Below are positions 1 to 64,000 of a stretch of 64,000 nt of DNA, piece by piece. Numbering within the stretch: position 1 is the first letter of the stretch; every line of letters starts with the position of its first letter. The notes under the pieces are model-generated. The model was given only the letters and a program-made list of their open reading frames with translations. It was not told the origin of the DNA and ran no database searches. Location of the stretch: the IMG/VR virus record IMGVR_UViG_3300031992_000007, positions 1 through 64,000 of that record, one strand, 5' to 3'. Made by a program: the position numbers and the translations under genes. The DNA comes from a virus (lineage: Duplodnaviria; Caudoviricetes).

Positions 1-69
1 TTTAAAAGCCATAAGTTTGTAGGGGGGGGGTAAAATTCCCCAACCCCTCCTCCAGTTTTGTTGTTAGAT

Positions 70-1377
70 TTATGAAGCCTTCGGTTTACGCAAGCTAGAC
101 GACAGATTCTCAGTTTCGAGCCCCATCTCTTCCTGCTTCTTCTTAAGTGCTTCGTTGGTGTTGTGAGCATCAGCCTGTTCGATCTCCTCCTTAGTAACAG
201 GAGTGAGAACAGTTTCGAAGCTGTTCAACGTCTGCTCCTGTTTCTTACGAAGCTTGGAGAAAGCAGAACAGATTCTTCCGGGTGCTCTGGCGGTAGAAGA
301 GATGAGCCTCTTGCACAGATCGCCGAATTTCTTGCGAGCGGGCGGAACAGCAGGAGTTTTGTTCTCTTCTTTCTTGCCACCTTCACCCTCTTCCTGCTTC
401 TTCTTGCTGTCTTTGTACATGTCGTAGCCTATCTTGGCCAGACCAGCTGTAGGACAAATAACAACAAGAGCAGTGTTGATGATGTAACGACGGATCTTCT
501 CGTTCTTAGCACGAAGAGATTCTGCATCTTTGGCTAGTTTCTGAGTATCTGCTGTAGCAGCTTTCTTGATCTGACCAGCTGCCTTAGCAACACCTTCTGT
601 AGAGTAACCTTTACCAGCAAGAGTGGTTTTCTTATCATCACTCTTCTTATTAAGCTCCTCAACTTTAGTAACAAGTCCGTCGATCTTCTTAGAGTTCTCC
701 TCTACCTTGGCAACCAGACCTTCGAGGATCTTGTTAGCTTCCTCGTCTTTACCTTGCTTGGCAAGTTCAGTTGCTTTGGTAACAGCAGACTCTATCTCAG
801 TCTGAGTCTGAACCTGGGCTGCCATCTCAGCAGCTGCTTCTTCAGTAGCCTTAGTAGTCTCAGCCACCTGATCCGGAGACATTACCTCTGCAGGAACCTC
901 TTTCTCCTTGATGAGCTCCTTGGCTTCAGGATCTTTAACTGCCTCGATAACCTTATCGGCTTTCTTGGAAGCACGAGGTCCGAGGAAGAGCAAAGACTTG
1001 ATGAACTTCCAGATAGCTTCGAAGATATCTTTGATCCAGGCGATGAGTTTGTTCCACACTGCCTTGAGCGCATCCCCCAAACCTTCCATAGCCTCGACTC
1101 TTGACAGATCCTCGATGGGTTTGTCGTAGAGTGCCTGGAAAGTTCCAGAGGTATTGAACATCTCAAGGGATTCTGGTCCGACGTAGGAGGTAGAGAGAGC
1201 CTCAAGAGCATCCTGAATATCATCAAGCATAGCTTCAGTTGAAGTCAGCTCAACATTGGCATCAAGGAGTTCTTGATAGGCTTCGTATGCTTCATGCAGA
1301 CCATTTAACAGATCAGTCTTGTCTTCAAGAGGACTCTTTTCGATGTACTCTGAAGTTGTAGTGAAATTAAATGCCAT
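70..1377 (-). CDS. putative virion internal head protein (phiKZ-like, proteolytically matured)
   Basis: 435-aa ORF from ATG 1377 with AAGGAG RBS. Acidic N-terminus ending in S/A-x-E sites (SLE, AME), followed by the amphipathic helix GLGDALKAVWNKLIAWIKDIFEAIWKFIKSL, as in phiKZ-like inner-head proteins. Confidence 0.55.
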   Translation of the reverse strand: MAFNFTTTSEYIEKSPLEDKTDLLNGLHEAYEAYQELLDANVELTSTEAMLDDIQDALEALSTSYVGPESLEMFNTSGTFQALYDKPIEDLSRVEAMEGLGDALKAVWNKLIAWIKDIFEAIWKFIKSLLFLGPRASKKADKVIEAVKDPEAKELIKEKEVPAEVMSPDQVAETTKATEEAAAEMAAQVQTQTEIESAVTKATELAKQGKDEEANKILEGLVAKVEENSKKIDGLVTKVEELNKKSDDKKTTLAGKGYSTEGVAKAAGQIKKAATADTQKLAKDAESLRAKNEKIRRYIINTALVVICPTAGLAKIGYDMYKDSKKKQEEGEGGKKEENKTPAVPPARKKFGDLCKRLISSTARAPGRICSAFSKLRKKQEQTLNSFETVLTPVTKEEIEQADAHNTNEALKKKQEEMGLETENLSSSLRKPKAS

Positions 1378-1422
1378 ATACACTCCTTATTAATAGGAAG
1401 GGTTTCGACATAAAATATTCAG

Positions 1423-2268
1423 AGGTGTTAGTCCTGTATACGATAAAGCTTCTGCTAGAACAAATGGTGTACTAGATAGTGGGTTGGTTACTGCTGACGG
1501 ATGGTACTTCTTCTCTGAATGTGAACCTTCGGCACGCGGTAAAGTAAGGCTCTCCGGAGGTGTAACTCAGCGAAGTGATAAATTGTGGGGAACAAACTGC
1601 CTTTGCGTAGTTGGATACAGTAGTGACTACGGAACATTAAGTGGATACTGGTGGGCTCCTTATATCGAATCTGAGACACCTACATACAGGCTCTCCAAAA
1701 GGTGAAGCACGTGATTTCCCATCTATGGTTGTACAAGATTTGAGAACAGATGGAGATATAAGCTCCAAAATAGGTACCGCATGGAGCTTCTCCAATGTCT
1801 ATTATGCTGCCACATGGCAGATAGAAGGAAAGAAATATGACAGATGGCTCTCCCACAAGGTGCAGAAACATATGACGACTACATGACCAAAGAGTGGGTA
1901 TGTGTACATATTGGATCTATTGACAGATGGCAGAATGGTCTACAGTATCCAGCCGTTGGATCTTCAGGCACATACGGTAGAGGGCTCTCCTGAGGTGGGT
2001 CATCTAGACCAGGATTTGGAGAATGGATGATCGGAGGCAAACGAAAATCACCAGACAATGCGGATTCACCTTATCTATCTGTGTGTTCTTTTGGAGAATA
2101 CCTAAATAAACCAATCGCATGGCTCTCCTAGGTGGAAGCGACACTGGAACCAGTAATAAACTCCCACCAACAATGTTGATGTATATCCCAAATTGGACAG
2201 GTGGATTATTCCCAGATCAAGATGGACCAATGGCACACCGAGTCGGCACACTCAGATATAGGCTCTCC
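1423..2268 (+). repeat. cassette array 1: six (A)GGTG...GGCTCTCC-bounded in-frame peptide-coding cassettes
   Basis: Cassettes (GGT to CTCTCC): 1424-1555 (44 codons), 1559-1696 (46), 1701-1853 (51), 1859-1990 (44), 1994-2128 (45), 2131-2268 (46). All stop-free. Linkers gga, aaaa, cacaa, tga, ta. Confidence 0.9.
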
Positions 2269-2287
2269 TAACAAAATAAAACCTTAG

Positions 2288-2314
2288 CCTCAGGAGCCTC
2301 TAAGGCTCCTGAGG
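2288..2314 (-). terminator. intrinsic terminator of the lipoprotein gene, bordering array 1
   Basis: Stem CCTCAGGAGCC/GGCTCCTGAGG with a 5-nt loop; A-tract at about 2273-2281 on + is the U-tract on -. Confidence 0.7.
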
Positions 2315-2337
2315 TGAGTCACTAACGATCTAGACTT

Positions 2338-2868
2338 TTACCGAGCAGGAGCACACAGCTTGAAGGTTTCCTTATCCATGATGCTGTTGACTAGGTCAAC
2401 AACTTCCTGGTTGTTCGGGTTGATCCCGATACCTGTGCGAAAACCATTGCACGCCTCGTGGATAGCAACAGCGAACACATCCTGTTCCTGTCTCCACTTA
2501 GGATGCTTGATGAACAGATAATCGATACCCTTGACTCCGAGGTCAGCAGCCATCTTGACGAGGACAGCCTGTTCCTCAGTGACCTTACCCTGAGCGATGA
2601 GTTTCGTGATCGCTTCCTGAATGACCGGCGTCCACGCCTGCTCGAACGTCTGACCATCCTGCGGGATGAAACGTTCGGCGATCGTGACGATGACAACAGC
2701 ATTGGTCTTGTCCTGAGCCGTGATCTTCGGGATAAGGGCAGAAGCGTAGCCAGCCGCGAGACCCGCAGCATAAGCCTTCTGACCAACCGTCTCCTTTTCA
2801 GGGATGGACTTGCAACCCGTGAACACAGCGAGAGCGCACGCAAGTGCAGCAATAAACATCTTCTTCAT
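2338..2868 (-). CDS. putative lipoprotein
   Basis: MKKMFIAALACALAVFTG-C signal peptide with lipobox; 176 aa. Confidence 0.7.
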   Translation of the reverse strand: MKKMFIAALACALAVFTGCKSIPEKETVGQKAYAAGLAAGYASALIPKITAQDKTNAVVIVTIAERFIPQDGQTFEQAWTPVIQEAITKLIAQGKVTEEQAVLVKMAADLGVKGIDYLFIKHPKWRQEQDVFAVAIHEACNGFRTGIGINPNNQEVVDLVNSIMDKETFKLCAPAR

Positions 2869-2942
2869 TTTCGTTTACCTTTCCTTAGGGATTGATCGTT
2901 GTGACTATATAAGGATATAAACGAATAAAAAATAAAGAAGGA

Positions 2943-2970
2943 ACCTCCTGGCCGGTTAGGGCCAGGAGGT
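2943..2970 (-). terminator. intrinsic terminator
   Basis: ACCTCCTGGCC...GGCCAGGAGGT hairpin with adjacent A-tract on +. Confidence 0.65.
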
Positions 2971-3002
2971 AGGATCGAACTAGTGAACAGTTGCAAATCA
3001 GA

Positions 3003-3452
3003 TCAGTGAACCATCTCGTACTTGAGCCAGTCCTTGAAGATGTCTTCAGGAATGAACACAGTCCAAGGCTGAGGAGCATCTGCACCTTCTTCAGGCTGCT
3101 GCGCCACCTGGAACACTAGCATGCCAGGGTTCTTGGCGTTGCGTCCCTTGAAGGTCAGAGTGTCGTGAGCAGACACCTTGTACTCATCATCCGCCGAGAA
3201 CACCGCCGAGGTGGTGTACTTCTTGTTGTAGCGGAACTGGTAGCTATCGAACTTGTGTTCGCGGTTATACTTCTCAACCGCAAGCTTGAAGTCTTCGATG
3301 CGGAGCTTCGTGTTCTCAACGAAGGACGGAGCGACATCCGAAATGATTCCACGAAGCTGGTCGAAGAACTTGGTCTTGGCGTCGCAGCTGGCTTTGAACG
3401 AAGCGATGGCTTCCTGGACTTCAGGAAAAGCAGTGAGCTGAGTGATATCCAT
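3003..3452 (-). CDS. hypothetical protein
   Basis: ATG 3452 (MDITQL...) preceded by GAAAGGA RBS; phage-like codon bias. Confidence 0.7.
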   Translation of the reverse strand: MDITQLTAFPEVQEAIASFKASCDAKTKFFDQLRGIISDVAPSFVENTKLRIEDFKLAVEKYNREHKFDSYQFRYNKKYTTSAVFSADDEYKVSAHDTLTFKGRNAKNPGMLVFQVAQQPEEGADAPQPWTVFIPEDIFKDWLKYEMVH

Positions 3453-3481
3453 GATTGTTTCCTTTCGTGTGATTGTCTTTG

Positions 3482-3616
3482 TTATTTGCGGTTCTTTTTG
3501 ACCGACGGGGTTGTTTTGATCTTCTTGACCGAACACTTGCATACATGGCCAGGTTCATGCTTCTTGCATTTACCTCCACATTTGCACTGACCAGTTCCTT
3601 GACATTTGCAGTTCAT
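3482..3616 (-). CDS. small Cys/His-rich, metallothionein-like peptide (44 aa)
   Basis: GGAGGA RBS then MNCKCQGTGQCKCGGKCKKHEPGHVCKCSVKK...; 7 Cys, three CKC motifs; fills the gap between co-oriented genes. Confidence 0.5.
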   Translation of the reverse strand: MNCKCQGTGQCKCGGKCKKHEPGHVCKCSVKKIKTTPSVKKNRK

Positions 3617-3617
3617 T

Positions 3618-4016
3618 TCAGAATATCCTCCGCTGAATGTAGGTTCCTGTGTTGTCCACCGGAAGATCTCCATCTATCCCGTCTACACGGAAGGTGATTT
3701 CTGCCTCACCTGTCTCAGAGTCAACTCTGGTGATCTGATGAGTTACAGACACCTTAGAGAAGTAGATCGTGTTTGGCACGATGACATAGTCCTTCTCTAC
3801 CTTGAATTCAGCAGGGAACGACCGGAGGAGATCGTGCCCAGCCTGAGGGTAGGAGACCAGAGCCGCTTCATTGATCCGGGTCATCCACTCCCCCTTACCA
3901 GTGAGGTAGATAGGGCAGAATTCCGCATCTGTGATCTTGTCCTCTTTATCCCTGACGAGATGACGGGCAACAGCACAGATCATGAACTTTTCACTTTTCA
4001 GGAACTTTGGATTCAT
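3618..4016 (-). CDS. hypothetical protein
   Basis: ATG 4016 (MNPKFLK...) overlapping the end of the upstream gene; 132 aa. Confidence 0.6.
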   Translation of the reverse strand: MNPKFLKSEKFMICAVARHLVRDKEDKITDAEFCPIYLTGKGEWMTRINEAALVSYPQAGHDLLRSFPAEFKVEKDYVIVPNTIYFSKVSVTHQITRVDSETGEAEITFRVDGIDGDLPVDNTGTYIQRRIF

Positions 4017-4488
4017 CCTTAATCTCCACTTGGACTTTGGTCGGAACAGCATTGGTGGGAACAGGCTCATCGCAGATCCGGCATTCGTACCTTGTCTGGA
4101 ACGGGCACTGCTTGTGTGTGAGGTGCTGGATCGTATTGATGCAGTTGGACAGAGAAACGATGATGAACCCCACTCCAATGAAGATCCAGATGGCTTGTTC
4201 GACAGCGCGAAGTTTCGAGTCCACCTTCCGCATCTTACAGTAGCACTCGGCGATGTTGATCCAAGTTTTTGTCAGACTAATCGACTTGGTGACCGTTGGA
4301 TCAGTGTTATTATCATCACACTTCTCGATCAGCTTCTGACCTTCTTCGATCGCGTCTTCTACGTCCCGATTGGTTTCGTCACCGCTACGTTTGACCCGAA
4401 GATACTCCATCGTCTGTTTCCAGATGAGAAACATCCAGAGGAGAACCAGACTGCAGTCGCATAGTGCTTTTACTACATGATCGTTCAT
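3991..4488 (-). CDS. hypothetical membrane protein
   Basis: AAGGA RBS; two hydrophobic segments; 165 aa. Confidence 0.6.
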   Translation of the reverse strand: MNDHVVKALCDCSLVLLWMFLIWKQTMEYLRVKRSGDETNRDVEDAIEEGQKLIEKCDDNNTDPTVTKSISLTKTWINIAECYCKMRKVDSKLRAVEQAIWIFIGVGFIIVSLSNCINTIQHLTHKQCPFQTRYECRICDEPVPTNAVPTKVQVEIKDESKVPEK

Positions 4489-4503
4489 TTTGTTTCCTTT
4501 CTT

Positions 4504-4719
4504 TTAGTGATCGTTGCTGAAAATACTCCAGGTTTCATAGTGGTCTCCACCTAGTGGGTGGAAATAATAACTGTATGCTCGATACGGCTTACGTAGCAGT
4601 TTTCTAATGGGCGTGGTTACCGCCCAGTAGATCAATGCCACCAAAGCTATAATGAGCAGAAGTATTAATGCTAGAACCTGGAGCAGTATTTGACCAATGT
4701 TGATGAGTATGTCTATCAT
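4504..4719 (-). CDS. small membrane protein
   Basis: Long hydrophobic helix (ILLQVLALILLLIIALVALIYW); start uncertain (4719 or 4743). Confidence 0.45.
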   Translation of the reverse strand: MIDILINIGQILLQVLALILLLIIALVALIYWAVTTPIRKLLRKPYRAYSYYFHPLGGDHYETWSIFSNDH

Positions 4720-4725
4720 AGCACT

Positions 4726-4739
4726 AAGGTAATGTATAC
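4726..4739 (-). promoter_or_regulatory. phage promoter motif (TAYATTAC)
   Basis: Minus strand GTATACATTACCTT; the same motif recurs upstream of several minus-strand genes. Confidence 0.5.
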
Positions 4740-4757
4740 ACAAGTGCAGGACGGATA

Positions 4758-5042
4758 TTAGTCTCCGTAGTAGTCATCGGACTTCCTAGAGTCATCAAGC
4801 CGTTCGACCTTAGACTCAGCCAACTCTCTAGCCAACTCTTCGTCGTTGTCCCAGTTGTTAGCGATGAGCGCACCAAGAGTAGCTACAGCTACATCTTTGC
4901 TGACGAACTTAAGAGCATTGTCGACATTGGTGGTCATGCATGAAGATGCTCCACCGAATCCACCGTGACCGAAGTATACGACTGTAGTGGTCGTCTCGCC
5001 GTACAATTCGGTCTTAACACGTTTATGCATTATTACGAACAT
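4758..5042 (-). CDS. hypothetical protein
   Basis: AAGGAGA RBS; 94 aa. Confidence 0.6.
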   Translation of the reverse strand: MFVIMHKRVKTELYGETTTTVVYFGHGGFGGASSCMTTNVDNALKFVSKDVAVATLGALIANNWDNDEELARELAESKVERLDDSRKSDDYYGD

Positions 5043-5094
5043 GAGGTTTCTCCTTATTAATAAGGTAAAAAGAAAAGAGGTCGTGTTCCAGCAC

Positions 5095-6639
5095 TTACTG
5101 GAACACGGCTGTTGGATCTAGCTGTGCGGCGTCAGACGTGGCATCGGCCTCAGCATAGATGTCGTGAACAGACTTGTCCTCGCCATTGACATCATCCAGC
5201 ACACCAAGGCTGTCTGTAAATCTATAAGCGAAGTACTTGTCCTTCTCTGGAGTATCCTCAACGTACTTGTGCTTATTCCAGGCACAGGTAAGATAAGGAA
5301 TACCCTGAGCGTTGTTCTCGATCTCCAGGAAGACTAGCATATCCAACTCCTGCTTGAGAGCTTTGGCGTTGGACAAATGACTTTCACCATACATCTTCAC
5401 GATGTTGGTTATTCCACTCTTGCTTATTCTGGATGCGTCTGCATCCATCTGCCAACCTGTAGCGAAGAACATGTCTCTGTGTTGAGCGAAATCTTTGAAC
5501 TTACGAGCCATCTCGACCAATTGAAGATCGTCTCGTTTATCCTTATCCTCTCTAGAACGATGACAGAGCCCGAGATAGTCCAGGTAGGTGGTGACAACCT
5601 TGAAGCCTTTCATCTCCAAGTCCTCAACATCCTTCCGGTATTCGTTGAAACCATAAGTCTCACCGAACCTTCTCCACACTTTGATATGGAATCCATTCTT
5701 CATGAGCATCTGCCTTACTTGCTCCACCATCTGGTCAACAGGGATGCCTTCTGGGATTTTCCTGTACAAGTTGATGTAGGCTTGCCTCCACCACTTCTTC
5801 AGGTTCTCGCCTATTTCGTTCTCTAGAGATATAAAGAGGATAAGAGGAACTCTTCCTCCAGTATCCGGTGGTTTGTTGTAGACGCACTGACCACGCATCA
5901 TGTCCATCAGAAGACCTGACTTGTAGTTGTGAGAACGTGCTGCCACACAGAAGAATTCGCCATAAGCCGCTCCACCAGAAGGTCCAAACATTCTGTTCAG
6001 TCCTTGCAAACCGAACTTGATGTTGATACCAGCTCTCTTCCTCTCTTGCTGGAGGAATCCTTTCTTGATAGATTGAGGATCGTCGAAATCAATGTCTTCG
6101 ACTGGAGCCAACGAATCATCATCGACTGTATTCTGGCTGTTGTAAACCTCAGCGAAATCAGCGGCATCGTCCAAGATCTTCTTCAACAGAAGAGTCTGTT
6201 TCTCTTCATCATCTTCAAAACTGGCTTTCTGGTTGGCGAGGGCCATGGCACGAATACGTCTTGAGTTCGTCTGCCACACTATAAAGTTTTTGATCCTCGT
6301 TACCAGTCTCTTAACCGCAGTCGGAGATGGCATGGTGTCCGGAAGGATCATGCTCTTGAACTCATCGAACGAAATGCGATTATTGTCAAATGCCCTATCG
6401 TCTTGGTATTGACGAACAAGAACTTCAGCTTCTGCTCTATTGCTAAGATCTAGTTTGCCATCGATGATGTCTCTCAGGAGTTTGACGTACAAGGTGTTGA
6501 GAGGAGTGATCATTGTACGTTCTTCGACAGGTATCTTGTCGTACAACTTCACTGCTTCTTTAGCTAACCTGATCGTCGTTGGTCCTGGAGCCCATGCGGC
6601 CAAACAGAGTGTGTTCAGATAAACGTTGTTACTGCGCAT
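5095..6639 (-). CDS. DnaB-like replicative helicase (phiKZ gp118-like)
   Basis: GLQGLNRMFG, atypical Walker A AARSHNYKS, FISLEN, YLDYLGL, QELDM motifs. Divergent from the virion-protein/MCP pair as in phiKZ. Confidence 0.8.
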   Translation of the reverse strand: MRSNNVYLNTLCLAAWAPGPTTIRLAKEAVKLYDKIPVEERTMITPLNTLYVKLLRDIIDGKLDLSNRAEAEVLVRQYQDDRAFDNNRISFDEFKSMILPDTMPSPTAVKRLVTRIKNFIVWQTNSRRIRAMALANQKASFEDDEEKQTLLLKKILDDAADFAEVYNSQNTVDDDSLAPVEDIDFDDPQSIKKGFLQQERKRAGINIKFGLQGLNRMFGPSGGAAYGEFFCVAARSHNYKSGLLMDMMRGQCVYNKPPDTGGRVPLILFISLENEIGENLKKWWRQAYINLYRKIPEGIPVDQMVEQVRQMLMKNGFHIKVWRRFGETYGFNEYRKDVEDLEMKGFKVVTTYLDYLGLCHRSREDKDKRDDLQLVEMARKFKDFAQHRDMFFATGWQMDADASRISKSGITNIVKMYGESHLSNAKALKQELDMLVFLEIENNAQGIPYLTCAWNKHKYVEDTPEKDKYFAYRFTDSLGVLDDVNGEDKSVHDIYAEADATSDAAQLDPTAVFQ

Positions 6640-6746
6640 TACTCGGAACTCCTTTGTAAAACCACGCACGAAAAATCTATAATATACATCCTCCTCGGTA
6701 AAGTAAAATAACCGACGAGGTGTTACAGTTTACAATAAGGAGTGAT

Positions 6747-8519
6747 ATGGCATCAGTCATCAACTACATTGGTCATATTTGGCTCCGGGAAAATAAAGAA
6801 CTCAATAGTGAACTCAATCCCAGCGGTTCTGTCCGCTGGGACGGTGCAAAGTCTTATTCGGACAATGCCAGGAAGTTCTCGATCGACAAACAGCTCAGGA
6901 TGTACCTCGATCAGCTTTTCGCGATCGCGTTCTATCACTCCTTCTACGGTAAGGGATGGAATGTCCTCATCGATGAGTACGTTGACGAGACCCTTACTAA
7001 CTTCGAGTTCGGAACCCTTGCCAAGTACAAACAAGAGACGCGAGACTATCACGCTGTCGACCAGATGCTTGAATCTGTAGACGAGCTGCTGCACTTCATC
7101 AAGAAGGGAACACTTCGGAAAGAGATCAACATCGATGACCTTCTGATGTTCCGTGAGCTTGGCGGAGTCGATGTTGGTTACCCGCTTGTTGAAGATGAGG
7201 AAAGGAAGTGGATCAAGCCTTATTTGATCTGGCTCAACTCCTACTGGCTGGGTTATTCCAAGGTTCACACTGCCACTGAGATCAAGAAGTGGTTCCTTCC
7301 TTCATTTAAATTCTTCCCGAATGGGTCGTGGGAGAAACCGACAGGTTGGTATACAGTGGGTTTAAATTACCATTCTATGTCGACCACGTTCTGCGCAGGC
7401 AATTCTTGCCAAGTAGAATCAGTCCGAAAGATAACGATCTATGACTATCTGGCGAGGTTTAACTTCGCCGGAGTGGCTATAGAGACTATTATCGGCAAGT
7501 TGGGAGACATGTGTCTATCGTTCGACGTCTTTAGACCTGGTACCTCAGCATCACAGAAAGTGTGCGCAGTTATTAGGGCTAATGTGCTGGGCATCATCAA
7601 CTTCGGAGGTGCATTCGGCAGATCGATAGATAGGGCACTCGCAGTGGGTAACGATTGCTTCCGCGGATGTTACGGAGCTTTCGAGGCAACCAAGGCCTTC
7701 GTAGATTTTCTGTCAAAAACCTACGGGGCTACCCTGAGTGACACCTCATTGGTTGCAAGGCTATTTAAAGGTTTCGCTGAGACAAAGCAGCAGAAAGAAT
7801 CTGCTGCCTACTTGGCTAAACTAGGCGGGAGTGCTTCCGCCGACGAACTTCACTCCTTTAAAGAGGAGTTAGGGAGTCTAGAAGCGCTGCAGTTCATTTC
7901 TCAGAATAATGCCCTGCTCGTGGCTCAGAGTCAGGAAGCTAATCCGAAGGCAGCTGCCGAAGGAGAGGAAACTGAGAAAGAGGAATCCGAGACGAAAGAG
8001 GACGACTCCAAATCCAAAGAGACCGAATCGGATAACCAGAATGAGGAAGAGAAGGAAGATGACAGCTCCGACTCTGATGAAGAACAGTCTGGTGATGCTG
8101 GTGAGGATGACACCTCCGAGGAAGAGGATGAGACCGATGGAGATAGTGATCAAGATGACGGGAGTGGACAAGCGGAGGAGTCGAGTGACACCTCTACTTC
8201 TTCTGATGATTCTGACATGCCTTCAGAAGACGAGCAACCGAACACATCTGATCCTAGGGGTTTCAAATTCAAGGTTTCTAATCCGGAAGCGGAAACTACG
8301 GATAGTGTGATGTTCCGAGAGGAGATGGATCATTTCCTTTCGAACATATTGGCCAATCCACCTGAAGATCTGTCACCTCAGACTATACAGACATTAACCT
8401 CTTTACACAGGTATTGGCTGCACACTCTGAGCATCGGCACGATCATGGGTATCCTGGGTAGTTGTGGTCTACGGCTACCTAGTTCACTGAAACAACTCAC
8501 AACAAAATGTACGGAGTAA
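6747..8519 (+). CDS. putative virion protein with long Asp/Glu/Ser tract (phiKZ gp119 position)
   Basis: AAGGAG RBS, ATG 6747; acidic low-complexity region at about 7950-8250; lies between helicase and MCP. Confidence 0.55.
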   Translation: MASVINYIGHIWLRENKELNSELNPSGSVRWDGAKSYSDNARKFSIDKQLRMYLDQLFAIAFYHSFYGKGWNVLIDEYVDETLTNFEFGTLAKYKQETRDYHAVDQMLESVDELLHFIKKGTLRKEINIDDLLMFRELGGVDVGYPLVEDEERKWIKPYLIWLNSYWLGYSKVHTATEIKKWFLPSFKFFPNGSWEKPTGWYTVGLNYHSMSTTFCAGNSCQVESVRKITIYDYLARFNFAGVAIETIIGKLGDMCLSFDVFRPGTSASQKVCAVIRANVLGIINFGGAFGRSIDRALAVGNDCFRGCYGAFEATKAFVDFLSKTYGATLSDTSLVARLFKGFAETKQQKESAAYLAKLGGSASADELHSFKEELGSLEALQFISQNNALLVAQSQEANPKAAAEGEETEKEESETKEDDSKSKETESDNQNEEEKEDDSSDSDEEQSGDAGEDDTSEEEDETDGDSDQDDGSGQAEESSDTSTSSDDSDMPSEDEQPNTSDPRGFKFKVSNPEAETTDSVMFREEMDHFLSNILANPPEDLSPQTIQTLTSLHRYWLHTLSIGTIMGILGSCGLRLPSSLKQLTTKCTE

Positions 8520-8526
8520 AACTCAA

Positions 8527-10722
8527 ATGAGTACTGCTATTGAAAACCTTTTCAAGAAGATCGACGAGCACGTCGCTTCTATGGAAGGTGCGAAACTCTC
8601 CGCCGAGTACGTTGAGGCCACGCGGTCTATCGGTCAGGCGGTTGAGACTTGGGCAGACAACCTCAACCTCGTCGACAAGAAGACGGTTGATGGTGTCGAA
8701 GTGTGCTATGCTTCGGAGTCTTATGATACGTCGGCTCTCGGTGGTATGCTGGGTGCTGAGCAGATCGTGGATCTCTGCAAGAAGGCGCACGTTGCGAACG
8801 AACACCTCGGCGCTGCCGCCAAGCGCGTTGCGGCCCTTCTGGACCAGACGCTCGGTAAGAGCGAGGGTCAGGCGTTCAGGTCTTATTCTTCGAGGAAGAC
8901 GACCGACAAGGTCATGTCTTCTGTTGAGTCGCTCTACCCGGCGGATCTCGTCCGTCGTCTCGGTGGCTCGCAGTCGCTCGAAGTATTCGGTATCCAGATG
9001 GACCGTGTTGAGCCGGATCTGAAGACGATCCTCACGATCGCCCTCCTCCAGTTCCACATGAACCTCACGCCCCGGATCGTCCCGGTTCAGACCGTGACGC
9101 AGGGTAACGTGACGATCGTCCGTGAGAACCTCCAGGTCTTCGATATGTCGAAGGATGCTAAGGAGCCGACCCGTGTGATCGAGCTCTATCGTGATCCTTC
9201 CCTCGTGTCGGTTGCCGCTCAGCGCATCAAGCCGCTGATGGGTGCTGACAACAAGAACGCAGCCTTCCTCGTCGCGGATGACATCTACAAGTTCGCGAAG
9301 AAGATCGATATGTTCGAGGTCGCTCTTGACAAGACGCGTCCGGGTTGGGACAAGTACAACCATACGGACTTCGTTGAGGACAACATCTGCCTCGACGGCG
9401 TCCTTATCAAGATCGAGAATTCGGATGTCTCGGGCAAGGCATTCTACCACATGCTCCCGATTCCGACCTCTCGTGGTCACTTCACTCAGGTGTCGCAGGA
9501 TGCCAAGTCGACGATCCGTCGTCTCTGGCTCGATCGTTATCCTACGCGCATCATCGCGGCTTCTCCGGCTGATACGAAGTCGGGCAAGGCGTCGGATGCG
9601 TCGGTTATCGCTGCTCTCACGAACGGCGCTGGCCTCGCGATCGATCTCCACATCGACGCCAACGTTGATCGTCAGACCTCGACGCTCGCTTCGGGCGGCT
9701 GGATCGGCGATCTCGCCATCAAGGGTGGTACCCTCTCTGACGCTGACCGCGCGGCGCTTCTGGCGAAGTTCACGGTCACGCTCGAGGGCTTCACGCTCGA
9801 TGCGCGTTTCAATGAAGACAACAAGCGCAAGACGTCCATCCGCGCTGAAGTTGTCCGTCGCTCCATGAGCTACGAGCTCCCCACGGGCCGTAACTTCGTG
9901 GTTGACGCAGCCATCGGTCAGGACGGTGTTACGAACGCTGCCGCGTACCTCGCGCAGCTGGAGCACATCGGCCGCGACCATAACAACCTCCAGATCATCG
10001 AGTCCACCCTCAAGGCGGTTCACGATGAGAACCTCTCCATGAACAACGACAAGGAAGTCCGTGACTCCCTCGCTAACCAGTACGCTGCTGGCGACCTGGT
10101 TAACCAGTTCGTTTACATGGACACCCTGGATATGAGCGGTATGTACGGCATCCGTTCTGCTGACGCCTCGGGCGATATCAAGCAGTTCGTGAAGCAGTAC
10201 TTCAACCGTCTCACCACCGCTCTGCTCGCGAAGACCTACTTCGACAAGCAGCTCTCGGAGAATGCCACGGTGACGTTCCGCGTGATCACTTCGGGTACGC
10301 TCCTCGGCGACCTGTTCAAGATGAAACACATCCATCAGCACCTCGACGGCGACAAGGACGGCACGGGTGGTGTTGAGCATGTGATGCCTCTTGACAACGG
10401 CGTCGTGCTCGAGTTCGTTACGACCACGTTCGAGGTCATGACGAACAAGATCCTTCTGATCCCGTACCTCGCTAACGCGCAGGGTTCGGTGCTGAACTTC
10501 GGCACAGACTTCGATCAGGGCACCCTGGTCGGCGCGATCAGCTATGCTGGTGAGGACAGCGCGGCGTTCCACCGCACGTTCTCCGTTACGCGTGAGCTCC
10601 TCATCCCGACGAACGTTATGGGCGCCGTGGTCGAGGTGTCTGGGTATACGGGTATCACCATGAACGACTCCACGAGCTCGCTCACGGTGGTCGGTGTTAC
10701 CGAAACGGCTCCCAACTCCTAA
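8527..10722 (+). CDS. major capsid protein (phiKZ gp120-like)
   Basis: 731 aa; strong high-expression codon bias; S-x-E maturation sites (SME, SLE) in the N-terminal region; LEGFTLDARFNEDNKR motif; synteny with helicase; strong terminator downstream. Confidence 0.8.
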   Translation: MSTAIENLFKKIDEHVASMEGAKLSAEYVEATRSIGQAVETWADNLNLVDKKTVDGVEVCYASESYDTSALGGMLGAEQIVDLCKKAHVANEHLGAAAKRVAALLDQTLGKSEGQAFRSYSSRKTTDKVMSSVESLYPADLVRRLGGSQSLEVFGIQMDRVEPDLKTILTIALLQFHMNLTPRIVPVQTVTQGNVTIVRENLQVFDMSKDAKEPTRVIELYRDPSLVSVAAQRIKPLMGADNKNAAFLVADDIYKFAKKIDMFEVALDKTRPGWDKYNHTDFVEDNICLDGVLIKIENSDVSGKAFYHMLPIPTSRGHFTQVSQDAKSTIRRLWLDRYPTRIIAASPADTKSGKASDASVIAALTNGAGLAIDLHIDANVDRQTSTLASGGWIGDLAIKGGTLSDADRAALLAKFTVTLEGFTLDARFNEDNKRKTSIRAEVVRRSMSYELPTGRNFVVDAAIGQDGVTNAAAYLAQLEHIGRDHNNLQIIESTLKAVHDENLSMNNDKEVRDSLANQYAAGDLVNQFVYMDTLDMSGMYGIRSADASGDIKQFVKQYFNRLTTALLAKTYFDKQLSENATVTFRVITSGTLLGDLFKMKHIHQHLDGDKDGTGGVEHVMPLDNGVVLEFVTTTFEVMTNKILLIPYLANAQGSVLNFGTDFDQGTLVGAISYAGEDSAAFHRTFSVTRELLIPTNVMGAVVEVSGYTGITMNDSTSSLTVVGVTETAPNS

Positions 10723-10795
10723 AAGTTGGATGGTCGTGTAGGACTGCGCAAATAAAGGCTTATGCGACCATAGTCTAAATAAGCGATGCAAAGTT

Positions 10796-10850
10796 GGGCA
10801 GGCGGGGCGTTGGCGCGCCCTGCCTGTCCTTCTGTTTCTTTTTTCTTTTT
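10796..10850 (+). terminator. MCP intrinsic terminator (left wall of array 2)
   Basis: GC-rich hairpin GGGCAGGCGGGGCG...CGCCCTGCCTGTCC followed by a long T-rich tract. Confidence 0.8.
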
Positions 10851-10853
10851 AGG

Positions 10854-11107
10854 GGAGAGCCCTGTATAGTCTCTACTATCAGGTTTTCCTGAAGGAGGAT
10901 TTTGATTGTTATACGGCCAATAAGTATTCCACACTTGTCCATAGATAACATGCTTCCCTTCCTCATTGTTCGCCTTTGTCGAATCACCTCCCGTTGGAGA
11001 GCCTGTGATCTTCTGTGATGAGAGATGCTGTATCATGTCGTGCAACTATTCCGGATTTATCTAAGTCGTATAGATAAGCAGTTTGTGACTCTATTAGTTC
11101 TTCACCT
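10854..11107 (-). repeat. cassette array 2, inverted part: two cassettes on the minus strand
   Basis: 11106-10996 (37 codons, GEELIESQ...EDHRLS) and 10988-10854 (45 codons, GDSTKANN...DYTGLS). Both run AGGTG...GGCTCTCC on - and are stop-free. Confidence 0.9.
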
Positions 11108-11110
11108 CAT

Positions 11111-11913
11111 GGTGTTGGTGTGTATGCTGGTGCACAAATGGCTAGACTGTTCTTGGTTTATGATCTCAAACAAGATCCCGGAAGAGTGGATTTCTACGGA
11201 TACATCCCACCATCCTACCCTAACAATAGCGCACCAAGGCTCTCCATCTAGGAGGTGTAGTAGTCCACACTGCTGCAATTATTGGCGTATCAGCATGGCC
11301 AAATGTATGGAAAGACGGTCAGGTGATGCAAACTGATTATGGTGGTCTGCAGGTGAATCATACTAGCAATTGGCTCTCCGCCGGAGGTGGAACAATAAGT
11401 GCTCAAGGTTATGATTATTGGGCTCTGATAACTAATATTGGAAGAAAAGCTCCGACTAGTACTGATTTCATTTACTACAAAGAAGGCTCTAATACATGGT
11501 CTAATCCAGGATGGCTCTCCCTTATCCAAAGGTGAAAGTCACCCTTACCCAAATATCGAAGGAAATATGAAACGTAAAGTGTGGAAAATAGAAACAACAG
11601 GTGACATTAGGGATATATACATGTACGCCTTCCCATCTGATGCAATAAGGCTCTCCGAGGTGGAGGTGAGATTAGAGCATATGAGCACTGGTTTGTTGGC
11701 GGTACACACATGTTAGGTAAAATAGCTGTAATACACAACGATGGTTATTATCTAGATGGAACGTGGGCTGATGCAGTAAGGCTCTCCTAAAAAGGTGAAG
11801 TAAGACCGTACTACCATTGGTTCGTGGATGGTATACACCAATTGGGAAAAGTGATTATAGTGTACAACGAGAGTTACTACCTGGGAACATCTGCTTATGT
11901 TGTAAGGCTCTCC
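11111..11913 (+). repeat. cassette array 2, forward part: six cassettes
   Basis: 11111-11245 (45 codons), 11254-11379 (42), 11386-11520 (45), 11531-11656 (42), 11659-11787 (43), 11794-11913 (40). All in frame and stop-free; linkers 2-10 nt. Confidence 0.9.
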
Positions 11914-11936
11914 TATTGACAAAAATAAAGATAGTA

Positions 11937-11963
11937 CTCCCTGACCCTTCTTGGGTCAGGGAG
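11937..11963 (-). terminator. DNA polymerase terminator (right wall of array 2)
   Basis: CTCCCTGACCC/GGGTCAGGGAG stem; A-tract 11921-11929 on +. Confidence 0.75.
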
Positions 11964-11976
11964 CTCCAGCTTCTTT

Positions 11977-13716
11977 TTAAGCTATTTGTACTTCTGGATG
12001 TCTTCTCTTCATCCATTCATCAATACCTTCGAATCCCGGCAATCCGAACCTCTTGCCAACTTCCATAGAGTTAGCTTCGGTATAGATCGCATCGTTCATG
12101 AAGTCATTGATGTCGAATGTCTTGTAGTTTCTTGTCTCTGGTGGCAACTGGATTGTTTCTACATTGACGATACCCCTTCTTCTAGAGTTGTCAATGAGTA
12201 GCAATGTTGCCATCTTGGTCTCCTTGGAACAGTTCAAAAGTTTCAAAAGTGAGGGGTACATCGACGTAACATCTATATCACAGACCATTCTGCACGCACG
12301 AACAACTGCATCATACTCCTTCAAAGCAGGTACCGAAACCATCAACGCCTTTTCAGGAGACAACACTGCACCACCTTTGTTCTTGATCATGTAGTCCCAC
12401 TTGTCATCGATCCTGTTACCTATAGCTGCTGGGATGCAACCACGGTCATCTAGGTATTCGAAGAAGTAGTTCTTAAGCTGGATAGACTGATGAGCGAAAC
12501 AATCCAAAGTAGAGGATCCTATCAGCATCATCATGTTGACCACGTCAGCATTCTTGATCTCCATCACGTGCATGATAAGAACGTCGACGATGTTGTACAC
12601 GACATATTCGACCTGATGAAGCCTCTGCATCCCCTGGTGGTTACCTTCATCACCGAACTCCTCGAAACTCATCTTACCAGCACCGATCTCTTTGCCGCCG
12701 ATGGCATCGAGTTTGTAAGAAGGTTCTTTTGGTTTGGCTTTACGAAGCCTTCCGTAGAGACACATGGCATCGTAGAACCTGGTATAATCAGTGAGGCTGA
12801 ACCAAGACCATCTATCGGTCATATGCCCATCCTTCTTACCAGGGTCTGCTTTGTACTTCGCTGTTCTGAATTTGAACGGAACGTCTGGATGACACATCAC
12901 ATTAGCTGGATCGACACCACGGAACTCCAGGCGTTTCATGATCCAGGGGATGTCGTAGTCCATGTTCCACACACCACAGAAGTCTGGTTTGCACTCGTGT
13001 ATCTTATCGAAGATCCATTTGATTAAATCAAGTTCTTTGTCGAACAGCTGAAGGTCTAGACGTATATCAGTTTTCTTGTACGCCTCTAGACCTTTCTTGT
13101 TAAGCTGTTTAACGAACATTGGTTCAACCTTGTTCTTCCAATAGTTCCTCACTTCATCTGTAGTGTGGTTAAGGAAGAAGGATTTGAGTATGCCAGTAAA
13201 AGTTCTTCCATCTCCGTTCATGTAAGTACAGACGATGACATCATCGTGTCCAAACACGTCAGTCTCAATATCGAGTGCACCTACATTGTACTTAAGAGGA
13301 AGCCTGCCTCCATTAGACCTTTTGTATCCTAACTTGAGGTGTACACCATAATCAATGTCAGCTCCATAAACGTAAGGACTAGATAGCATCTCCTTAAGCC
13401 TCACGTAGAACGGAGGTCTTTTCCACTGACCTGGTTTACAGTTAAGTGCACTCCACAATGTTCCCGCAATGTTGTTGACACGACATCTGTACATGTCAAG
13501 TTCTTCTTTAGATGCAAGTTCTCGTTTGACTGTGTTCCTTCGACAACCAGGTTTAGCTACCCATACCTTGGTCTCTGGTCGTTCGATGATCTTGAGCTCA
13601 CTGTGACCATCCTCCAGACTCTTGATACATGCCACGTAAGCATCGTAGTCTTTGTCTCCTCCGACTCGTGCCAAGTATTCTCCGTGGATGTAGACTGAAT
13701 CCTTAACTGGAATCAT
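11977..13716 (-). CDS. family B DNA polymerase subunit (3'-5' exonuclease plus motif A; split phiKZ-type polymerase)
   Basis: ExoI LDIETD, ExoII WNMDYDIPW, SYKLDAI, ExoIII YNIVD, motif A DIDVTSMYPS; no motif B or C; GGAAGGAG RBS before ATG 13716. Confidence 0.85.
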   Translation of the reverse strand: MIPVKDSVYIHGEYLARVGGDKDYDAYVACIKSLEDGHSELKIIERPETKVWVAKPGCRRNTVKRELASKEELDMYRCRVNNIAGTLWSALNCKPGQWKRPPFYVRLKEMLSSPYVYGADIDYGVHLKLGYKRSNGGRLPLKYNVGALDIETDVFGHDDVIVCTYMNGDGRTFTGILKSFFLNHTTDEVRNYWKNKVEPMFVKQLNKKGLEAYKKTDIRLDLQLFDKELDLIKWIFDKIHECKPDFCGVWNMDYDIPWIMKRLEFRGVDPANVMCHPDVPFKFRTAKYKADPGKKDGHMTDRWSWFSLTDYTRFYDAMCLYGRLRKAKPKEPSYKLDAIGGKEIGAGKMSFEEFGDEGNHQGMQRLHQVEYVVYNIVDVLIMHVMEIKNADVVNMMMLIGSSTLDCFAHQSIQLKNYFFEYLDDRGCIPAAIGNRIDDKWDYMIKNKGGAVLSPEKALMVSVPALKEYDAVVRACRMVCDIDVTSMYPSLLKLLNCSKETKMATLLLIDNSRRRGIVNVETIQLPPETRNYKTFDINDFMNDAIYTEANSMEVGKRFGLPGFEGIDEWMKRRHPEVQIA

Positions 13717-13818
13717 AGTTACTCCTTCCATTGAATCATACGAACTGAGCAAAATGTAAAAACAAAAAGGTTAAGAGCCTCTACCAGCCTTCCGACCGGT
13801 AGAGGGGTATGAGGGAAA

Positions 13819-14496
13819 TTAAGCGTCTTGCTTTTCTCGACTAGCCTGTTCTTCTTCACCCTTCTTGAGAACAGCAGCGATCTCCTCAGGAGTGAACTGA
13901 TGGTAAGGATCACCTTCAAGCTTGCCGAAGGTAAGTTTGCCATCTTTGTCCCTGCCTGTGCGGGCAATGATGACAGGCTTGAAATCTTTCGGGTCACTGC
14001 ACAGCACAAGCTGCTTGAGGTTGGTGATCGTCTTGATCATCCTGCGATCAGGATCGAATCCACTGTACAGACCATCGGGTCCAAGAGTAGGAAGTTCCTT
14101 GTGTGCCTGAAGGAAGACAACTCCCGTTCCAACATAGATCTTCTTGAAGTCCTCGATGTTCTTGCCACCAGATAGCATGAACCCAAGGAGAAGCTTCTGA
14201 AGAAGCTGAGAGTAGGTCTTATTATCCTCAGGGACGCTCGTAAGCATCGAAGCGGAGATGTAGTTGTAGCCGTTCAAGGCCCGAGCTAATTCGATCATCT
14301 CAAGGAGCAAGGTCTTCTGATGCTTCTCACGCATCTCCTTGGCTTTCTCGAGCATCTCGTGCATCTTGGCCTCTTTAACTTCCTCGTCGTGTTTGAGCTC
14401 TTCTTCGATCTTCTTCATCTCAGCTTCGCGCTCTTCATCTGTTAGCGGCGGTGCTGAAGAAGGCTGAGGTTCGAGGTTGGTGTTCGTTTCGTCCAT
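13819..14496 (-). CDS. hypothetical protein
   Basis: 225 aa, translationally coupled to ruvC. Confidence 0.7.
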   Translation of the reverse strand: MDETNTNLEPQPSSAPPLTDEEREAEMKKIEEELKHDEEVKEAKMHEMLEKAKEMREKHQKTLLLEMIELARALNGYNYISASMLTSVPEDNKTYSQLLQKLLLGFMLSGGKNIEDFKKIYVGTGVVFLQAHKELPTLGPDGLYSGFDPDRRMIKTITNLKQLVLCSDPKDFKPVIIARTGRDKDGKLTFGKLEGDPYHQFTPEEIAAVLKKGEEEQASREKQDA

Positions 14497-15092
14497 TACT
14501 TTACTCCTTGGAGATTGATGGTTGCCAATACAAAGTCTCTGTACCGATCGTTGAGAGCAGCTCCGACTGCTATGCTGTCAGCCTCATGTTCACTAAGGTG
14601 TTTCGCATCATCCTCATTCTTGAATGTAATGCGACCGTTCTTCATGATGGCATCTCGTACGTCTATCTTTCCAGCACCTCCAGTGCCGGTTATGACTTGT
14701 TTGCATATCTTTGTCGGTATAGCTGTCAGTCGATACCCATGTCTCCAGGCTGTCAACTTGGTTGTGCAGACCCACATGGCAAGAGAGCCATAAGCTTGGG
14801 GATGTGCCATGCTGATGTAAATGTCTTCACAACAGATGAAGTCTGGATGATAGGTCTCGATCAACTTGGTCTCTTCTTCTTGCAGGAGGGTTAGTGAGAT
14901 AGTGCGTTTGTCGAACTTCTCTACTTCCTCTCTGTACCTAGCCAACGCTGACGTAGGACCTGGATGAAACTCTCCAACTTTAAGTACAACAAGGTTGCCG
15001 TTAGCCTCATTGCCTTCAAGCAGACTCCAACCAGTATTACCTATACCAGGGTCGAAAGCTAGGATTTTGTATTTTCTTGGTTTGTTTCCCAT
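14496..15092 (-). CDS. ruvC: RuvC-like Holliday junction resolvase
   Basis: ILAFDPGIGNTGW, ICCEDIY, KQVITGTGGAGKIDV, HEADSIAVG catalytic motifs. Confidence 0.9.
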   Translation of the reverse strand: MGNKPRKYKILAFDPGIGNTGWSLLEGNEANGNLVVLKVGEFHPGPTSALARYREEVEKFDKRTISLTLLQEEETKLIETYHPDFICCEDIYISMAHPQAYGSLAMWVCTTKLTAWRHGYRLTAIPTKICKQVITGTGGAGKIDVRDAIMKNGRITFKNEDDAKHLSEHEADSIAVGAALNDRYRDFVLATINLQGVK

Positions 15093-15170
15093 TTCCGTTC
15101 TCCTTATTGGAGAGTGAAGTGGGGTGTATGCGAATCCTATATATTAGTTTCAAAAAATAAAAGAAGAAAA

Positions 15171-15200
15171 GACCTGAGTGGGTTTGATCCCACTCAGGTC
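15171..15200 (-). terminator. intrinsic terminator
   Basis: GACCTGAGTGGG...CCCACTCAGGTC hairpin with A-tract on +. Confidence 0.7.
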
Positions 15201-15238
15201 GATCGATCGTCTTCTGTGAGTGATCTTGTGCGTTGACC

Positions 15239-15739
15239 TTACTTCTTGACGCCGTAGCGGCGCTCGAAGGCATCCTGGATTGCACTGACGATGCCACCAG
15301 GCTTACGCGCGTCATGACCGAACGCGTACCCCTTGGTGACTTCCACTTCGCCGTAGTAATCACGGGAAATCGGCTTCTTCGTCTCACGGTCCACACCGTT
15401 CCAGACACGGTGGGGCGTGATCGTGGTGGTGATGGAACCCGATCCCTGACCGAGGATCATCTGACCCTTGGAGATGAACTTGGGATCATCGTCCTTGAGA
15501 CCCTTGTTCGCCTTGAGGAGACGCTCGCTGCTGAACTTGAGCGCTTCCTGGACGATCTCGTCATCGACCTGGCGAATCTTGTCGCGCATCTGCGGCGTGA
15601 CGCCCTTCTCGTTGAGGATCGCATCGAAGTCATTCTTCGACATGATCACCTTCTCGGTGCCGTTCGTCTTGGTGACGATCTTGCAGGTTTTACCCATGAA
15701 CTCGACCGTCTCGGCAGTTTCTTTTTCTTTATCGGCCAT
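15239..15739 (-). CDS. highly expressed hypothetical protein (166 aa)
   Basis: Capsid-like codon bias; own promoter motif and terminator; basic. Confidence 0.7.
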   Translation of the reverse strand: MADKEKETAETVEFMGKTCKIVTKTNGTEKVIMSKNDFDAILNEKGVTPQMRDKIRQVDDEIVQEALKFSSERLLKANKGLKDDDPKFISKGQMILGQGSGSITTTITPHRVWNGVDRETKKPISRDYYGEVEVTKGYAFGHDARKPGGIVSAIQDAFERRYGVKK

Positions 15740-15799
15740 TTTAACCTTCTTTCGTTTTGTTGCTTGTACAAGTAGAAGATTCAACCTGAACCTTCATGT

Positions 15800-15812
15800 A
15801 AGTAATGTATGC
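15800..15812 (-). promoter_or_regulatory. phage promoter motif (TACATTAC)
   Basis: Minus strand GCATACATTACTT about 60 nt upstream of ATG 15739. Confidence 0.55.
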
Positions 15813-15824
15813 ATGAACTCACGA

Positions 15825-16145
15825 TCATTTTCCCGGGGTACTATAGACCCCAGGTTTAGTCTTGACAGATAGAACCAGAGATTGATACCCTTTGTTGTCT
15901 GTAACTGGACGTACACCAGTTATTTCGCCGATCAGTTTGCCGTCGACAACTGCATACCACGTAGGTCTAGACTCAGGTTGTTTCTCTTTCAGCACGTTGT
16001 AGTAATGCTGCATCTCGTACATAGCACTATCACATCTACGTCGAGAATTGTTTATGACCGCTGTCAGACTTGCTTTCTTTCGAACAATTTCTCTCGTTGC
16101 AACTTTGTCGCAACCAGAGATAATCGGTACGCCTGTTGGTTTCAT
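15825..16145 (-). CDS. hypothetical protein
   Basis: 106 aa; ATGA overlap with the ligase stop. Confidence 0.6.
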   Translation of the reverse strand: MKPTGVPIISGCDKVATREIVRKKASLTAVINNSRRRCDSAMYEMQHYYNVLKEKQPESRPTWYAVVDGKLIGEITGVRPVTDNKGYQSLVLSVKTKPGVYSTPGK

Positions 16146-18070
16146 ATTCCGATCTCCTTCATGAATTGTTCATAGCTGATGACTTTAATGCCCTTGGCTC
16201 TTGCTTTCTTGAGCTTGGCTGAATTACCATTAGGATCAGCAGCTACCAGTACAGTGCACAAGTTGGCATTGTCAGTTGTCTGCTGTCCACAGTTGTAGGC
16301 ATGCTCCATAAGCTCCCTGCGAGAGATAGGACCAGATCCAGTGAAGCAATAGGTCTCAGCTCTCTTGTCTGTAAGAGCCTTAACTCTACCAACAAGTTCA
16401 TCAATAGGATCGTCCTTCTTATCAGGACGTCTGTTGGTGAACATGTCTCGCCACACCACGAACCTTTCCTTGTTGTTCTCTAGCCAGACCATGAAGTTGG
16501 TCAGTGATGGAAGTTCGATCCCTGGACGATGGATAAGTTGATCGTACACCCTGTCTACAGGAACTATTTCAAGCAAAGCATCTATACCACCTTCGTAATT
16601 ATTTACCGCTGCTTGAGCAAACTCCTTGCCTACCATAGGGATACAACAGGCTTGGAGAAGCTTGCTAGTGGTGATAGAAGACTTCAGAGCTTTGTCGATG
16701 TTGGTCAGGATGGTCTTGATCTGAACAGTCGAGAACCCTTTCTTACCCAGAACATCTACATTGAGAGGTTCGTCGAAGAAATCGATAATATCCTCCAAAT
16801 AGAACTCTGTGACAAGCTTCTCACACAGTGCAGGTCCAACACCCTTGCATCCGAGTATAGTCAGCCCTCTGCAGATCCGACTAACGATCCTTGTCTTACA
16901 GGAATCGTTAACGCATTTGAGATAAGCTCCGTCTCTACGCAGATCCGTACCGCAGCATGGACACTTAGTAGGGATCTCAACAAGAGGTTTGGTCTCGTCT
17001 GGAGTTACACGAATGACCTTGGGTATAACACCACCTCTACGTTCCACAAGGAGTTCGCAGTTAGGTGTAACCCTATTCTCTTCAATGAACTGAGGACAGT
17101 GCAAGGTAGCTTTCTCAATATCCACCCCACCGATGAAGGTCTTAGGGAAAACTGCTACAGGAGTAACTCTCTGCTCGCCAACCTGCCACTCGATGTGATC
17201 TAGCTGCACGTATTCGCATTCGTCTGAGAACTTCAGAGCAATTGCTCCAAGTGGATGGTGGCCCGTGAACCCCAGGCTATTCGCATAGTTTACATCCTGA
17301 AGACGAACAACTATTCCATCACTAGGAAACCCGCCATCATCTCTGAGCATGTCGATAAGGTCAACGCCTTTCTCCAGCTCCTGTAGAGTAAACGGGATCT
17401 CGTGTCCTTGATGGAATACCCAAGTTGCGATGGGAATAGGTTTTCCTTGTTCATCAACCATCAACTTGAGAAGGGGACTATCAGGTTTGAGGTTGGCGAA
17501 TCCGCTTGCCAAATTCCTGCATGTCTTGTAGTCTCGAAATGCGGGATACTTTTCTCTGAGTTCGTTGAACCTCTTGAGCGGGATCATCAGCTCACCAACC
17601 ATTCTTCCGTAAGTCTGACAAAGGAAGTTCAGTTGGAATGCAACTCCAAGTCCAGACTTAACAGAAGTAGTCATGAACTCTATCCAGGGAACCAGATGAG
17701 TTATGTCATTACCGACTATCCCATCACCTCGAGTTATGATCTTGTTATCGGTAACCTCAACGGAGATACCATCAAACTTGCAGGAACACGCGAACACCTC
17801 GTTAGGACCACGTGCTACTTTGCGAGCCCAAGCTAGCAGATCCTCGTTGGAGTAAACCTTGTCCAGCGAATACATCCTCTTCTTGTGAGGTACTTCAGTT
17901 CCAGTTCTGTCTTTACCTATCTCTGTTAAGATAGGATCGTTCGGACTGAGCTTCTGGAGTTTGCGAACCAAACGGTCGTACTCAATATCGGTCATGATAG
18001 GAGATGATCGGATCCAATAGGCTTCGTTGGCTTCTTTAATCCTGTTGCGTAGTTCTTCTATGACTGTCAT
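16142..18070 (-). CDS. ligA: NAD-dependent DNA ligase
   Basis: EYDRL, MYSLDK, adenylation KFDG, TRGDG, RNLASG, DGIVV, OB-fold KATLH, Zn finger CPCCG...C...C, C-terminal BRCT (FTGS...KLKKARAKGIKVI). Confidence 0.95.
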   Translation of the reverse strand: MTVIEELRNRIKEANEAYWIRSSPIMTDIEYDRLVRKLQKLSPNDPILTEIGKDRTGTEVPHKKRMYSLDKVYSNEDLLAWARKVARGPNEVFACSCKFDGISVEVTDNKIITRGDGIVGNDITHLVPWIEFMTTSVKSGLGVAFQLNFLCQTYGRMVGELMIPLKRFNELREKYPAFRDYKTCRNLASGFANLKPDSPLLKLMVDEQGKPIPIATWVFHQGHEIPFTLQELEKGVDLIDMLRDDGGFPSDGIVVRLQDVNYANSLGFTGHHPLGAIALKFSDECEYVQLDHIEWQVGEQRVTPVAVFPKTFIGGVDIEKATLHCPQFIEENRVTPNCELLVERRGGVIPKVIRVTPDETKPLVEIPTKCPCCGTDLRRDGAYLKCVNDSCKTRIVSRICRGLTILGCKGVGPALCEKLVTEFYLEDIIDFFDEPLNVDVLGKKGFSTVQIKTILTNIDKALKSSITTSKLLQACCIPMVGKEFAQAAVNNYEGGIDALLEIVPVDRVYDQLIHRPGIELPSLTNFMVWLENNKERFVVWRDMFTNRRPDKKDDPIDELVGRVKALTDKRAETYCFTGSGPISRRELMEHAYNCGQQTTDNANLCTVLVAADPNGNSAKLKKARAKGIKVISYEQFMKEIGI

Positions 18071-18107
18071 GATCAAGATCCTTTCTTATATCAAAGTCTT
18101 TGACAGT

Positions 18108-18121
18108 AAGGTAATATATAC
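18108..18121 (-). promoter_or_regulatory. phiKZ-type early promoter motif TATATTAC
   Basis: Minus strand GTATATATTACCTT upstream of ligA. Confidence 0.65.
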
Positions 18122-18143
18122 TTGGGTATAAAACGAAAAAAGA

Positions 18144-18170
18144 AAGAGGTGGGTGTTATACCCACCTCTT
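18144..18170 (-). terminator. intrinsic terminator
   Basis: AAGAGGTGGG...CCCACCTCTT hairpin downstream of the MYG1 gene. Confidence 0.65.
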
Positions 18171-18177
18171 CCCATGC

Positions 18178-19074
18178 TCACGCACGACTATTCGCAACTC
18201 GCACTACCTGTTCAACTGCTTTCTGACTAGAACACTTTATACGATCCCCTGAGTTGGAGACGTAGGTGAGTCCTTGGATCATGGAGACACGCTTTAGATC
18301 GTAATCTGCCAGCCCGCACCATATTGCAGGTACGGTTGTCTTCAGGCACGGGTCGTGAGCAGACACCCGCGCAAGCTTGATGGTGTATCCTCCACCAGCC
18401 TCAGGGATGACTACCCCGAGGACTTCCGGATGAGTGTACAGGAAGTGTCCGTAGGAGGTAAACCCATCTGTCATCCAACCGAAGTTGTCCTTGATCACGA
18501 TCTTGTCCTTATCAAGCTGCGCTCTATTGCGTAGTTTGGTAAGCGCATTAGCGCGAACGGACTTGTAGATGTCCACCGTCATATCCAGCGCTTTGTCGAA
18601 GTAGGTTCTGAGCGTGTACTCGCTCGGAGCCGTATCCTTAAGCGGTTGGAAGTGTGGCACCCACGCTAACAGGTTGGGTTTGAGGTCCCATCCTGCCGGT
18701 TGGATTTCACCGCGGACTGTATTATCGTCCCACTCGACCGAGTAGAACATGTCACAATACAGCTGGTTCCGTAACTGAGTGTCTTCCTCGATGGCGTCGA
18801 GGACTAGCCCACAGCTGGCGTACGGGATTCCATTGCTGTGGACAGGGGCACCAGAGTAGTGATGATCGAATGGATTGTTAGGCCCCCCACAATCTATCAC
18901 CAGATCCGCATGTTCCCAAGCGTACCGATCCCTCGACCGGTTGATGATGATCTTGCGATCAGACAGTGCCACTTTGATCACTGCTATCGCAAGAAGCTCA
19001 TCGCCATGGAAGCGGCCATCGTGGACGCAGATCACTGGTTCGCTGATACCCTGAAGTGTGTCTAACAAAGTCAT
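18178..19074 (-). CDS. MYG1-family (DHH-like) exonuclease/phosphoesterase
   Basis: HDGRFHGDELLA, RSRD, LVIDCGG, FDHH, YASCGLV, PAIWCGL motifs. Confidence 0.85.
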   Translation of the reverse strand: MTLLDTLQGISEPVICVHDGRFHGDELLAIAVIKVALSDRKIIINRSRDRYAWEHADLVIDCGGPNNPFDHHYSGAPVHSNGIPYASCGLVLDAIEEDTQLRNQLYCDMFYSVEWDDNTVRGEIQPAGWDLKPNLLAWVPHFQPLKDTAPSEYTLRTYFDKALDMTVDIYKSVRANALTKLRNRAQLDKDKIVIKDNFGWMTDGFTSYGHFLYTHPEVLGVVIPEAGGGYTIKLARVSAHDPCLKTTVPAIWCGLADYDLKRVSMIQGLTYVSNSGDRIKCSSQKAVEQVVRVANSRA

Positions 19075-19118
19075 TTTAAACTCCTTTCTTGTTTGATGTT
19101 AATAGACTCTAGACACAA

Positions 19119-19130
19119 AAGTAATATATC
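19119..19130 (-). promoter_or_regulatory. phiKZ-type early promoter motif TATATTAC
   Basis: Minus strand GATATATTACTT upstream of the MYG1 gene. Confidence 0.65.
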
Positions 19131-19196
19131 TGTCAACAGAATTGATCAACATTCTTTTACATTTCTCTACTTTTGTATGTTGAAAGGAGAACCGCT

Positions 19197-21788
19197 ATGT
19201 TAATTCGCAAAGCGGTGGTAGAGGGGTATATTCCGTTCACTCATGTTGGTAACAAACATGTTGAGTTTACGGTAGACCAACCTATCACAGCATTTATTGG
19301 TTCCAATGGTTCCGGTAAGAGTTCTCTACTTAGGGCAATAAGTGTATTCCCAGCAATTCGTACTGATTATGCCAAGAACGGGTTCATCGATTTGACTATC
19401 GAACACCAGGGTCACGTCTATGAACTTTCCTCTAGATTCGAAAATGCAACTTCTCCTAATTCCTTTAAGAAGGATGGAGTTGAGTTGAACATCGGAGGAA
19501 CTGGTGATACTCAGAAGGATCTTGTTGAGGAACACTTCGGGTTACTTCCGTATATTCACGAGATCATGTCTGGCAAAATGCAGATGTGCACGATGGTTAG
19601 GTCGGCTAGGAAACAGTTATTTAGTTCCTGTTATCCAAGCGACTTGTCTTTCGTGCTAGAGTATCACAAGAAGGTGTGCTCTAACATCCGATCTATAGGC
19701 AACCAGATCAAACTCATGCAGTCTAGAGAAGGAACTCTAGTAGCTTCTCAAATAGCACCTGAAGAAGAGGCTAGGCTAGCTGCTGAGAAAGACTGCTGTG
19801 TAGAGATCTTGGCTAGGATAGACAAAGTCAACCTTCTTCTAGAGAATGAGATCAACCAACTTCGTCAGCATCCGTACATGCACCAACAGTATCACCCTGA
19901 AGAACTAGTTGGTGTTGTCCACAGATTAAGGATGTTAAGGGAGGCTTACACTTCTGAATTCTTGGACAGAGAGTCAGGTAAGAAGTTGGGCGATGATGTC
20001 AGTCTACAGGGTCTTAGTAATCTGAGGATAAGACTGGCTTCTGAACTGGCTCACAAGGAAAAGAGCAAGGAATACATCCAGAGTAACCTTCAGGATATCA
20101 GAGACGAACTAGACAAACTCTCCAACATCAAGTATGCTTCAGCTAAAAACAAGAGAGACTCTATCATCAACGAGATGAACGTGATCTCTTCTGAATTGGA
20201 ACTGCTTGATCAAGATCCTTCGTGGAAAACCTCTGTTGTTATCCCGATGGAGAAGTTGGGAGATGTTATCGCTCTGGAGCACGACATCGTCGATCTTCTG
20301 GAACAGATCCATCCTTACTCAGGACACATCGTTGGTCAAGAAGAATTGGATAAGCTTCGTAATGAGATTTACATCTCGAAGAACTCTATCGGGACTCTAG
20401 AGAGGGAGAAGGAGGAACTCGAGAAACAGAACGAAGCTTGTAAAGCTAGACTTGGGGTATTGACCAAAAACAGCTATCCTGCTGACTGTACAAGGGTCTG
20501 TCCTTTACGAGCAACTATCGAGAGCAATACTAGAGATGTTCGGTTGAGGATGGCTGAGATCGACTCGCGTATTAGGACTATCAATGAACACGTGGCTGAT
20601 CTGCAGAAGTCCATCGATAAGAACAATGCAGTTCTGTCTGAGATAGCTCCCATACGTCCAGCACTTAAGATCTTGTACGAGTTGCTTCAAGAGAACTACC
20701 TGATGGAGATAGCTCTACAGGGAGATTCTTTCATCACTTGTCTTAACACATCTCCCATGGAGATCATCAATCGCGTTAGACGAGGAGTGGAGAACTCCAA
20801 GAAGTTCCACAGGTATAAAAACCAGAAACAGAGGTACGAAGAACTAACCAGGACTCTAAGTACACTTAAGACTATCGAGTCGACTCAGATGTCAGCAGAG
20901 ATGATCGAGAAGATCGTAGCTGACAGAGAGACTCGCATAAGCAAGGGTATCAAAGAGATCCAGGCTATCGAAGATGAGTGTGCCGAGATCAATGATAATC
21001 TTGACAAAGTGTCCAGGGTGGCGGAGATCATGGTTGATATCAACCGAATAGTGGACTCCGTCAAGACCAACATGAACATCAAGATCATTCGTACCCGTAT
21101 AGAGTTCGACCAACAGATGATCAGAGAACACGATGCTCTTCGTAGTGAGGTGAGTGCTAAACTCAGGGAAATCGAGAGAACTCTCGAAGATCAGAAACGA
21201 CTTCGTGATGTTCTTGACACTGAGATCCGTCCTACTATGAAGAGGCTTCGTAGAGATGAGGATATCTGGAAAGCTGTTGAAAGTGGGTTGAACCCAGCTA
21301 AGGGTTTACCTTGCATCTACCTTGTCAGGTTCATCAACCGTCTTCTCCAGAGAGCTAATGAATTCATCAAAGAGGTCTGGTGTCATGACTTGGAGTTGGT
21401 TTACCTTAACGAAGAAGATGATCTCGACTTCGCTATCCAGGTCATGCAGAACAAGAGCACTATCGTCAAGGATATCTGTTTGTGTTCCAACGGAGAACAG
21501 GCTATCATCAACCTGGCTATGATCTTGGCTATCGGTGTAGAGCGTGGTTATTTGAACTGGTGTTATTTGAAACTAGATGAAATAGACGCGGCTCTCACAG
21601 AAGGACATAGGTCTAAGCTAGTGTCACTGATAGACAGGTTAGTTAATGAGGGAGTTATCAAACAGCTTTTCCTAGTCAACCATTTTGCTATTCAAACTGG
21701 TATGTCCAAGTGTTCTACCATCTGTCTATGCTCTGAAGGAATAGTACTTCCAAATGAGTACAACAACGAAAATGTGACGATATATTGA
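19197..21788 (+). CDS. SbcC/Rad50-like SMC ATPase (phiKZ gp165-like)
   Basis: Walker A GSNGSGKSS, coiled coil with CxxxC hook-like CTRVCP, signature SNGEQ, Walker B LKLDEID, H-loop LVNH. Confidence 0.9.
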   Translation: MLIRKAVVEGYIPFTHVGNKHVEFTVDQPITAFIGSNGSGKSSLLRAISVFPAIRTDYAKNGFIDLTIEHQGHVYELSSRFENATSPNSFKKDGVELNIGGTGDTQKDLVEEHFGLLPYIHEIMSGKMQMCTMVRSARKQLFSSCYPSDLSFVLEYHKKVCSNIRSIGNQIKLMQSREGTLVASQIAPEEEARLAAEKDCCVEILARIDKVNLLLENEINQLRQHPYMHQQYHPEELVGVVHRLRMLREAYTSEFLDRESGKKLGDDVSLQGLSNLRIRLASELAHKEKSKEYIQSNLQDIRDELDKLSNIKYASAKNKRDSIINEMNVISSELELLDQDPSWKTSVVIPMEKLGDVIALEHDIVDLLEQIHPYSGHIVGQEELDKLRNEIYISKNSIGTLEREKEELEKQNEACKARLGVLTKNSYPADCTRVCPLRATIESNTRDVRLRMAEIDSRIRTINEHVADLQKSIDKNNAVLSEIAPIRPALKILYELLQENYLMEIALQGDSFITCLNTSPMEIINRVRRGVENSKKFHRYKNQKQRYEELTRTLSTLKTIESTQMSAEMIEKIVADRETRISKGIKEIQAIEDECAEINDNLDKVSRVAEIMVDINRIVDSVKTNMNIKIIRTRIEFDQQMIREHDALRSEVSAKLREIERTLEDQKRLRDVLDTEIRPTMKRLRRDEDIWKAVESGLNPAKGLPCIYLVRFINRLLQRANEFIKEVWCHDLELVYLNEEDDLDFAIQVMQNKSTIVKDICLCSNGEQAIINLAMILAIGVERGYLNWCYLKLDEIDAALTEGHRSKLVSLIDRLVNEGVIKQLFLVNHFAIQTGMSKCSTICLCSEGIVLPNEYNNENVTIY

Positions 21789-21857
21789 CGTTCAGCTAGA
21801 GTGGGTTCGGCCCACTCTAGCACCATCGTATGCTTTCTTTATTTAAGGAGATTTGAA

Positions 21858-22679
21858 ATGACTAACCCTCTAGACTATGCTCTCAAGGCCATAGCTCGAA
21901 AGATCCAGCCACAGATTCTCGAGTTGGCTCTGCGTCATTACAACTACACTCATAACGAACATCTCACCCTTACGTCCTTCCTGATGAAGGAGATCATCGA
22001 GAATGCTGTTCTTGTTGATGCCAACCTTACCTCAGGCAGAGTCAAGACTATCCCTCTTCGTATGGAGTGGATAGAACGTACTACTAGAGACCACGGTAGG
22101 TTCGCCGGTGATGATGGTGAGTTTACTCTCTTCAGGATCCCGCCTGAGTTCAGGGACAACATGCCTATCACGATGGTTCTGGCTCTTCAGTATCCTTTCC
22201 AAGCTTATGTGGGAAGTGGTATGGGGGACCTCTCTGTCGGAACTGGTGGTTACAACCTGAATGAACAGATCAATGAGATTCTCAACTCGTACACATTGTC
22301 CAATCCTAGAAACCACCCAGTAGCAGAATTGCTTGATGGTGACCTCATTCGTGTAACACCTTCACAGTACGCTCATCAGAACTGGTTGCTTACGTGCAGG
22401 ATAGCTTACGATGATCAGTTCACCTCTCTCGATGTTTCTTCTATTCCTGTCTTGGCCAACCTGGCAGTTATGGCTACGAAGCAGTGGTGTTATACCAACC
22501 TTCGTATCCCTGCTGACAGAGCTGTACAGGAGACAGGTATGGATCTCCCTACCATCACATCTATTCTCGATGAGTGGAGGGATATCGACCAGTTGTACCA
22601 AGAGGAATTCACTAAGTTCCGTGGTACGAGCAACATAAGCCCTGACATGTACAGACGTCTGGTGTTGTTTATGGCATAA
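21858..22679 (+). CDS. conserved phiKZ-like virion structural protein (gp164 position)
   Basis: AAGGAGA RBS; MTNPLDYAL...IQPQILE start; adjacent to SbcC as in phiKZ. Confidence 0.55.
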   Translation: MTNPLDYALKAIARKIQPQILELALRHYNYTHNEHLTLTSFLMKEIIENAVLVDANLTSGRVKTIPLRMEWIERTTRDHGRFAGDDGEFTLFRIPPEFRDNMPITMVLALQYPFQAYVGSGMGDLSVGTGGYNLNEQINEILNSYTLSNPRNHPVAELLDGDLIRVTPSQYAHQNWLLTCRIAYDDQFTSLDVSSIPVLANLAVMATKQWCYTNLRIPADRAVQETGMDLPTITSILDEWRDIDQLYQEEFTKFRGTSNISPDMYRRLVLFMA

Positions 22680-22691
22680 AAGAAAGAACTT

Positions 22692-22720
22692 CCTCTACGG
22701 CGCTTAGTGCGCCGTAGAGG
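22692..22720. terminator. terminator between convergent genes
   Basis: CCTCTACGGCGC/GCGCCGTAGAGG hairpin. Confidence 0.7.
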
Positions 22721-22728
22721 TGAGTTAT

Positions 22729-24630
22729 TTATTCGCACGTGTAGGCTACAGCATAGTCCGAAACACGAACACCAAGATCCACTACTGTAAGCGCTGCTAG
22801 AGGAGCAACGTTAAGAAGCAGATCGAGTTTGTCACGAACATTGAGCAGTTTGTCCAACAGAGCAAGCAACGCGGCTCTCTGTGCAGCTGTACACTCTACC
22901 CTAGGATTAGCAAGTCCATCTGTCCAATGTTCATTGTCAGGGGACTTAGCTTTCATCATTCTGACAGTGCAGTCAAGGATGTACATAGAACCTATGTAAT
23001 CACAAGCCCTCCACACATCAGCAATGAGAACAAGGTCGAGTACTTCAGAGAGTTTGACGACAGTATCTTCGTCTACGCAGACGAGGGGTGACTTTACATT
23101 ATCTCCTTCATCGTTGTACTCTCTTTGAACAGTACCAGCTAGCTCGAACACTCTGTTGTTGTACTGCCTGAAGTCAAGAGCATCCCATACTCTCTGGTTC
23201 CTCTGACTGTCATAGGGGTTGTACACGAACCCAAGGTCGTTGTAGCAATACCCTGTCCAGTCCTTGACCAGAATAGGATCTGTCTGCTGATCGTGAGACT
23301 TAGCAGAAGATGCAACAAGATCATCCCAAGCATCTTCGTTGAAACGAATAGCATCAAGGAAGTCGTCGACTATGTTGTCCAGGTTGTACTTCTGATAGAT
23401 CTCATCGTTGATATCAACGAACTTAAGGAAGAACGCCTCTTGGTTGATGGCATCCACCAGTTCATTGACTTTGAGTTTCATCTCTCGGATGCTATAGTCG
23501 GATTCCCTAAGTGAATTGATGATAGGTCTATCCAACGTATCCCTGAAGTCACAGCAGTCGACAAGAGCATTGATACGCAGAACAATATCCTCAATAGTGA
23601 AAGGAACTGAATCCAAGATCTCACGATACTTGAACTTCTTCCTGTGACTCACAGTAAGGATAGATCTATAATGCCTGATCAGGATGTTGATGTAGTTCTT
23701 GAGACGTTCGAGGTCTTCGTTGGTGCAGTCGACATACAGTTTGCTAGCCAGCTCTGCAGTATCGTCGGCAACAACCTGACGGAAGAGAATACAGTCTGCA
23801 GGATTGCTCCACACATTGTTCTTCGTCAACCCAGGTATAACCACGATCAACTCACCGAAGTTACTGGTCTTATCCCAGGCGTTACCAACGTTCCTGTACG
23901 TTCCGTAAGATAACCTCTGATAGATGTCTTTGCCTCTCAAGTCACCAACTGTGTGTACTCCTATTAGAGAGTAACCGTTGTCTGTTTTGAGGAAGTAATC
24001 TCCCTGGTTAAGAACAGCACATCTCTGGAAACTGTTGAACATCTCGTTGAAGAAGTAGTAGTGGTTAGCTGCTACAGCAACTTCCCCTGAAGGAATAGCT
24101 ACGTAGAATTCGTGCTCCTTAGGGTTAGTGGGATCTTGAGCAACAAGTTCGTAATACTTCTCCTCTTCACTCAAAGGTCTGTCAGCTGGACGGGTAATCC
24201 TGAACTTGGGAAGCATCGTGCAGATAACAGCATCAATGAGAAGCTGCAACCTGTACTTATACCTCACACAGAACTCAGCAGAGTGCCTGAGGATGTAACC
24301 TATAGCAAATACATTGAGCGAGTTAAGTCTGAAGACAGTGTTCTCGTTGTTCGCCTGGTAAGTTCCAACTGACTCGTAGAACCTGGTGTCGAGTATCTGG
24401 TCACTTGCGATGTGCGGATCTTTGCGACCGTGATCTATCGGCATGTGAGGGAAACCACCCTCAATATGCATGTTTCCATTTTCTCGTTTGAACAGTCTTC
24501 CAAGCAAACCTTCCCTAAGGAACTGAGCTACGTCACAGACGTTGTTACGTAAGTGACAGAAGCAGTCATCAGTGAACTTGGAATCCGCAACGTACGAGGA
24601 TGGAAGAAGATGTTTGTACTTAGCTTCCAT
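22729..24630 (-). CDS. hypothetical protein (633 aa)
   Basis: Long ORF with GGAGG RBS, co-oriented with the upstream virion gene. Confidence 0.75.
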   Translation of the reverse strand: MEAKYKHLLPSSYVADSKFTDDCFCHLRNNVCDVAQFLREGLLGRLFKRENGNMHIEGGFPHMPIDHGRKDPHIASDQILDTRFYESVGTYQANNENTVFRLNSLNVFAIGYILRHSAEFCVRYKYRLQLLIDAVICTMLPKFRITRPADRPLSEEEKYYELVAQDPTNPKEHEFYVAIPSGEVAVAANHYYFFNEMFNSFQRCAVLNQGDYFLKTDNGYSLIGVHTVGDLRGKDIYQRLSYGTYRNVGNAWDKTSNFGELIVVIPGLTKNNVWSNPADCILFRQVVADDTAELASKLYVDCTNEDLERLKNYINILIRHYRSILTVSHRKKFKYREILDSVPFTIEDIVLRINALVDCCDFRDTLDRPIINSLRESDYSIREMKLKVNELVDAINQEAFFLKFVDINDEIYQKYNLDNIVDDFLDAIRFNEDAWDDLVASSAKSHDQQTDPILVKDWTGYCYNDLGFVYNPYDSQRNQRVWDALDFRQYNNRVFELAGTVQREYNDEGDNVKSPLVCVDEDTVVKLSEVLDLVLIADVWRACDYIGSMYILDCTVRMMKAKSPDNEHWTDGLANPRVECTAAQRAALLALLDKLLNVRDKLDLLLNVAPLAALTVVDLGVRVSDYAVAYTCE

Positions 24631-24639
24631 AACACCTCC

Positions 24640-25884
24640 TTAGTCACAGTCAAACGACATGAGAATGATGTAAACAACGAAAGCTATCCTCAAGGATGCT
24701 CTAGTCGTAGGACGAGCAGAGAACTTACCTTTATCGATAAACTGTCCGATACTCTCTTTAACCTTGAGGACAAGGTCGTCACTTATACGAGAGGCACTGA
24801 ACAAGTCAACTGCCTTCTTGAGAATAGCACCTCTGTTCTTCAGGTCAACCTTCTCCATGATGCACCTGCGATAAACACGCTGGATCAAGTTGGAGATAAG
24901 GATGTGATACCCGAGGAAATACTTGCCATCTCTGCTAAGCAGATCCTGCTGACGTTTCCTGTACTGAACAGTTGCAGAGGATGAGTACTGGAGAAGCACA
25001 TTCCTCATCATGTCTGCATTGGCATTCTTGATAAGCCTGCTCGTAATGACTATGAAGTCTTCTCTGACGAACTGCTGAATGTTAATAACCCTATTGCAGA
25101 TTGACGAGATCATCCCGTCGAAAGAAGTCTTCAGTTCACGAACTATCTTCTCGCCTTCCTTATCCGTACCAGTCAAGTCAACATCACCGATAGTCCTACC
25201 AGCTTTAACCATCTCGTAGTACTTCTCAGCAACACCTTTGACCTTGGAACGAATGCGAGTCTGCAAGTCTGTTGCAATGTAAACAACCTTCTGGTCGGGG
25301 ATGAAATTGTTCATCGAGTTCCAGTGGATGTTCTTAGGGTCACACATCTCCTCCGCACGCTTGAGCATCACCAGTCTCCAGGTGGAAGTCTCGGCATGCT
25401 TGATGTCGAACTTGTCTGTAAGGCTGTCGATGGTAGCTTCCATGATTCCCTTGTTGGCACCATAGGGGAAGTAGTGTCTAACCAAGGAAGAGAAGAACTT
25501 AACCATCAGCATGAAGTACAGAGAGGTTATGACACTCTCTTTAACTGATTTGGAGAGTTTGGAATTAGCGAACTGATACGACGCCCAAATAACCAAAAGG
25601 TTGAACTCATCTGAGGCAACCTGGAAGTTAGATGGGATCGAGCTCATCTTGATGGTTCTCTTGAATTCCATTCGATCTATACCAAGAATGTCGAAAAGAG
25701 CTTGTGAGTCTTTGGTATAGAAACCCATCTTGCTTACGCCAAGCATAGGTGTGTTGAGAGCATCCGGATGAGTATCTCTGTTGCAATACAAAACACACCA
25801 CCTGTTGATCTCAGTAGCTGTGCGCATATCGAGAGGGAAAGTGAAACTAGAGAAGAGTTGTTTGAGCGGTGGTCTTACTGCCAT
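24640..25884 (-). CDS. conserved phiKZ-like virion structural protein
   Basis: Motifs HPDALNTPMLGV, FQVASDEFN, KFFSSLVRHYFPY, KFDIK, TDLQTRIRSKVK recalled from jumbo-phage virion proteins. Confidence 0.55.
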   Translation of the reverse strand: MAVRPPLKQLFSSFTFPLDMRTATEINRWCVLYCNRDTHPDALNTPMLGVSKMGFYTKDSQALFDILGIDRMEFKRTIKMSSIPSNFQVASDEFNLLVIWASYQFANSKLSKSVKESVITSLYFMLMVKFFSSLVRHYFPYGANKGIMEATIDSLTDKFDIKHAETSTWRLVMLKRAEEMCDPKNIHWNSMNNFIPDQKVVYIATDLQTRIRSKVKGVAEKYYEMVKAGRTIGDVDLTGTDKEGEKIVRELKTSFDGMISSICNRVINIQQFVREDFIVITSRLIKNANADMMRNVLLQYSSSATVQYRKRQQDLLSRDGKYFLGYHILISNLIQRVYRRCIMEKVDLKNRGAILKKAVDLFSASRISDDLVLKVKESIGQFIDKGKFSARPTTRASLRIAFVVYIILMSFDCD

Positions 25885-26013
25885 ATAGCCTCCTCTTAAT
25901 TAAAAAATAAAAGCCATAAAATGGAAAAAGAAAAGTTATCAACCACCCCGACCTTGCGGCCGGGGTGGAAGGCAACTAGTTCTTTTTCTTCGTTGTACCG
26001 ATCACGGCAGATA

Positions 26014-26373
26014 TTACTCAGCCGACTCCTCGGAACTACCAACGTACTTCTTGTACAGGCAGTATCCTGCGAGTGCAAGGAGGACGACACCAGCACCGGT
26101 GTAGACCCCCTTAGAGTACTCGTTCCAGTACCACGGACCGTTATTAGCGGCCTTGGCTGCAGCGGCCTGCGTCTGGGCCGCAGCCTTCTGCACGCTTTCC
26201 AGCAACGCCTTCTGCTCCGGAGTCAGATTGGCCAGCTGATCAGCGGAGGGCTGAGCCGGAGTGTCCGGCTTGGGAGCCTCGGCCGTAGGAGCCGTAGGAG
26301 CTGCGGGGGTCGCGGGAGTTTCTTTGTTGTCCATTTGTTCGTTCCTTTTTTGGATTTGCTTATCAACCTTCAA
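26014..26373 (-). CDS. Pro/Ala-rich protein with C-terminal membrane anchor
   Basis: PATPAAPTAP repeats; TM segment GAGVVLLALAGYCLY; promoter motif at 26414-26425; start uncertain. Confidence 0.6.
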   Translation of the reverse strand: MKVDKQIQKRNEQMDNKETPATPAAPTAPTAEAPKPDTPAQPSADQLANLTPEQKALLESVQKAAAQTQAAAAKAANNGPWYWNEYSKGVYTGAGVVLLALAGYCLYKKYVGSSEESAE

Positions 26374-26413
26374 TACACCATGTACTAAAAGTCTTTAAGC
26401 GTTCGTAACACCC

Positions 26414-26425
26414 AAGTAATGTATA
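26414..26425 (-). promoter_or_regulatory. phage promoter motif (TACATTAC)
   Basis: Minus strand TATACATTACTT. Confidence 0.55.
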
Positions 26426-26452
26426 AACGAACAAATTTGATTAACATGAAAC

Positions 26453-27205
26453 CTAGCTTACTACCCTAGACGCCTTAGTTGTCAACCCCGATTCCTTGGA
26501 GAAATAAGCTCCTACAACCTTCAGGTTCCTTGCAAGCAGCAGATCCCTAGGCCAGGCATAATCGCCATCGATATCCGTAGAGTAGTCGATAGGGCAATTA
26601 GCGCTATTGTAAGCCATGTTGATGATCGAGCTACAGAACAAGGTATATTCCTTCTCAGCTGTAACCTGCTCAGCAGCATTGACTCCAGCAGAATTATCCG
26701 CCGGTGTAGTCTTATTGGAAGCGAACAGGTGTTTGAACAGAGAGATGAATACCTTACCGAAAGCATATGGAGTCTGCTTCTTCTGCTTGTCGTACATGTA
26801 AGAAGACACCTTCTTGGCTTGTTCGGGTGTTATCTTATCATGGTGCATAATGATGCAGATCTCGTGGGTATTCAAGAAGCTCTCGATCTTGTCTGTATTG
26901 ACCAACAACTGATCGATCTTCGTATTGCAGTCGTACCCGATAATCTCCTTGGCATCTTTGCCTACCACCTTACAGGAGGTGAAGGAGTTATTCTGCACCC
27001 ACTGATTAAGTGTAGTGTTGATCCTCTTGTGCCATGGAACCTTGGATGTTTTCGGGTAGGTGATGATAATGTCACCTTCTTTGATCTTCTCTTTGAACTG
27101 AGCCTTGGTCAGAGCAGGTGCTTCCTTAGTCAGCTTATCGACATTCTTGTCGTTGGACTTGAATACCTCCTGAGACACGCCGCCATATCGAGCAACTCCT
27201 GTCAT
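26453..27205 (-). CDS. permuted papain-like (YiiX/YebB-type NlpC/P60) protein
   Basis: IKEGDIII N-terminal strand, PY, FCSSIINMAY catalytic-Cys motif, WPRDL. The expected His appears replaced (FTSCKVV). Confidence 0.6.
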   Translation of the reverse strand: MTGVARYGGVSQEVFKSNDKNVDKLTKEAPALTKAQFKEKIKEGDIIITYPKTSKVPWHKRINTTLNQWVQNNSFTSCKVVGKDAKEIIGYDCNTKIDQLLVNTDKIESFLNTHEICIIMHHDKITPEQAKKVSSYMYDKQKKQTPYAFGKVFISLFKHLFASNKTTPADNSAGVNAAEQVTAEKEYTLFCSSIINMAYNSANCPIDYSTDIDGDYAWPRDLLLARNLKVVGAYFSKESGLTTKASRVVS

Positions 27206-27453
27206 ACTCTTCTTATCCTTCCTAGTTCTATAAGTTCGTAAAACCACATGTAGCAACATGTCAGCAGTAATGCAACTATCAATAAAGGGAGGGAGTAGAT
27301 AACGAACAAAGTACCAGATATTGACTGGAAGTCCGTTGAATCTTTCCTAAGCCCTGCAAAGATAACTACTGACACGATGTACAAAACACATCCACAGATT
27401 GCACTAATCAAACTCTTGATCCTCCATACGGTTATTAACCATAGGATAATCAA
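27202..27453 (-). CDS. small membrane protein
   Basis: Two hydrophobic helices; fits between nrdG and the next gene. Confidence 0.5.
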   Translation of the reverse strand: MIILWLITVWRIKSLISAICGCVLYIVSVVIFAGLRKDSTDFQSISGTLFVIYSLPLLIVALLLTCCYMWFYELIELGRIRRV

Positions 27454-27454
27454 G

Positions 27455-27973
27455 TCACTTTCTATCGAACTTGTAGTTTACTTCCTTGGCAACAATACCA
27501 TGCTCAAGTTCCAGTATCCTCTGGTTCCTACTCCCACGGAAGGTTAGACTGATGTCTTTCTGCTCCTCTATGAAAGGTCCATCTACCAGGTGATCGACAA
27601 GTCCGAGTAACTGTTGCTGAGGCGAGAAGGTCTTCCCACAGAATTTCTCTATGTTGTATCCGGACCACACCCAGATGGATTTGTCAACACCAAACTTCTT
27701 GCGTATAACTCTGCACAGATCTACTAAGACCTCTGCGTTCTCCGGTTCAAGAGGTTCACCACCTAGGATAGACAAACCTTCTATTTGAGGTTTCTCGAGT
27801 TCCTTGAGGATCTTGTCCTGTACTTCTTGGGTAAAAGGTTCTCCGTGGTTGAAGTCTTGAGCTTCTGGGTTGAAGCAGTTCTTGCAGTGGATTCTGCAAC
27901 CACTGACGAACAAGGTAACTCTTACGCCAGGACCATTGGCCACATCACATGTTCTCAACGCAGAGTAGTTCAT
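27455..27973 (-). CDS. nrdG: anaerobic ribonucleotide reductase activating protein
   Basis: DVANGPGVRVTLFVSGCRIHCKNCFN (radical SAM CxxxCxxC), GLSILGGEP, LVDGPF, FRGSRNQR. Confidence 0.95.
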   Translation of the reverse strand: MNYSALRTCDVANGPGVRVTLFVSGCRIHCKNCFNPEAQDFNHGEPFTQEVQDKILKELEKPQIEGLSILGGEPLEPENAEVLVDLCRVIRKKFGVDKSIWVWSGYNIEKFCGKTFSPQQQLLGLVDHLVDGPFIEEQKDISLTFRGSRNQRILELEHGIVAKEVNYKFDRK

Positions 27974-28245
27974 TTCTTATACCTCCATAAAGCAAAGTTG
28001 GTATAACCAAAGGACAGAATGAAAATATTCAAAGTCCAATCGTAGCAGTTGTCTTTACCTTTAACTGCTCCGTTGTTGTGCAACCACCACCAGGTAGATG
28101 GGTGCAGAAGTCTATTCCAGTAGATTCCTAACGACCACACTTTGTCAACAGATGAATGCCACAACTCCAACTGCATGGCTACCTTGGTAAAACTACAGCT
28201 GAACTTCCAAGCCCACCTAGGGGCAAGTTTGAAATTTATCGTCAT
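27970..28245 (-). CDS. Trp-rich hypothetical protein
   Basis: AAGGAG RBS; overlaps the nrdG start. Confidence 0.55.
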   Translation of the reverse strand: MTINFKLAPRWAWKFSCSFTKVAMQLELWHSSVDKVWSLGIYWNRLLHPSTWWWLHNNGAVKGKDNCYDWTLNIFILSFGYTNFALWRYKK

Positions 28246-28298
28246 GTTAAGACTCCTTTCAGATGTAAAATATCTGACTTAAATAAATGATAATACCT

Positions 28299-28496
28299 TC
28301 AGCTGGGTTGACCAGCTGAAGGGGAGGTCTTACCACGTTCGATATCTTTGGCTTCACAATAAAGACGGAAGCATGTCTTGTCAGGGGACTTTTTCCTGAG
28401 TGCCTTGACTGGGCACCCGACACATTCGGGATGCGCAACACATTGAATGTCGAATGCATCCAGATAGTCAGTCATCCAATGTTGTTCATTATTCAT
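28299..28496 (-). CDS. small Cys-containing hypothetical protein
   Basis: 65 aa; C-x4-CxxC pattern; coupled to the upstream gene. Confidence 0.45.
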   Translation of the reverse strand: MNNEQHWMTDYLDAFDIQCVAHPECVGCPVKALRKKSPDKTCFRLYCEAKDIERGKTSPSAGQPS

Positions 28497-28966
28497 GATT
28501 CGACCCTCCAGTGACTTCCACCGAACATACGAATGAATCGATATTCAATCTTTGTCCTGCATACAGGTTCACCAAGTTGGATATTAAAGTCCCTGTAGAT
28601 CTTGTCCGCAGTACGTCTAAGATGACACTTGGGATTTGGATCTATCTGAGGTCCAACTGTATAAAGGTAGTCGTGCAGAAGAGCCACGTACAACCTGGGG
28701 ATATCTGTGGGTGTACCGAATATCGGCCAGAGTATCCTAGGTATAGTAGCACCATCTGTTATAAACCCAGCAGGAATACGATAGATCACATCGTCATACT
28801 TGACTTCCCAAGGCTCAAGGAGAACCCACCATTGTTCCTTAGTCTTAAGATCATAATGCGGTTCCAGCTTAGGAGCAAGTTCTTTATTGATCTCAGTGAA
28901 TCGATCCGTAAATATACGTTCATTACTGTGTTCTGATGGAGTCAATATCCAAAACTTCTTGCTCAT
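28493..28966 (-). CDS. DUF1353-family protein
   Basis: IPAGFITDGATIPRILW, ALLHDYLY, RRTADKIY motifs. Confidence 0.8.
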   Translation of the reverse strand: MSKKFWILTPSEHSNERIFTDRFTEINKELAPKLEPHYDLKTKEQWWVLLEPWEVKYDDVIYRIPAGFITDGATIPRILWPIFGTPTDIPRLYVALLHDYLYTVGPQIDPNPKCHLRRTADKIYRDFNIQLGEPVCRTKIEYRFIRMFGGSHWRVES

Positions 28967-29057
28967 AGAACCCTCCTTCTTTCCATCGTATCAAAAAATA
29001 GTTAAATAAAATAAAACCAACACCCCTGCCTACACAGGCAGGGGTGCTAGATAGAGC

Positions 29058-29450
29058 TTACTCCTTAGGGATAGACTCTCGACATATTGGACACGGTCGA
29101 GCTTCCTTGACAGTGTCAATGTCCCAAGGAAGACAGCATGTGTCTACGAGTAGATCTCCAGGGAGACCTATGCACGACACGATACCAGCAACTGGACCCC
29201 AGAAGTGTCTCCACTCGTACTTAGGAGGTGCTTCTCTCCACGCGAAGGCGAAGAGATGTCCTCTCAAGTGAAGTGAAGGATAGAGACACATTGGGTAGAA
29301 ATAAGCACCATACACTTCGTTGGTCTTATACCATTCTCCAGATACTGGATCTTTGTGCATCTCCCAACTATGTTCTCTAGGGCAGAGACGTATGACACTC
29401 ATGCACCCCGCAACAAGAGCAAGTCCCACTAATGTCAATAGTTTCTTCAT
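29058..29450 (-). CDS. YceK/YidQ-like lipoprotein
   Basis: Lipobox LVAG-C; C-terminal LPGDLLVDTCCLPWD resembles the YceK/YidQ DLPxSxxxDTLLLP motif. Confidence 0.6.
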   Translation of the reverse strand: MKKLLTLVGLALVAGCMSVIRLCPREHSWEMHKDPVSGEWYKTNEVYGAYFYPMCLYPSLHLRGHLFAFAWREAPPKYEWRHFWGPVAGIVSCIGLPGDLLVDTCCLPWDIDTVKEARPCPICRESIPKE

Positions 29451-29459
29451 GTGTTACCC

Positions 29460-30167
29460 CTAGTCATCGATGTGCTTCATGCAACCCTTGAGAACCTCTC
29501 CATAGAGGAACTGATCTTTGGCAGCATTCCAGTCAAGCGTAGCAAAACCATTCTCGCCCCACTTCGCTCCCCAGCTATTCTGGATCTGGAGACCATTCTG
29601 ATTATAGCCACAGATCAGTACTGCATGACCACCAAGAGGCTTAGCTCCCTTGGTTACAGGGATCCAACCCTTGCACTTGTTGTCACACTTATACCAGTCT
29701 TCAGTGATCATGAAACCACCAACCACGCAGCCGTACTTGTGGATAGCATACCTGAGGTCGTCGAGATTACCACCAAAAGCACGAATCATCTTGGGTTTGC
29801 ACTCTTGGTCGAACAGTTTCGGATAGACATCGAGCAAAGCCTGCATAGCTGCAGGAAGAGTCGTACCGTCAGTCTCATCACCATCTATCTCCTTGGCCCT
29901 AGCATAGACCTTATCATAGTCCAGCTGAGTGGGATAGTTGTCCTGCTTCCAGAGGATGTTCTCTGCCCAAGAGGTAGTAGAGTAAGCAGCGCACTTGCTG
30001 GTCGCACCCTGGTTCTCAGTAATAGTGCAAAGACCCATGGAGTTCACAACTGTAGGAGCAATGAACTTGTTCGTGGCCCGCATGATCGGAATCTTCGAAA
30101 GACCTTTAGGGAGTTTGAGGAAGCCAGCAGGGCAATCCTGCATGAGCTGTATCTGTTTCTTTGTCAT
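29460..30167 (-). CDS. papain-like cysteine peptidase (family C1)
   Basis: NQGATSKCAAYS (Gln oxyanion hole and Cys), GGHAVLICGY (His), IQNSWGAKWGENG (Asn). Confidence 0.9.
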   Translation of the reverse strand: MTKKQIQLMQDCPAGFLKLPKGLSKIPIMRATNKFIAPTVVNSMGLCTITENQGATSKCAAYSTTSWAENILWKQDNYPTQLDYDKVYARAKEIDGDETDGTTLPAAMQALLDVYPKLFDQECKPKMIRAFGGNLDDLRYAIHKYGCVVGGFMITEDWYKCDNKCKGWIPVTKGAKPLGGHAVLICGYNQNGLQIQNSWGAKWGENGFATLDWNAAKDQFLYGEVLKGCMKHIDD

Positions 30168-30181
30168 TTGTTTTCTCCTTA

Positions 30182-31078
30182 TTAGAATGAATAACCGAAT
30201 GTAATACATCCGTAGTCAGGTGATTCCTTCTGTCCTTCGAACTCATCTGTTCTGAAGCACATGATGTAGGACACGTAGAAGTCATAAGCCTTCAATACAG
30301 CACCCACACGAAGCTCAGTTACAAACGGTTCGATATCGACATTGCAAAGTTTGTCATCCTTGTTGTTGAACAAACTACCTTCAATGATGTGATTGTATAG
30401 GTAGTACCTTTCACCAACACCACCAAATACCCAGCAACTAACCTTGTCTAGCCAAGACCTTTTAGCTGGAGCAGAGAACATAATGTTGTTACCAACATCT
30501 TTGTGTTCACGTATGTTCCAGCCTATCTTGAGGTCGCATCCGACTTCCAAAGCATCCTGTAGAGTACCAGCAAGAATACCTGCCCTAGGTACAAGGGCAA
30601 TGTAGTCATTGAAGTAGTAGTTGTATTTCGTCCACCACTGTCCATTGACTACGAACTCATCGTGAAGTTGATGATGCCAACCTTTAGGTTCTTTGCAGTC
30701 AAGCCATCTGTGAACCCACTTCTGTGTTTCGCCAGCTTTGGCTGAAGGTCCAATCATACCGAAGTTGAGTTCACCGTAGTGAGTCCAAGGTGATTCGGGA
30801 TCTTGGAAGAACTCATAACCGACTCCGCCTAAGAGTAGACCACAGTAAGGTCTGTCTTTAGGATCAGGTGGGTTACGTGATAGATCCTTGGGGGCATACA
30901 TGTTCTGCTGGAGTTTGAAATGGATTCGGTTATCCGTAACCAATTCAAAACCAGTACCGTGGGTATAGTCCGAATCACTGTGGAACCCGAAGCAATCGTT
31001 CTCTAGAGTAAGGTAAGCTTCAGTAGCATTACCAGCAAATACCCAAGCTAGGCTAAGCAAAAATAAAAGCTTCTTCAT
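30182..31078 (-). CDS. LpxR-family lipid A 3'-O-deacylase-like outer-membrane beta-barrel
   Basis: Signal peptide; ENDCF...DSDYTHG, RPYCG, GMIGPSAKAGETQKWVH, GWHHQL motifs; C-terminal aromatic residue (YSF). Confidence 0.8.
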   Translation of the reverse strand: MKKLLFLLSLAWVFAGNATEAYLTLENDCFGFHSDSDYTHGTGFELVTDNRIHFKLQQNMYAPKDLSRNPPDPKDRPYCGLLLGGVGYEFFQDPESPWTHYGELNFGMIGPSAKAGETQKWVHRWLDCKEPKGWHHQLHDEFVVNGQWWTKYNYYFNDYIALVPRAGILAGTLQDALEVGCDLKIGWNIREHKDVGNNIMFSAPAKRSWLDKVSCWVFGGVGERYYLYNHIIEGSLFNNKDDKLCNVDIEPFVTELRVGAVLKAYDFYVSYIMCFRTDEFEGQKESPDYGCITFGYSF

Positions 31079-31086
31079 TGTCTCAC

Positions 31087-31251
31087 CTACTTCCAGTATG
31101 GGGTGTATGCTGGCATAGCTCTACCATCCTGAATAGGAACTGATGGAAAATCGGCACTGTAACCAGTCTTGGTAGAGGTGGACGAATCGGGAGTGGTTGT
31201 GCATCCAGCTAGGAGTGCGGCGACCACAAAAGCAAAAAATAATTGTTTCAT
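31087..31251 (-). CDS. small lipoprotein (54 aa, below the ORF-track cutoff)
   Basis: AAGGAGA RBS; MKQLFFAFVVAALLAG-CTTTPDSS...PYWK*. Confidence 0.65.
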   Translation of the reverse strand: MKQLFFAFVVAALLAGCTTTPDSSTSTKTGYSADFPSVPIQDGRAMPAYTPYWK

Positions 31252-31352
31252 TGTTTTCTCCTTATTAGAGTGCGTTTCTTCATAGCATGGAGCGGATGAA
31301 TCTTCGTCTTGTTAAGGTATATCCAGTTTGCACTGAATATACCAACCAGAAG

Positions 31353-31613
31353 TTAAGGACATTCTGGAAAGTCCGGCAGACGAATACCGTGGTCTGCCAT
31401 CAGGTTGAACATCGTCGTAGCGATGTCCACTAGCCACAGACGAAAATGCATTTCGTCCATGACATAGAGCTCTGCAGTATCGAACGTGACGAAGTGGTTA
31501 TCTTTGTACATACGTACAGAAGCATTGTACCACTTGCCGCTCGACCTGCTACTGCAGCTCTCAAGATGTATCTGGAAAGACACATCTGCCGAGCTAGTAT
31601 TGACTGCTCCCAT
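31353..31613 (-). CDS. hypothetical protein
   Basis: AAGGAGGTG RBS; TATATTAC promoter motif upstream. Confidence 0.6.
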   Translation of the reverse strand: MGAVNTSSADVSFQIHLESCSSRSSGKWYNASVRMYKDNHFVTFDTAELYVMDEMHFRLWLVDIATTMFNLMADHGIRLPDFPECP

Positions 31614-31662
31614 TTTTCACCTCCTTGTGGTGTGGATAGACCTGAATTGGTCTATAGCACCT

Positions 31663-31675
31663 AAGTAATATATAC
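31663..31675 (-). promoter_or_regulatory. phiKZ-type early promoter motif TATATTAC
   Basis: Minus strand GTATATATTACTT, just downstream of the terminator hairpin at 31693-31722. Confidence 0.65.
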
Positions 31676-31743
31676 ATAATCAAAAACGAACAGCGCCTCC
31701 CTGCCTTGCAGCAGGGAGGCGCCTTTCTATTTGTGAATGCTGA

Positions 31744-32415
31744 TTACTCTATGCAATCAGTGACAGGGAGCGAGCACGGGCTGATATCGAAGTCATCCGT
31801 GTCGTCGGAACGCAGGAATCCATTCGGACCTTCCCAGCACTTCTTGGTAGGATCATCCTGTTCGTCCGCCTGTGGACAGGGGTTGCGTTGAGACTGTTCC
31901 CACGAGGCGACTGTGCAAGTGTACACGAGACACTTGTTGATGCCAGAGGACTCTTCACAAGACTTCTTCGTCTCAGCAGCCTTGTTGAGTCGCCAGATAT
32001 AGTCCAGAGCTTCGAGACCTTGTTCGGTCTTAAGGATCTTGGCTATGTTGACTATCACGTACTTCTCGAACGACTTCTTCCAGTAGTCCCTGATCTCCAC
32101 TGGAGTAGAGATAAGCTGGATCTTTTCGACGATCGGCCCGAACGGCTTTTCCGCCCAGACAAATGGCTGCTCCGGGACATCCATAACGGACACTGTGCCC
32201 AAGAGTAGTTTCTTGTGCGTCGTCTTCCAGTAGATGAACCTAACGAACAAAGTGAAATCAAGATGATTCACTTCTCCGGTGTCATCCGACCTGCTGCTAT
32301 ACGCCCCTACATGGAGGTAGAGGTCGTACGCATCTGCGATCTGTCCAGTCGCAGTGATTTTCATATCGACGGACCGCCCAACCATTGAGCCGCCGTCTAG
32401 TGCCTTGCTTAGCAT
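31744..32415 (-). CDS. hypothetical protein with Cys-containing C-terminus
   Basis: 223 aa; followed by hairpin GCGCCTCCCTGC/GCAGGGAGGCGC. Confidence 0.6.
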   Translation of the reverse strand: MLSKALDGGSMVGRSVDMKITATGQIADAYDLYLHVGAYSSRSDDTGEVNHLDFTLFVRFIYWKTTHKKLLLGTVSVMDVPEQPFVWAEKPFGPIVEKIQLISTPVEIRDYWKKSFEKYVIVNIAKILKTEQGLEALDYIWRLNKAAETKKSCEESSGINKCLVYTCTVASWEQSQRNPCPQADEQDDPTKKCWEGPNGFLRSDDTDDFDISPCSLPVTDCIE

Positions 32416-32547
32416 TGTTTACCTTCTTTCTTTTTTGTTGTTACTACAAGCGTATGCCGAACGTCGGATCATTCCACTTGAGCATAATAAAGGTAATGAA
32501 AATAAAAGATGACAGCCTCTCTGCCCTTCATGGGCAGAGAGGGACAT

Positions 32548-32826
32548 TCACAACACTTCATTAGTCACGTCTTTGAATTTACCTTCCGCTTCAGCCTGCA
32601 TCATAAGACACAGATCGTGTGCCATCTTCTCAGCTTCCGCAGCAGGATCTTCAATCTTCCGCTGACCACAAAGAACATCGAGAGGTGCACTGACATGCAT
32701 ACCTAGAAGACCTCTCTTCTCCTTCTTGAACTTGATGATCTTGTCGGCTTTGGATACCCAAGTACCTTCACCGTCAATAACAGACTTGATAAAGTCTGCA
32801 AGTTCGTCGTCACGTTTTCCTGGCAT
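32548..32826 (-). CDS. hypothetical protein
   Basis: AAGGAGGTG RBS; 92 aa; terminator at 32517-32543. Confidence 0.65.
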   Translation of the reverse strand: MPGKRDDELADFIKSVIDGEGTWVSKADKIIKFKKEKRGLLGMHVSAPLDVLCGQRKIEDPAAEAEKMAHDLCLMMQAEAEGKFKDVTNEVL

Positions 32827-32835
32827 AACACCTCC

Positions 32836-33948
32836 TTAGTCAGGCTTGACTACTTTGTTGATCTTGAAGTTAAGACAGAACTTCTCGAAGGTCATCATGT
32901 CACAACCGTATTTAGGGTAGGTCTTGAGTTCTCTCACCTCGATGACTGTCTTGCTGGAGTTGGCCATAGCCTTAGCAATCCAGGATATCAAAGCGTCTGA
33001 ACCGGGAGCCTTCCAGTCGTTAGTCTTGAAAGAACCCCACGAACCTTCGAGCCACATCCATTTCTTACTTGTCGGATCCTCGTAGATAACTGCAGTGTGT
33101 GCAGCCGAGTCGTGGTTGTAGTTCTCTCCACAGAGGAAGTAGGCTTTGTACTTGATGGGTGTCTTCTTGAGAGCAGCGATGCTCATAGCCACAGTGTCAT
33201 AACACACACCGCAGCCAGCGGAGATGGTCTCCTCTGGTGTGGCAAGTCTCCACACTTCGAAGTCATCGTCTATAGTAGTACTGTTGTGAGTATCCCTCCA
33301 CGGCTTACCAGTCTTGGGATCTCTAAGCCCGTACTGAAGTCTAGAGAACTCTTTCTTGAGACGGTCTATGACTAGAGTCTTCTCGTGAGACAAGTTGTCG
33401 CAACCGAAGATCTCAACAGACTTCTGGTCAGACACTCTCTTGTACCTATCGGGAAGAAGCCTCCAGTTGGAACAAGTCCTCTTCTGCTCAGCATCGTCAG
33501 GCTCAAGATGGATCATGTCGATACCAGTGCGAGCCCTCCATGAATGACATGGGTCTGCAGCAAGCATCTTGTATACCTTGGGTGGATACTTGGCTTTGAT
33601 AGTAGAGAGCTTGTACGGTCTCTCGTACTTTGTCTTCTTCAGAGTGAGAACTGCAATGTAATCGAACTTCTTGAGATATTTCTGCTGCCCTTCTGTCAAG
33701 TCCTTGTAGTACTTGCTGTCTTCGACATTGTGTATGACAGTCTTGTCTACAATTTCAAAACAATAGTTCTCATCAACTTCCTCAGAATACACATAGTCGC
33801 CCTTGTCATACTTGTTCGCATCGTCAGATACACGATGCGTCACGATAGTGTTCCTGGGTTTGAGAGACTGTATTTCTTCGGCAGGGAACTTTATGTCTTT
33901 TATGACATCTTCAACGACCTTAGTAAGTGCTTCTAAAGAATAACGCAT
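32836..33948 (-). CDS. protein with C-terminal transglutaminase-like (Cys-His-acid) domain
   Basis: GCGVCYDTV, AHTAVIY, WMWLEGSW pattern. Confidence 0.6.
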   Translation of the reverse strand: MRYSLEALTKVVEDVIKDIKFPAEEIQSLKPRNTIVTHRVSDDANKYDKGDYVYSEEVDENYCFEIVDKTVIHNVEDSKYYKDLTEGQQKYLKKFDYIAVLTLKKTKYERPYKLSTIKAKYPPKVYKMLAADPCHSWRARTGIDMIHLEPDDAEQKRTCSNWRLLPDRYKRVSDQKSVEIFGCDNLSHEKTLVIDRLKKEFSRLQYGLRDPKTGKPWRDTHNSTTIDDDFEVWRLATPEETISAGCGVCYDTVAMSIAALKKTPIKYKAYFLCGENYNHDSAAHTAVIYEDPTSKKWMWLEGSWGSFKTNDWKAPGSDALISWIAKAMANSSKTVIEVRELKTYPKYGCDMMTFEKFCLNFKINKVVKPD

Positions 33949-34004
33949 AAAACCTCCTGCTATCCTCAAAGGATAGCAGGAAGGTGTTAGTTAATCACGG
34001 ACAA

Positions 34005-36227
34005 TCAGTCGACATGAAGAACACGATCTTTGATCTCCTGAGTGCGACCCTGATTCCAGTAGTTGCTACCCAGGTATCCGCAAGTACGTCTCACGACACT
34101 CATCTTGGACTGATCACGGTTACCACAGTTCGGGCATTCCCAAACCAGCTTACCATTATCATCCTTGACTATCTTGATCTCGCCATCAAAACCACAGCAT
34201 TCGCAGTAGTCGCTCTTGGTGTTCAGTTCAGCATACATGATGTTATCATAGATAAACTTCATGATGCTAAGAACCGCACCAACGTTCTTCTGCAAGTCGG
34301 GAACTTCGACATACGAAATCGCTCCGCCAGGAGAAAGCTTCTGGAACTTGGCTTCACCCGCTAGCTTCTCGAACGCAGTAACCTTCTCTGTCACCTTGTA
34401 GTGATAAGAGTTGGTTATGTAGTTTTTGTCAGACACGTCGGGAATAATACCGAAATCTCTCTGAAGGGCCTTGGCGAACTTGTAAGTGACACTTTCAATG
34501 GGAGTGCCGTATATTGAGTAATCAATATCTTCAGCCGCTTTCCACTTGGCTGTGTACTCATTGAGTTTCTGCATGATCTTGAGACCAAGCTCTTCACCTT
34601 CTGGTTCGTTGAGCTTCTTATCGATAAGTGCACGCACACATTCCCAAAGTCCAGCATAACCCAGAGAGATGGTAGAATATCCACCGTAGAGAAGCTTATC
34701 TATCTTCTCTCCCTTATTAAGTCTTGCCAGAGCTCCATACTGCCAGTGGATTGGAGAGGTGTCCGACAGAGTCCCGAGAAGACGTTCGTGTCTGCAACGG
34801 AGTGCGCGATGACATAGTTCAGCCACTTCATCCAGTCTGGTCCAGAACTTCTGAAGATCTCTTCCTGCCTCCAACGCAACATAGGGTAGGTCGATTGTAA
34901 CCACGCCTTGGTTGAAGCGACCGTAATATTTAGGCTTAGTAGGATCGTAGTCTTTAGCACGGGCTACATTGTTGAAACCATTGCCAGAACGATCGGGTGT
35001 GAGGAATGAACGGCAACCCATACATGTGTAGGTATCACCATGTCCAACTTCTTCTCCCTTAGAGAGTTTATACTCCTTCATCTTCTTCTCAGAGATGTAG
35101 TCTGGGACAAGACGTTTCGCAGTGCACTTGGCAGCAAGTTCAGTGAGATACCAGTAAGGAGCATTTTCCGTGATGTTATCTTCTTCAAGAGTGTAGATCA
35201 GCTTCGGGAAAGCCGGAGTGACATAAACACCAGCTTCATTCTTGACACCCTGGATCCTCTGCTTAAGAGTCTCCTCAATGATCAAAGCAAGATCTGCTTT
35301 GGTCTGAGGATCAGTAGCTTCACCAAGGTACATGTACACCGTAACAAACGGGGTCTGACCATTGGTGGTTTGCAGAGTAAGGATCTGATACTGAATGGTC
35401 TGAATACCAGCAGCTATCTCCCTACGAAGCCTTGCTGCAACCATGCGTTCGATATCATCACCACTAATAAGCAGACCGTTAGTTTCTTCCTCAACCTGTT
35501 TACGGATCTTCTGACGAGACACCTCTACAAATGGAGCCAGGTGGGTCAAGCTAATGGACTGGCCGCCGTACTGACAGGAAGCAACCTGCGCAACTATCTG
35601 GGTAGCGATGTTGCAAGCAGAAAGGAAGCTGTGTGGCTTCTCGATCATGGTACCAGAAATGACAGTTCCATTCTGAAGCATGTCATTCAGGTTAACCAAG
35701 CAACAGTTGTGAATATGCTGACTGTAGTAGTCAGCATCATGGAAGTGGATGAGTCCCTTGTCATGAGCCTCTACAATATCCTTAGGGAGAAGGACACGTC
35801 TTGTGAGGTCCTTGCTAACCTCTCCAGCCATATAGTCACGCTGTGTAGATGCAATGACAGGATTCTTATTGGAGTTCTCCTGCTTAACCTCTTCGTTCTG
35901 ACACTCGACGAGAGCAAGTACAGCATTGTCCGTGGTATTCCTCTTCCTGGCTTCTGTACGAGAATACCGATACACGGCATAGCTCATCGCAAGGCGACCG
36001 AAACCACGATCGGCAAGCTCGTTCTGAACTTTATCCTGTATCTCTTCTACCCCAGTGGCACGTTCGAACCCCCTGCACCAAGAGGTAACTTCTTCAACAA
36101 CAGACTTTAGTTGGTCTTCTGGTATACGGAATTTTTCATCGACTGACGTATTGGCTTTACCTATCGCTACTGCGATGCGATTAGGATCGAACTGAACCTC
36201 GGATCCATTGCGTTTGATCACGTTCAT
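34005..36227 (-). CDS. nrdD: anaerobic (class III) ribonucleoside-triphosphate reductase with ATP cone
   Basis: VIKRNGSEVQFD ATP cone, HFHDADY, NCCL, QYGGQS, MGCRSFL, CECCG/CPNCG, glycyl-radical motif RRTCGYLG. Confidence 0.97.
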   Translation of the reverse strand: MNVIKRNGSEVQFDPNRIAVAIGKANTSVDEKFRIPEDQLKSVVEEVTSWCRGFERATGVEEIQDKVQNELADRGFGRLAMSYAVYRYSRTEARKRNTTDNAVLALVECQNEEVKQENSNKNPVIASTQRDYMAGEVSKDLTRRVLLPKDIVEAHDKGLIHFHDADYYSQHIHNCCLVNLNDMLQNGTVISGTMIEKPHSFLSACNIATQIVAQVASCQYGGQSISLTHLAPFVEVSRQKIRKQVEEETNGLLISGDDIERMVAARLRREIAAGIQTIQYQILTLQTTNGQTPFVTVYMYLGEATDPQTKADLALIIEETLKQRIQGVKNEAGVYVTPAFPKLIYTLEEDNITENAPYWYLTELAAKCTAKRLVPDYISEKKMKEYKLSKGEEVGHGDTYTCMGCRSFLTPDRSGNGFNNVARAKDYDPTKPKYYGRFNQGVVTIDLPYVALEAGRDLQKFWTRLDEVAELCHRALRCRHERLLGTLSDTSPIHWQYGALARLNKGEKIDKLLYGGYSTISLGYAGLWECVRALIDKKLNEPEGEELGLKIMQKLNEYTAKWKAAEDIDYSIYGTPIESVTYKFAKALQRDFGIIPDVSDKNYITNSYHYKVTEKVTAFEKLAGEAKFQKLSPGGAISYVEVPDLQKNVGAVLSIMKFIYDNIMYAELNTKSDYCECCGFDGEIKIVKDDNGKLVWECPNCGNRDQSKMSVVRRTCGYLGSNYWNQGRTQEIKDRVLHVD

Positions 36228-36500
36228 GTGTTTGTTTCTCCTTACTTTACACCTTGCCCTTCCCAACGTCTATTTTGCCGAAATGACGGCATAGTCCCCT
36301 GCCCGCTTACCGAAGTAAACGGGCAGGTTAGTGCGTCGAATTAACCCTTCCGGGATTCGATGTAGGCTGACTTGCTGGGCAAGAATTAACTACCTTGGGA
36401 ATCAAGATGTTAAGCACATTTTAACCCCAAGATCGCATACAATATTGTTCCTTTACAGGCAGTACATATCGACCAATAATATCTAAAAATAGAAGTACCA

Positions 36501-36526
36501 GCGCAACCCCACTGAAGGGGTTGCGC
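36501..36526 (-). terminator. terminase gene terminator
   Basis: GCGCAACCCC/GGGGTTGCGC hairpin just past the stop codon. Confidence 0.6.
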
Positions 36527-36534
36527 GTGGTTAG

Positions 36535-38637
36535 TTAGACGAACTTCATGTAGACATCTGGAGTGATGTTGGACATCGTCCTGGCCATCTGTTTCGAGTT
36601 CTTATTGATCTGATCCATCGGCTTCAGAGCAGAGTCCTCTTCCTTGGGAGCATCTCCATAAACAGCAACTAGTTTCTGGAGTTCTCTCTGGAAGACAGAA
36701 ACAACAGCAGGGTTGTCTTTGTTGTTCTTGATCTTCTGGGTAAGATCCCTGATCTGTTCGAAGGCCAACATCTCAGCCTTCTTCTTATCGGGGTCTACAA
36801 GTTCCCCATTAGACCGAACTTGACACATCAGCTCATCAGGACGTATTCCGTAGAACTGGTGATGAAGACCGAATAAGATGAAATACACCGCCAATAAGAA
36901 GGCTATTAACAAGTCGTCATGCCCAGATTCGGTATGGTCAACTCTACCATTCTTCATGGTCAAACCAGATATCTGATCCACCAACGAAGCATCATTAAGT
37001 CTATCACCGACCAAGTTAAGGGCATTCATAAGAACCGAAGAATACAGAAGATTGCGAGAGCTGGATGTTGTACTGAACCCGAAGTTCTTCCTTACTGTAC
37101 CATCGTCGTAGTTGAGGTTGTTCACATTCGTATCCGAGTTGTACTCCTGGAAGTACTTATTGTAGATACGAGTGAGAGGGTTGAAGTTCTCCAACCTCAT
37201 ATTAGCGAAGATGTAATCCAGCATGAACGCTCCGTTCTTGTTACGTTCAGGGATGAAGATAGCCCTAGGGAAATCCTTGAGGAACTTCACGATGATCGTA
37301 GTGACGAAGTACAGGTTGGCGGTGTTACAGCAGAAGGTAGCAACAACATGGAGATCGTAAGGATCGATCATGCACATCGTGGTGAAGTCAGATCCAACAT
37401 TGTCCGAAGTATCAAGTCCGATAACATACGGACGGTTCCTAAGGCTTTCATCAGCCATAAGTACTTTGGGATCATCGTACCACTTGATGATAACAGATTC
37501 GATGTTCGTAACAGCAACAGGATCCTTCTTAGATGTCTGGATCTTCTCAAGCATTTCCTTACCGAAGATAGATCCATCTGCACCGTGGAGCCACTGGTTC
37601 AAATAGTCCTTGGCAACTACCTTGGGATCCTTAGCACGAGTAACGAAGTTGAACCACTCTTCATCTTTACCAAGCTGTTTATAGCTATACTCCAAGTAAA
37701 CATAGTCGTTCTTGGAGTTGTGGTGGACCATACTCCAGAGTTCATCCCTGTTAGCACAGTCATAGAGTCGTTCAGTGAATCTGAAAGCATCACAAGCTAG
37801 CAAGTAGCACCACCTACCTCGAGGATCATCGATATCCCCAGCAGTAGAAGTCATGATAACTGCAGCGGGTAGTCCAGTCTCCTTAGCTAGAGGAGCAGCG
37901 GTATCCATAGCAGCAATAGCCGAAGGATAGCTAAGGTGAATGTTGTTATAATACACAGTCTCGTCCCAAGACTCTGTGAAGAAGGACTGACCACGAGCCT
38001 GGTCACCAGCTGCTTGCTTATCAGACTGAGAGACGAAGGTAGTAAGCTTGGTATTCAGAGCATCGTAACTTACACCTTCCTTGTTGTTAGTGTCGTTGGC
38101 CGTTTGATAAAGCATCCATTGAGGAAGAGCATCTCTGATCTTCTTGAAACGGTCGACGTTTTCGTATTGAAGCTTGTTGCCACGGCAGAACATTCCCCAC
38201 GCAGCATCACGGGCGGCTAGATACAATGCCCATACTTGAAGAGCTGCGGTACCGATAGTCTTACCGATCTGTCGGGGCATCACCTGGAAAGAGTTGATAC
38301 TGTTGAAGTACAACCAAGCTTGTGCTAGGTTACTTCGGTTGAGTACGTAAGGAACTGCACCCATACCAGAGGCTGTAATACGGCAGACCTCTCTAAGGAA
38401 GTACCATGGGTTAACTTTGCTTTCCCACGAGATACGTTGTCTTAGCTCAAGACTTGGATCCTTCAGGTCGTGGGGGTCTATACCTACTAAGTCTTTATCG
38501 AACAGACTGAGGAAGAATAAATTGTTTTGCACACCCATCTTGTTAAGCAAAATTGAGAGTTTCAAAAAACTCAAATTAGGTGTGTTGTAATCAACGATAG
38601 CCCCCTGCTCCTGGAAGTCTTTCTGGAATAGAATCAT
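36535..38637 (-). CDS. terL: terminase large subunit (phiKZ gp25-like)
   Basis: NPWYFLRE, Walker A PRQIGKT, ARGQS...WDE Walker B, TSTAG, nuclease IGLDTSD, PERN, HDDLLIA. Confidence 0.92.
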   Translation of the reverse strand: MILFQKDFQEQGAIVDYNTPNLSFLKLSILLNKMGVQNNLFFLSLFDKDLVGIDPHDLKDPSLELRQRISWESKVNPWYFLREVCRITASGMGAVPYVLNRSNLAQAWLYFNSINSFQVMPRQIGKTIGTAALQVWALYLAARDAAWGMFCRGNKLQYENVDRFKKIRDALPQWMLYQTANDTNNKEGVSYDALNTKLTTFVSQSDKQAAGDQARGQSFFTESWDETVYYNNIHLSYPSAIAAMDTAAPLAKETGLPAAVIMTSTAGDIDDPRGRWCYLLACDAFRFTERLYDCANRDELWSMVHHNSKNDYVYLEYSYKQLGKDEEWFNFVTRAKDPKVVAKDYLNQWLHGADGSIFGKEMLEKIQTSKKDPVAVTNIESVIIKWYDDPKVLMADESLRNRPYVIGLDTSDNVGSDFTTMCMIDPYDLHVVATFCCNTANLYFVTTIIVKFLKDFPRAIFIPERNKNGAFMLDYIFANMRLENFNPLTRIYNKYFQEYNSDTNVNNLNYDDGTVRKNFGFSTTSSSRNLLYSSVLMNALNLVGDRLNDASLVDQISGLTMKNGRVDHTESGHDDLLIAFLLAVYFILFGLHHQFYGIRPDELMCQVRSNGELVDPDKKKAEMLAFEQIRDLTQKIKNNKDNPAVVSVFQRELQKLVAVYGDAPKEEDSALKPMDQINKNSKQMARTMSNITPDVYMKFV

Positions 38638-38725
38638 TGTAACCTCCTATTATTGCAGGATATAAAATTTATCGAAAAAGTAAATGTGTGCCTTCCCTCC
38701 CGCAAGGGAGGGAAGGATGAAAGAA

Positions 38726-39502
38726 TTAGTTCTCGTCTTTGACTTCTTTCAGAGAGGCTACCCGATTTTGAAGCTCGGAACCGAACAAGGACAGCAACCC
38801 ACAGTTGCCATACATCCTGTCTATTTCCTCCTGAGTAAAGAGACCACGTTGAACGATGTAATCACTGAACTCTTTAAGAGAGTCACGAAAATCCTTGAGC
38901 TTCCTCTCGTAGTCGACGGTATCGCCTATGTACGCAGCAATAGGTTGACGCATGAAGATTGCGCCAATCTTGGGTATCATAAGCTTATCGCCAGCCAGCC
39001 ATATCACAACATCACCGACAGTAGTCAGTGTGCCTGCGCGTGTAATGACAGTACCCTTGCAACGATCTATGGCCGACAGTATTGAGCGTTGACTAATCGT
39101 CCCAGCTTCACCAGAGACATTAGACACTATCGTGAGATCTACGACATCCTTCTCAGACGCGGAGTCGATCAAACTCAGTACCAGAGGTAAGAACTCTGAA
39201 CGCTCATGCGGGCCCAGGATGATACAAATCCTCGCTACACCCTCTGCATCGATGACACGCGACACACAAGGTCTTGCGGGAACTTGACCACCACAATCCG
39301 GGCCAGCAACTACTTTACCACGCTCCTCGATAACAGACTCGAAGAAGGCCTCCAGACTACCGTGGAAGAACGAGTCCTTAGGAGTACCTCCGTTCTCATC
39401 CAACGCATCGATATTCTGGAGTCCAACATCATCTCCTATCAAGGAAACTTCAGGCTCTTCGGATTTCTTATCGAGTCCAGCAGAAGTTGTTCTGTTGGAC
39501 AT
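38726..39502 (-). CDS. degenerate ClpP/S49-fold protein (probably non-catalytic)
   Basis: TTVGDVVIWLAGDKLMIPKIGAIFMRQP aligns with the ClpP ASAxxxIxxAGDxR...FMxHQP pattern but lacks the Ser and His. Confidence 0.5.
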   Translation of the reverse strand: MSNRTTSAGLDKKSEEPEVSLIGDDVGLQNIDALDENGGTPKDSFFHGSLEAFFESVIEERGKVVAGPDCGGQVPARPCVSRVIDAEGVARICIILGPHERSEFLPLVLSLIDSASEKDVVDLTIVSNVSGEAGTISQRSILSAIDRCKGTVITRAGTLTTVGDVVIWLAGDKLMIPKIGAIFMRQPIAAYIGDTVDYERKLKDFRDSLKEFSDYIVQRGLFTQEEIDRMYGNCGLLSLFGSELQNRVASLKEVKDEN

Positions 39503-39521
39503 GACAGGATCTCCTTAAAGG

Positions 39522-41102
39522 TTACCAGAAACGACTCTGAGGAACCTTGCGAACATGAGAGTTCTTCTCAGCCTCGCCAGGGTTCAGGTTCGTCTCACCA
39601 GCGCGACGTTTCTTCTTCGGCTTGGCTTTCTTCTTGCCTTTGCCGTGCTTGGAGCACTTCGCGGCAGGAGCGCCTTCGCCCCCGTCATCATCATCGTCCC
39701 CAGCATCATCGTCATCGCCGTCGTCGTCATCATCCCCATCATCGTCATCGTCGCCGTCACCCGGCTCCTCAGTCGTCTCTGGGATCTCAACGCCGTTCTC
39801 TTCGCAAATCGTGTCGAAGATGTCTTCGACGGGAGTTTCCTCAACGGTCTCCTCCGTGGTCTCGGTCGTTTCACCTTCACCACCATCGTCGTCATCGTCG
39901 TCACCACACTCGCACTCTTCCATGGGCTTGCCGCAGTCAGGGCAGACTTCGCCTTCAGCACGACGCTTCTTGGCTTTCTTCTTACCCTTCTTAGCAGTAG
40001 GGGTTCCGGCGCCGCCCGCGCCGCCCGTATCACCCTCATCAGGATTCTCGGTGGTGGTTTCGGTGGTCTCGCCCTCTCCGGCCTCTTCCTCACCTTCGGC
40101 TCTGCGCTTCTTGCCCTTGGCCTTCTTCTTGCCACCCTTCTTACCTTCGGGGGCACTTTCTCCCTCACCTTCATCAGGCTGTGTCTCGGGAGCTTCAAGT
40201 CCGTTTTCCTCGCAGATGGTATCGAAGATATCCTCGACCGGCGTATCCTCGGTGACTTCCTCAGTCTCCGTGGTTTCAGTCTGGGTCTCCTCACCACCAT
40301 TATCATCACCGCCGCCTTCATCGGGGTTCTCTTCGCCCTCGGCAGAAGCGATGCGCTTCTTGGACTTCTTGATCACTTTCTTCTTCGTGTCCTTCTTGGC
40401 CGACGGTGTATCGGTAGGCTCCTCGCCACCGTTATCATCATCATCGGTCTGAGTCTCTTCGGTCCCTGTATTGGTCTCCTCGCCCTCACCAGGAGCAGGA
40501 TTACCGTCCTCGTCAACCCAACGGCGACGCTTACGGGCCTTCACGGTGGCAGCGGAGAGTTCGATATCGGCCTTACCATTGAGGATCTGCTGAACTTCAG
40601 CAGCAATGAGAACGCCGCGCTTCTCAGCATCTGACAGAATACTTGCCATGAATTTTACCAGTTCTGTTGCGTTTTCTTGTATTGTTAGACTCTTGCCCCA
40701 GTCTCCGTGCAACGAGGAGTGGAACATGAACCGAGCCCAACGCTCAACTTCTTGCTCTTGTCCGTAGAGCCAAATGAATGTCCCTGCAGACGCGACAAGC
40801 CCACTGGCGACAGTGGTTACTTTAGCCTTACAGCTCTCCATACGACCAACAATCTGCTGAGTCGTATAGACATCGCCACCAGGTGTATCTAGAACGATAC
40901 GCACCTGGTCTTTCTCGTCAGCTGTGTCCAGCACTTCGAGAACTTCCAGATATTGCGTTATCGGTCCGATCTCACCCACTAAGCTTATTGTGATAAGCTC
41001 ACCGCCAGCGGCATCCTCTCCCAAGGGGGTTTTAGATATCGCAGGTGGAATTCCTCCGAACGGCTTCGGCATTGGAATGTTCACTCCTTGTGGGATGACC
41101 AT
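39522..41102 (-). CDS. ClpP-like serine protease with long acidic/basic repeat tail
   Basis: LDTPGGDV, VASAGTFIW (Ser), FMFHSS (His); C-terminal ~330 aa of D/E/G/T blocks separated by Lys-rich RRAEGE motifs. Confidence 0.75.
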   Translation of the reverse strand: MVIPQGVNIPMPKPFGGIPPAISKTPLGEDAAGGELITISLVGEIGPITQYLEVLEVLDTADEKDQVRIVLDTPGGDVYTTQQIVGRMESCKAKVTTVASGLVASAGTFIWLYGQEQEVERWARFMFHSSLHGDWGKSLTIQENATELVKFMASILSDAEKRGVLIAAEVQQILNGKADIELSAATVKARKRRRWVDEDGNPAPGEGEETNTGTEETQTDDDDNGGEEPTDTPSAKKDTKKKVIKKSKKRIASAEGEENPDEGGGDDNGGEETQTETTETEEVTEDTPVEDIFDTICEENGLEAPETQPDEGEGESAPEGKKGGKKKAKGKKRRAEGEEEAGEGETTETTTENPDEGDTGGAGGAGTPTAKKGKKKAKKRRAEGEVCPDCGKPMEECECGDDDDDDGGEGETTETTEETVEETPVEDIFDTICEENGVEIPETTEEPGDGDDDDDGDDDDDGDDDDAGDDDDDGGEGAPAAKCSKHGKGKKKAKPKKKRRAGETNLNPGEAEKNSHVRKVPQSRFW

Positions 41103-41114
41103 GACAACACCTCC

Positions 41115-41969
41115 TTAGTTCGAAAAGCACATATCAAACAGCGAGACGTTCTTCCCGTCGTTCGTGAACAATTTAGGTGACGCACCTCTGGTGAGCACCG
41201 TGTCCTTCAACGTTATCTTGTCGCACATGAATGCGTCAAGTATGCGCTGATCTGTGATTATCGACTCTTGGCCGACGGATTGTAGTTTTTCCTGTGTCTC
41301 TAGGAACTGCTCCTTGCTAGCCTGAATTTCAACGTCAGCGACGTCGAACTTCCTGGAAGCATCTAGAGAAATTCCATAAGACTCGGTTGCAACATTGGGG
41401 TCTCTGAACCGTTTGCTTGCTTTTAGGAAGCCCGGTCCATCAACCGCATCGAAGGTAACCAAGCTCAGCATCTTCTTTTGGACGATGCCATTCTTAGTTC
41501 CTGTCTTGACCGCAGCGGATCTAAGACTGAACGATGTGTTGCGCAAACCATCCTGAAAACTCTCCTCAAGATACTTACCGTAAGGACCGAAAGGCTTGAC
41601 ATCTCCATAGATCATGATGATGTCATTACCACAGTCCACACCGTAGACTCTTGTGAAGAAATGGGAAACCTTTGTGCGGTCTATGTACAGAAGACGGTCG
41701 AGAGACTTATCTCCAGTCAGGAATGGGTGACCCCACTCGCCTTCCATATCTCCTGTAGACACGTTGGCCGCGAACCTCGCTTTAGCATCTGTGATGCAGT
41801 GCAGAACAGAGTTCTTTTCGTAAGAGCAGTTGTTACGGGAGTCACAGCCTATAACCGTAAGAGGGATGCCTGTGTAGACACCATCCTTGTTGGGTTTAAT
41901 AGCTTTGAGTTTCCTCCCTTCCATCTCCATTTGCGTCGAGATGGAGAATACGACATTGTTGCCGTTCAT
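41115..41969 (-). CDS. prohead (head maturation) protease (phiKZ gp175-like)
   Basis: GEWGHP (His), FSLRS (Ser), TFDAVDGPG (Asp); ATES self-cleavage-like site. Confidence 0.85.
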   Translation of the reverse strand: MNGNNVVFSISTQMEMEGRKLKAIKPNKDGVYTGIPLTVIGCDSRNNCSYEKNSVLHCITDAKARFAANVSTGDMEGEWGHPFLTGDKSLDRLLYIDRTKVSHFFTRVYGVDCGNDIIMIYGDVKPFGPYGKYLEESFQDGLRNTSFSLRSAAVKTGTKNGIVQKKMLSLVTFDAVDGPGFLKASKRFRDPNVATESYGISLDASRKFDVADVEIQASKEQFLETQEKLQSVGQESIITDQRILDAFMCDKITLKDTVLTRGASPKLFTNDGKNVSLFDMCFSN

Positions 41970-41994
41970 GCATTCTCCTGTTGTAGAAGGTGGA

Positions 41995-42684
41995 TTAAGT
42001 GCGCAAGAGATCTTCGATAGGACTGTTCATCGTATTCGGATTGTCCAAAGCAGCATTGATGCCGTTCTTCATATCCGCACCGACTATACGTGCCTGAGTA
42101 GAACGAGCTGCGTGGGCAACATCGTTCAACTGGATCCTCATGAAATCATCTTTCATCGGACTGTTTCGGTACTGCACGTTAGGATCATTCGCATCTCTAG
42201 ACATGTAGGAGAAGATAGCTTCATAGACGACATGGTCGACAGGGAAGGTAATGCCTGACGTCTGTCTGATCTTGTCGAAGATGAAAGCCTGATCTTCATA
42301 CGTCATCGCTTTAAGCGTATTGCCGTACTTGATATATTCAAGCCAAATGTAGAATGCGAGCTTCTCCTCCACGATAAACTTCGTGGTCTTCATGAAGACA
42401 TCACCTTTGTTGAAGATGAGCTGCACGTAAGCTTTGTTGTCGATCACGATGTTGTTGATCTCAGATGGGAACATCTCTACTCTGGCTACCAGGAAGCAGC
42501 CAGATTGAATCCCATCAACTTCCATATCGAAAACACCTAGTGTCGTGACGGAGTCAGCAACCCTGAGACATTCGTAATTCTCTAGTTTCTGAAGAATAGT
42601 CACTATACACTTATCCCCCGTGAAGATCACGGGGGAGTTAGCGTCTTTCTGCGAAAATTTCTTCAAGACCGCTGGATTCTTCAT
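41995..42684 (-). CDS. conserved phiKZ-like protein (gp176 position)
   Basis: Adjacent to the prohead protease; C-terminal GINAALDNP...IEDLLRT motif. Confidence 0.5.
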   Translation of the reverse strand: MKNPAVLKKFSQKDANSPVIFTGDKCIVTILQKLENYECLRVADSVTTLGVFDMEVDGIQSGCFLVARVEMFPSEINNIVIDNKAYVQLIFNKGDVFMKTTKFIVEEKLAFYIWLEYIKYGNTLKAMTYEDQAFIFDKIRQTSGITFPVDHVVYEAIFSYMSRDANDPNVQYRNSPMKDDFMRIQLNDVAHAARSTQARIVGADMKNGINAALDNPNTMNSPIEDLLRT

Positions 42685-42696
42685 TTAACCTTCCTT

Positions 42697-44097
42697 TCAG
42701 CCTCTGAAGATGAAATCATAAATGGCATAATCTGGCCACAAGATCACATCTTCTTTAGCGATGTCAGTCGGTTTCGTGAAAAGCATCCCTCTCGCCGACA
42801 TAAAATTGTCCTTGCTTGACTTGAGCTGCACTATTGGCAACTCAGGTCTAACAGTTACAGTCGATGTCTTCCAACGAATCGGTTCAGAAACATCGGCATA
42901 AAATGTAACAGTGTGCTCCTCACGGGCATAATCATAAACTAAGTCCGTCACCTGGTCAACAAGCAATCCTCTTGCAAGCTGATCGAACTGTGTTCGATGT
43001 GAACTTGCATAAGTGTTGGTTGTGATCTGAGGATTGGGCTTAATCGGTTCAGCAGTTGTCCACCATTTCGGATGAACGACTATCTGAAGATTTGGTTTGT
43101 TTACAATCACGAAGAAACTGTTATCATCTTGCATCAGGGACCAGATGTCAACAGTGGCTTCAAGAACAGTCTTGGTCGTCAGAAGTTTGCCTTCGCAGAT
43201 CTGTTCATCGATAAGAGAAGCAGGTGAGATAGCTCTCTTGTTGAGAAGGACAACATTCCCGACAACTTTGTAGTTCTTGGGAGTTAGGATCCTTCCCTTC
43301 AGAACGACAATAAGAGACTGCGTCTTAGAGTTGAACCTTCCGGCAGGAATAGTCACTTCTCCATTGAGACTTCTCTTGCAGTCAGTCATCCGGAGAAAAG
43401 AACACCCACCCTGACTATCGAAATCCATCAGAACCATCCCTCGGTTCCGTTTGTTAGGATCCTTGTAGTACTTGATCTCGTCGACTACTTTCCCGTCAGA
43501 ATTGGTATACCTTCTACCAAGAGTGACAAACAACCTTCTGTCTACAACTTTGGGAAAACAAGCAAAACCATTACAAATAGGAAGAGTAACATCAACATGG
43601 ATTGTTGGGTAGTTAAAGTCGAACTGATAACCAAGTACATTAGGGTTATCGGGATCCACAACCAGCGCTTCCCAAGTACTGTCGACCTTAAAAGGGAGCG
43701 CATGTTTCTCGCTATCCGGGTTGATGTACTTAGGAGAACAGTCATTATAAAAACGAAGCCAATGATCCAAATAAGTAGTTTCGTGAGCATATTCCACCTC
43801 ACTTACTTGGACTTTCGAGGGAGGAACGAACGGGCGACTGATTCGGTACTGGGCATAGGTTTCCGAGTCGAGGATGAAGTTACCTTCCTCGTCCGTTGGT
43901 CCAAGGTTCCAATCTTTAATCCCGGTCCTGGCCCGAGTGAAGTTGATTGCGACATATTCATCCCCTTCCTTACCATAGCCAATAACAGCGCCCTCCTTGT
44001 ACAGGAAGGGCGCGTCGGCCATATTGGCAAAAAATGAAGAGGAATAGAAGTCCATCTTGCCGGACTCGAACGCATGTAATACACGATCTATTGTCAT
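42697..44097 (-). CDS. hypothetical (likely virion) protein
   Basis: 466 aa, beta-rich; AGGAG RBS. Confidence 0.7.
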   Translation of the reverse strand: MTIDRVLHAFESGKMDFYSSSFFANMADAPFLYKEGAVIGYGKEGDEYVAINFTRARTGIKDWNLGPTDEEGNFILDSETYAQYRISRPFVPPSKVQVSEVEYAHETTYLDHWLRFYNDCSPKYINPDSEKHALPFKVDSTWEALVVDPDNPNVLGYQFDFNYPTIHVDVTLPICNGFACFPKVVDRRLFVTLGRRYTNSDGKVVDEIKYYKDPNKRNRGMVLMDFDSQGGCSFLRMTDCKRSLNGEVTIPAGRFNSKTQSLIVVLKGRILTPKNYKVVGNVVLLNKRAISPASLIDEQICEGKLLTTKTVLEATVDIWSLMQDDNSFFVIVNKPNLQIVVHPKWWTTAEPIKPNPQITTNTYASSHRTQFDQLARGLLVDQVTDLVYDYAREEHTVTFYADVSEPIRWKTSTVTVRPELPIVQLKSSKDNFMSARGMLFTKPTDIAKEDVILWPDYAIYDFIFRG

Positions 44098-44120
44098 TGA
44101 CGAACTCCTATTCTCATTTG

Positions 44121-45095
44121 TTACTTGTTGCCACGGAACGTGAGGGCAGCAATAGAAGAGTCCATTCCCTCACGGACCATGTCCGCACGGTTCACGAAAC
44201 CGATCAAGCTTTCCACAGCCTTGTAGAAGCTATCGGAGTTGTGACCGAACGATTCGAGAGTATGCGTCTCGTTAGGAAGCGAAGCACGGATGTTCGAGAC
44301 AGCTGCAAGGAAGTTCTCCTTGGAAGTCTTCATCTTGGACATTGCCGTGAGTGCATCCTCTTTCTTGTGGTAGCCGAGATCGACAAGAGTGTACTCCTGA
44401 CGAGCCAGCTTGCTTGCAGACTGAGACAGCGAGACATTGGTAGCACAGGCATTGATCACTTCAGTGATGGCATCTTCAGTCTCTTCCGTATGGAACGGAA
44501 TGTAGACCTGATGTCCAGTGCCCTGACCATTGTTCTCGTCGGGTTCCGGAGGATTCTCCTGCGTCTGCTGTTCCTCGTCATAGATACGCACCATGAGAGG
44601 AGCGACCTTGTTAAGGAACTCAGAAGCAGCATCGAGTGCTTCGGTAACCTTGTCGATAGCAGCACATGGGAAGCACGGATCAGCGAGCTTCTCTGTAGTA
44701 GCTGCTTTGCCGAATGCATTGTCCGACACCCGATGGTTGAACCTCAGTTCCCAAAGAGCCTGATCGTCCTTGACGGCAGCAGCCTTATTGAGAACATTGG
44801 TCAGATCCGCCTCTCGCTCAGCCACGAGGTTTCTGAGAGCCTCAAGAGTCTGATACTCCTGCTTGGTGAGACGATCGATGATCTCCAATCTGAGTTTGGT
44901 CTTCTCAGCGTTGGACAGAGTGTCAACTACAACAGACTTACCGAGAAGTCCTTCGAGGGCACCGTCAGACCCATTGATGCTATCGTAGAGTTCAGCTGTG
45001 AACGGACCGTTCTTGAGGATGAAGAGTGACTGGTTAAGGTTAGCCAGCACTTCCATTGCCTCTTTGTGAGCTTCAGTGAGCTTGATGTTTTTCAT
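44121..45095 (-). CDS. putative internal head protein
   Basis: 324 aa, helical; A-x-E sites (AME, ALE); promoter-like variant at 45163-45175. Confidence 0.45.
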   Translation of the reverse strand: MKNIKLTEAHKEAMEVLANLNQSLFILKNGPFTAELYDSINGSDGALEGLLGKSVVVDTLSNAEKTKLRLEIIDRLTKQEYQTLEALRNLVAEREADLTNVLNKAAAVKDDQALWELRFNHRVSDNAFGKAATTEKLADPCFPCAAIDKVTEALDAASEFLNKVAPLMVRIYDEEQQTQENPPEPDENNGQGTGHQVYIPFHTEETEDAITEVINACATNVSLSQSASKLARQEYTLVDLGYHKKEDALTAMSKMKTSKENFLAAVSNIRASLPNETHTLESFGHNSDSFYKAVESLIGFVNRADMVREGMDSSIAALTFRGNK

Positions 45096-45195
45096 TGTAT
45101 TCTCCCAAAAAGAAAATGTTGTTCGGATTCCGTATATTTAAAAGTTAATCTACGTTACACGTAGGTAACATATACACGAAACCCGAACGAATTTA

Positions 45196-48057
45196 TCAGA
45201 CGACTTTCACGAATCGCTGAGGTGTTGACGGTATTTCCTTGTTGACTTCGTATGCCGTGTCATTAACGAACCTGTTATTGGTCGCATCAAACACGAAGTA
45301 TTGCACGCCAGACTTGTAGGTCGCGTCAGCTGTCGGACTATACGGGAACCGAACCTCAACAGGAACTCCATACACCCACTTGTAATCGACAGTGTCCTGG
45401 TCTTTAACCGCGAACTCCACGATCACTGAGCCCATCACCTGCGTGTTAAGGAGATCGTCGTCTCCAACCACAGTAGGCAGAGGACCACCGAGGGTGTTGG
45501 TAGGATAGTACCTGCTTCCAGAGATATTCTCTCCGTTGATCACAAGGTTGATCGCCGCATTGTTCATCGAGAACTGTTCAGGTATTTCCTTCCAGTCTGA
45601 AGTTATCGGACGGAGTCTCTGCAGGAACCAGGAGGTTCTCTGATCAGCGTTGAGAACTGTACCGACGACTGTGCCTATAACCTCAGTGTAAGTGGAAGTT
45701 GTCTCATCGAAGGTGAAGTACCTGAAGCCTGCCTGAACCTTGATGGTATAACGGTTAACCTTAGTCTTACCAGGGACTGTTGGGACCAAAGTTCCAGACT
45801 TGTCGAAATACTCAACTCCTTCAAGGGCATACTCAGAAGAGAGAGCATCGTACGTGTCAACTTCGGCGATCGTACGGATACGATATCTGTTGACAGCATC
45901 AGTCATTCCATCATTGTCGACATCGACAGGATCAGGATAAGCCTTAGTGAAGTAGTTCTTGAGGAACTCCGTCTTATTCATGAACGAATCGACGGTAGCT
46001 CTACCGATGTACAAGGTATAACCAGTACCAGTCTCAGCAGGAACACACTCTATCCAAGGACGGATAGCGTCAGTCACAGAACCATAAGGAACCTCACCAG
46101 AAGTGTACTCCTCAATAACAGAGGTATCAGTCCTGAACGAACCGATAAGCCACTTGGCAGCTATACCCATGTCAGTCCACGGCTGGAGACGCATCGCAAC
46201 ATTCTGTCTGTACACATCTGACTCGTAGCCGTCTTTCTTGACGACGTAAGCAAGTCTTCCGTGTTCATACAGACCGAAGTTCTCACCTAGCATCTTAGGA
46301 TCAAGAGCAAGGACACTTCCATTGGGGTCTTTGTAAGATGCGTTGTTGAACAGGAGGTTCATGGAACCACCAACCGCGCTTCCTTCCGATATCAACTTCG
46401 GTTCAGTGAACTCGTTGTTGTAGGGAAGGAACATGAACACATACTTACCCGTCTTGTAGTCCCACACTGGGATGGTACTTACCTTACGGACAGTTGTGCT
46501 AGCTCCAGCAACTACTTTGACCCTGAGGGTAGTGGAGACGAAGTTCTTCGACATGTTCTCGAACACTCCAGACACTTCTGTCGGGAAGAACTTGAACAAG
46601 ACGCTGAAGATCTGTCCTACATTGGCAGAGTTGATGTTCTCGATGCCGTACGCGAAAGACTGTACATTGTCGATAGGAACTACTTCGGATGAACCATCGT
46701 TGAAGTTGAGAGTAGGATGAAAGATCCATCCAAGCTCCTGAATAGTCCTACCAACTTCAAGCTTAACAGTCCCATCTGTGTCAAATTCAGCATTCTGAAC
46801 CACCACAGAGAAGTTGTCAAGCTGTTTGGTTATCTTGGTAGTTGGGTTAAGGACAGAACCAGGCTTGACTATGAGAGTCAAGCTAAGAACCATCCGGTAA
46901 GCATCACCCTCGAACTCATAGACTTCCATCGTCACGGTTTCACCGGACGAAAGATTTACTCCTGGCTTGAGATAGCATCTCTCAGGGTAACGAATGGATG
47001 CATCCGGGTTAGTAGACTCTGTTATCCATCCTTGGAACTCCTGATAACCAGCACCAGAGTAGTTGTTGATGAACTGATCACCACGGACGAAGATCCTAGC
47101 ATAACCAGGATCATCTCCAGAAAGCAGATAACCAACCTTGGTAGGTTCCTTGTCACCCTGCTTAGGATAGACATTGTAGTCCGTACCAGGAACAAGCTGT
47201 CGATAAGACTTCTTACCTGTCTGGTCGTAGACCTCTAGATAGTACGTCTTCCCCGAAAGGTAGTACTCATCAAGTGTCTTGCAGCGCACGCTGGCAGAGG
47301 TCGGGTCCGGAATGATGACAGTCCGGTAGTTTGCCCCAACTTTGATGGCGAAGAGTTTGCCTTGGTTGCCAGAGAGCTTATCCTTGGTGAGAGTGAGGCT
47401 TGTAGTTGTTTCTCCAGAATACGGGATAAGTGCATCGTTCGTGATTCCTATTAGAGACTTGTCCGGGACAGCAATCGAATGGCCTTTAGCATCCCTCAGG
47501 GCGTAGGCGTAGAGTCTATGCCCATAGAGCATGAGTTTCCTATCAGGGCAAGCCCTAATGAGATCCTCGTCCTTCTCGAGATACAACATGAACCTATCGT
47601 TGCCATAGTCCACTATCCTGGTGGAAGCTTCCGTATCCTGTCCATTAATAGACGGGACCAAGATGGACTTGAACGTTGGGTTGTCACCCTGATCGTCGAC
47701 AGACTCAACGATCAGGATGGATCTTTCTTTGAAGTTACCGTAGTCCGTGTCACAGACAACGACACTGTTGACAGCAGGAACGTACTTCCCCGTCTGGTCA
47801 GCATGAGCCTCATTAACTTCGTACCAGCCTTTCTCTTTAGGGTTAACTGGAGAAGTACTAGAGATGCTTACAGGAGTGAAGGTGATCGTTCTGTTGGCAT
47901 AGCTTCGTGTGTAGTACGTCTTATCCTGGACAGTTATGTCTTCGGTAGGGATGTACTGGTCGTTGTCAGGATCATAGATCTGGGTAATTCGGACGACATC
48001 AGGCCCGATATTTCCAAACAGGACTATCGGGTTATCTGTAGAAATTCCTCTACTCAT
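45196..48057 (-). CDS. virion structural/baseplate protein (phiKZ gp26 position), 953 aa
   Basis: Third gene of the operon divergent from the sheath; GKYVPAVNSVV motif; contains T-x-D-x5-6-(K/R)-x-Y-(Y/F) repeats. Confidence 0.55.
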   Translation of the reverse strand: MSRGISTDNPIVLFGNIGPDVVRITQIYDPDNDQYIPTEDITVQDKTYYTRSYANRTITFTPVSISSTSPVNPKEKGWYEVNEAHADQTGKYVPAVNSVVVCDTDYGNFKERSILIVESVDDQGDNPTFKSILVPSINGQDTEASTRIVDYGNDRFMLYLEKDEDLIRACPDRKLMLYGHRLYAYALRDAKGHSIAVPDKSLIGITNDALIPYSGETTTSLTLTKDKLSGNQGKLFAIKVGANYRTVIIPDPTSASVRCKTLDEYYLSGKTYYLEVYDQTGKKSYRQLVPGTDYNVYPKQGDKEPTKVGYLLSGDDPGYARIFVRGDQFINNYSGAGYQEFQGWITESTNPDASIRYPERCYLKPGVNLSSGETVTMEVYEFEGDAYRMVLSLTLIVKPGSVLNPTTKITKQLDNFSVVVQNAEFDTDGTVKLEVGRTIQELGWIFHPTLNFNDGSSEVVPIDNVQSFAYGIENINSANVGQIFSVLFKFFPTEVSGVFENMSKNFVSTTLRVKVVAGASTTVRKVSTIPVWDYKTGKYVFMFLPYNNEFTEPKLISEGSAVGGSMNLLFNNASYKDPNGSVLALDPKMLGENFGLYEHGRLAYVVKKDGYESDVYRQNVAMRLQPWTDMGIAAKWLIGSFRTDTSVIEEYTSGEVPYGSVTDAIRPWIECVPAETGTGYTLYIGRATVDSFMNKTEFLKNYFTKAYPDPVDVDNDGMTDAVNRYRIRTIAEVDTYDALSSEYALEGVEYFDKSGTLVPTVPGKTKVNRYTIKVQAGFRYFTFDETTSTYTEVIGTVVGTVLNADQRTSWFLQRLRPITSDWKEIPEQFSMNNAAINLVINGENISGSRYYPTNTLGGPLPTVVGDDDLLNTQVMGSVIVEFAVKDQDTVDYKWVYGVPVEVRFPYSPTADATYKSGVQYFVFDATNNRFVNDTAYEVNKEIPSTPQRFVKVV

Positions 48058-51000
48058 TTCTTAGTTTCCTTGTGTTTGATGTTGTCTTCCGGCAGGAATA
48101 CCTCACACAGCTCACGAAGAGTGTCGTAGTCCTCCCTGTACTTGGCGACAAGCGGATGATAAATGCCATACACATCGATGAAGTTCAGGTAGTAGTCCAA
48201 CATCTTCCCCTTGTCATAGATGACATCCAGATCGTACAAAGCCTTGAAGTACGTGTTATCCAGGAACTGCTTCTTATAAGCTTCGATATTCGCACAGTCT
48301 TTAAGACGTGTGATCTCGTAACTTTCGTCAGTCAGGTACTTGGAGATAATAGCTTCAAGGAAGATAGAGTACAATCTGTGGGAATGGGGTATGATCGCAG
48401 TCATATCAGGAAGTTCGAAGTCCTCGATGAAGAACTCATGGATCTGTTCGATCCTTCTGAGATCCTCTTCCATAGCTTCATCATAGTCCATGATGTCCTT
48501 GATCATAGTGGACACTGAGGTTTTGACTTCATAGGTCGCACCGTTCCTGCACTTAACAGGATTGAGTGTCATCTCTCCCAACATCTGCTTGTAGTTAGCC
48601 ACAAGCTTGCCGTCTACAACAAGTGTACTGAGTTCATCGAACCAGATGGGAGTTTGTCCCTTCCAGGAGATGTGAGATCCAATGACGAATCCCCTCTGTA
48701 CAGAATAAGGTATAACAGTAGTGTTGGTTCTAATGACGTTCAACTCATTCTGTTCCTGCAGGTAGCTGACACACTGTCCGTAAACAGTGATGGTGTCTTT
48801 AGCACCTTCGATCGTTTCATAGCCCGAGGTGATGTAGTCCAGGTTGGGAATAAGACGCTTGTTGTTGATGAAGACTAGCTCGCTGTCCAGAGGGATGGCG
48901 AGCTGGTTAGCCGCACCATTTTCCTTCCAGAGCTTCTCCCCTATTATCCCAGTTGTGCCAGGGAAGTAGGAGGTGTCGTGGTAACCGCCACGGACTATTT
49001 CGAACGACTGAGAGTCTTCGACCGTGTTCGGACCTTCCATGATAAGGTAATCTTCCCCTCCGGCAACTATAGCCGGGAAGAAGGTGAAGGTATAGGTTTC
49101 CCTATCGAACACACCAAGATCCTCGGGATCCATCGGAGTGTAGACGTTCTTGGTAGAGCCGTCTATGTCCTCAGTTGTTCCAACCATGTAGATCTCCCAA
49201 GAGTCCAAGGTAGCGAACTTGTGCTTAACCTCGGCTTCCTCCTGGTGGTCTCCCATGTGCAGGATCTCGAAGGAACCTTTGTGTCTCCTGTCGAACAGTT
49301 CAACAGAAATAGTGTCGTTCAACTTGACATCGTTCTTCAACTCGTAGATGGGATCCATATCCTCAGCAGATGTAATGTCTCCAACAACTCCGTCCAAGCA
49401 AGCCAGTTCGTTGGGATCGAGCCCGATCAAGGAACCAGTGAAGAGCATATGCCCGTTGTTGTTCTCAACGAACTCAAGCATACTCTCCCCAGGGTTGTAG
49501 TCAACTCCCTTGACAAGCTTCCTGTATTCCCTATCGATACGTGCGAAATAGACAACATCGTCCTCGAAGTTGAGAGCTAACCGACCACGTTCTCCGTTGT
49601 CATCGAAATCTTCCTCAACAACTTTGACTGGAGTGGCCTCCACAACCAAAGCACGTACGTACTGATCACCAAGCGTCTTGTAATACCTGACGTCATTCCT
49701 GAACGTGTGATCCTTGGTTTCCCTATATACCTTATTAATACTCACCTTGAGACGAGTGGAGTAGTTAGCAGAGATGATGGAAGCAGCTTGAACAGTCTCG
49801 ATGTCATTGTGGTCGATCTCCCTGACATCAGTGTTGGTCGAGCAAGTCTCGTGCCAGGACACGTCACACTGATCTACCCTAACACCATTGTGGTAGACTA
49901 CAGGGTAGTAGTCCTCTGTTTCCAATTCAGGGTAGCTCAGAGCAAGGGGAACTGACACAACTACAGATTGGGTTCCTGCTTTAGTAACCCTGTAGTGGAA
50001 GATCCTCTTGCCTATAAGAGCAAGGACGTGGAAATACCCGAGAATATCGATGTAGTCCTGGATACTTCTCGAAGTGTAGAACGGACACATGTAGGTCTTG
50101 ATGGGATCTCCAGCCTGGTGATGAGGGCAAAGAGCATTGATACCACAGACTGAGCACTGACCACGACAGACAGGGTTGTCTGCGTAATTGTCCCTCTTGC
50201 ACCACTGTTTCAGATCGGTGGAGAAGTCTTCTTCATCGATAGCCACGAGGGTCTGCTCTTTACATCTCCTTCTAAGAAGAGCATCAGCGTATTTGCTGCT
50301 TTCCAGGAAGTCAGCCTTCCAGAACAAGAGCTTAGGATCACCGACAGTCTGCCAGCTGTGTTCACCAAGAAGCATCTTGATGATATCGTCATCATCCAGG
50401 TTGTAAAGGAAGTCGATATAGTGACCATCCCGAATGAACATGGAGGAATGTCCGTGCGTTCTCACATAAACCCTGACTGTGATACCCTCCCAGCCTTTGA
50501 GAGTGGCAATATCACTCAGTAGAGATGTACTGATGCTGAAGTCACTGTGAGTTATCTGGTGGAACTTGTCTACCCTGTCACAGGCGTACAGATGCAGTCC
50601 TTCAGTGCAATCCTTCCCAGTGGGATAGACCCACAACCCACACGTATCTGGGGTTATTAGTCTGTATTCCGGGTTAAGTGCTTTTGGGATGTGAATGAGA
50701 AGTCTTCTCTCGTTAGTAGGAGGAATAGACGGATCCTCAGTCTCTTGATCGATATAGATCAGTTCATCCTTGAGCTCAACATCAACCACTCCAAGGATGT
50801 CCTCATCCACAACAGCCTCGACATAGTCCTTGGCTTGGATAAGGGAAGAATAGTCACCGACACAGAGCATGCCGTTCTTAGTGACATAGTCAGCTTCGGC
50901 TATCTTTACAGATTCTCCTTTACCAGTGGGAAGCGCAACTCGCCCGATGGTCGCCATTGACCTGATTTTGGGAAGCTGAGATGCAGTGAGTCTAGCGAAC

Positions 51001-51626
51001 CCAACTTTGTTATCGGCAGTCTCGTCACTGTCGAAGTACTTCCCGAAGATCATGTCATCTGCATGAGGGAAGCAAACTCCCGTCTCGTCGTATTTACCGA
51101 TATCTCCAACGAGCTTCCTGTACATGTTGGACTCAACTGCCACGAGCATGCAGTCGTTCTGGTCAGCTTGTTTGATGTAGATGTAACCTCTGTTGAGGCA
51201 GATACCTTCAGTGGTGAACATCTGAAGGTCGAGGTGATTCTTGGTGCAGTAGGTGCTGAACAGAGTCCAATTCGGAATGTTGAGAACAGTTGAACCGAAG
51301 AAGGAAGCAGGTACTGAATAAACAGCGAACTGCAATCCATTCTTCGGCAACCAGTCCATCAGTTCCTCGTCACTCGAGTACGGCGGCAAGAGGATGCTGC
51401 CGTACCTGCTCGGGAAGAAGCCTGCAGCAAAGTAAGGACGATAGAGAACTTCACCCTGTCTATCCTTCTTCGGAACGCCGTTGTTATCCAATTCGACATT
51501 CTTACTTAGGAGTTCGGGCTTGATGTAAGACCGATACTGGGTGTAAGGTTCATTCCAGACCCTGTCAAAGACATACTTCTCAAGATGTTCACAGATCCTC
51601 TTAGTCGTACTGAGTTGCGTTGTCAT
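48054..51626 (-). CDS. virion structural/baseplate protein (phiKZ gp27 position), 1190 aa
   Basis: N-terminal VFDRVWNEP, LLIHIPK, HQITHSDFSIS, WKADFLESSKY, HRLYSIFL motifs; synteny. Confidence 0.6.
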   Translation of the reverse strand: MTTQLSTTKRICEHLEKYVFDRVWNEPYTQYRSYIKPELLSKNVELDNNGVPKKDRQGEVLYRPYFAAGFFPSRYGSILLPPYSSDEELMDWLPKNGLQFAVYSVPASFFGSTVLNIPNWTLFSTYCTKNHLDLQMFTTEGICLNRGYIYIKQADQNDCMLVAVESNMYRKLVGDIGKYDETGVCFPHADDMIFGKYFDSDETADNKVGFARLTASQLPKIRSMATIGRVALPTGKGESVKIAEADYVTKNGMLCVGDYSSLIQAKDYVEAVVDEDILGVVDVELKDELIYIDQETEDPSIPPTNERRLLIHIPKALNPEYRLITPDTCGLWVYPTGKDCTEGLHLYACDRVDKFHQITHSDFSISTSLLSDIATLKGWEGITVRVYVRTHGHSSMFIRDGHYIDFLYNLDDDDIIKMLLGEHSWQTVGDPKLLFWKADFLESSKYADALLRRRCKEQTLVAIDEEDFSTDLKQWCKRDNYADNPVCRGQCSVCGINALCPHHQAGDPIKTYMCPFYTSRSIQDYIDILGYFHVLALIGKRIFHYRVTKAGTQSVVVSVPLALSYPELETEDYYPVVYHNGVRVDQCDVSWHETCSTNTDVREIDHNDIETVQAASIISANYSTRLKVSINKVYRETKDHTFRNDVRYYKTLGDQYVRALVVEATPVKVVEEDFDDNGERGRLALNFEDDVVYFARIDREYRKLVKGVDYNPGESMLEFVENNNGHMLFTGSLIGLDPNELACLDGVVGDITSAEDMDPIYELKNDVKLNDTISVELFDRRHKGSFEILHMGDHQEEAEVKHKFATLDSWEIYMVGTTEDIDGSTKNVYTPMDPEDLGVFDRETYTFTFFPAIVAGGEDYLIMEGPNTVEDSQSFEIVRGGYHDTSYFPGTTGIIGEKLWKENGAANQLAIPLDSELVFINNKRLIPNLDYITSGYETIEGAKDTITVYGQCVSYLQEQNELNVIRTNTTVIPYSVQRGFVIGSHISWKGQTPIWFDELSTLVVDGKLVANYKQMLGEMTLNPVKCRNGATYEVKTSVSTMIKDIMDYDEAMEEDLRRIEQIHEFFIEDFELPDMTAIIPHSHRLYSIFLEAIISKYLTDESYEITRLKDCANIEAYKKQFLDNTYFKALYDLDVIYDKGKMLDYYLNFIDVYGIYHPLVAKYREDYDTLRELCEVFLPEDNIKHKETKK

Positions 51627-52678
51627 CTTGTTATTCTCTCGATAATGAATTTGTTCGCGACGATATCGTCAGCGAATCTGTCCATCTTCTTCTTGAGATT
51701 CGGACCACCGAACTTGAGAAGATTCATGAACAGTGGGTTCTTGCCTCCTCTCACATTATTAAGAAGGAGGTAGACGAAGTAAGGAGGATAGTCCATGGCG
51801 AACATCATGTTCTGGCTGTCCATCGGTGAACGAGACATGAGAACGTACAACATCCTCTCGTTGATCTTCTGCATGCGCAGAGGACCGTGTTTCCGGATGA
51901 GCTCGCAGATAACTGCGATGTTGAATTCACCACCTGGTGCGATCTTCTTCCTCGTCTCTGCTACCTGCTCGAAACGTCTGTACATATCCTGCATCGATCC
52001 ACCTTCATAGAGGAACGTGCAGCGATTGAGCAGCGGAGGAACATCCTGTTTGGCTGCTTTGGGATCGTCGAGCATCTGCGCGATGTAAGCTGCAAACATC
52101 GTCCTGACGAAATTGTACTCCTCGAGGTTGTTCAAGTTGAACAGACCTTTGAGGTGCATCGCGAACAGGGCAGAGTAAGCCTCGATAACAGGAACACTAA
52201 GTGCCGGAGGGAGCCACGTGTCAGAGTCATTGTAACTCATGCAGAGCAAGCCCTTAGTAACCAAATTGGCGAATCTGGTTACGTTAGCAACCTGTAAATT
52301 CCTATTATATGCATCGCGCCTTGAAAGGATTGGGGTTAGATTTACCCAAACTTTCTGGTAGGCCGGTGGCATGGACTTTGCGATGTACTTTCCGTCAATG
52401 GAAATGTCTTCCAAAGTAAGAACTGTCGGAATGTCTGCCAAGCCAGTGGTGTCGAACATCACGAACTCGCGCAGCTTCCCTAGGCTCATTGCCTTGTTGT
52501 AGATCTCGATGAGTGGAGTGGATACAGTCGGCTTCACGGTCGACTGTAGGTACTCTATTCCGTCGAGTCCCAAGACAGACGCTCGATTTTTCGCCAAAAA
52601 AGTCGCAGCCTCCACGCCGCGTTTACTAAGGTCTAAGCTGACCCCGTAAGGGGTCTCCGAAAGTGTGAGTTTATTCAT
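51623..52678 (-). CDS. virion structural protein (phiKZ gp28 position)
   Basis: AGGAG RBS, ATG 52678; ETPYG start and AMDYPPYF motif; divergent from the sheath. Confidence 0.55.
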   Translation of the reverse strand: MNKLTLSETPYGVSLDLSKRGVEAATFLAKNRASVLGLDGIEYLQSTVKPTVSTPLIEIYNKAMSLGKLREFVMFDTTGLADIPTVLTLEDISIDGKYIAKSMPPAYQKVWVNLTPILSRRDAYNRNLQVANVTRFANLVTKGLLCMSYNDSDTWLPPALSVPVIEAYSALFAMHLKGLFNLNNLEEYNFVRTMFAAYIAQMLDDPKAAKQDVPPLLNRCTFLYEGGSMQDMYRRFEQVAETRKKIAPGGEFNIAVICELIRKHGPLRMQKINERMLYVLMSRSPMDSQNMMFAMDYPPYFVYLLLNNVRGGKNPLFMNLLKFGGPNLKKKMDRFADDIVANKFIIERITR

Positions 52679-52763
52679 ACTTTTCTCCTGAAAAGGCGAA
52701 GTAAAAACTATGGTCTTTTGCGAGACTATAGCATGGTTCAAAGAACAAAAAGGAATAAATCAA

Positions 52764-55667
52764 ATGTCAACTGTTGCTCCTTATCCTCACGTAGAGATTG
52801 GGGTCAGAGACGAGTCGATTTACATCCCTATTGACACTGAGGACATGCCGCTTTCGCAGCCGCTGTACTTCATGCGTGCCAAGAAGGGCCCTGTCGGGGT
52901 TCCTGTCTGGTGCGTGTCGTACGACGTAGCCTGCAGGGTGTTCGGCGCGGACACCTTCAACAAGCGCAGTCCGTACTTCTCGGAACAGGCGAAGTTCTTG
53001 CTCCAGACGTTCCCGATGAACGGCGCATGGATTATGCGTGTTGCCGGTCCGACGGTCACGTCCGCTGATATCCAGATCGAAGTGGGTATCTCTAAGGAGA
53101 CGGTCGATGTTCCGCAGTGGCAGAGGGACGAGAACGGCGCATTCGTTCTCGAACTCGACGGATCGAAGATTCCGATCAACGATGAGGGCAAGCCGTGCGA
53201 GAAGATAGAGAATCCTGATCACAAGGCTATCTATCGTCGCGCGACTGAAACGATCGCTATCCAGGGTCGTACCTACTTCACGCGCGATGCGAATCGTTCC
53301 TACGCTGCTATCAACCGTAGGGATCGTCGTATCAAGGACGTTGAGTATTTCGCTGGTAACGGCACGCCTACTCTGGCTGTTGTCGATACTGCCACAGAGA
53401 CTGAGCCTAAGGCTGGTGTCCGTTACTTCGAGTTGGACATCACGGGTGAAGAGGGTGCTGAGACGTATGCTGCGAAGTATATCGTCGATCTGACCGCTTT
53501 CGATAGCGAGAAGACATACCTCAAGCTCACGGGCTGGTCCGGTGGTTACACGGCAGTCACGACTGTCGATGATGGTTCTGGTACGCAGGTTGGTCCTGTG
53601 CTTCCGCAGATCCCCGTTGGTAACACGCAGGGTGATCGCTTCGTCAAGATTCAGGAGAACGTCAGCCTCAAGCTCGTTGAGGTCGATGGCGGTTACGCTG
53701 TCGATGCTTCTGATTCCGAGACGGCTGCGGCGTACGGTTCGTACTTCTTCATGGGTACGCTCGACGAGACCGATCCTTACACGTACACGAACGCTGAGGT
53801 TCCGGCTGGCACGTACATCGCTGACACCGAACTCTACTACTTCTACGGCTGGCTTGATGACTACACTCTCGAGCCGCAGGCCAAGATCCCTGGTCGCAAG
53901 CTTGTGTGGCGTGCTCGTGTCGCGGATCGCTCCGCTGATACTGGTCGTGCCGTTGGCAAGTTCAAGACCTACGAGACCGAGAACTTCAAGTGGTATCCAG
54001 TCGTGGATATCGTTGCGGAGAACCCGGGTAAGTGGGGCGAGTCGTTCGGTATTCGTCTGTACTTCGACAAGGATCGCAACACGATTGCGCTCCAGCAGCA
54101 GAACGGTGCTGTCAACTACACGGTTGCTCCTATCGAGCTTCTCGATGGTGACACGCTCCCGACGGCGGTTGTGTCGTCGACACAGGACATCTGCGTTGTC
54201 GGTACGATGCGTGACGGAGTTGTTGACCTCGAGACCGACGTTGACCTCTCGCTCAACAAGCGTATCCCGAACATGTACAAGGGCCTGCAGACCCTTCCGA
54301 TCAAGATCGTTCCGGTCTCCGAGGCTTGGAATGCTATCGGTAAGGAGTTGATGGCTGCTGAAATCTCGCAGGAAGCCCGTCGTGAGATCAAGCGTCTCTA
54401 TCCGACGTTCCGCACTGTTGTGGACACTGAGGGTACCGAAACGCCTGAGACCTTCGTGGATGCTCTCTACGGCAAGGTCGTCACTGACATGGCTGATGTT
54501 GGCGAGCTCGATGGTCACATGGCTAACCCGCTCAGCTGCATGGATGCGGAAGAGATTCCGTACTTCACGACGGCTGTTGTGGACAGCGATGATGAACTCG
54601 TTACTGCCGACTCGCGTATCGATGTTGCGAAGGTCTATGTCCCGGCGCAGTCTGTCCCGATTTACCTCGGCGGCGGTAACGACGGCGATATCCTCGATAA
54701 CGACATCGAGAAGTACATCCGTGCGCAGATCAAGGCTGGCCAGGGTGGTACGCAGGAATATCTCCTCGACTATCCGCGCTGCCCGTTCAACGCAATCTAC
54801 GACTCTGGTGTGTCGGTGAAGACGAAGAAGGCGTACATCGACATGATGGCCTTCCGCGACAACGTTGTGATCAACCTGGCTACTCAGACGACCTGGCGTA
54901 CGGCGACGAATGAGGAATACTCGCTCAACGGTGAGTACCCGAACAATCGCTCGGACGACGAGTCGATCGGTGCGTCGCTTCGCTCCTATGCGTGGCTGAT
55001 GCGTGAGGACGTGAACAATGGTACGGAAGCGTGCCGTTGCAAGATCTTCCTTCATGCTGGTAAGATCAGTGGTTTCGATGGCTGGGTACCTGCGACCCTC
55101 TGGATCGCGATGAAGGATGCCGAGTATCTGAACCTCGATCACATCGATCAGGAGCCTGCTGGCCTGCCTAACTCGGCGGTCACTTGCTTCACTGAGGTGT
55201 CGTGGCGTGCTGGAACTGCGGACACGCAGAGCCGTTGCTGGAATGCTGGTCTCAACTACTGGCAGTCTTACGACAAGGATACGGCTGATGGTCAGGCGCG
55301 TCTGCACTACGCTGCGCTCCGTACTGTCTACCGCTACGAGACTTCTGTTCTCGTCGACTCGGGCGTTGTGAACGCGCTCTGCTTCTCTAAGGACATCGTC
55401 CGCAAGAGCTGGGCTAAGTTCTCTGGCGTCAAGATGTGGTCGGCTGAGCTGAATGCTCGTGTCACCAAGGACCTTACTCAGCGTCTCAGCTACATGCTGA
55501 ACGGTAAGTATACGGCCGAGGTGAATGTGTATCAGACTGATGAAGACGTCAAGCTCGGTTATACGCGCCACGTCGACATCATCCTGACTTCGCCCGCTAC
55601 CAACCGCGTCTGGCAGACCACTATCATCTGTCGTCGTGAGGGTTACGATCCCAATGCGGCTGAGTAA
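52764..55667 (+). CDS. tail sheath protein (phiKZ gp29-like) with insertion
   Basis: 967 aa; GVRDES, P-L-YF...KGP, YLGGGNDG, YDSGVS..TKK, LRTVY motifs; high-expression codons; followed by the tube gene. Confidence 0.85.
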   Translation: MSTVAPYPHVEIGVRDESIYIPIDTEDMPLSQPLYFMRAKKGPVGVPVWCVSYDVACRVFGADTFNKRSPYFSEQAKFLLQTFPMNGAWIMRVAGPTVTSADIQIEVGISKETVDVPQWQRDENGAFVLELDGSKIPINDEGKPCEKIENPDHKAIYRRATETIAIQGRTYFTRDANRSYAAINRRDRRIKDVEYFAGNGTPTLAVVDTATETEPKAGVRYFELDITGEEGAETYAAKYIVDLTAFDSEKTYLKLTGWSGGYTAVTTVDDGSGTQVGPVLPQIPVGNTQGDRFVKIQENVSLKLVEVDGGYAVDASDSETAAAYGSYFFMGTLDETDPYTYTNAEVPAGTYIADTELYYFYGWLDDYTLEPQAKIPGRKLVWRARVADRSADTGRAVGKFKTYETENFKWYPVVDIVAENPGKWGESFGIRLYFDKDRNTIALQQQNGAVNYTVAPIELLDGDTLPTAVVSSTQDICVVGTMRDGVVDLETDVDLSLNKRIPNMYKGLQTLPIKIVPVSEAWNAIGKELMAAEISQEARREIKRLYPTFRTVVDTEGTETPETFVDALYGKVVTDMADVGELDGHMANPLSCMDAEEIPYFTTAVVDSDDELVTADSRIDVAKVYVPAQSVPIYLGGGNDGDILDNDIEKYIRAQIKAGQGGTQEYLLDYPRCPFNAIYDSGVSVKTKKAYIDMMAFRDNVVINLATQTTWRTATNEEYSLNGEYPNNRSDDESIGASLRSYAWLMREDVNNGTEACRCKIFLHAGKISGFDGWVPATLWIAMKDAEYLNLDHIDQEPAGLPNSAVTCFTEVSWRAGTADTQSRCWNAGLNYWQSYDKDTADGQARLHYAALRTVYRYETSVLVDSGVVNALCFSKDIVRKSWAKFSGVKMWSAELNARVTKDLTQRLSYMLNGKYTAEVNVYQTDEDVKLGYTRHVDIILTSPATNRVWQTTIICRREGYDPNAAE

Positions 55668-55691
55668 TCCAACACGAAAGGAGATTGAAAA

Positions 55692-56636
55692 ATGGCAAGT
55701 TACGAAAACTTTCTTAAGAACAAGAAGGTTCTTACGCCGGATGGTGGCATAGTCTCTGACCTCATCACAGGTGGTCAGCTCGGTTACGGTTACAAGGCCT
55801 CTGGCTTCGACGCCGCGACCCCGCTGGCTCTTCCGCCTGCGTTCATCGTCGTCCTTCAGACTCCTACGATGTGGGATAACCTGAATGACGAGGGTGTGCT
55901 TCGTCAGACTGTGAAGTGTCTCTTCGAGACACACGCCAAAGCGGTCACTGGTATCGATGCGAACTACACGCTCGAGAATCAGGGTCAGCCTGTCGGTCAC
56001 GACTCGCAGGAACTCAAGGTTCCGACGCGCTCCACTCGTGCTCCTGTTGATCCGAACTTCACCTGGAGTGAGGTCACGGGTAACCTGGTGTGGCGTGTCA
56101 TGCATCGCTGGATCTGGGATATTTCCAACCCGGATACTGGTACGGCGTTCGAGCACGAAGGTGCCAACGTCAGTGAGGCTGCGCTCAATACGTACACGAT
56201 GTCCTCGTATGCGTTGACGTTCGCGGTTCTCCAGTACGACAAGACGATGCATCCTGATCGTATGCTGGATGGCTCGATCATCACCAACGTCTACCCGACG
56301 ACCACTGGTGAGTTCGGTATGGAGAGGACGGAGGGAACCACGAAGGTTCCTGAGCGTGCTATCGCCTTCACTGGTTACATCATTCACAACGAGCGTACGA
56401 AGGAGATCGCCCGTACCATCGCCAAGAGCATCAAGCTCCGTGGTGAGACGTACAAGGTCGCCCGTGCGAACGTAGATGACAATGTGCCGGTCAGCCAGCT
56501 GCTCGGTACAGTTGGTCTGGGTGACAATATCCAGCTCACGCGTACCGCCGAGCGTAAAGACTGGAACATCGCTGCTCCTAGCGGTGAGAAGGGTCCTACG
56601 AATCAGCTCAACTACCCGTACGCGATCAAAGGTTAG
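55692..56636 (+). CDS. tail tube protein (phiKZ gp30-like)
   Basis: 314 aa directly after the sheath; LFETHAKAVTGID, P-TTTGE motifs; strong terminator downstream. Confidence 0.8.
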   Translation: MASYENFLKNKKVLTPDGGIVSDLITGGQLGYGYKASGFDAATPLALPPAFIVVLQTPTMWDNLNDEGVLRQTVKCLFETHAKAVTGIDANYTLENQGQPVGHDSQELKVPTRSTRAPVDPNFTWSEVTGNLVWRVMHRWIWDISNPDTGTAFEHEGANVSEAALNTYTMSSYALTFAVLQYDKTMHPDRMLDGSIITNVYPTTTGEFGMERTEGTTKVPERAIAFTGYIIHNERTKEIARTIAKSIKLRGETYKVARANVDDNVPVSQLLGTVGLGDNIQLTRTAERKDWNIAAPSGEKGPTNQLNYPYAIKG

Positions 56637-56674
56637 CGTAAGAACTTCGATCTACAAAGTCAAGTTCAACATCT

Positions 56675-56720
56675 CCATCCTGGGCCCTCACGGGTCCAGG
56701 ATGGGATCTTTTTCTTTTTG
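56675..56720 (+). terminator. sheath/tube terminator (left wall of array 3)
   Basis: CCATCCTGGGCCC/GGGTCCAGGATGG stem plus T-tract. Confidence 0.8.
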
Positions 56721-56722
56721 TT

Positions 56723-57695
56723 AGGTGGGACAGGATTGGAATACCCATTTGTGAACTATGGGGATCCATCCAGCTCCATGATAAAGGTAATAAACCATAG
56801 AGGGAAATACTCTGCGGATTTTACTCAAGGACAATCGATCTTAAGTGCTCCTGGATGGCTCTCCAGGTGGGTACTTATACAGAACAGATGTAGATATATT
56901 CAACTACAGTGAAGGAGGCATTAGCGACCTAGGTAGATGTGGAATATGGGATTCTGTTACAACACATCCAATACAGAAAACCAGATGGCTCTCCAAGGTG
57001 GAGAGTATCTATACGTCAATCCACGAAACAACTTGTCTGCACGGGTAACGCAAATTAAATATGATGGCACCAGAGAATTTATTCCATATAACTCGAATAA
57101 ATCTAAAGAACAGAACGAATTGGTGATATGGCTCTCCTAGTGATGTGAGAGGTAGTACGTGGCAGTATGCAGCATCTAGAATAGGTGTTCAAGGTAGGTA
57201 CGGAGAATGGACTAATATTTGGAACTGGCCATACAGCTCTCGGTCTTATGAATCACCAGTAAGAGAGTTAAGGCTCTCCCAGGGAGGTGTAGGAATGCAT
57301 AGACCAGATGGAGACAATGGAAATCCTTGGGTATGTGGATCTACAACTGTAAACAACATTGGACAACCTCTGACGTATTACTCGAGAGTTAATCTTGGCG
57401 CAGATTCTGTGAAGAAAGTAGTAAGGCTCTCCCACTCATAGGTGCAGCAGATTTCGGATTAATGATGTTGACTGTGGGCTACCCTATGGGTTATGCAGAT
57501 CATGGAAACCAAGGAGTCGATCATCCTGACAGACCTAGATTTCAAAGGCTCTCCGCCGGAGGTGGAAATGAGATTAGACCTTTTGGATCAATTATTGACT
57601 TTAACGGTCAACTCGATTACCTAGGAAATGGGTGGGTATATTTCTTACCAAATGATCCGTTATGGACCAATAAGTCTTATTCTAAAAGGCTCTCC
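56723..57695 (+). repeat. cassette array 3: seven in-frame peptide-coding cassettes
   Basis: 56724-56864 (47 codons), 56866-56994 (43), 56997-57137 (47), 57151-57279 (43; AGGTA variant, with an in-frame AGGTG also at 57183), 57286-57432 (49), 57441-57554 (38), 57561-57695 (45). All stop-free; linkers 1-13 nt. Confidence 0.9.
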
Positions 57696-57711
57696 AAAAA
57701 TAAAAACATAG

Positions 57712-57740
57712 GGTAGGGTGGGCACGAAGCCCACCCTACC
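57712..57740 (-). terminator. portal gene terminator (right wall of array 3)
   Basis: GGTAGGGTGGGC/GCCCACCCTACC stem; A-tract 57696-57706 on +. Confidence 0.75.
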
Positions 57741-57755
57741 TCTATTTCGAAGGCC

Positions 57756-60569
57756 TTACATATCGAAGTTGAGTTCGTCTCCACCTCCACCACCTTCGCC
57801 TCCCTCACCGCCTTCTCCACCTGTTTCACCACCTTCCTCTGTACCAGAGTCAGTAGTGGTCGTTTCAGATGTAGGAGTGTAAGTAGACCCAGCACCTTCA
57901 CCGTTGTTGGTCTGATCAGCAAGTTGGTTAAGTCCCATCTTGGCGATGTTGTCCATACGACGTTTGAAGTTGTTGAGGAACATAATGAGTTTGGCAGGCT
58001 GTTCAGTAGAGATCTCCTCGATATCAGGAATGTCAGCGATCTCATGGAACCCAAGACGAGGCAAGAAGTCTCGAATGAGCTTAGCCTTAGCGACTGCTCT
58101 GACCGAAGCCATAAGAGACCTGACGTCGTCATTAGGAGCGACATCATCAGGATAGATGCACTCGAGTATCTTGTCTATAGCGTCAACCTGAGCATTGATC
58201 TCCTCGAAGTGAGCTTTGTTACCAACCATATTCGGCGGAGGAAGAAGGAGTTCGACAGTGCCTATAACTCTCTTAAGAGCTTCCTCTACATCCTCATCGT
58301 TGGAAGGATCCTGAGTTGTAACTTCCTTCTCATCGTCCTTCTCGGCTTCTTCGATACCGACCTTAGTCTTAGTCTTCTTGCCATCCTTGTCATCGTGGAT
58401 GATCTTGCGGATCTCTTCCAGCAGGCTATCATGAGCCAGGATGTAGTTCATCAAGAAGATCTTGACCTGAGGTTTGATCATGTTCTGCCAGTTACGGACA
58501 GCATTGGAGAAGAACAGGTTGGAAGTCGCAACAGACCTGGAATATTCAGCCTCACTGAGCTGATTGAGAACAGAAGGAGGAACCTTAAGGGCAATACCTA
58601 TCCAGTTGTTCAGAGTATCCATCAAGTCCTGATCAGGAGCTTGAGACTGACCATACGAAGTCTCAGTTGTGATGTTCAGGTCATCCGTGTTACCAAGGAG
58701 GCCTTTAGGCACAATAGAGAGATGTTGATTCAGGATGTTCTCTGCAGCAGTTGAAGGATCAGTCGGGAACTGAGGAACCTTCTTAGCCATCCAGGCATTG
58801 CGGACGATATTGAGAGTGCCCAGAACATTCTGGTTCTTCTCATCGACGTTCACCTCGATACGTCTATGCTTGGTGGCGTTGTCCACAGCCGCCATGATCT
58901 TGGCTATGGTCAACGTAACACGCAGACCAAGCAGATAGGCTATGTCCTCAAGGAAGGTCTTGCCTGTACCATCCTCACGATGAGCGAACCTGATGTAGGT
59001 CATCATCGGTGCAGGGACGAATACAAGTTTGATCTTGTTCTTGGCAAGGAGATTGAAGAACAGACACTTACCCACAGCTTCGTGGACATGAATGTCCAGT
59101 CCAGTAAGACCCTGCTTCTTAAGCTTAGACTCAAGAAGGTGGTTGACAGCGACAGCGAAGACTTGCGTCATCTGCTGAAGCACATCACTAGTCTGTACAC
59201 CAGACTCCTTGTAGGTCTGCATGGTTATGCCGCCATAGACAGCCTTAGCTGCATTGGTAGCAAGCTTGTTGGTAGCATCGGTTGTAACACCACCATTGAA
59301 GACATAGTTACCACGAGCAGGTTGACCATTCTCATCCAGAGCAATGTAGTAGCCAATGTGGTTCTTGTTATCCCTAGGAGCACAGACAGGAATGACTGCG
59401 TCACAGGGAAACTCAATCACGATAGGCATATCGTTCTCGGCTGTCTTGATAACATCCGAAACAGTGTACACTGGGAGTTGGGGTCTTCCAGTTGCATCAT
59501 CAGTGGGATTGAACCCACGAATCAGAGACATGGCTTCCCTGGTAAGTTCATCCAATTTAGCACTGGCTTCTTTCCTACCTTTAGTAAGCTGACGGATGTC
59601 CCTGGTGATGGTTATTGCATCGTGGTTGTCACTCGTTCTGAGAAGTTTGAAGGCTCCTTTAGCAAGGGCTTTAGCAAGCTGATCAGCTGAGGAGTAAAGT
59701 TTCTTTTCGGATTCCGACTTACCCTCAAGGGAGATGTGTTCTTTACCAGCGTTGCTCTTCTCGATGAGAGCAGCAGCCAGTGTCTCCATAGAGGCTTCCA
59801 GTTCCGAGAAGTTTTCAGGGATATCCATCTCATCAAGAGAGGGGACATTACTCTCTGTAGCAACTCCATCCGGAAGTTTCTTCTTAACAGTCGACCAGCT
59901 AGAGAAATCAACAAGACTCTCTGTAGATGTTACAGCATTGTGCTCATTCTCGAATTCCCTCTTGGCATCCTGGAACTTCTTAAGGGTTTCAGGATCCCAC
60001 TTATCAGCAACCACATTGAGAATATCGAGTTGGTTCTTGGGGAGAACAAGGACAGGTTTAGCACCCTCTTCGAATCCAGCACAACCTAGCCACTCGGCCA
60101 ACCTAGGGCCAAGGGCATACTCCTTGTTGAAATAGTCAGTGAGCTTGGAAGAAATACTTGCATTGACAGACTCGTCCAAACCAGGATGATTAACCTGGAT
60201 GGCAATACTGTCAGTCTGCATCTCCAGAGGTGAGATAATGGAGGAGACGATAATCATCCTTGCATGATCGATCTCAGGAGCCATGATCTTCAAATTCTTC
60301 AGCTCGTCGATCGTCTTCCTAGTATTGGCGGAGATATCCGTCAACGTAGTCATGATCGCATCTTCAGTAAGCTGATCACGCTTCTTCTGAGCACGGTTCT
60401 GAAGAATACCGTCCAGGTGTCTAAGTTCTTGGGTTGAGAACATACCGAAGTGGGCAGTTTCCTCTGTTCCACGTCGACTGTCCGAGATCTCAGCGCTATT
60501 GTTGGTGCCGAAGAATCTTGCGACTCTCGACATCATTCTGTATGCACCTTCAGTAATACTTGACGCCAT
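57756..60569 (-). CDS. portal protein (phiKZ gp129-like)
   Basis: 937 aa; ARMIIVSSIISP, VIPVCAP...HIGYYIALDENGQP, LVFVPAPMMTYIRF...DGTGK, EYSRSVATSNLFF motifs; divergent from the gp128-like gene. Confidence 0.75.
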   Translation of the reverse strand: MASSITEGAYRMMSRVARFFGTNNSAEISDSRRGTEETAHFGMFSTQELRHLDGILQNRAQKKRDQLTEDAIMTTLTDISANTRKTIDELKNLKIMAPEIDHARMIIVSSIISPLEMQTDSIAIQVNHPGLDESVNASISSKLTDYFNKEYALGPRLAEWLGCAGFEEGAKPVLVLPKNQLDILNVVADKWDPETLKKFQDAKREFENEHNAVTSTESLVDFSSWSTVKKKLPDGVATESNVPSLDEMDIPENFSELEASMETLAAALIEKSNAGKEHISLEGKSESEKKLYSSADQLAKALAKGAFKLLRTSDNHDAITITRDIRQLTKGRKEASAKLDELTREAMSLIRGFNPTDDATGRPQLPVYTVSDVIKTAENDMPIVIEFPCDAVIPVCAPRDNKNHIGYYIALDENGQPARGNYVFNGGVTTDATNKLATNAAKAVYGGITMQTYKESGVQTSDVLQQMTQVFAVAVNHLLESKLKKQGLTGLDIHVHEAVGKCLFFNLLAKNKIKLVFVPAPMMTYIRFAHREDGTGKTFLEDIAYLLGLRVTLTIAKIMAAVDNATKHRRIEVNVDEKNQNVLGTLNIVRNAWMAKKVPQFPTDPSTAAENILNQHLSIVPKGLLGNTDDLNITTETSYGQSQAPDQDLMDTLNNWIGIALKVPPSVLNQLSEAEYSRSVATSNLFFSNAVRNWQNMIKPQVKIFLMNYILAHDSLLEEIRKIIHDDKDGKKTKTKVGIEEAEKDDEKEVTTQDPSNDEDVEEALKRVIGTVELLLPPPNMVGNKAHFEEINAQVDAIDKILECIYPDDVAPNDDVRSLMASVRAVAKAKLIRDFLPRLGFHEIADIPDIEEISTEQPAKLIMFLNNFKRRMDNIAKMGLNQLADQTNNGEGAGSTYTPTSETTTTDSGTEEGGETGGEGGEGGEGGGGGDELNFDM

Positions 60570-60609
60570 TGTATGTCCTTGCCTTTCTATAAGAAAAGGA
60601 GAAGTAGAA

Positions 60610-63600
60610 ATGTCACTTTTAGGTACTCTTGCGAACAAGGAAATCAACGACTTCCTGCGCACTGTCACTATCAAGAACGCCTACTTCGCAACTCGTAGCA
60701 GAAACCGTCAGCTTCACGCTAATGTTGCATCGGTTCCGGACAATGTTGTCCCCTACTATAAGCATATAGCTGGAGAGTATATTCTCAAGGAACCTGTAGT
60801 CTGCAAGGTGAAGAATCCTAAGACGGGACTTTATGAGTCTCAGACCTATGCTGCAACTGCCCTCATTATCAACGAAGTGGGTCGTCAAAATCGTGAAGTA
60901 AATAATGCCGACCTCTATGAAGAGTCGGCCTTCGACGAGATGATGTACGTCGTTTCGCTTGATACTGGAGAGGAGATTCCATTCACCCTAGAGAACCTGC
61001 ATGCAGAGTTCGCATCGGATGCTTCTGCAGTCCACGAAAAGACTCTTGAAGCATACAAAATTCCTGGTCGTTATTACGACCTTTTGTGTGAAAAATACCC
61101 AGCACAGGTAGACTTAATCAAAGCCATAGTATATCCTGTTACCGGCGTCCGTGGCATCACGGATGTCGAGTTAAACGAGTACGAAGTTAATGGAGAACCC
61201 CTTCCTGGTTATAAGCAAAGACGGCGTGATGCAATCGTTGCAGCAGCTGACTTTTCATTGCTCGCTTGTGACGAAACTATTCTTGAGGAATTGGAGCGTC
61301 ACGACCTGATAACTTATGCGAAGATGATCCTTCGCAACCTCGATAAGAGGTGGAACATCCAGGAGTTCTGGAAGGAGCAAAATTACCCACTCGTCCTCTG
61401 GACGATTGTGTGGTGTTCTCTGAAGCTAGGTCTCATCACCAGGCGTTACGAAAACATCAAGACTCAGTTTGCTCACTCTAGCCATGTGTGGGACTACCTT
61501 GAGTCCAAGGGGATGGAACCTTATCGTGGTTACTTGACCACGGCTCAGACGAAGTTTCTCTACAAGAACATCGAGTACATTCTCAGGAATAGAGGTAAGC
61601 AGAAAGTTACCAACATTCTTGTAGATGAGTTTCTTTCAGACATCGGACTTAATCTCAAGACGAAGACGATCGTTCTGGATACGACTGACACACTCGATAA
61701 GTCGAAGCTGCACCATATCTCGAATGTCAAAACTCAATGTGCTTCGTGCTCAAGGAGATCCTACTGTCACAAGAACATCACGAACTTCGAATGCCCCAAT
61801 TACCTCAACGTAACTGGACTGTGCGAAGCGCAGCCTATTGTTCTCACCGAGGAATTCGTTGGCGCACGCAAGTCTAAAATCATCGATGCTCTCATTAAGC
61901 AGTATGGTTACTCTGAAGATGATGCTAGAACGAAGTATGAACGTTCGATGATCTGGCGCGATGATGAAGTAGAAGCTATTCGTAGTGACTACGATCGCGA
62001 CCAGCTGACAGATGTCGGCGGTCCTACTGAATCTCTCGATGCTCTTATCCAGAGAGAACACTCATCTGGTCTGGAACCCGAGTACAACCAGAATGTTGTG
62101 GATCAGCAGACTAAGGAACTTCAGCACATAGCTGGAACTGTTGCGCCTACCAAGCTTATCGAGCTTACCAAAAACAAGCCGTCTGCTAAGTATGCTTCGA
62201 TGTTCAACAAGTTCCTTACCGAGACTCTTCTTCACTTGGCTCCTAGACTGTACACTTATGTGGACGACAACGGTAAGACGGTTACGGAAACTCTCACGAA
62301 AGTCTTCAATGACTACAATGTCACTTTCAGGGATGTAAGTACGAACTGTCAGTTGTCGTATGGCGAACTCATCGCCATGATGTACTTGGGCACGATCAAG
62401 GAATACAAGATCGATCTCTTCTTCGATCATGTGTTCGGAGATACTGCTTATGCCAGAGACTGCCAGTACTACCGTGCTGCGGATCTCAGTCTCGAAGGCG
62501 AAGCTTACAAGACAGAAGTAGTTACTCTGAGCAATGCTCTGAAGATAGCTCCTATCTATCCTGGAGATTATGTCATCGGTACAGTTGTTCCTACTGAGGG
62601 TGTTTATGTCAAGGTAGGTGAACGATACGTGCCTTGTCAGGACAGGGTGTTCAATGAAGACACGGACTACTACAAGTTCGATGAGGAAGTGTCTGATTAT
62701 GTCAAGATGACCTCTGGCGACTACGTTGTCGGAGAAGCCGTCAATAGAGACGATGTCTATCTCTGGGCACCTTACAAGATCATCGATAGTCGTCCTACCA
62801 AGCCTCTTGAGATGGCTGCTGGTCATGATCCTCTTACCGACTTCCAGCATACCTGGACTTACGAGTTCCCTGTCCCTGGTGGGGCTAGGATCAAGAACGC
62901 GTTCAAGTTCGGTAGACCTGTTCCACAGCAGGCTCTGGTAGATGCTTGGTACACAGATTCCGATTCCGACTTCGACTACGAGGGTATTATTCCTTCAGAC
63001 CTAGTCGACAAGTGGATTACTGGTGGGGTGGACTTCCATATCCTTACTGTCAATGGTTCTGTGTATGTTGTGACTGCCATAACCAACACCGTCTCTGAGA
63101 TGTGGGAAGGATGGCCTGTCGCCCTGAGGATCGAAGGTATCATCAAGAACAGAGCATTCTTCCCAGCTAGAGATGAGACAACTATCATCCCCAAGTATGC
63201 TCGGTGGTATTCTGACCACCTTCTTCCTGACAGCGATGGTCAAGCGACTAGCTCGACTGATGTTGATGTTATCGAAGATGGTGTTCTTCCTCTAGATGAG
63301 GACTCTGTAACGACCAGTGATGAGCAAGAGACGAAGAAGTTGGTTATCAAGTTCGATGCTAACAAAGGTCGTAAGTACATCCAGTTGGAGATTGAGAAAT
63401 ACTTCGACATGGATAAGTTCCTTAACGACTATGTGGATCTCATGGAGAATGTAACTTCCCAGGAAGCCCTTGGAGCGTACATTGCCAAGATGTTCACTCT
63501 ACTTGAACACACCTTCGTCTACGGAGAATCGTCTCCTTCTATTGAAACCCAAATCTGTGTCAAGGAAGTTCTTGATAGCTGTATGGTCAACATACAGGAC

Positions 63601-64000
63601 TACAAGTTCGACTTGGTTGGAACAGCCAAGACCTCGAAGTGGATCCAAGAAGGTATTTCAAGGTATCCTATCGAGAAGCCACAGAAGTCAGTTGCTTTCT
63701 ACAGTGACTGGCTTAAGAGGACTAAGAATCTTTACGATATCTGCCAGTCTGTCGACAGCAATGTCAATGCTGAGGATATCTGGAAAGAGTTCAACCAAGA
63801 CTGCATCATGGGTGTTCTTGAAGGATGTAACATTCCCTATGTCATCACGGCTAAGGATACAGAGCTGACCGCCAAAATACGTCAGCTGGTAACATCTCTC
63901 AGTAGCTACAAGATCGCGTTCATCGATGGAGACAGCACAGATCGGTTCACTGATTCGATAGTTGCAGTTGTCTCTGGTTCTGCTTTCAAACACCTGACTA
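60610..64000 (+). CDS. large virion/baseplate protein (phiKZ gp128-like), truncated by the window end
   Basis: AAAGGAG RBS, ATG 60610, frame open to 64000 (absent from the ORF track because no stop). Motifs YYKHIAGEY, YVVSLDTGEEIPFT, RRYENIKT..AHSSHVWDYL, FLYKNIEYI..NRGKQ. Confidence 0.75.
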   Translation, partial: MSLLGTLANKEINDFLRTVTIKNAYFATRSRNRQLHANVASVPDNVVPYYKHIAGEYILKEPVVCKVKNPKTGLYESQTYAATALIINEVGRQNREVNNADLYEESAFDEMMYVVSLDTGEEIPFTLENLHAEFASDASAVHEKTLEAYKIPGRYYDLLCEKYPAQVDLIKAIVYPVTGVRGITDVELNEYEVNGEPLPGYKQRRRDAIVAAADFSLLACDETILEELERHDLITYAKMILRNLDKRWNIQEFWKEQNYPLVLWTIVWCSLKLGLITRRYENIKTQFAHSSHVWDYLESKGMEPYRGYLTTAQTKFLYKNIEYILRNRGKQKVTNILVDEFLSDIGLNLKTKTIVLDTTDTLDKSKLHHISNVKTQCASCSRRSYCHKNITNFECPNYLNVTGLCEAQPIVLTEEFVGARKSKIIDALIKQYGYSEDDARTKYERSMIWRDDEVEAIRSDYDRDQLTDVGGPTESLDALIQREHSSGLEPEYNQNVVDQQTKELQHIAGTVAPTKLIELTKNKPSAKYASMFNKFLTETLLHLAPRLYTYVDDNGKTVTETLTKVFNDYNVTFRDVSTNCQLSYGELIAMMYLGTIKEYKIDLFFDHVFGDTAYARDCQYYRAADLSLEGEAYKTEVVTLSNALKIAPIYPGDYVIGTVVPTEGVYVKVGERYVPCQDRVFNEDTDYYKFDEEVSDYVKMTSGDYVVGEAVNRDDVYLWAPYKIIDSRPTKPLEMAAGHDPLTDFQHTWTYEFPVPGGARIKNAFKFGRPVPQQALVDAWYTDSDSDFDYEGIIPSDLVDKWITGGVDFHILTVNGSVYVVTAITNTVSEMWEGWPVALRIEGIIKNRAFFPARDETTIIPKYARWYSDHLLPDSDGQATSSTDVDVIEDGVLPLDEDSVTTSDEQETKKLVIKFDANKGRKYIQLEIEKYFDMDKFLNDYVDLMENVTSQEALGAYIAKMFTLLEHTFVYGESSPSIETQICVKEVLDSCMVNIQDYKFDLVGTAKTSKWIQEGISRYPIEKPQKSVAFYSDWLKRTKNLYDICQSVDSNVNAEDIWKEFNQDCIMGVLEGCNIPYVITAKDTELTAKIRQLVTSLSSYKIAFIDGDSTDRFTDSIVAVVSGSAFKHLT

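Follow-up and report, generated by a model that had tools for sequence, protein, structure and literature searches.

In this study, we have described a library of silent, in-frame peptide cassettes in the genome of an uncultured phiKZ-like jumbo phage (265,480 bp, rated 100% complete by CheckV), together with the fibre-like gene that accepts them. The acceptor gene exists, its cassette is replaced wholesale between two DNA borders, the donor is retained and the silent arrays themselves exchange cassettes. We consider the probable explanation, held with good confidence, to be a copy-and-replace process at the level of DNA, by which 52 silent cassettes supply the last ~45 residues that precede the constant 6-residue tail of the acceptor. 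According to this model, one cassette would be copied as DNA into the acceptor and would displace the resident one, the donor staying where it is, and the phage population would hold many alternative tips, most likely receptor-binding tips.

Among the known means by which phages alter their receptor-binding proteins are DGR mutagenesis, segment inversion and recombination between phages. Borrelia, Neisseria and trypanosomes follow the strategy of copying from a large store of ready-made variants into a single expressed locus. We have found no report in the literature of a virus in which a stored library of dozens of unrelated tips is copied into one expression site. Such a library would account for the way in which an uncultured jumbo phage lineage copes with the variability of host surfaces, and it comprises ~50 natural loop sequences per genome that are tolerated at one structural site, a resource for the engineering of phage host range in laboratory strains. 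The system is also indicative of a recombination reaction for which 5 + 8 nt suffice as address; its enzymes, whose identity is unknown, possibly include a repurposed DGR accessory protein.

Three cassette arrays in the analysed DNA

The window, that is, the whole 64,000-nt stretch of viral DNA that was analysed, contains 21 copies of the 8-nt motif GGCTCTCC against 2.0 expected (maximum 7 in 100 shuffles), and every one of them falls inside three arrays of 6, 8 and 7 units, as the initial annotation had it. The frame lock that it described was borne out, all 21 units being multiples of 3, 111-153 nt long and without stops from GGT to TCC, and its tally of the residue before LS agrees exactly with ours (R-L-S in 12 units, W-L-S in 7 and G-L-S in 2). 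Its statement that the units start with (A)GGTG, with one AGGTA variant, stood in part: the AGGTA start was found, in the unit at 57151, but the unit at 11111 begins TGGTG and not AGGTG.

Array 1 (1424..2268, plus strand) consists of six silent cassettes of 132-153 nt (1424-1555, 1559-1696, 1701-1853, 1859-1990, 1994-2128 and 2131-2268), each of which runs as a stop-free multiple of 3 from (A)GGTG to GGCTCTCC, with linkers of 2-5 nt between them. It lies antisense to the minus-strand genes on its flanks and is directly followed by a terminator-like hairpin (2286..2307, minus strand) that belongs to the neighbouring minus-strand gene. Just upstream of array 2 there is a strong terminator-like hairpin (10796..10829, plus strand), with 15 pairs, 11 of them G-C, and then a T-rich tail. 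The array itself begins with two inverted silent cassettes (10854..11106, minus strand; 11106-10996 and 10988-10854) of 111 and 135 nt, both of which keep the frame and lack stops when read on the minus strand. This pair stands head to head with the remaining units, its 5' border being 2 nt from the 5' border of the unit at 11111, with which the plus part of six silent cassettes opens (11111..11913; 11111-11245, 11254-11379, 11386-11520, 11531-11656, 11659-11787 and 11794-11913). The linker preceding 11386 is GCCGGA, the same as the acceptor 5' flank, and the last two units (11659-11787 and 11794-11913) are paralogues. Directly after the array comes the terminator-like hairpin (11936..11964, minus strand) of the DNA polymerase gene (11977-13752, minus strand).

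Array 3 (56724..57695, plus strand) is made of seven silent cassettes of 114-147 nt (56724-56864, 56866-56994, 56997-57137, 57151-57279, 57286-57432, 57441-57554 and 57561-57695), every one in frame and without stops, with linkers of 1-13 nt. The linker preceding 57561 is again GCCGGA, and for the cassette at 57561 an array of a relative holds a counterpart with 56% identity. The terminator-like hairpin of the upstream virion-protein gene (56674..56705, plus strand) ends 18 nt before this array and that of the portal-like gene (57712..57740, minus strand; gene at 57756-60674, minus strand) lies after it, so that array 3 sits between convergent terminators. The same is true of array 2, and no recognisable promoter was found at either of the two.

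A genome-wide store with fixed borders

The count of cassettes over the whole genome, which the initial annotation had called for, gave 52 silent units at nine loci, the 21 of the window included, and the copy in the acceptor gene. These account for all 53 copies of GGCTCTCC in the genome; outside cassettes none was observed against 5-8 expected, an absence that is only suggestive, as 5% of the 8-mers that match it in composition are likewise missing. Every one of the 52 silent units has a length divisible by 3 and is open in frame 0, and each of the five other frames has stops in 39 to 52 of them. The lengths of the linkers modulo 3 (14, 13 and 15) indicate that there is no frame constraint between units. 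The border codons are invariant (CTC for Leu, TCC for Ser, GGT for Gly), also in relatives whose constant region is only ~50% identical, and the proposal that the borders are fixed at the nucleotide level is upheld. Information content is limited to A-GGT-G and (A/T)(A/T/G)GGCTCTCC, and the DNA shared between cassettes and acceptor borders amounts to 5 and 8 nt only, with no flanking arms.

In other respects the cassettes are dissimilar. When 73 of them were compared, only orthologues, expressed copies with their own donors and two paralogous pairs matched, the rest being unrelated at E 1e-4. Of the 52 units, 50 are oriented opposite to the acceptor, and these run antisense to the direction that most genes take. 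The pN/pS ratio of the silent cassettes is 0.46, versus 0.08 in the invariant portion of the acceptor, pS being the same in both, which argues that they are constrained as protein and not hypermutated.

Open reading frames under some protein-level constraint might be expressed by themselves, as small peptides or as modules spliced at the RNA level, and the units might also be decayed repeats or an artefact of assembly. We regard these readings as barely tenable. The units have neither a start codon at the border nor a spaced ribosome-binding site, and the linkers, free in frame, often contain stops, in line with the earlier view that the arrays are not ordinary genes; exchange at the DNA level is, moreover, documented below. 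As for an artefact, the same architecture is found in independent assemblies from several projects, and an assembler is not misled by an 8-nt motif.

The acceptor gene

An expressed acceptor with matching borders had been predicted, and it was found outside the window as a 1412-aa fibre-like ORF (genome 224,574-228,812, minus strand). At its C terminus a constant stretch is followed by one in-frame cassette, with the same DNA borders as the silent units, and then by the constant 6-residue tail. Between this cassette and the silent unit at 243,698-243,857 there is no difference (160/160 nt), the identity ending at the borders. Its donor is the last cassette of the 243-kb array, 19 kb from the acceptor.

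The guess that the acceptor is a tail fibre or receptor binder has found only indirect support, from the motif layout, from paralogues with a DUF6273 domain (the neighbouring P0036 passes the DUF6273 cut-off) and from a neighbour gene with a weak tail-fibre PHROG match. The acceptor itself has no Pfam or PHROG family match and its profile comparisons with the DUF6273 paralogues were not significant; DUF6273 clusters neighbour it in the protein atlas at 0.83, no more than a lead. The structure model (pLDDT 40) gave no usable fold for the tip, and a role in receptor binding remains indirectly supported.

Cassette exchange among relatives

Related metagenomic phages carry the same acceptor gene with the same DNA borders. 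In six further 90%-identity clusters the acceptor homologues all share the constant flanks, and their cassettes are unrelated; one 90%-identity cluster has 7 different cassettes among its 10 full-length members. Six sibling loci, 99.5-99.7% identical over 14.5-24 kb (four of the six were aligned in one comparison), differ by complete replacement exactly between GCCGGAGGT and GGCTCTCC. Exchange by recombination or gene conversion, as initially proposed, is therefore supported by near-identical relatives with different cassettes between the same borders, and joining at the RNA level, which had been kept as an alternative, is not needed, since the change is in the DNA.

The expressed cassette of one sibling, L132, is present as a silent cassette at 598-756 in all six siblings, which means that the donor was kept; the donor and the acceptor copy show three differences, which are not adenine-specific. 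The donor is present after transfer in G000 and in the six siblings, two independent lineages, and the old acceptor cassette is not at the donor position. The suggested comparison of related genomes has thus returned replacement exactly between the borders, with retention of the donor, although this retention does not exclude a reciprocal exchange of two genome copies in one cell. The arrays change as well: between siblings L129 and L139 cassettes are replaced with breakpoints at the border motifs and linkers are altered, and some linkers of G000 and L129 copy 6-12 nt of the acceptor 5' flank, indicating that transfer also occurs from the acceptor into the arrays. Switching within one population is inferred from between-sample differences and from three contigs with a break directly behind the acceptor, in the absence of read-level data.

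Natural alleles include defective ones: L137 has a frameshift, P0018 an internal deletion and P0020 a duplication. Together with imprecise 5' joints and the lack of any dedicated enzyme among our findings, they would fit rare template switching at microhomologies or illegitimate recombination by ordinary replication and repair enzymes, with no dedicated machinery; strong selection by variation of host receptors would enrich the products, and the borders would be kept only for the residues that they encode and as microhomology. We find this unlikely. Exact 8-nt and 5-nt borders and codons are kept by 52 cassettes across lineages with ~50% identical proteins, swaps are frequent among genomes that have diverged by 0.3-0.5% (7 alleles in 10 contigs), and three assemblies break at the site. 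Conserved borders, frequent swaps and assembly breaks argue that the rate greatly exceeds the background and that the DNA motif itself is under selection.

Joints and proposed copying mechanism

The 3' joint is identical in 12/12 acceptor DNAs. At the 5' joint, two acceptors are shifted in frame by 3 nt and one carries a frame-breaking 2-nt insertion, and the acceptor 5' flank itself has variants. One acceptor carries two cassettes with an in-frame linker of 12 nt between them. Within the copy-and-replace model, we infer that copying would be anchored at the invariant 3' border GGCTCTCC and would run through the cassette, and that the 5' side would be resolved by short homology, consisting of AGGTG and up to 14 more acceptor-like flank bases. 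Such a sequence of steps would explain the exact 3' joints, the variable 5' joints and linkers, and the co-copying of two adjacent cassettes. Ordinary homologous recombination would require longer homologies than 5 and 8 nt.

Shufflons and multiple-inversion systems (R64 Rci/sfx, Min of p15B, Cin of P1 and Gin of Mu) rely on a dedicated recombinase, on sites of 19-34 bp and on the reciprocal inversion of a few adjacent segments. The likeness to the present phage (a phage shufflon is described in PMC6109161) lies in alternative C-terminal adhesin or fibre segments that are stored inverted in the same genome and that a DNA rearrangement links to an invariant N-terminal part. Conservative exchange by an unrecognised recombinase, with crossovers at GGCTCTCC and AGGTG, so that two crossovers between inverted sites would swap cassettes, is in keeping with the orientation of the 50 inverted donors, for which single crossovers invert rather than delete, with the head-to-head pair of array 2, whose breakpoint is at 5' borders, with the fixed DNA borders and with the restriction of GGCTCTCC to cassettes. 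We nevertheless give it very little credence. Neither a tyrosine nor a serine recombinase was found (six-frame searches with PF00589 and PF00239, up to E 1, gave no match), the conserved cores of 5 + 8 nt, without arms, are far below known recombinase sites, the donor is kept in both lineages with no old acceptor cassette in its place, and a 5' joint of varying position, once with an inserted 2 nt, is unexpected for a conservative recombinase. The phage system also differs from shufflons in having 52 segments over 265 kb and in that the exchanged piece is internal, with the constant 6-residue tail behind it.

An Avd-like gene next to the acceptor

In 6/6 lineages aligned, an Avd-like gene (P0038) lies downstream of the acceptor. 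Its product hit phrog_3206 ('Avd protein of DGR') with E 1.3e-7, the alignment covering positions 3-130 of the 154 in the profile, and a six-frame search gave E 2.6e-9; BPP-1 Avd matches the same family. The model of P0038 is a four-helix bundle whose best matches are in the IVS/Avd family (Z 16, Avd itself Z 13.3), with a fold score only slightly above those of generic helical bundles. P0038 has no Pfam match, and its profile comparison with BPP-1 Avd alone was not significant. Participation of this protein in the copying would be speculative, and it could alternatively serve as a fibre chaperone.

A nearby recombinase (tyrosine or serine type) or reverse transcriptase gene, which it had been suggested to look for, was not found anywhere in the genome by six-frame searches. 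For reverse transcriptase, PF00078 (E up to 1) and phrog_1423 (E up to 10) gave no match (BPP-1 Brt matches phrog_1423 at 1.9e-125), and none is recorded within 20 kb around the acceptor in relatives. RecA and Rad51 (by Pfam), GIY-YIG nuclease and N6/N4 methyltransferase were not found in six-frame searches either. The copying enzymes, a nuclease and a polymerase, are unknown.

Integration of DGR cDNA gives an exact 3' joint and a variable 5' joint. The phage locus has the same signature and recalls the BPP-1 order mtd/avd/TR/brt in its variable C-terminal stretch followed by an Avd-family gene, in seemingly one-way copying and in adjoining paralogues with DUF6273, a C-type-lectin-like DGR target domain, known from gut phages, with a C-terminal variable region (PMC10743442; bioRxiv 10.1101/2024.10.15.618418). 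It departs from DGRs in the lack of a reverse transcriptase and of adenine mutagenesis, in having 52 unrelated templates and not one template homologous to the variable region, and in the fusion of the Avd-like domain to a 190-residue, largely low-complexity tail. A DGR descendant that still works through RNA, in which a reverse transcriptase that is highly divergent or has escaped detection would act with the Avd-like protein to turn cassette RNA from the arrays into cDNA, and this cDNA would replace the acceptor cassette without adenine mutagenesis, would account for the gene order, the joints, the position of the variable stretch and the retained donor. To us it seems quite improbable: the genome, complete as it is, yielded no reverse transcriptase in the searches above, nor did the surroundings of the relatives' acceptors; donor and acceptor agree at all adenines over 160 nt and the few differences in L132 show no preference for adenine; arrays 2 and 3 are enclosed by convergent terminators and have no promoter that could be recognised; and synonymous divergence is normal.

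A relative of DGRs without reverse transcriptase can be put forward only tentatively, as a possibility that we hold to be rather doubtful in this form: the Avd-like protein, with an unidentified nuclease or polymerase, would write the ~50 unrelated cassettes into the fibre tip through the 8-nt GGCTCTCC and 5-nt AGGTG addresses, and would file used tips back. If true, viruses would have a further, new class of templated diversification for their proteins, and a phage genome would contain a rewritable library of host specificity.

Comparison with other silent-cassette and adhesin systems

In Borrelia burgdorferi, the one expression site vlsE is served by a contiguous, inverted, head-to-tail array of promoterless, start-less cassettes with short direct repeats, and transfer is non-reciprocal, the donor being kept. 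The vls cassettes measure ~500 bp, resemble one another at ~90% and are homologous to vlsE over their whole length; conversion takes place in segments. The phage system shares the one expression site, the head-to-tail order and inverted orientation of the donors, the short repeats at their borders, the lack of promoters and start codons and the retention of donors after transfer, whereas its cassettes are 111-153 nt long, mutually unrelated, replaced whole, dispersed over nine loci and viral (general background on vlsE/vls is given in PMC9704580 and PMC5995427). Unlike vlsE and pilE donors, they have no homology along the converted tract, only 5 + 8 nt being common.

In Neisseria gonorrhoeae, silent partial copies (pilS) replace part of the expressed pilE gene and the donor is unchanged; the tracts are bounded by microhomology, and a CCGG border motif, cut by restriction enzymes, is required in donor and recipient (PMC13321361), a precedent for border motifs acting as cut sites. 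Pilin variation depends on RecA and on a G4 structure, and the pilS copies share homology with pilE (PMC13321361), whereas the phage cassettes are without internal homology and no RecA gene was detected by Pfam. The CCGG in the acceptor 5' flank is not conserved among relatives.

In the gp38 adhesins of T-even phages, hypervariable segments between conserved glycine-rich motifs reportedly allow swaps between phages (Tetart et al. 1998). The phage described here is similar in that short conserved motifs flank hypervariable, putatively receptor-binding segments, recombination at which would change specificity (for structural background on gp38 adhesins, see PMC12032242). In T-even gp38, exchange takes place between co-infecting phages and there is no internal store, whereas here the store lies in the genome itself.

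Cassette arrays in the window

The initial annotation described three arrays of silent cassettes in the window, each cassette running from (A)GGTG to GGCTCTCC, and this description is borne out here. The window has 21 copies of the 8-mer GGCTCTCC, where 2 would be expected, and all of them lie inside the named arrays (array 1, 1424-2268; array 2, 10854-11913; array 3, 56724-57695). With the start of a unit taken as the first (A)GGT after the preceding motif, the 21 units are, as had been claimed, all multiples of 3, free of stops and 111-153 nt long, and they end in R-L-S (12 units), W-L-S (7) or G-L-S (2). Searches of the window, the acceptor locus (see below), an array locus and one relative gave neither a tRNA or tmRNA (ARAGORN) nor an Rfam family, which rules out that the units are known RNA genes.

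The genes that flank the arrays are ordinary core genes, coding for a DNA polymerase (11977-13752), a virion structural protein (55692-56636) and a portal-like protein (57756-60674), with distant counterparts in phiKZ-like phages; it follows that the arrays are spread over unrelated modules and do not lie beside tail genes. Arrays 2 and 3 are each found between convergent terminator hairpins. Two units of array 2 have minus-strand orientation and face the remaining units head to head, and the plus-strand unit at the junction starts with TGGTG instead of AGGTG. This junction has the appearance of a scar left by an inversion whose breakpoint was at the 5' border. The 5' borders of the minus-strand pair and of the plus-strand part of the array are only 2 nt apart (11095-11115).

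Long ORFs overlap on opposite strands at 8497-10791, one of 764 aa (minus) and one of 731 aa (plus). The 764-aa ORF has no PHROG match, and a plus-strand terminator at 10796-10829 suggests that the 731-aa ORF is the real gene of the pair.

Inventory of cassettes in the whole genome

The source record, of which the window is the first 64 kb, comprises 265,480 bp and is rated complete by CheckV. A genome-wide count of the motif, which the initial annotation had proposed as a check, gives 53 copies: 52 in silent units, distributed over nine loci, and a single one in a long ORF. Frame 0 is open in 52 of 52 silent units, and every other frame has stops in 39-52 of them. The lengths of the linkers are evenly spread modulo 3 (14, 13 and 15), which means that the arrays are not read through. 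Conserved positions are limited to A-GGT-G and (A/T)(A/T/G)GGCTCTCC. The cassettes, rich in G, N, S, Y and W, do not have the codon bias of the phage genes, and their third-position G+C is 0.37, as compared to 0.55 in the latter. As for orientation, 50 of the 52 units read along the plus strand, and 174 of the 247 called ORFs (~70%), including the acceptor, along the minus strand. Outside the cassettes, GGCTCTCC is absent from the whole genome (0 observed, 5-8 expected), an avoidance that is only suggestive, since 5% of the 8-mers with the same composition are likewise absent there. Matches to phiKZ-like jumbo phages, with 18-25% identity, were obtained for split RNA polymerase beta and for virion and portal-like proteins.

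The acceptor gene

The sole copy of the motif outside the arrays is found in a 1412-aa ORF (genome 224,574-228,812, minus strand), 21 nt ahead of the stop codon, and thus an acceptor with matching borders exists, as had been predicted. The C-terminus of the protein consists of a constant YWWLRSAG, one cassette of 50 residues and a constant tail, PLITIG. This cassette, borders included, is identical (160 of 160 nt) to the unit that closes the array at 243 kb, and the identity stops at the borders.

The acceptor ORF has no match in Pfam or PHROG. Judged by eye, it is similar at the N-terminus to two paralogues encoded downstream, and one of these is above the DUF6273 threshold; the divergent neighbour of the acceptor has a weak tail-fibre match in PHROG. 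DUF6273 has been described as a C-type-lectin-like domain that occurs in phage receptor-binding proteins and whose C-terminal part is varied by diversity-generating retroelements (DGRs) (PMC10743442; bioRxiv 10.1101/2024.10.15.618418). Profile comparison (hhalign) of the acceptor with the DUF6273 paralogues was not significant, the AlphaFold2 model of the tip (pLDDT 40) is unusable for assigning a fold, and comparison with a protein atlas provided a lead only, the fold remaining unconfirmed. A hairpin 3' of the stop codon, whose position is kept in five lineages, was set aside as a special element because it resembles an ordinary terminator.

Cassette replacement among relatives

Relatives of the acceptor were obtained only through an exhaustive HMMER search with its last 293 residues as query, which gave homologues of 1553-2010 aa, and through a word search, which gave more; all come from ENA metagenome contigs, which reach 260 kb. 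Array 3 had no match by blastn among 50,697 phage records, motif scans of IMG/VR returned chance matches only, or an ordinary tandem protein repeat (locus L037), and no relatives were recovered from IMG/VR or from JGI metagenomes by protein-guided scanning.

In every full-length homologue, the constant flanks are the same and the cassette is unrelated. When homologues were clustered at 90% identity, one cluster was found to have seven different cassettes among its ten full-length members, and the others two or three. The comparison of related genomes that the initial annotation had called for supports exchange, as siblings differ by replacement of the stretch between GCCGGAGGT and GGCTCTCC. 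Six sibling loci of the seven-cassette cluster (four of them in one joint alignment) are 99.5-99.7% identical over 14.5-24 kb, and otherwise have only scattered SNPs. The DNA borders do not change even in cases, such as L131, in which the codons ahead of them do. The cassette expressed in the sibling L132 is still present as a silent cassette at 598-756 in all six siblings, so the donor is retained, as in the genome studied here. Three contigs stop 21-25 nt past the acceptor stop codon, as expected if assemblers meet several alleles at this point.

In the loci L131-L134, within the middle of the acceptor gene (11,040-13,100), SNPs between the 99.6%-identical siblings are grouped in tight patches, such as those at 11,840-11,852 and 12,065-12,092, and the silent cassette at 598-756 has 5 SNPs over its 159 nt. 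These clusters suggest additional patches of variation or short tracts of conversion.

Course of the exchange

The array of the related locus L129 has nine units and that of its sibling L139 has eight; comparison of the two reveals the replacement of one internal and of the terminal units, with similarity lost at GGCTCTCC and regained at AGGTG, and with most linkers differing, which shows that the silent arrays change too. Several linkers copy the 5' flank of the acceptor (in the genome studied here, GCCGGA is seen five times and a version of 11 nt a single time; L129 has a 12-nt version), which indicates that cassettes also move from the acceptor to the arrays, taking some of the 5' flank along.

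The 3' joint does not vary in any of the 12 acceptor DNAs. At the 5' joint, two are shifted in frame by 3 nt and one, in the 260-kb relative L137 (14606-14712), has an insertion of two bases at the 5' border, by which the fibre gene is frameshifted and the protein truncated ahead of the constant tail. One acceptor holds two cassettes, linked in frame by 12 nt. This asymmetry of the joints, exact at 3' and variable at 5', suggests that copying would begin at the 3' border and rejoin the recipient through short homology on the 5' side, although this is an inference and not an observation. Natural alleles also vary inside the cassette, with an internal deletion in one homologue (P0018) and a 15-nt duplication in another (P0020).

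The 5' flank of the acceptor is found as GCCGGA, GCAGGA or GTCGGA. Restriction at CCGG, in the manner of Neisseria, is excluded as a general requirement, given that three lineages have GCAGGA or GTCGGA and that most donors lack CCGG. Synonymous divergence is 0.14 in orthologous silent cassettes and 0.15 in the constant part of the acceptor, with pN/pS of 0.46 and 0.08, respectively. The silent cassettes are therefore not hypermutated and are under weaker selection at the protein level, as expected for modules that are expressed part of the time. Mutagenesis of the DGR type is likewise excluded: the donor is identical to the acceptor, the differences between siblings are not adenine-specific and pS is normal.

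Candidate enzymes

The whole genome was searched in six frames for enzyme families, among them recombinases and reverse transcriptases, which the initial annotation had suggested looking for. No reverse transcriptase and no tyrosine or serine recombinase came up, nor any RecA/Rad51, GIY-YIG nuclease or N6/N4 methyltransferase. The sole nuclease-type family detected is an HNH_3 homing-type endonuclease (genome 176,720-177,556, minus strand; Pfam E 7e-15), the match to PF01844 being sub-threshold. This gene was rejected as a component, since it is distant from every array and nothing ties it specifically to the system.

Comparison with known systems and the acceptor neighbourhood

In function, the phage system resembles the silent-cassette store of Borrelia vls and the silent-cassette replacement of Neisseria pilS (PMC13321361); it differs from such systems in that its cassettes have no internal homology. 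The place of the acceptor and its neighbourhood resemble those of a DGR target, and the order, target followed by the accessory protein Avd, is that of DGRs, but the phage system has no reverse transcriptase, no single homologous template and no adenine mutagenesis. The recombinase and the long crossover sites of known systems are also missing. It thus fails defining features of both silent-cassette systems and DGRs. A full-text search of the literature found no description of such a cassette store in a phage. We place the system with silent-cassette replacement, with a genuine possibility that its underlying reaction is novel.

The gene for the Avd-like protein (333 aa; genome 221,821-222,822, minus strand; phrog_3206) lies downstream of the acceptor at a distance of ~1.8 kb, whereas in L131 it follows the acceptor immediately, and it is kept at this position in six of six aligned lineages. 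Over the whole profile, the protein has a match (E 1.3e-7) to the PHROG family for Avd proteins of DGRs, in which the reference Avd of BPP-1 also falls; comparison with BPP-1 Avd alone (hhalign) was not significant, a profile search of PDB sequences gave no match, and neither tblastn against phages nor a search for shorter homologues found canonical Avd relatives. The model shows a four-helix bundle (pLDDT 78-93 across most of residues 12-135), whose top structural matches are two IVS/Avd-family proteins (Z 16); Avd itself gives Z 13.3, equal to generic bundles. The bundle is fused to a tail of 190 residues, mainly acidic, proline-rich and low in complexity, with short conserved motifs. The protein could alternatively be a fibre chaperone, and its role remains open.

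An ORF that overlaps the end of the Avd-like gene (genome 221,532-221,891, minus strand; 119 aa as listed) is short, rich in Cys and without a family match. At the corresponding location L129 has an ORF of 93 aa, and the small Cys-rich product may be a zinc-binding partner.

What the first reader, a model, noticed from the sequence alone, without database searches (positions are those of the whole stretch)
1423..2268. Array 1: six cassettes with frame-breaking linkers
Peptides: GVSPVYDK...GKVRLS, GVTQRSDK...PTYRLS, GEARDFPS...YDRWLS, GAETYDDY...YGRGLS, GGSSRPGF...PIAWLS, GGSDTGTS...LRYRLS. Linkers of 3, 4, 5, 3 and 2 nt shift frame or are stops (TGA, TA-G). This is why the ORF track shows only overlapping 60-80 aa fragments here. 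The interiors have no obvious mutual similarity but are tightly size-constrained (44-51 codons).
Basis: seen in the sequence. Interest (0 to 1): 0.8.

Follow-up and report, generated by a model that had tools for sequence, protein, structure and literature searches.

The report
Silent cassette library for phage fibre
These six start-less units of about 45 codons are one of nine stores of spare tips that a 265-kb giant phage appears to copy, one at a time, into the end of its single long fibre-like gene; I found this bacterial-style switching described for no virus.

Summary
Window 1424-2268 holds six units of 44-51 codons. Each starts at an in-frame (A)GGTG and ends in GGCTCTCC. The linkers are 3, 4, 5, 3 and 2 nt. 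The units have no start codon and no similarity to each other.

The whole 265-kb phiKZ-like genome has 52 such units in nine arrays plus one singleton. All 52 are open in the frame the motifs set.

One unit, outside the window, is copied letter for letter (160 nt, 47 adenines unchanged) into the 3' end of a single 1412-aa fibre-like gene. The copy lies between GCCGGAGGT and GGCTCTCC.

In relatives, proteins at least 90% identical carry unrelated tips. Two strains 99.6% identical over 24.7 kb differ only in that tip, and one strain's tip matches its own silent cassette (161/164).

No reverse transcriptase was found in the genome.

Array 1 is therefore most likely a bank of silent donor cassettes. 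None of its six units has yet been seen installed, and the copying enzyme is unknown.

Earlier follow-ups of this scan reached the same reading from other windows of this genome, and similar ones from other phages.

The parts
1384..1423 (+). 40-nt spacer between the start codon of the divergent - strand gene (70..1383) and the first cassette. In the cassette frame it holds two stops (TAA TAG) and no ATG/GTG/TTG.
   Evidence: no sigma-70-like promoter in 1200-2500
1424..1555 (+). Cassette 1, 44 codons (GVSPVYDK...GKVRLS). 5' border cagA|GGTG, 3' border GGCTCTCC.
1556..1558 (+). Linker GGA, the only in-frame linker of the array
1559..1696 (+). Cassette 2, 46 codons. It has a 61%-identical paralogue at genome 246389-246535, with dN/dS 0.42.
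1697..1700 (+). Linker AAAA (frame shift)
1701..1853 (+). Cassette 3, 51 codons
1854..1858 (+). Linker CACAA (frame shift)
1859..1990 (+). Cassette 4, 44 codons
1991..1993 (+). Linker TGA (stop)
1994..2128 (+). Cassette 5, 45 codons
2129..2130 (+). Linker TA (gives TAG in the old frame and shifts the frame)
2131..2268 (+). Cassette 6, 46 codons, followed directly by TAA
2286..2307 (-). Hairpin with a T-run on the - strand: the terminator of the convergent gene 2338..2868. It closes the array.
10854..11106 (-). Two cassettes of the same library on the - strand (array 2, inverted part)
11111..11913 (+). Six cassettes of the same library (array 2, forward part). The one at 11386-11520 has an orthologue in a relative's array.
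56724..57695 (+). Seven cassettes of the same library (array 3). In a related contig, the second unit of the syntenic array is the one found installed in the fibre gene of another sample.

Best explanation
Array 1 is one bank of a genome-wide library of 52 silent, start-less coding cassettes. The phage has a single expression site: the last ~50 codons of a 1412-aa fibre-like gene (genome 224574-228812, - strand), lying between GCCGGAGGT and GGCTCTCC-CCGCT. A cassette is copied into that slot at the DNA level and the donor stays in place. The copy replaces the previous tip and leaves the constant ends ...YWWLRSAGG and LSPLITIG intact. The conserved (GG)AGGT(G) and GGCTCTCC letters are the borders of the copied tract, which is why they are fixed as nucleotides while the interiors vary freely as protein. 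The linkers are never translated, so their length and phase do not matter. SHOWN: the architecture; one perfect donor/expression-site pair in this genome; wholesale tip replacement between near-identical strains of relatives; tips that match silent cassettes. INFERRED: that array 1's own six units are used; that the slot is the binding loop region of a DUF6273/C-type-lectin-like domain; that the result is a change of receptor specificity; and the enzymology. My preferred mechanism is break- or replication-coupled templated repair that anneals at the 8-nt 3' motif and resolves by microhomology in the GGAGGT region, carried out by phage-encoded recombination or replication proteins.
For: (1) The 160 nt at genome 224595-224754 are 100% identical to 243698-243857, the last unit of another array. 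The match is bounded exactly by the two motifs, and both copies are present. None of the 47 adenines is changed.
(2) The genome has only one such acceptor.
(3) In every homologue the constant ends are invariant and the 40-57 residues between them are unrelated.
(4) Within clusters at least 90% identical, the tips differ wholesale. The P0009 cluster has 8 different tips among 10 full-length members.
(5) L034 and L020 are 99.6-99.7% identical over 24.7 kb except for the tip. L034's tip equals its own silent cassette 9.3 kb away on the other strand (161/164), bounded by CCGGAGGTG and GGCTCTCC. L020 holds the same silent cassette but a different tip.
(6) A related contig syntenic with window 51.0-56.6 kb carries, as unit 2 of its array, the cassette that another sample has installed (100% over 335 nt).
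(7) The known donors have 5' borders of 13, 9 and only 5 nt, so array 1's 5-7-nt borders qualify.
(8) All 52 cassettes are open in frame. They are enriched in G, W, Y and N. dN/dS is 0.07-0.69 in the 7 homologous pairs that could be estimated, including array 1's cassette 2.
(9) The borders are fixed as letters: CTC TCC in 52/52 and GGT in 51/52. GCCGGAGGT and GGCTCTCC stay the same in relatives whose neighbouring codons have drifted.
(10) At the syntenic site, relatives have 0, 2 or 3 unrelated cassettes with the same motifs.
(11) Orthologous cassettes sit in different arrays in different genomes.
Against: None of array 1's six cassettes matches any of 32 installed tips from public data. No long protein in 5.8 billion clusters contains cassette 1 or 2.
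The only assemblies of this very strain carry the same tip, so switching is shown in relatives but not in this phage's own population.
Borders of 5-13 nt and 8 nt are too short for ordinary homologous recombination, and no dedicated enzyme was identified.
The fold of the acceptor domain could not be modelled (pLDDT 36 and 44). Its link to DUF6273 rests on a collinear alignment, a weak hhalign match and one marginal Pfam hit.
The fibre or receptor-binding role is inferred from neighbours.
Confidence: 0.8

Rival explanations
1. Retro-transfer: the arrays are multiple template repeats of a DGR-derived system. A transcript of a cassette is reverse-transcribed faithfully, and the cDNA replaces the variable region.
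For: The slot lies where DGR variable regions lie in DUF6273 / C-type-lectin targets. A 333-aa gene 1.8 kb downstream of the acceptor matches PHROG 3206 'Avd protein of DGR' (E 1.3e-7), and a gene of 322-347 aa sits in the same place in relatives. The sloppy 5' joints and multi-cassette tracts would also suit cDNA integration. Earlier notes of this scan report RT-linked cassette arrays in other genomes (not tested here).
Against: No RT was found: PF00078 gives nothing at E<=10 in six frames of a genome rated 100% complete, while the controls ring. No ORF has an RT-like YxDD context. There is no adenine mutagenesis: 0 of 47 A changed here, and one A>G among 3 differences in L034. The Avd match is not backed by Pfam or NCBIfam. 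Cassettes lie in both orientations relative to neighbouring transcription, and array 1 has no + strand gene or sigma-70-like promoter upstream.
Confidence: 0.1
2. The arrays are a by-product or archive, not donors: discarded former tips or decaying duplicates that are never used again.
For: Array content at the syntenic site differs completely between relatives (0, 2, 3 or 6 units). Silent cassettes diverge faster than their flanks. No array-1 unit has been seen installed.
Against: All 52 frames are open and all 52 carry the exact 8-mer. dN/dS is below 1 in every pair that could be estimated. L020 and L034 share the same silent cassette, yet only L034 has it installed, so the silent copy is the stable one and the expression site is what changes.
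Confidence: 0.06
3. Array 1 is expressed in its own right: as a repeat protein read through by frameshifting or bypassing, as six small peptides, or as a structured RNA.
For: The interiors are clearly coding. AGGTG resembles a Shine-Dalgarno core, and cassettes 1 and 2 are in frame.
Against: No in-frame start lies before any unit. Genome-wide the linkers are 0-15 nt in every phase, several being stops. The ORF begins on the SD-like letters themselves. A DNA copy sits in the fibre gene. Two units are inverted head-to-head with 3 nt (TCA) between the two 5' border motifs. There is no Rfam match at E<=1.
Confidence: 0.02
4. Site-specific inversion or shuffling, as in the Mu G segment or shufflons: a recombinase flips or exchanges segments reciprocally.
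For: 50 of 52 cassettes are inverted relative to the acceptor, as are all 26 seen near relatives' acceptors. Short fixed border motifs and one head-to-head junction in array 2 fit this.
Against: Transfer is duplicative: donor and installed copy coexist. 5' joints vary by a few nt and tracts can span 2-3 cassettes. No recombinase family was hit in the nine genes scanned around the acceptor. Donors lie up to about 220 kb away.
Confidence: 0.02

Closest known systems
Silent-cassette gene conversion in antigenic variation (Borrelia vlsE/vls, Treponema pallidum tprK donor sites, Neisseria pilE/pilS); compared from general knowledge
   Same: One expression site plus many promoter-less, start-less donor cassettes. 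Copying is unidirectional and duplicative, and the donors stay unchanged. Short conserved repeats frame the variable tract. Near-identical strains differ only at the expression site.
   Different: The host is a virus (a phiKZ-like jumbo phage). The donors are scattered in nine arrays over 265 kb, not in one adjacent locus. Mostly whole cassettes are replaced, not small mosaics. The borders are only 5-13 and 8 nt. The cassettes are mutually unrelated rather than variants of one sequence. The target is a putative receptor-binding tip rather than an antigen facing an immune system.
Diversity-generating retroelements (Bordetella phage BPP-1 mtd/avd/TR/brt; gut-phage DGRs that target DUF6273, PMC10743442 and bioRxiv 10.1101/2024.10.15.618418)
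   Same: The same kind of target: the C-terminal ~45 codons of a lectin-like domain of a phage fibre protein, here followed by a short constant tail. Paralogues next to the acceptor carry DUF6273. An Avd-like gene lies nearby. Information flows one way, from a silent template to the expressed gene.
   Different: No reverse transcriptase and no adenine-specific changes. There are 52 unrelated ready-made templates instead of one template that resembles the variable region. Diversity is stored, not generated.
Invertible tail-fibre segments and shufflons (Mu Gin/G, P1 Cin/C, R64 Rci shufflon); compared from general knowledge
   Same: Alternative C-terminal ends for one host-recognition protein, with short conserved sequences at the segment borders.
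   Different: Those systems hold 2-7 alternatives next to the gene and exchange them by reciprocal inversion with a dedicated recombinase. Here copying is duplicative, from distant arrays, and no recombinase was identified.

Membership tests
Silent-cassette gene-conversion systems (vls, tprK, pilS type) | A single expression site and multiple donor cassettes that lack a start codon and promoter | tested here: met
   One acceptor. 52 start-less cassettes. No sigma-70-like promoter at array 1; phage-specific promoters could not be scanned.
Silent-cassette gene-conversion systems (vls, tprK, pilS type) | Non-reciprocal, duplicative transfer: the donor is retained unchanged | tested here: met
   Donor 243698-243857 and its copy at 224595-224754 coexist at 100% identity. 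The same holds in L034 at 161/164.
Silent-cassette gene-conversion systems (vls, tprK, pilS type) | Near-identical strains differ specifically in the expression-site cassette | tested here: met
   L034 and L020 are 99.6% identical except for the tip. There are 8 different tips among 10 proteins at least 90% identical.
Silent-cassette gene-conversion systems (vls, tprK, pilS type) | Segmental (mosaic) conversion from several donors | tested here: inconclusive
   Mostly whole cassettes are replaced. Some tips hold 2-3 cassettes in tandem, and some share a start and then diverge. No clear mosaic was traced to two donors.
Silent-cassette gene-conversion systems (vls, tprK, pilS type) | Dependence on general recombination functions | not testable with these tools
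   Needs genetics.
Silent-cassette gene-conversion systems (vls, tprK, pilS type) | Array 1's own cassettes are used as donors | tested here: not met
   No match among 32 installed tips. No long protein holds cassette 1 or 2. The sample is small, so this is weak evidence of absence.
Diversity-generating retroelement | Reverse transcriptase encoded by the element | tested here: not met
   PF00078 gives no match at E<=10 in the whole genome. No RT-like YxDD ORF.
Diversity-generating retroelement | Template and variable region differ at adenines of the template | tested here: not met
   0 of 47 A changed. In L034 there are 3 differences, only one at a template A.
Diversity-generating retroelement | Avd accessory protein | tested here: inconclusive
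   PHROG 3206 at E 1.3e-7 over residues 5-140. No Pfam or NCBIfam support.
Diversity-generating retroelement | Target is a C-type-lectin-like domain with the variable region at its C-terminal end | tested here: inconclusive
   The acceptor is collinear with its DUF6273 paralogues. hhalign gives 33% probability over 46 columns. One of 8 homologues hits DUF6273 at E 0.0098. The models were unusable.
Invertible-segment / shufflon switches | Reciprocal inversion between inverted repeats by an adjacent site-specific recombinase | tested here: not met
   Copying is duplicative. No recombinase family in the nine neighbouring genes scanned.
Programmed frameshift / bypass polyprotein | One initiation site and defined recoding signals that restore a single frame | tested here: not met
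   There is no start. Linkers are 0-15 nt in all phases, some of them stops.

The most novel reading that the evidence does not exclude
The phage encodes a dedicated, RT-independent copy-and-paste machinery. It recognises the 8-nt GGCTCTCC and the GGAGGT borders, and it moves whole pre-made binding loops from silent arrays into a lectin-like fibre tip, and also between arrays. It may descend from a DGR that kept its Avd-like partner but lost the reverse transcriptase. That would be a new class of programmed DNA rearrangement in viruses.
Probability: 0.3. Interest if true: 0.95.

Novelty: new variant of a known kind. Interest (0 to 1): 0.85.

Why it matters
Phages are known to retarget their receptor-binding proteins by point mutation, by DGR hypermutation, by inversion of a few alternative segments, or by swapping genes with other phages. 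A stored library of about 50 unrelated, ready-made tips, installed one at a time, would be a further strategy, and the first virus equivalent of bacterial and parasite antigenic-variation cassettes.

It would explain how a jumbo phage could follow shifting host surfaces without outside DNA. It would explain why assemblies of these phages break or differ at one gene. It would also offer a natural scaffold-plus-cassette design for engineering phage host range.

The very short, letter-perfect borders point to copying chemistry that has not been described. That chemistry can be tested directly, because donors, acceptor and motifs are all defined.

Tried and rejected
This was the planned decisive test, reads joining the constant region to other cassettes. 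Read laying needs run ids from that tool, so it was never called.

Structure:
- AlphaFold2 on the acceptor's last 280 residues failed twice: an 8-row alignment gave pLDDT 35.9 and a 16-row alignment with the DUF6273 paralogues gave 43.9. No fold search was run.

Family searches:
- The acceptor has no Pfam or PHROG hit.
- A profile search of 1.84 billion representatives found only 9 proteins, all from the same lineage.

Relatives in viral contigs:
- The protein-pattern scan found none.
- The junction 18-mer gave four chance hits in GC-rich phages.
- The acceptor 3' flank pattern found none.
- Whole ENA contigs are not held, so only +/-10 kb around the acceptors could be read.

Ideas considered from the sequence and dropped:
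- Spliceosomal or group I/II intron borders: the letters after CTCTCC are not conserved.
- tRNA-like units: ARAGORN found none.
- Integron attC sites: there are no inverted repeats.
- Beta-propeller blades of a broken gene: the borders are perfect at the nucleotide level, the linkers are 0-15 nt, and a DNA copy sits in the fibre gene.
- SD-led initiation: there is no in-frame start at a usable distance.

Other checks:
- The motif is absent outside cassettes: 0 observed against 4.9-8.4 expected. But 5% of same-composition 8-mers also have 0, so this is only suggestive.
- I found no conserved cis-element downstream of the acceptor beyond an ordinary terminator hairpin.

Full report
WHAT IS THERE

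Window 1424-2268 contains six consecutive units on the + strand: 1424-1555, 1559-1696, 1701-1853, 1859-1990, 1994-2128 and 2131-2268. They have 44, 46, 51, 44, 45 and 46 codons.

Each unit starts with GGTG preceded by A and ends with GGCTCTCC.

Upstream of unit 1, in its frame, there are two stops and no ATG/GTG/TTG. The 40-nt spacer abuts the start of a divergent - strand gene. Downstream lies the terminator hairpin of a convergent - strand gene. No sigma-70-like promoter was found, no tRNA and no Rfam family.

The 8-mer occurs 21 times in the window against 2.0 expected. The record is a 265,480-bp virus genome rated 100% complete, and there the 8-mer occurs 53 times: 52 silent units in nine arrays plus one singleton, and one copy inside a long gene. 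I take the phage to be phiKZ-like because relatives' neighbouring genes hit PhiKZ_MCP and phiKZ_IP.

THE UNITS ARE CODING, BUT THEIR BORDERS ARE NUCLEIC-ACID SIGNALS

- All 52 silent units are open in the frame fixed by GGT... and ...CTC TCC. Only 2 and 0 are open in the other forward frames, and 27% of random 45-codon windows are open.
- Their residues are enriched in G, W, Y and N.
- Seven homologous pairs give dN/dS of 0.07-0.69. One pair is array 1's cassette 2 with its paralogue at 246389-246535 (0.42).
- The borders never use synonymous codons: CTC TCC in 52/52 and GGT in 51/52.
- Genome-wide the linkers are 0-15 nt in any phase.

So the interiors are selected as protein and the borders as letters. 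The units must therefore be joined to something else at the nucleic-acid level.

THE ACCEPTOR

The one extra motif copy lies in the last 60 codons of a 1412-aa ORF (genome 224574-228812, - strand, outside the window).

There, 160 nt are 100% identical to 243698-243857, the last unit of another array. The identity starts at CTCC-GCCGGAGGTG and stops at GGCTCTCC. All 47 adenines are unchanged. Both copies are present, so the transfer was duplicative.

No other gene in the genome has this C-terminal domain.

The protein has no Pfam or PHROG hit. Three things suggest a fibre:
- Its first ~150-180 residues resemble the N-terminal regions of two genes downstream, and residues 27-149 match an internal stretch of a third nearby ORF. 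One of the two downstream genes carries DUF6273.
- An adjacent gene hits a tail-fibre PHROG.
- Its C-terminal domain aligns collinearly with the DUF6273 paralogues (DKVWLMS with DKIFIPS, YWWLRS with TWWLRS, SPLITIG with APGVV...).

The statistical support for that last link is weak, and two AlphaFold runs were unusable. DUF6273 is reported to be C-type-lectin-like and a DGR target, with the variable region on the domain surface or at its C-terminus (PMC10743442; bioRxiv 10.1101/2024.10.15.618418). That the cassette is the binding-loop region of such a domain is therefore an inference.

RELATIVES SHOW SWITCHING

Homologues from ENA and JGI metagenomes are 41-64% identical over the C-terminal 413 residues. 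All of them read ...YWWLR(S/T)-AGG, then 40-57 unrelated residues, then (R/W/G)LS-PLITIG. GCCGGAGGT and GGCTCTCC are kept as letters even where the adjacent Leu-Arg-Ser codons have drifted.

Within clusters at least 90% identical, the tips are replaced wholesale. The P0009 cluster has 8 different tips in 10 full-length members, and clusters 2, 3, 4, 5 and 10 each have two or more.

At the DNA level, L034 and L020 are 99.6-99.7% identical across 24.7 kb except for about 145 nt of tip. L034's tip equals a silent cassette 9.3 kb away on the opposite strand of the same contig (161/164). The match is bounded by CCGGAGGTG and GGCTCTCC. L020 has the same silent cassette but a different tip. Of the three differences, only one is at a template adenine.

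A JGI contig (L036) is 80-83% identical to window 51.0-56.6 kb. As unit 2 of the array syntenic with the window's array 3, it carries the cassette that another sample (L037) has installed behind ...CTCCGCCGGAGGT. The identity is 100% over 335 nt. L036 itself runs from the array into the acceptor's 3' flank. That is either an assembly cross-over through the repeat or a real recombinant.

HOW SLOPPY THE COPYING IS

- One relative's acceptor holds three cassettes with their linkers in tandem. Only the third is followed by the constant tail (L024).
- Others hold two cassettes or are truncated.
- The 5' joint can slip: L035 reads GCCGGAG|AGGTCC, and other tips start AG-E.. or AG-V.. instead of AGG-...
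- Known donors have 13, 9 or only 5 nt of 5' homology.

This looks like a tract that anneals at the invariant 8-mer and resolves by microhomology in the GGAGGT region. It does not look like a precise site-specific cut. Arrays also exchange content over time: orthologues of cassettes from three different arrays of this genome sit together in one array of L023.

WHAT IT IS NOT

- Not a DGR. The whole genome gives no match to RVT_1 even at E<=10, while the controls ring, and I found no RT-like motif context. There is no adenine mutagenesis. An Avd-like gene (PHROG 3206, E 1.3e-7) sits 1.8 kb downstream of the acceptor, and a gene of similar size sits in the same place in relatives. Pfam and NCBIfam do not confirm the Avd match. 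It may be a relic or a partner, so the retro-transfer rival keeps about 10%.
- Not an inversion switch. Copying is duplicative, and no recombinase family was hit in the nine neighbouring genes scanned.
- Not a broken gene. At the site syntenic with array 1, relatives have 0 (L030), 2 (L025, L026) or 3 (L027-L029) unrelated cassettes with the same motifs. A second JGI sample is 100% identical over window 1792-2898.

ARRAY 1 SPECIFICALLY

Its six units meet every structural criterion of the proven donors: in-frame (A)GGTG, exact GGCTCTCC, 44-51 codons against 44-57 for installed tips, open frames, and purifying selection on the one unit that has a paralogue.

None of them is found among 32 installed tips, and no long public protein contains cassette 1 or 2. 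Only two assemblies of this strain's acceptor exist, and both carry the same tip. Absence therefore says little, but use of array 1 is inferred, not shown.

LITERATURE AND EARLIER NOTES

Three full-text searches found no description of silent cassette libraries for phage receptor-binding proteins.

Earlier follow-ups of this scan reached the same reading from other windows of this genome, and similar ones, some linked to an RT, from other phages. Here I re-derived the donor/acceptor pair, the missing RT and the Avd-like hit independently.

I also obtained, from my own analysis:
- the cluster-member comparison;
- the L034/L020 pair;
- the L036/L037 pair;
- the joint slippage;
- the dN/dS values;
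- the comparison of the array-1 syntenic site.
I cannot tell how far earlier follow-ups covered these.

VERDICT

Array 1 is most likely (0.8) a silent donor bank of a cassette-copying system that changes the tip of a fibre-like protein. The kind of system, one expression site fed by silent cassettes, is known from bacteria and parasites. Its presence in a virus, the 5-13-nt and 8-nt borders, and the unrelatedness of the cassettes make it a new variant. The copying machinery is still open.

Noticed in passing
window 11100-11114: Array 2 switches strand head-to-head. The 5' borders of a - strand and a + strand cassette face each other as CACC-TCAT-GGTG, with no room for a promoter. This suggests a past inversion or an array-to-array event at the border motif.
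   Followed up: partly
whole genome (G000); L019, L020, L023, L024, L034: 50 of 52 silent cassettes are on the + strand while the acceptor is on the - strand. All 26 silent cassettes seen within 10 kb of relatives' acceptors are likewise on the strand opposite to the acceptor. Inverted donors would turn stray crossovers into inversions instead of lethal deletions.
   Followed up: partly
L025:8602-8883 vs L026:972-1254; L034:598-761 vs L020:598-761: Silent cassettes differ between near-identical strains several times more than the flanking DNA. L025/L026 show about 24 changes in 285 nt, against 8 in the 528-nt neighbouring gene (which encodes an identical protein). L034/L020 show 5 in 164 nt against 0.34% in the flanks. 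Some changes come in clusters of adjacent bases. The cause could be relaxed selection, patchy conversion or back-copying.
   Followed up: partly
L036 (Ga0265298_10027905), last 335 nt: This contig runs from the array syntenic with window array 3 straight into the acceptor's 3' flank through a shared cassette. It is either an assembly chimera across a perfect repeat or a real array/acceptor recombinant.
   Followed up: partly
L035 (contig ends 21 nt after the acceptor stop); acceptor contigs of 4.4-9.4 kb listed: Several assemblies break at or near the acceptor tip, as expected if the tip is heterogeneous within a sample.
   Followed up: no
whole genome outside cassettes: GGCTCTCC and its complement occur nowhere else in 258 kb (4.9-8.4 expected). 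But 5% of 8-mers of the same composition are also absent, so avoidance is only suggestive.
   Followed up: yes
genome 221821-222822 (- strand), outside the window: A 333-aa protein whose first 140 residues match PHROG 3206 'Avd protein of DGR', followed by a Pro/Glu/Lys-rich tail. A gene of similar size lies in the same place downstream of the acceptor in relatives. No RT is found in the genome.
   Followed up: partly
genome 262969-263112 (+), 3.8 kb before window position 1 if the genome is circularly permuted: A lone cassette with the same borders and its own downstream hairpin: a one-unit array.
   Followed up: no
P0006 vs P0032 tips: The same installed cassette differs by a 5-residue tandem duplication (RDDFA) between two strains at least 90% identical, so installed tips also change by small slippage events.
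   Followed up: no

Follow-up and report, generated by a model that had tools for sequence, protein, structure and literature searches.

The Mu G (Gin), P1 C (Cin) and R64 (Rci) systems keep, as DNA in mixed orientation, alternative C-terminal ends for a fibre or pilus-tip gene, together with short conserved crossover sequences. In all of them the ends lie at the 3' end of the expressed gene and are flipped by a neighbouring serine or tyrosine recombinase, so that segments are exchanged and not copied. Diversity-generating retroelements also have a C-terminal phage fibre as target, and in their case a stored template is copied one way. The nearest analogue of the locus described here is the vls system of Borrelia (vlsE and its silent cassettes, vlsS), while Neisseria pilE/pilS and Treponema tprK are looser ones. 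In vls, a promoterless silent array stands head-to-head with vlsE and opposite to it, the joint carries inverted repeats that reach a perfect palindrome in some strains, and frameshifts between silent cassettes are common (PMC11499132).

The DNA studied here, called the window, comprises the first 64,000 bases of the 265,480-bp genome of a rumen-type jumbo phage of the PhiKZ type, rated 100% complete. The motif GGCTCTCC occurs 53 times in this genome, namely in 52 silent cassettes and once in the ORF of a 1412-residue fibre. The promoterless silent cassettes (111-153 nt, 37-51 codons) form nine arrays situated 6-214 kb away from the fibre gene (224574-228812, minus strand), whose C-terminus is the single expression site. 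There, the expressed cassette lies between the constant fibre sequences QYWWLRSAG and PLITIG-stop. The sequence of this cassette (224595-224744, minus strand) matches, at 100% identity, that of the silent cassette 243708-243857 (plus strand), the last one of the array 243018-243857. Since both copies are present, the donor was kept at installation and the transfer was non-reciprocal; this is the one whole-cassette copy that was found. An all-against-all BLASTP of the cassettes returned only three related pairs in the genome, the expressed cassette and its donor forming one of them, and the sequence common to the cassettes is limited to A|GGTG and GGCTCTCC, sometimes also ccgccgga.

Six fibre homologues from other metagenomes keep both QYWWLRSAG and PLITIG around unrelated inserts of 40-55 residues, which start with G and end in RLS or WLS; none of these tips matches a cassette of this genome. 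A Pfam search of the fibre gave no family, and the AlphaFold2 model of its C-terminus (323 residues, 7-sequence alignment) was unusable, with a mean pLDDT of 35.7. In the fibre homologue P0052, the last 110 residues seemingly hold two cassette-like units in tandem after QYWWLRSAG and end in RLSE, not RLS-PLITIG, so that in some phages two or more units may occupy the expression site. As a separate observation, an 11-nt leader, gctccgccgga (genome 224745-224765), precedes the expressed cassette and also the silent cassette at 136579 (136560-136590), and gccgga, a shorter linker, is found at five junctions, of which the window contains two (11380-11385 and 57555-57560). This common leader or linker suggests that some transfers carried the flank of the expression site into the arrays.

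The phage library resembles vls in its single expression site, its many promoterless donors and a one-way copying that leaves the donor intact. Moreover, in both systems the donors lie opposite to the expressed gene (50 of 52 in the phage), a head-to-head joint has inverted repeats, that of phage array 2 being partly palindromic, and the frame is broken between silent cassettes. On the other hand, the identity of vls donors to the expressed cassette is about 90%, and short segments of them are copied to give mosaics, whereas the phage cassettes are unrelated, share only borders of 5 and 8 nt, and were copied whole in the one observed case. The phage donors are dispersed in nine arrays over 265 kb and not gathered in one array beside the gene, and the joint separates two silent half-arrays, not a donor array from an expression site. 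Furthermore, a virus carries the library, and its target is a tail fibre rather than an antigen exposed to an immune system. The phage system works like silent-cassette conversion, yet it lacks the donor homology by which that family is recognised.

With Mu G, P1 C and the R64 shufflon the phage library shares alternative fibre ends stored as DNA, mixed orientation and short conserved borders. Unlike them, it has its arrays far from the expressed gene, its donor and expressed copies coexist, and searches of the complete genome for serine (PF00239) and tyrosine (PF00589) recombinases gave no matches, the controls responding in both cases; unlike shufflons, it presents no alternative orientation among relatives or samples at consensus level. 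It differs from diversity-generating retroelements in that a PF00078 search of the complete genome returned no reverse transcriptase, the copy is 100% identical, with no adenine-specific changes, and there are 52 unrelated templates and not one. In the literature searched, on phage cassette libraries and the vls comparison, we found no description of a virus system of this kind.

Within the window, GGCTCTCC occurs 21 times, against 2.0 expected and with none of 100 shuffles reaching 21, and these copies define three arrays (Table 1). The present analysis concerns array 2 (10854-11913), which consists of two minus-strand cassettes (m1 and m2) and six plus-strand ones (p1 to p6), with minus-strand copies of GGCTCTCC at 10854-10861 and 10996-11003 and six plus-strand copies within 11238-11913. 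This arrangement had been proposed in a preliminary description of the DNA, and both the cassette limits with the strands of the motifs and the letters of the switch point agree with it. The capsid and polymerase genes are convergent, and the array fills the gap between their terminators; the 3' end of each half abuts the nearer terminator, that of the capsid gene for the minus half.

Table 1. Array 2, its neighbours and the other arrays of the same library in the window
Feature	Position	Strand	Description
Major capsid protein gene (PhiKZ_MCP family)	8527-10722	+	ORF; PF25620 on identical protein; left neighbour of array 2
Capsid gene terminator	10796-10850	+	15-bp GC-rich hairpin (10796-10829) and T-run; 99% identical in L091
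Silent cassette m2, inverted	10854-10988	-	45 codons, G...GLS; outermost of the minus half
Silent cassette m1, inverted	10996-11106	-	37 codons, shortest in the genome
Head-to-head junction CACCtcatGGTG	11103-11114		CACC 11103-11106, tcat 11107-11110, GGTG 11111-11114; two 5' borders 4 nt apart
Silent cassette p1	11111-11245	+	open frame; T before GGTG
Silent cassette p2	11254-11379	+	borders and open frame
Silent cassette p3	11386-11520	+	borders and open frame
Silent cassette p4	11531-11656	+	borders and open frame
Silent cassette p5	11659-11787	+	borders and open frame
Silent cassette p6	11794-11913	+	borders and open frame
Polymerase gene terminator hairpin	11936-11964	-	convergent gene; adjoins the 3' end of the plus half
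Family B DNA polymerase gene	11977-13752	-	PF03104; right neighbour of array 2
Array 1, same library	1424-2268	+	6 cassettes
Array 3, same library	56724-57695	+	7 cassettes; co-directional with upstream plus-strand genes

Each cassette is delimited by A|GGTG at the 5' end and by the final TCC of GGCTCTCC at the 3' end. The length of every cassette is divisible by 3. The frame defined by its GGT and TCC has no start codon and is open in all 52 silent cassettes of the genome, while the other five frames are open in 2, 0, 13, 3 and 3 of them. The two minus-strand cassettes of array 2 are closed in all three plus-strand frames and are therefore truly inverted coding units. The nucleotides of the borders are fixed even at synonymous positions (GGT, CTC and TCC in 52/52, and the A before GGT in 51/52), so that the borders must be regarded as signals at the DNA or RNA level and not as peptide motifs. 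The single exception is p1, the only one of the 52 silent cassettes with T in place of A before GGTG, and the same T is found in the contigs L091 and L092. The linkers are 1-13 nt long, in any phase and some with stops (8, 6, 10, 2 and 6 nt from p1 to p6). The last two cassettes, p5 and p6, are paralogues, 58% identical. No family was assigned by Pfam to seven array 2 cassette peptides, Rfam gave no match on 10600-12100 at E up to 1, and the tRNA scan of the 64-kb window was empty. Two other readings of the arrays were rejected: a single gene with frameshifts, hops or tiny introns, since the linkers keep to no phase, stops occur in some of them, and conservation of the borders is at the nucleotide level; and blades of a beta-propeller or another repeat protein, since the cassettes are mutually unrelated.

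Two other features of the window are reported here for completeness. The stretch of about 70 nt from the capsid stop to the terminator (10723-10795) is almost unchanged in relatives with 88-90% identical capsid proteins, and parts of it (gcgcaaa...gcgatgca) persist in relatives at 60-72% capsid identity; it has no Rfam match and is probably a structured 3' element of the capsid mRNA. In the regions 9000-10700 and 53000-56600, the G+C content of the capsid gene and of two plus-strand genes that precede array 3 is 55-59%, compared with about 46% elsewhere, and these genes also bear long spurious antisense ORFs, in what looks like the distinct codon usage of heavily expressed virion genes.

Five lineages of the array 2 locus were recovered via the capsid protein or cassette m1, and all comparisons rest on consensus assemblies. 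The joint CACCtcatGGTG of the window, with two minus and six plus cassettes, is identical in its nearest relative (L091 and L092, two samples), which has two minus and at least three plus cassettes before the contigs end. The lineage L011, with one minus and four plus cassettes, has the joint CACCtccgccggaGGTG, a 17-nt near-palindrome; L007 and L008, with one cassette on each strand, have CACCtccggaGGTG, a perfect 14-nt palindrome; and L009 and L010, with three minus cassettes and one plus, have CACCtagcaataGGTG. In all five lineages there is one switch point, head-to-head, with the minus half beside the capsid terminator and the plus half beside the polymerase terminator. No array is present at this locus in relatives whose capsid protein is only 60-72% identical, and thus array and divergent layout have a single origin, in the clade's ancestor. 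Searches with the capsid protein against IMG/VR patterns and the INPHARED phage collection gave no relatives, those with the border patterns in IMG/VR gave only chance matches or unrelated tandem repeats, and the pattern of the capsid 3'-UTR had no matches in JGI metagenome contigs.

The layout is also stable between samples. The arrays of L007 and L008 are identical base for base, as are those of L009 and L010 (two-sample pairs), L091 and L092 have the same motif positions and the same sequence over their common 791 bases, and a second sample with the exact capsid and polymerase proteins of the window shows the same spacing and the same spurious ORFs. On the evidence of these assemblies, the back-to-back layout is an old, conserved feature of array 2 and not a sign of ongoing flipping. 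Near the array, L007 (8661-9560) and L009 (4280-5262) have an insertion between array and polymerase gene that comprises an HNH_3 endonuclease gene and a small ORF, and in both the polymerase ORF is called shorter (497 aa vs 579); a homing endonuclease beside the cassette array is a possible identification. The contigs L005, L091 and L092 break off either within the array or at the capsid terminator (795-nt contigs, two samples), and strain heterogeneity breaking the assemblies would fit these ends; unlike them, L006 ends in adapter sequence.

The conserved joint stands among cassettes that are renewed. Compared with L091, the capsid 3' region with its terminator is 99% identical at the nucleotide level, and the junction with 8 nt on each side is 100% identical. 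Cassette m1 is 92.8% identical, with 7 synonymous and 1 non-synonymous codon changes, p1 is 91% identical (6 synonymous : 4 non-synonymous) and p4 is 83% identical (5 synonymous : 10 non-synonymous). By contrast with these, m2 is replaced by an unrelated cassette of similar length with a different linker, and p2 together with p3 by one unrelated cassette with new linkers on both sides. Growth polarised from the junction, as in CRISPR arrays, was considered and rejected: the junction-proximal m1 and p1 are kept, but so is the distal p4, with m2 and p2+p3 replaced. The synonymous excess in m1 (24% synonymous expected, P = 3e-4, over only 8 changed codons) indicates that this minus-strand peptide is under purifying selection, though silent in place, which would be expected of a module expressed now and then elsewhere. 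No relative of m2 was found in the protein database.

The other three lineages (L011, L007/L008 and L009/L010) have no cassette in common with the window at the array 2 locus. Traffic between arrays and strands was nevertheless traced in other comparisons. In L009, the outermost cassette of the minus half (3648-3791, minus strand) has 81% identity, for nucleotides as for amino acids, to the cassette 243424-243567 (plus strand), which lies in another array of the present genome. The similarity ends exactly where the borders do, the flanks being 25% identical, and there are 11 synonymous against 9 non-synonymous codon changes (P = 0.002). Moreover, three cassettes of the relative L094 match cassettes in three different arrays of this genome, one of them being p3, which has 64% amino acid identity to its counterpart in a different array, and a relative's array syntenic to the one at 136 kb contains five unrelated cassettes. 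The cassettes are thus discrete units exchanged between arrays and strands, with breakpoints in the conserved borders. The comparison of lineages likewise shows, at the level of consensus assemblies, a joint that passed to the entire clade, with single cassettes being exchanged on either side of it. The DNA-level insertion or inversion of cassettes put forward in the preliminary description was thus borne out as regards cassette traffic, in the form of whole-unit replacement with breakpoints at the borders, but not as regards ongoing inversion, the layout being the same in all five lineages.

The origin of the joint can be sketched from its sequence. The normal cassette joint, GGCTCTCC-gcc-GGAGGTG, contains a small inverted repeat, CTCC/GGAG, and the palindromic joints of L007 and L011 are built from the standard ccggaGGTG leader. 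These two joints match the leftover of a strand switch or inversion through the CTCC/GGAG core, and for this reason the joint is read as a scar. A single ancient event, either an inverted duplication or an inversion, would have passed through the self-complementary core (CTCC...GGAG) and left it, and in the lineage of the window the scar would have been shortened to CACCtcatGGTG, with loss of the A before the GGTG of p1.

On the whole, m1 and m2 probably function within a library of silent donors that serves the long-fibre tip and is copied via short borders. According to this model, the library would serve to replace the last 40-50 residues of the long tail fibre, one cassette at a time being copied, not moved, into the single expression site. 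The two short borders would guide the copying and the orientation of the donor would be irrelevant, so that donors could be stored on either strand. Copying would take place between separate genome copies or over a long distance, by template switching or break repair, and a local inversion would not fit. The borders, of 5 and 8 nt and sometimes 14, are very short for ordinary homologous recombination, and an additional factor is therefore needed. As for m1 and m2 themselves, we infer their use as donors from their integrity and from the selection on m1.

A different account regards the inverted pair as a dead-end relic: m1 and m2 would have been flipped by accident and would persist although unusable as donors in this orientation. 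The distribution of strands speaks for it, since m1 and m2 are the only silent cassettes on the fibre strand, the other 50 being opposite to it; this bias has P = 6e-13 by cassette, or, in the fairer measure by half-array, 9 of 10 with P = 0.02. The fibre-proximal nine-cassette array of a relative with an 80%-identical fibre C-terminus is also opposite to the fibre strand. The bias hints that the orientation of the donor is not neutral, which counts against orientation-free copying, and a plausible explanation is that a crossover with an inverted donor would give a viable inversion and one with a direct donor a lethal deletion. In keeping with a relic, m1 is the shortest cassette, neither m1 nor m2 was found in any recovered fibre, and the adjacent p1 has the sole imperfect 5' border, TGGTG. 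However, the borders of m1 and m2 are perfect and their frames are open, while about 1 in 10 random frames of this length stays open; the synonymous excess in m1 points the same way, and a minus half of 1-3 cassettes is kept in five lineages with its members renewed, as in the replacement of m2 in L091 and the cassette of L009. We thus consider the relic unlikely. A further explanation of the strands, with every half-array antisense to its neighbour and blocking read-through, was discarded: it fits array 2 on both sides and fails for 56724-57695 and 234729-235269, which follow plus-strand genes.

Beyond the donors, the joint itself could be a working part of a border-recognising copying machine, either as a loading or hairpin site for outward reading on both strands or as a pivot for cassettes that pass between the halves. 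It would then play a part like the one suggested for the inverted repeat that separates vlsE from its donor array; we regard such a function as doubtful.

The proposal that array 2 is actively flipped fares less well. Like a shufflon or the Mu G segment, the array would be invertible by a recombinase acting about the palindromic junction, two minus and six plus cassettes would be one of several states, and GGAGAGCC-side and GGCTCTCC-side cassettes would be expected in new combinations. In fact, the joint is made of inverted 5' borders, perfectly palindromic in L007, the numbers of cassettes per side vary among lineages, and recombination between the inverted 3' borders of the halves would shift cassettes and still leave the joint head-to-head; the short contigs that end in or beside the array (L005, L091 and L092) may be added to these points. 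Against flipping stand the lack of serine or tyrosine recombinase matches in the genome, the same orientation of m1, junction and p1 in the nearest relative L091 and in L092, and the identity of the arrays between paired samples (over 791 bases for L091 and L092), together with the same ORF geometry in the second sample with identical capsid and polymerase genes. Furthermore, no array 2 cassette lies on opposite sides of the joint in two lineages, and orientation, the point on which the preliminary description had proposed to judge inversion, is fixed in all five. Active flipping is accordingly very improbable.

Least tenable of all, divergent small genes, with peptides expressed in place from a bidirectional promoter and GGAGGTG as ribosome-binding site, would account for the resemblance of GGAGGTG to a Shine-Dalgarno sequence, for the open frames of all cassettes and for the terminator at the end of each half-array, but the conserved frame has no ATG, GTG or TTG at its head and begins on GGT inside the would-be ribosome-binding site, the heads lie 4 nt apart with no promoter predicted at or near the joint in a search for the sigma-70 type, the border nucleotides are invariant at synonymous positions, the cassette unit also occurs in frame inside the fibre gene, and the cassette frames persist among relatives in which the called ORFs P0055 and P0056 differ in both frame and content. 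The earlier opinion that the joint leaves no room for a promoter and that these are not ordinary small genes is upheld by the same facts, as well as by the frame-breaking linkers and the unconserved spurious ORFs.

What is new here is the conservation of the head-to-head layout, the unit-by-unit swaps, the codon changes of m1, the presence of one cassette family on opposite strands and in different arrays in two phages, and the absence of matches to the enzymes of the known systems. The system offers no natural test of orientation other than the inverted pair, which indicates that cassettes can be stored, kept under selection at the protein level and renewed on either strand, with a unit of exchange bounded exactly by the 5-nt and 8-nt borders. 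With storage on either strand, border-exact exchange and neither a known recombinase nor a reverse transcriptase at hand, the mechanism is narrowed to copying guided by the borders, for which template switching or break repair anchored on very short homology are the candidates. The 50:2 strand bias and the head-to-head parallel with Borrelia vls suggest, by analogy, that cassette-copying systems may share a common constraint, and, if the joint is a working part, array 2 would be a place to catch a virus-encoded cassette-switching mechanism in action. If the library works as proposed, the phage would change its receptor-binding tip neither by mutation, as diversity-generating retroelements do, nor by flipping, as with Gin and Cin, but by installing ready-made, mutually unrelated modules.

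Follow-up and report, generated by a model that had tools for sequence, protein, structure and literature searches.

The genome is a single contig of 265,480 bp from a phiKZ-like jumbo phage (estimated completeness 100%), and the window, which is the whole stretch of DNA analysed here, comprises its first 64 kb. A simple codon-bias caller, which missed some genes, predicted 215 genes, 165 of them on the − strand. The assigned genes include those for a major capsid protein (MCP; PF25620), a phiKZ gp29-like sheath, a tail tube (PF23806), a family-B DNA polymerase, an internal head protein (PF12699) and split RNA-polymerase beta-like subunits. The tail tube gene (55692–56636, + strand) comes after the sheath gene (52710–55667) and encodes a 314-residue protein that matches PF23806 (Phage_TTP_14) with an E value of 1.9e-27, as well as PHROG 3185. 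It converges with a gene on the − strand (57756–60536) encoding a 926-residue protein that matches PHROG 3004 “virion structural protein” (E = 9.6e-88); a Pfam search with this protein gave no match. The synteny of the two genes is kept in relatives, and 1119 non-genic bases separate them here.

This interval holds array 3 (56724–57695, + strand), which consists of seven start-less cassettes of 40–51 codons. Each cassette has a GGTG-type anchor near its start and ends in [W/R]LS, encoded by xGGCTCTCC, and the reading frame breaks at the junctions. The left wall of the array is the predicted intrinsic terminator of the tail tube gene (56674–56720, + strand), in which a 14-bp hairpin at 56674–56705 is followed by ATCTTTTTCTTTTTG, with the U-tract running to 56720. 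The first anchor, GGTGGG, is located at 56724, only 4 nt past this U-tract. On the right-hand side, the last of the seven GGCTCTCC repeats ends at 57695, and the next 16 nt, AAAAATAAAAACATAG on the + strand, correspond to the U-tract CTATGTTTTTATTTTT on the − strand. They belong to the predicted terminator of the 926-residue virion gene (57696–57740, − strand), whose 12-bp hairpin spans 57712–57740 (ΔG = −31.2 kcal/mol for the 70-nt flank).

Array 2 is composed of two sub-arrays placed head to head. The inverted sub-array (10854–11108, − strand) has two cassettes with their 3′ (RLS) end towards the predicted MCP terminator (10796–10850, + strand; 15-bp hairpin at 10796–10829, ΔG = −35.2), the 21-nt U-tract of which ends at 10850, 3 nt short of the sub-array. 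The main sub-array (11111–11913, + strand) has six cassettes, and the junction between the two reads CACCTC-AT-GGTG, with 2 nt between the anchors. The last repeat is reached by the U-tract of the predicted DNA polymerase terminator (11914–11964, − strand; hairpin at 11936–11964, ΔG = −30.9). Array 1 (1421–2268, + strand) has six cassettes, is antisense to both neighbouring genes, and lies between the terminator of the upstream gene and a promoter-like motif of the downstream gene. Specifically, the U-tract AAGGTTTTATTTTGTTA of the predicted terminator of gene 2338–2868 (2269–2314, − strand; hairpin at 2286–2314, ΔG = −26.5) stops at the last repeat, 17 nt from the hairpin. On the other side, the motif ATTTTATG (1409–1416, − strand), which resembles the phiKZ late promoter TATG, is 5 nt from the first anchor and 26 nt upstream of the internal head protein gene (70–1383, − strand).

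All 21 copies of GGCTCTCC in the window are inside these three arrays; 2.0 copies were expected, and none of 100 shuffles reached 21. The hairpins beside the arrays have stems of 12–15 bp, GC-rich and followed by a U-tract, and start 12–73 nt past stop codons, which fits the form of intrinsic terminators. The earlier note had placed array 3 between the terminators of the tail tube and “portal” genes, array 2 between those of the MCP and DNA polymerase genes, and array 1 against a terminator, with the arrays filling their gaps almost edge to edge within a few nucleotides of the U-tracts; the hairpins and distances given above confirm this arrangement. The names tail tube, MCP and DNA polymerase largely hold as well. 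For the gene at 57756–60536, the match to PHROG 3004 only supports a virion structural protein, and portal is a tentative name.

Throughout the genome, GGCTCTCC occurs 53 times, exclusively in nine loci and one expressed gene. The nine loci comprise eight arrays (array 2 including its two-unit inverted block) and one single-cassette locus, and together they hold 52 silent cassettes. The unit is 119–157 nt long and contains an open peptide of approximately 40–50 residues (about 45 codons) in the frame in which xGGCTCTCC encodes [R/W/G]-L-S, without a start codon. The peptides mostly begin with GG or GE, read from a GGTG- or GGAGGTG-type anchor, and the units are joined by 1–13 nt that often bring a frame break or a stop. 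In the RLS frame, the 52 silent units together contain 2 stops among 2028 codons, as compared with 73–173 stops in each of the other five frames. The cassettes are unrelated in sequence; apart from the donor that matches the expressed tip, donors are about 51% identical. The arrays do not resemble CRISPR-like or other RNA-guide arrays: the repeat is an 8-mer read as codons (RLS), the “spacers” are protein-constrained, no leader motif was found, and an Rfam search of the window gave no match. A grouping of younger cassettes at the terminator end was considered and is not supported, as cassette similarity has no polarity towards that end. Decayed arrays in other long gaps were ruled out, one such gap being a gene missed by the caller.

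The expressed gene is located outside the window (224574–228812, − strand), encodes a virion-type protein of 1412 residues, and holds one GGCTCTCC in its 3′ end. The protein ends with AAQYWWLRSAGG, 45 residues and RLSPLITIG. Its last 45 codons are flanked by GGCTCcgcTCC...GGAGGTG upstream and GGCTCTCC downstream, which are sequences common to the donors. The 160 nt before the 8-mer (224595–224754) are identical to the last cassette of the array at 243014–243857 (A7), and the match stops exactly at the anchors. Homologues of the protein are rare, with only 9 among 1.8 billion representatives. In seven homologues (P0027–P0033; all from ENA metagenomes), AAQYWWLRSAGG and [R/W]LSPLITIG are kept and the approximately 45 residues between them are hypervariable and completely different. 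A YWWLRS motif stands just before the variable segment and was also seen in an unrelated high-GC viral contig in an IMG/VR scan. This motif is typical of lectin-fold targets of diversity-generating retroelements (DGRs). The protein received no family assignment; its last 230 residues had no match in Pfam, PHROGs or the ESM Atlas, and their AlphaFold model had a pLDDT of 39 with a 12-row alignment. IMG/VR scans for the tail of the gene and for the upstream anchor returned nothing useful. The protein is probably host-binding. From the preserved coding frame, the exact 160-nt match, and the homologues with fixed flanks and a variable middle, we infer that the arrays would serve as silent donor cassettes for this one expressed tip. 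Searches of the whole genome gave no match to reverse transcriptase (PF00078), which control genomes do match, or to the serine recombinase (PF00239), tyrosine recombinase (PF00589) and RecA models.

Both strands were scanned for hairpins with a U-tract. The neighbouring genes are convergent at three of the nine loci (array 2, array 3, and A6 at 234726–235269), tandem at five, and divergent at one (A5, approximately 136015–136719). The tandem loci, between two − strand genes, are array 1, the arrays ending at 97791 (A4), 243857 (A7) and 247384 (A8), and the single cassette S2 ending at 263112. The spacers are accordingly of the terminator–terminator (3 loci), terminator–promoter (5) and promoter–promoter (1) types, and at all loci the arrays come within about 0–20 nt of the flanking signal. 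The check proposed in the earlier note, whether other arrays also lie between convergent terminators, thus gives three of the nine loci; the other six have at most one terminator, with a promoter at the opposite edge. Because only three of the nine loci are convergent, convergent terminators are not the rule. The general rule that covers all nine is that an array fills the spacer between predicted transcription units.

In the tandem loci, the last repeat is followed on the + strand by an A-tract and then by a strong hairpin, the predicted terminator of the upstream − strand gene (ΔG = −25 to −33 kcal/mol in the 70-nt flank). At the other end, the first anchor is 45–80 nt from the start codon of the next gene, with a ribosome-binding site and a promoter-like motif between them. 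In 5/5 of these loci, the array is positioned past the terminator and before the promoter motif, and never in the 3′ or 5′ untranslated stretch. Counting the two sub-arrays of array 2 separately, nine of ten blocks have their 3′ edge 0–12 nt from the U-tract of an opposing hairpin (ΔG = −25 to −35 kcal/mol). The 5′ edges adjoin + strand U-tracts at A3 (array 3) and A6 and the upstream edge of promoter-like motifs at A1 (array 1), A4, A5, A7 and S2; no promoter motif could be named at the 5′ edge of A8. Beyond the last repeat of A5 come an AT-rich stretch and a ribosome-binding site, leading into a + strand gene, and A5 therefore appears to lie between two outward-facing promoters. About 46% of background gaps of at least 40 nt carry a terminator, and the terminator enrichment at array gaps relative to gaps of this size is modest (P ~0.09 as computed, and ~0.01 as estimated with the A4 and A8 terminators added by eye). 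Relative to all 214 gaps, P is ~0.002.

The promoter-like motifs were identified as k-mers enriched upstream of the genes of this genome, and their function is predicted. The motif TA[TC]A[TC]ATTAC, in many cases with GTTAATC ahead of it, has 17 copies; 16 are intergenic, and all of these are on the − strand. The motif ATTTTATG is intergenic in 8 of its 15 genomic copies, located 20–52 nt upstream of start codons, and CCATCGTATGC has three copies 20–50 nt upstream of start codons, with one before the same orthologous gene in a relative. The nearest such element is 5 nt from the first anchor both at array 1 (ATTTTATG) and at A7, and about 6 nt at A5 (CCATCGTATGC); at A4, the upstream element of an early-type promoter is 3 nt away. 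The recurrent promoter motifs were found inside none of the arrays, and the 2-nt distance between the sub-array anchors leaves no room for an internal promoter in array 2. According to previous work, phiKZ-like phages have a conserved AT-rich early motif that is findable bioinformatically and late promoters of the phiKZ type with TATG in an otherwise poorly defined context (PMC7598289). The putative promoters described here, an AT-rich 10-mer and a TATG-type motif, match these descriptions. As the phiKZ late promoters need only TATG and context and the sense strand of the arrays is rich in bare TATG (48 in 6.9 kb), initiation inside the arrays is possible.

The convergent gaps that have a spacer and are free of arrays hold a single hairpin in 16/16 cases, flanked by an A-tract and a T-tract on opposite sides; the median length of array-free convergent gaps is 57 nt (interquartile range 51–62). 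In contrast, 3/3 array-bearing convergent gaps hold two different hairpins, one per edge (Fisher P = 1/969 for the 3-versus-16 split). L015, the nearest relative in IMG/VR with a tube that is 52% identical, has 84 nt between the tube gene and the gene converging on it, and this interval carries one bidirectional hairpin. Since an array beside a single shared hairpin would be read by one of the two converging genes, the presence of one terminator per side suggests selection against transcription of the arrays. The doubled terminators thus suggest that the predicted shielding was selected rather than incidental, and the benefit could be cassette silence or the economy of very abundant late messages. 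The hairpins flanking arrays have no common sequence. They are not significantly stronger than other hairpins (Mann–Whitney P = 0.15), and a one-directional character was not clear-cut. The terminators of phiKZ mapped by ONT-cappable-seq are hairpins followed by TTAT (PMC10914365), and TTAT was found in 54/100 terminator tails of this genome versus 34% in shuffles.

A pattern scan of metagenome contigs returned at least 119 loci, nearly all of them tandem-repeat proteins, and one true relative, L096, which serves as an independent replicate. This 5565-nt contig has flanking proteins that are 47–52% identical to the products of window genes 19173–21788 and 21801–22679. It contains one inverted and six direct cassettes ending in GLS, encoded by GGGCTCTCC, without in-frame stops. 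The inverted and direct cassettes are joined head to head at the palindrome CTCCACGTGGAG (CTCCAC|GTGGAG). An opposing hairpin (ΔG = −26.7, z = −3.9) lies downstream of a − strand gene, with its U-tract 3 nt from the end of the main block, and the other edge is 2 nt from CCATCGTATGC, which is followed by a ribosome-binding site and a start codon. At the corresponding place of the present genome the array is absent; positions therefore shift between relatives while the placement logic recurs. A three-repeat pattern scan of IMG/VR gave tandem-repeat proteins only, an MCP search of IMG/VR and GenBank phages found nothing, and neither did a tail-tube profile search of GTDB genomes. Among the IMG/VR relatives at 36–52% tube identity, neither an array near the tube gene nor a homologue of the expressed gene was found, and the closer relatives (tube 75–85% identical) were found in ENA only.

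The silent cassettes are on the + strand in 50 of 52 cases and are thus inverted relative to the expressed gene. In 9/10 blocks, the 3′ (RLS) end points towards the U-tract of the oncoming terminator. With most genes on the − strand, the strand bias is confounded with this terminator-facing tendency. In array 2, the inverted block favours the terminator-facing rule, to which the divergent locus A5 and the inverted cassette of L096 are exceptions. If the gaps are fixed and the orientations random, the chance probability of the rule is ~1/128, which is suggestive only.

We consider it fairly probable that the arrays form silent libraries of donors for the final segment of the 1412-residue protein, kept only in shielded spacers and used by copying at the DNA level. 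Arrays would be kept only where RNA polymerases should not cross, namely in terminator–terminator, terminator–promoter or divergent-promoter spacers, each of which would be filled edge to edge. Between convergent genes, a separate terminator on each side in place of the usual shared one would stop incoming transcription before it reaches the cassettes, and the cassettes would be copied as DNA into the expressed site. On the predicted signals, we infer that the hairpins terminate transcription, that the arrays stay untranscribed during infection, and that the shielding is selected. Selection may act against spurious peptides arising from the GGAGGTG anchors, which resemble Shine-Dalgarno sequences, against RNA antisense to the expressed tip, or against the waste of 1-kb tails on very abundant late messages. 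As far as can be judged from the sequence, the silent storage sites proposed in the earlier note are supported by the location of all nine loci and that of the relative outside predicted transcription units, by the absence of recurrent promoter motifs inside them, and by the doubled terminators. Its other proposal, targeted insertion next to terminators, agrees with the flush 3′ ends and is not needed for the tight fit, as the 5′ ends are equally tight at promoters, a terminator is absent at A5, and the hairpins show no sequence relationship.

A passive origin of the placement, in which arrays merely sit where extra DNA is harmless in a compact genome and the signals serve the neighbouring genes without any selection for cassette silence, seems unlikely to us, although several observations agree with it. 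Approximately 89% of the genome is coding, almost half of the gaps of at least 40 nt have a terminator anyway, the gaps minus their arrays are of ordinary length (74–194 nt at most loci), and the tube junction of relatives also holds unrelated inserted genes. This account explains the tight fit; however, it does not explain why a second hairpin is present in every array-bearing convergent gap and in 0/16 elsewhere, and in 6/6 tandem loci (five here and L096) the array is past the terminator and before the promoter motif, never in an untranslated stretch. A further alternative takes the hairpin as a cis element at whose U-tract side a cassette or a whole array was specifically inserted or extended. 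Terminators are known targets of group IIC introns and some insertion sequences. Here 10/12 blocks, including those of L096, have the 3′ repeat 0–12 nt from an A-tract and hairpin, even for the single cassette S2 and the inverted sub-array of array 2, and at array 3 the array-proximal hairpin would be the extra one if the tube-side hairpin is that shared with L015, which is a weak point in favour. Nevertheless, the ends of two blocks, A5 and the inverted L096 cassette, lie at promoters rather than terminators, the 5′ ends are as flush against unrelated features, and no sequence is common to the hairpins. Together with the lack of matches in this genome to reverse transcriptase, tyrosine or serine recombinases and RecA, and of polarity in cassette similarity towards the terminator end, these points make seeding at terminators distinctly unlikely.

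A more elaborate form of that idea, which we regard as speculative and improbable, makes the hairpin and U-tract the working part. New arrays would start, and existing ones grow, on the U-tract side of terminators, for instance through a template switch coupled to replication where a fork has stalled; the head-to-head palindromes of L096 and array 2 (CACCTC-AT-GGTG) would be fold-back scars, and the library would be built and read by polymerase template switching at the 8-nt anchors without a dedicated recombinase. Transcribed arrays that act as RNA, whether as guides, antisense RNA, or a recoded or spliced message joining the cassettes into one protein, are the least probable of the explanations considered, and we find them hard to credit. 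The junction lengths do vary such that skipping the junctions preserves the frame, the GGAGGTG anchors are like ribosome-binding sites, and bare TATG is common in the arrays. Against such a role, a recurrent promoter motif is absent in the arrays and at their heads, two arrays start right past a co-directional terminator, the head-to-head sub-arrays are 2 nt apart, and nothing in the window matched Rfam. Moreover, the cassettes are protein-constrained, one matches the end of a real gene in every letter, and their unrelated sequences do not suggest one repeat protein.

The organization of donor libraries suggested here can be compared with silent-cassette antigenic variation, as in Borrelia vlsE/vls, Neisseria pilE/pilS and the Treponema tprK donor sites. 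Similar to these systems, the phage has one expressed gene, many promoterless and start-less donors that match only its variable segment, and short shared boundary sequences, and one donor is identical to the currently expressed segment. As in Borrelia vls, nearly all donors (50/52) are inverted relative to the expressed gene. Unlike the bacterial systems, the present one is found in a virus, its donors are distributed over nine loci rather than one or a few, its anchors are ~8 nt long, and a RecA-type recombinase was not found in the genome. We know of no bacterial silent-cassette system in which donors are placed precisely in spacers bounded by terminators or promoters. The proposed variation of the C-terminal ~45 residues of a receptor-type protein from a non-expressed template is shared with phage DGRs, such as Mtd of Bordetella phage BPP-1 and the gut-phage DGRs; in contrast to DGRs, a reverse transcriptase was not found in this genome, there are 52 unrelated templates instead of one, and the donor and expressed copy are 100% identical over 160 nt without adenine-specific changes. 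In the Mu Gin, P1 Cin, p15B Min and R64 shufflon systems, silent segments likewise provide the alternative C-terminal tips of a single phage or pilus protein. Each of these inversion systems includes a serine or tyrosine recombinase, with inverted crossover sites beside the expressed gene, whereas in this genome no such recombinase was found, the repeats of any one array are in direct orientation, and the stores are up to ~220 kb away from the gene. The GC-rich hairpins with U-tracts, often with TTAT, the AT-rich 10-mer and the TATG-type motif, all known here from sequence alone, resemble the terminators and promoters of phiKZ (PMC10914365, PMC7598289). A literature search of partial coverage did not turn up any comparable cassette library in a virus or phage.

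If the arrays are truly silent and shielded, the case becomes stronger for a phage lineage that changes its probable host-recognition tip by copying from a stored library. Copying of this type is known from antigenic variation in bacteria and parasites. The placement rule predicts where libraries may be sought in other large phages, namely in long “empty” spacers that separate a terminator from the signal after it. A compact virus would be spending extra terminators to keep ~7 kb of its DNA untranscribed, as predicted from its transcription signals.

Among the cassettes, that in unit 2 of array 1 (window 1689) and that in the unit at genome position 246528 share 69% DNA identity, against a median of 51%; their home arrays lie 245 kb apart. 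If the expressed gene, whose tip is an exact copy of one cassette, is set aside, this pair represents the only clear paralogues between arrays. Where an inverted block of cassettes meets a direct block, two 5' anchors abut and form a near-perfect or perfect palindrome. The junction in array 2 is the near-palindrome CACCTC-AT-GGTG (window 11103-11114), and that in L096, a metagenomic contig of a relative, is the perfect palindrome CTCCACGTGGAG (about 3285-3300). These palindromes look like scars left at the anchor when the DNA folded back or inverted.

Outside the window, the 97-kb array is separated from the following gene by a region (genome 97792-98239) that contains two serial hairpins on the minus strand (about 97813-97840 and 97942-97967), as well as 270 nt in which no ORF is convincing. 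Two tandem hairpins also occur at the 3' end of the 243-kb array.

An extended, conserved motif that resembles a promoter, (GTGTTAATCaAattt)-N-TATA[C/T]ATTACyt.gGTG, was observed on the minus strand at window 4729-4738, 18111-18120, 26416-26425, and 31665-31674. This motif has approximately 24 further sites in the genome, where every intergenic copy is on the minus strand, and it is probably the class of early promoter used by the virion RNA polymerase. A TATG-containing motif, CCATCGTATGC, was located at window 21824-21834 (plus strand), genome 136008 (minus strand), and L096 3153-3163 (minus strand), and is followed by a T-rich stretch and then a ribosome-binding site. It precedes orthologous genes in the two phages (proteins ~50% identical) and the gene of the 1444-aa RNA-polymerase subunit, and may constitute a third promoter class. 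The MCP, sheath, and tube genes (window 8800-10800 and 52800-56400) have a G+C content of 54-62%, compared with a genome-wide 47.6%, and score high for codon bias; this combination is a compositional mark of the late genes with the strongest expression. A tRNA-Asn (gtt) gene (genome 143460-143535) is the sole tRNA gene detected by ARAGORN across the 265-kb genome.

The unrelated viral contig IMGVR_UViG_3300029728_000110 (63% G+C) encodes YWWLRSAGG at 1797-1822, followed by a short C-terminal tail, and the anchor motif is therefore common to other phage proteins. Those sharing YWWLRS are possibly lectin-fold targets of diversity-generating retroelements.
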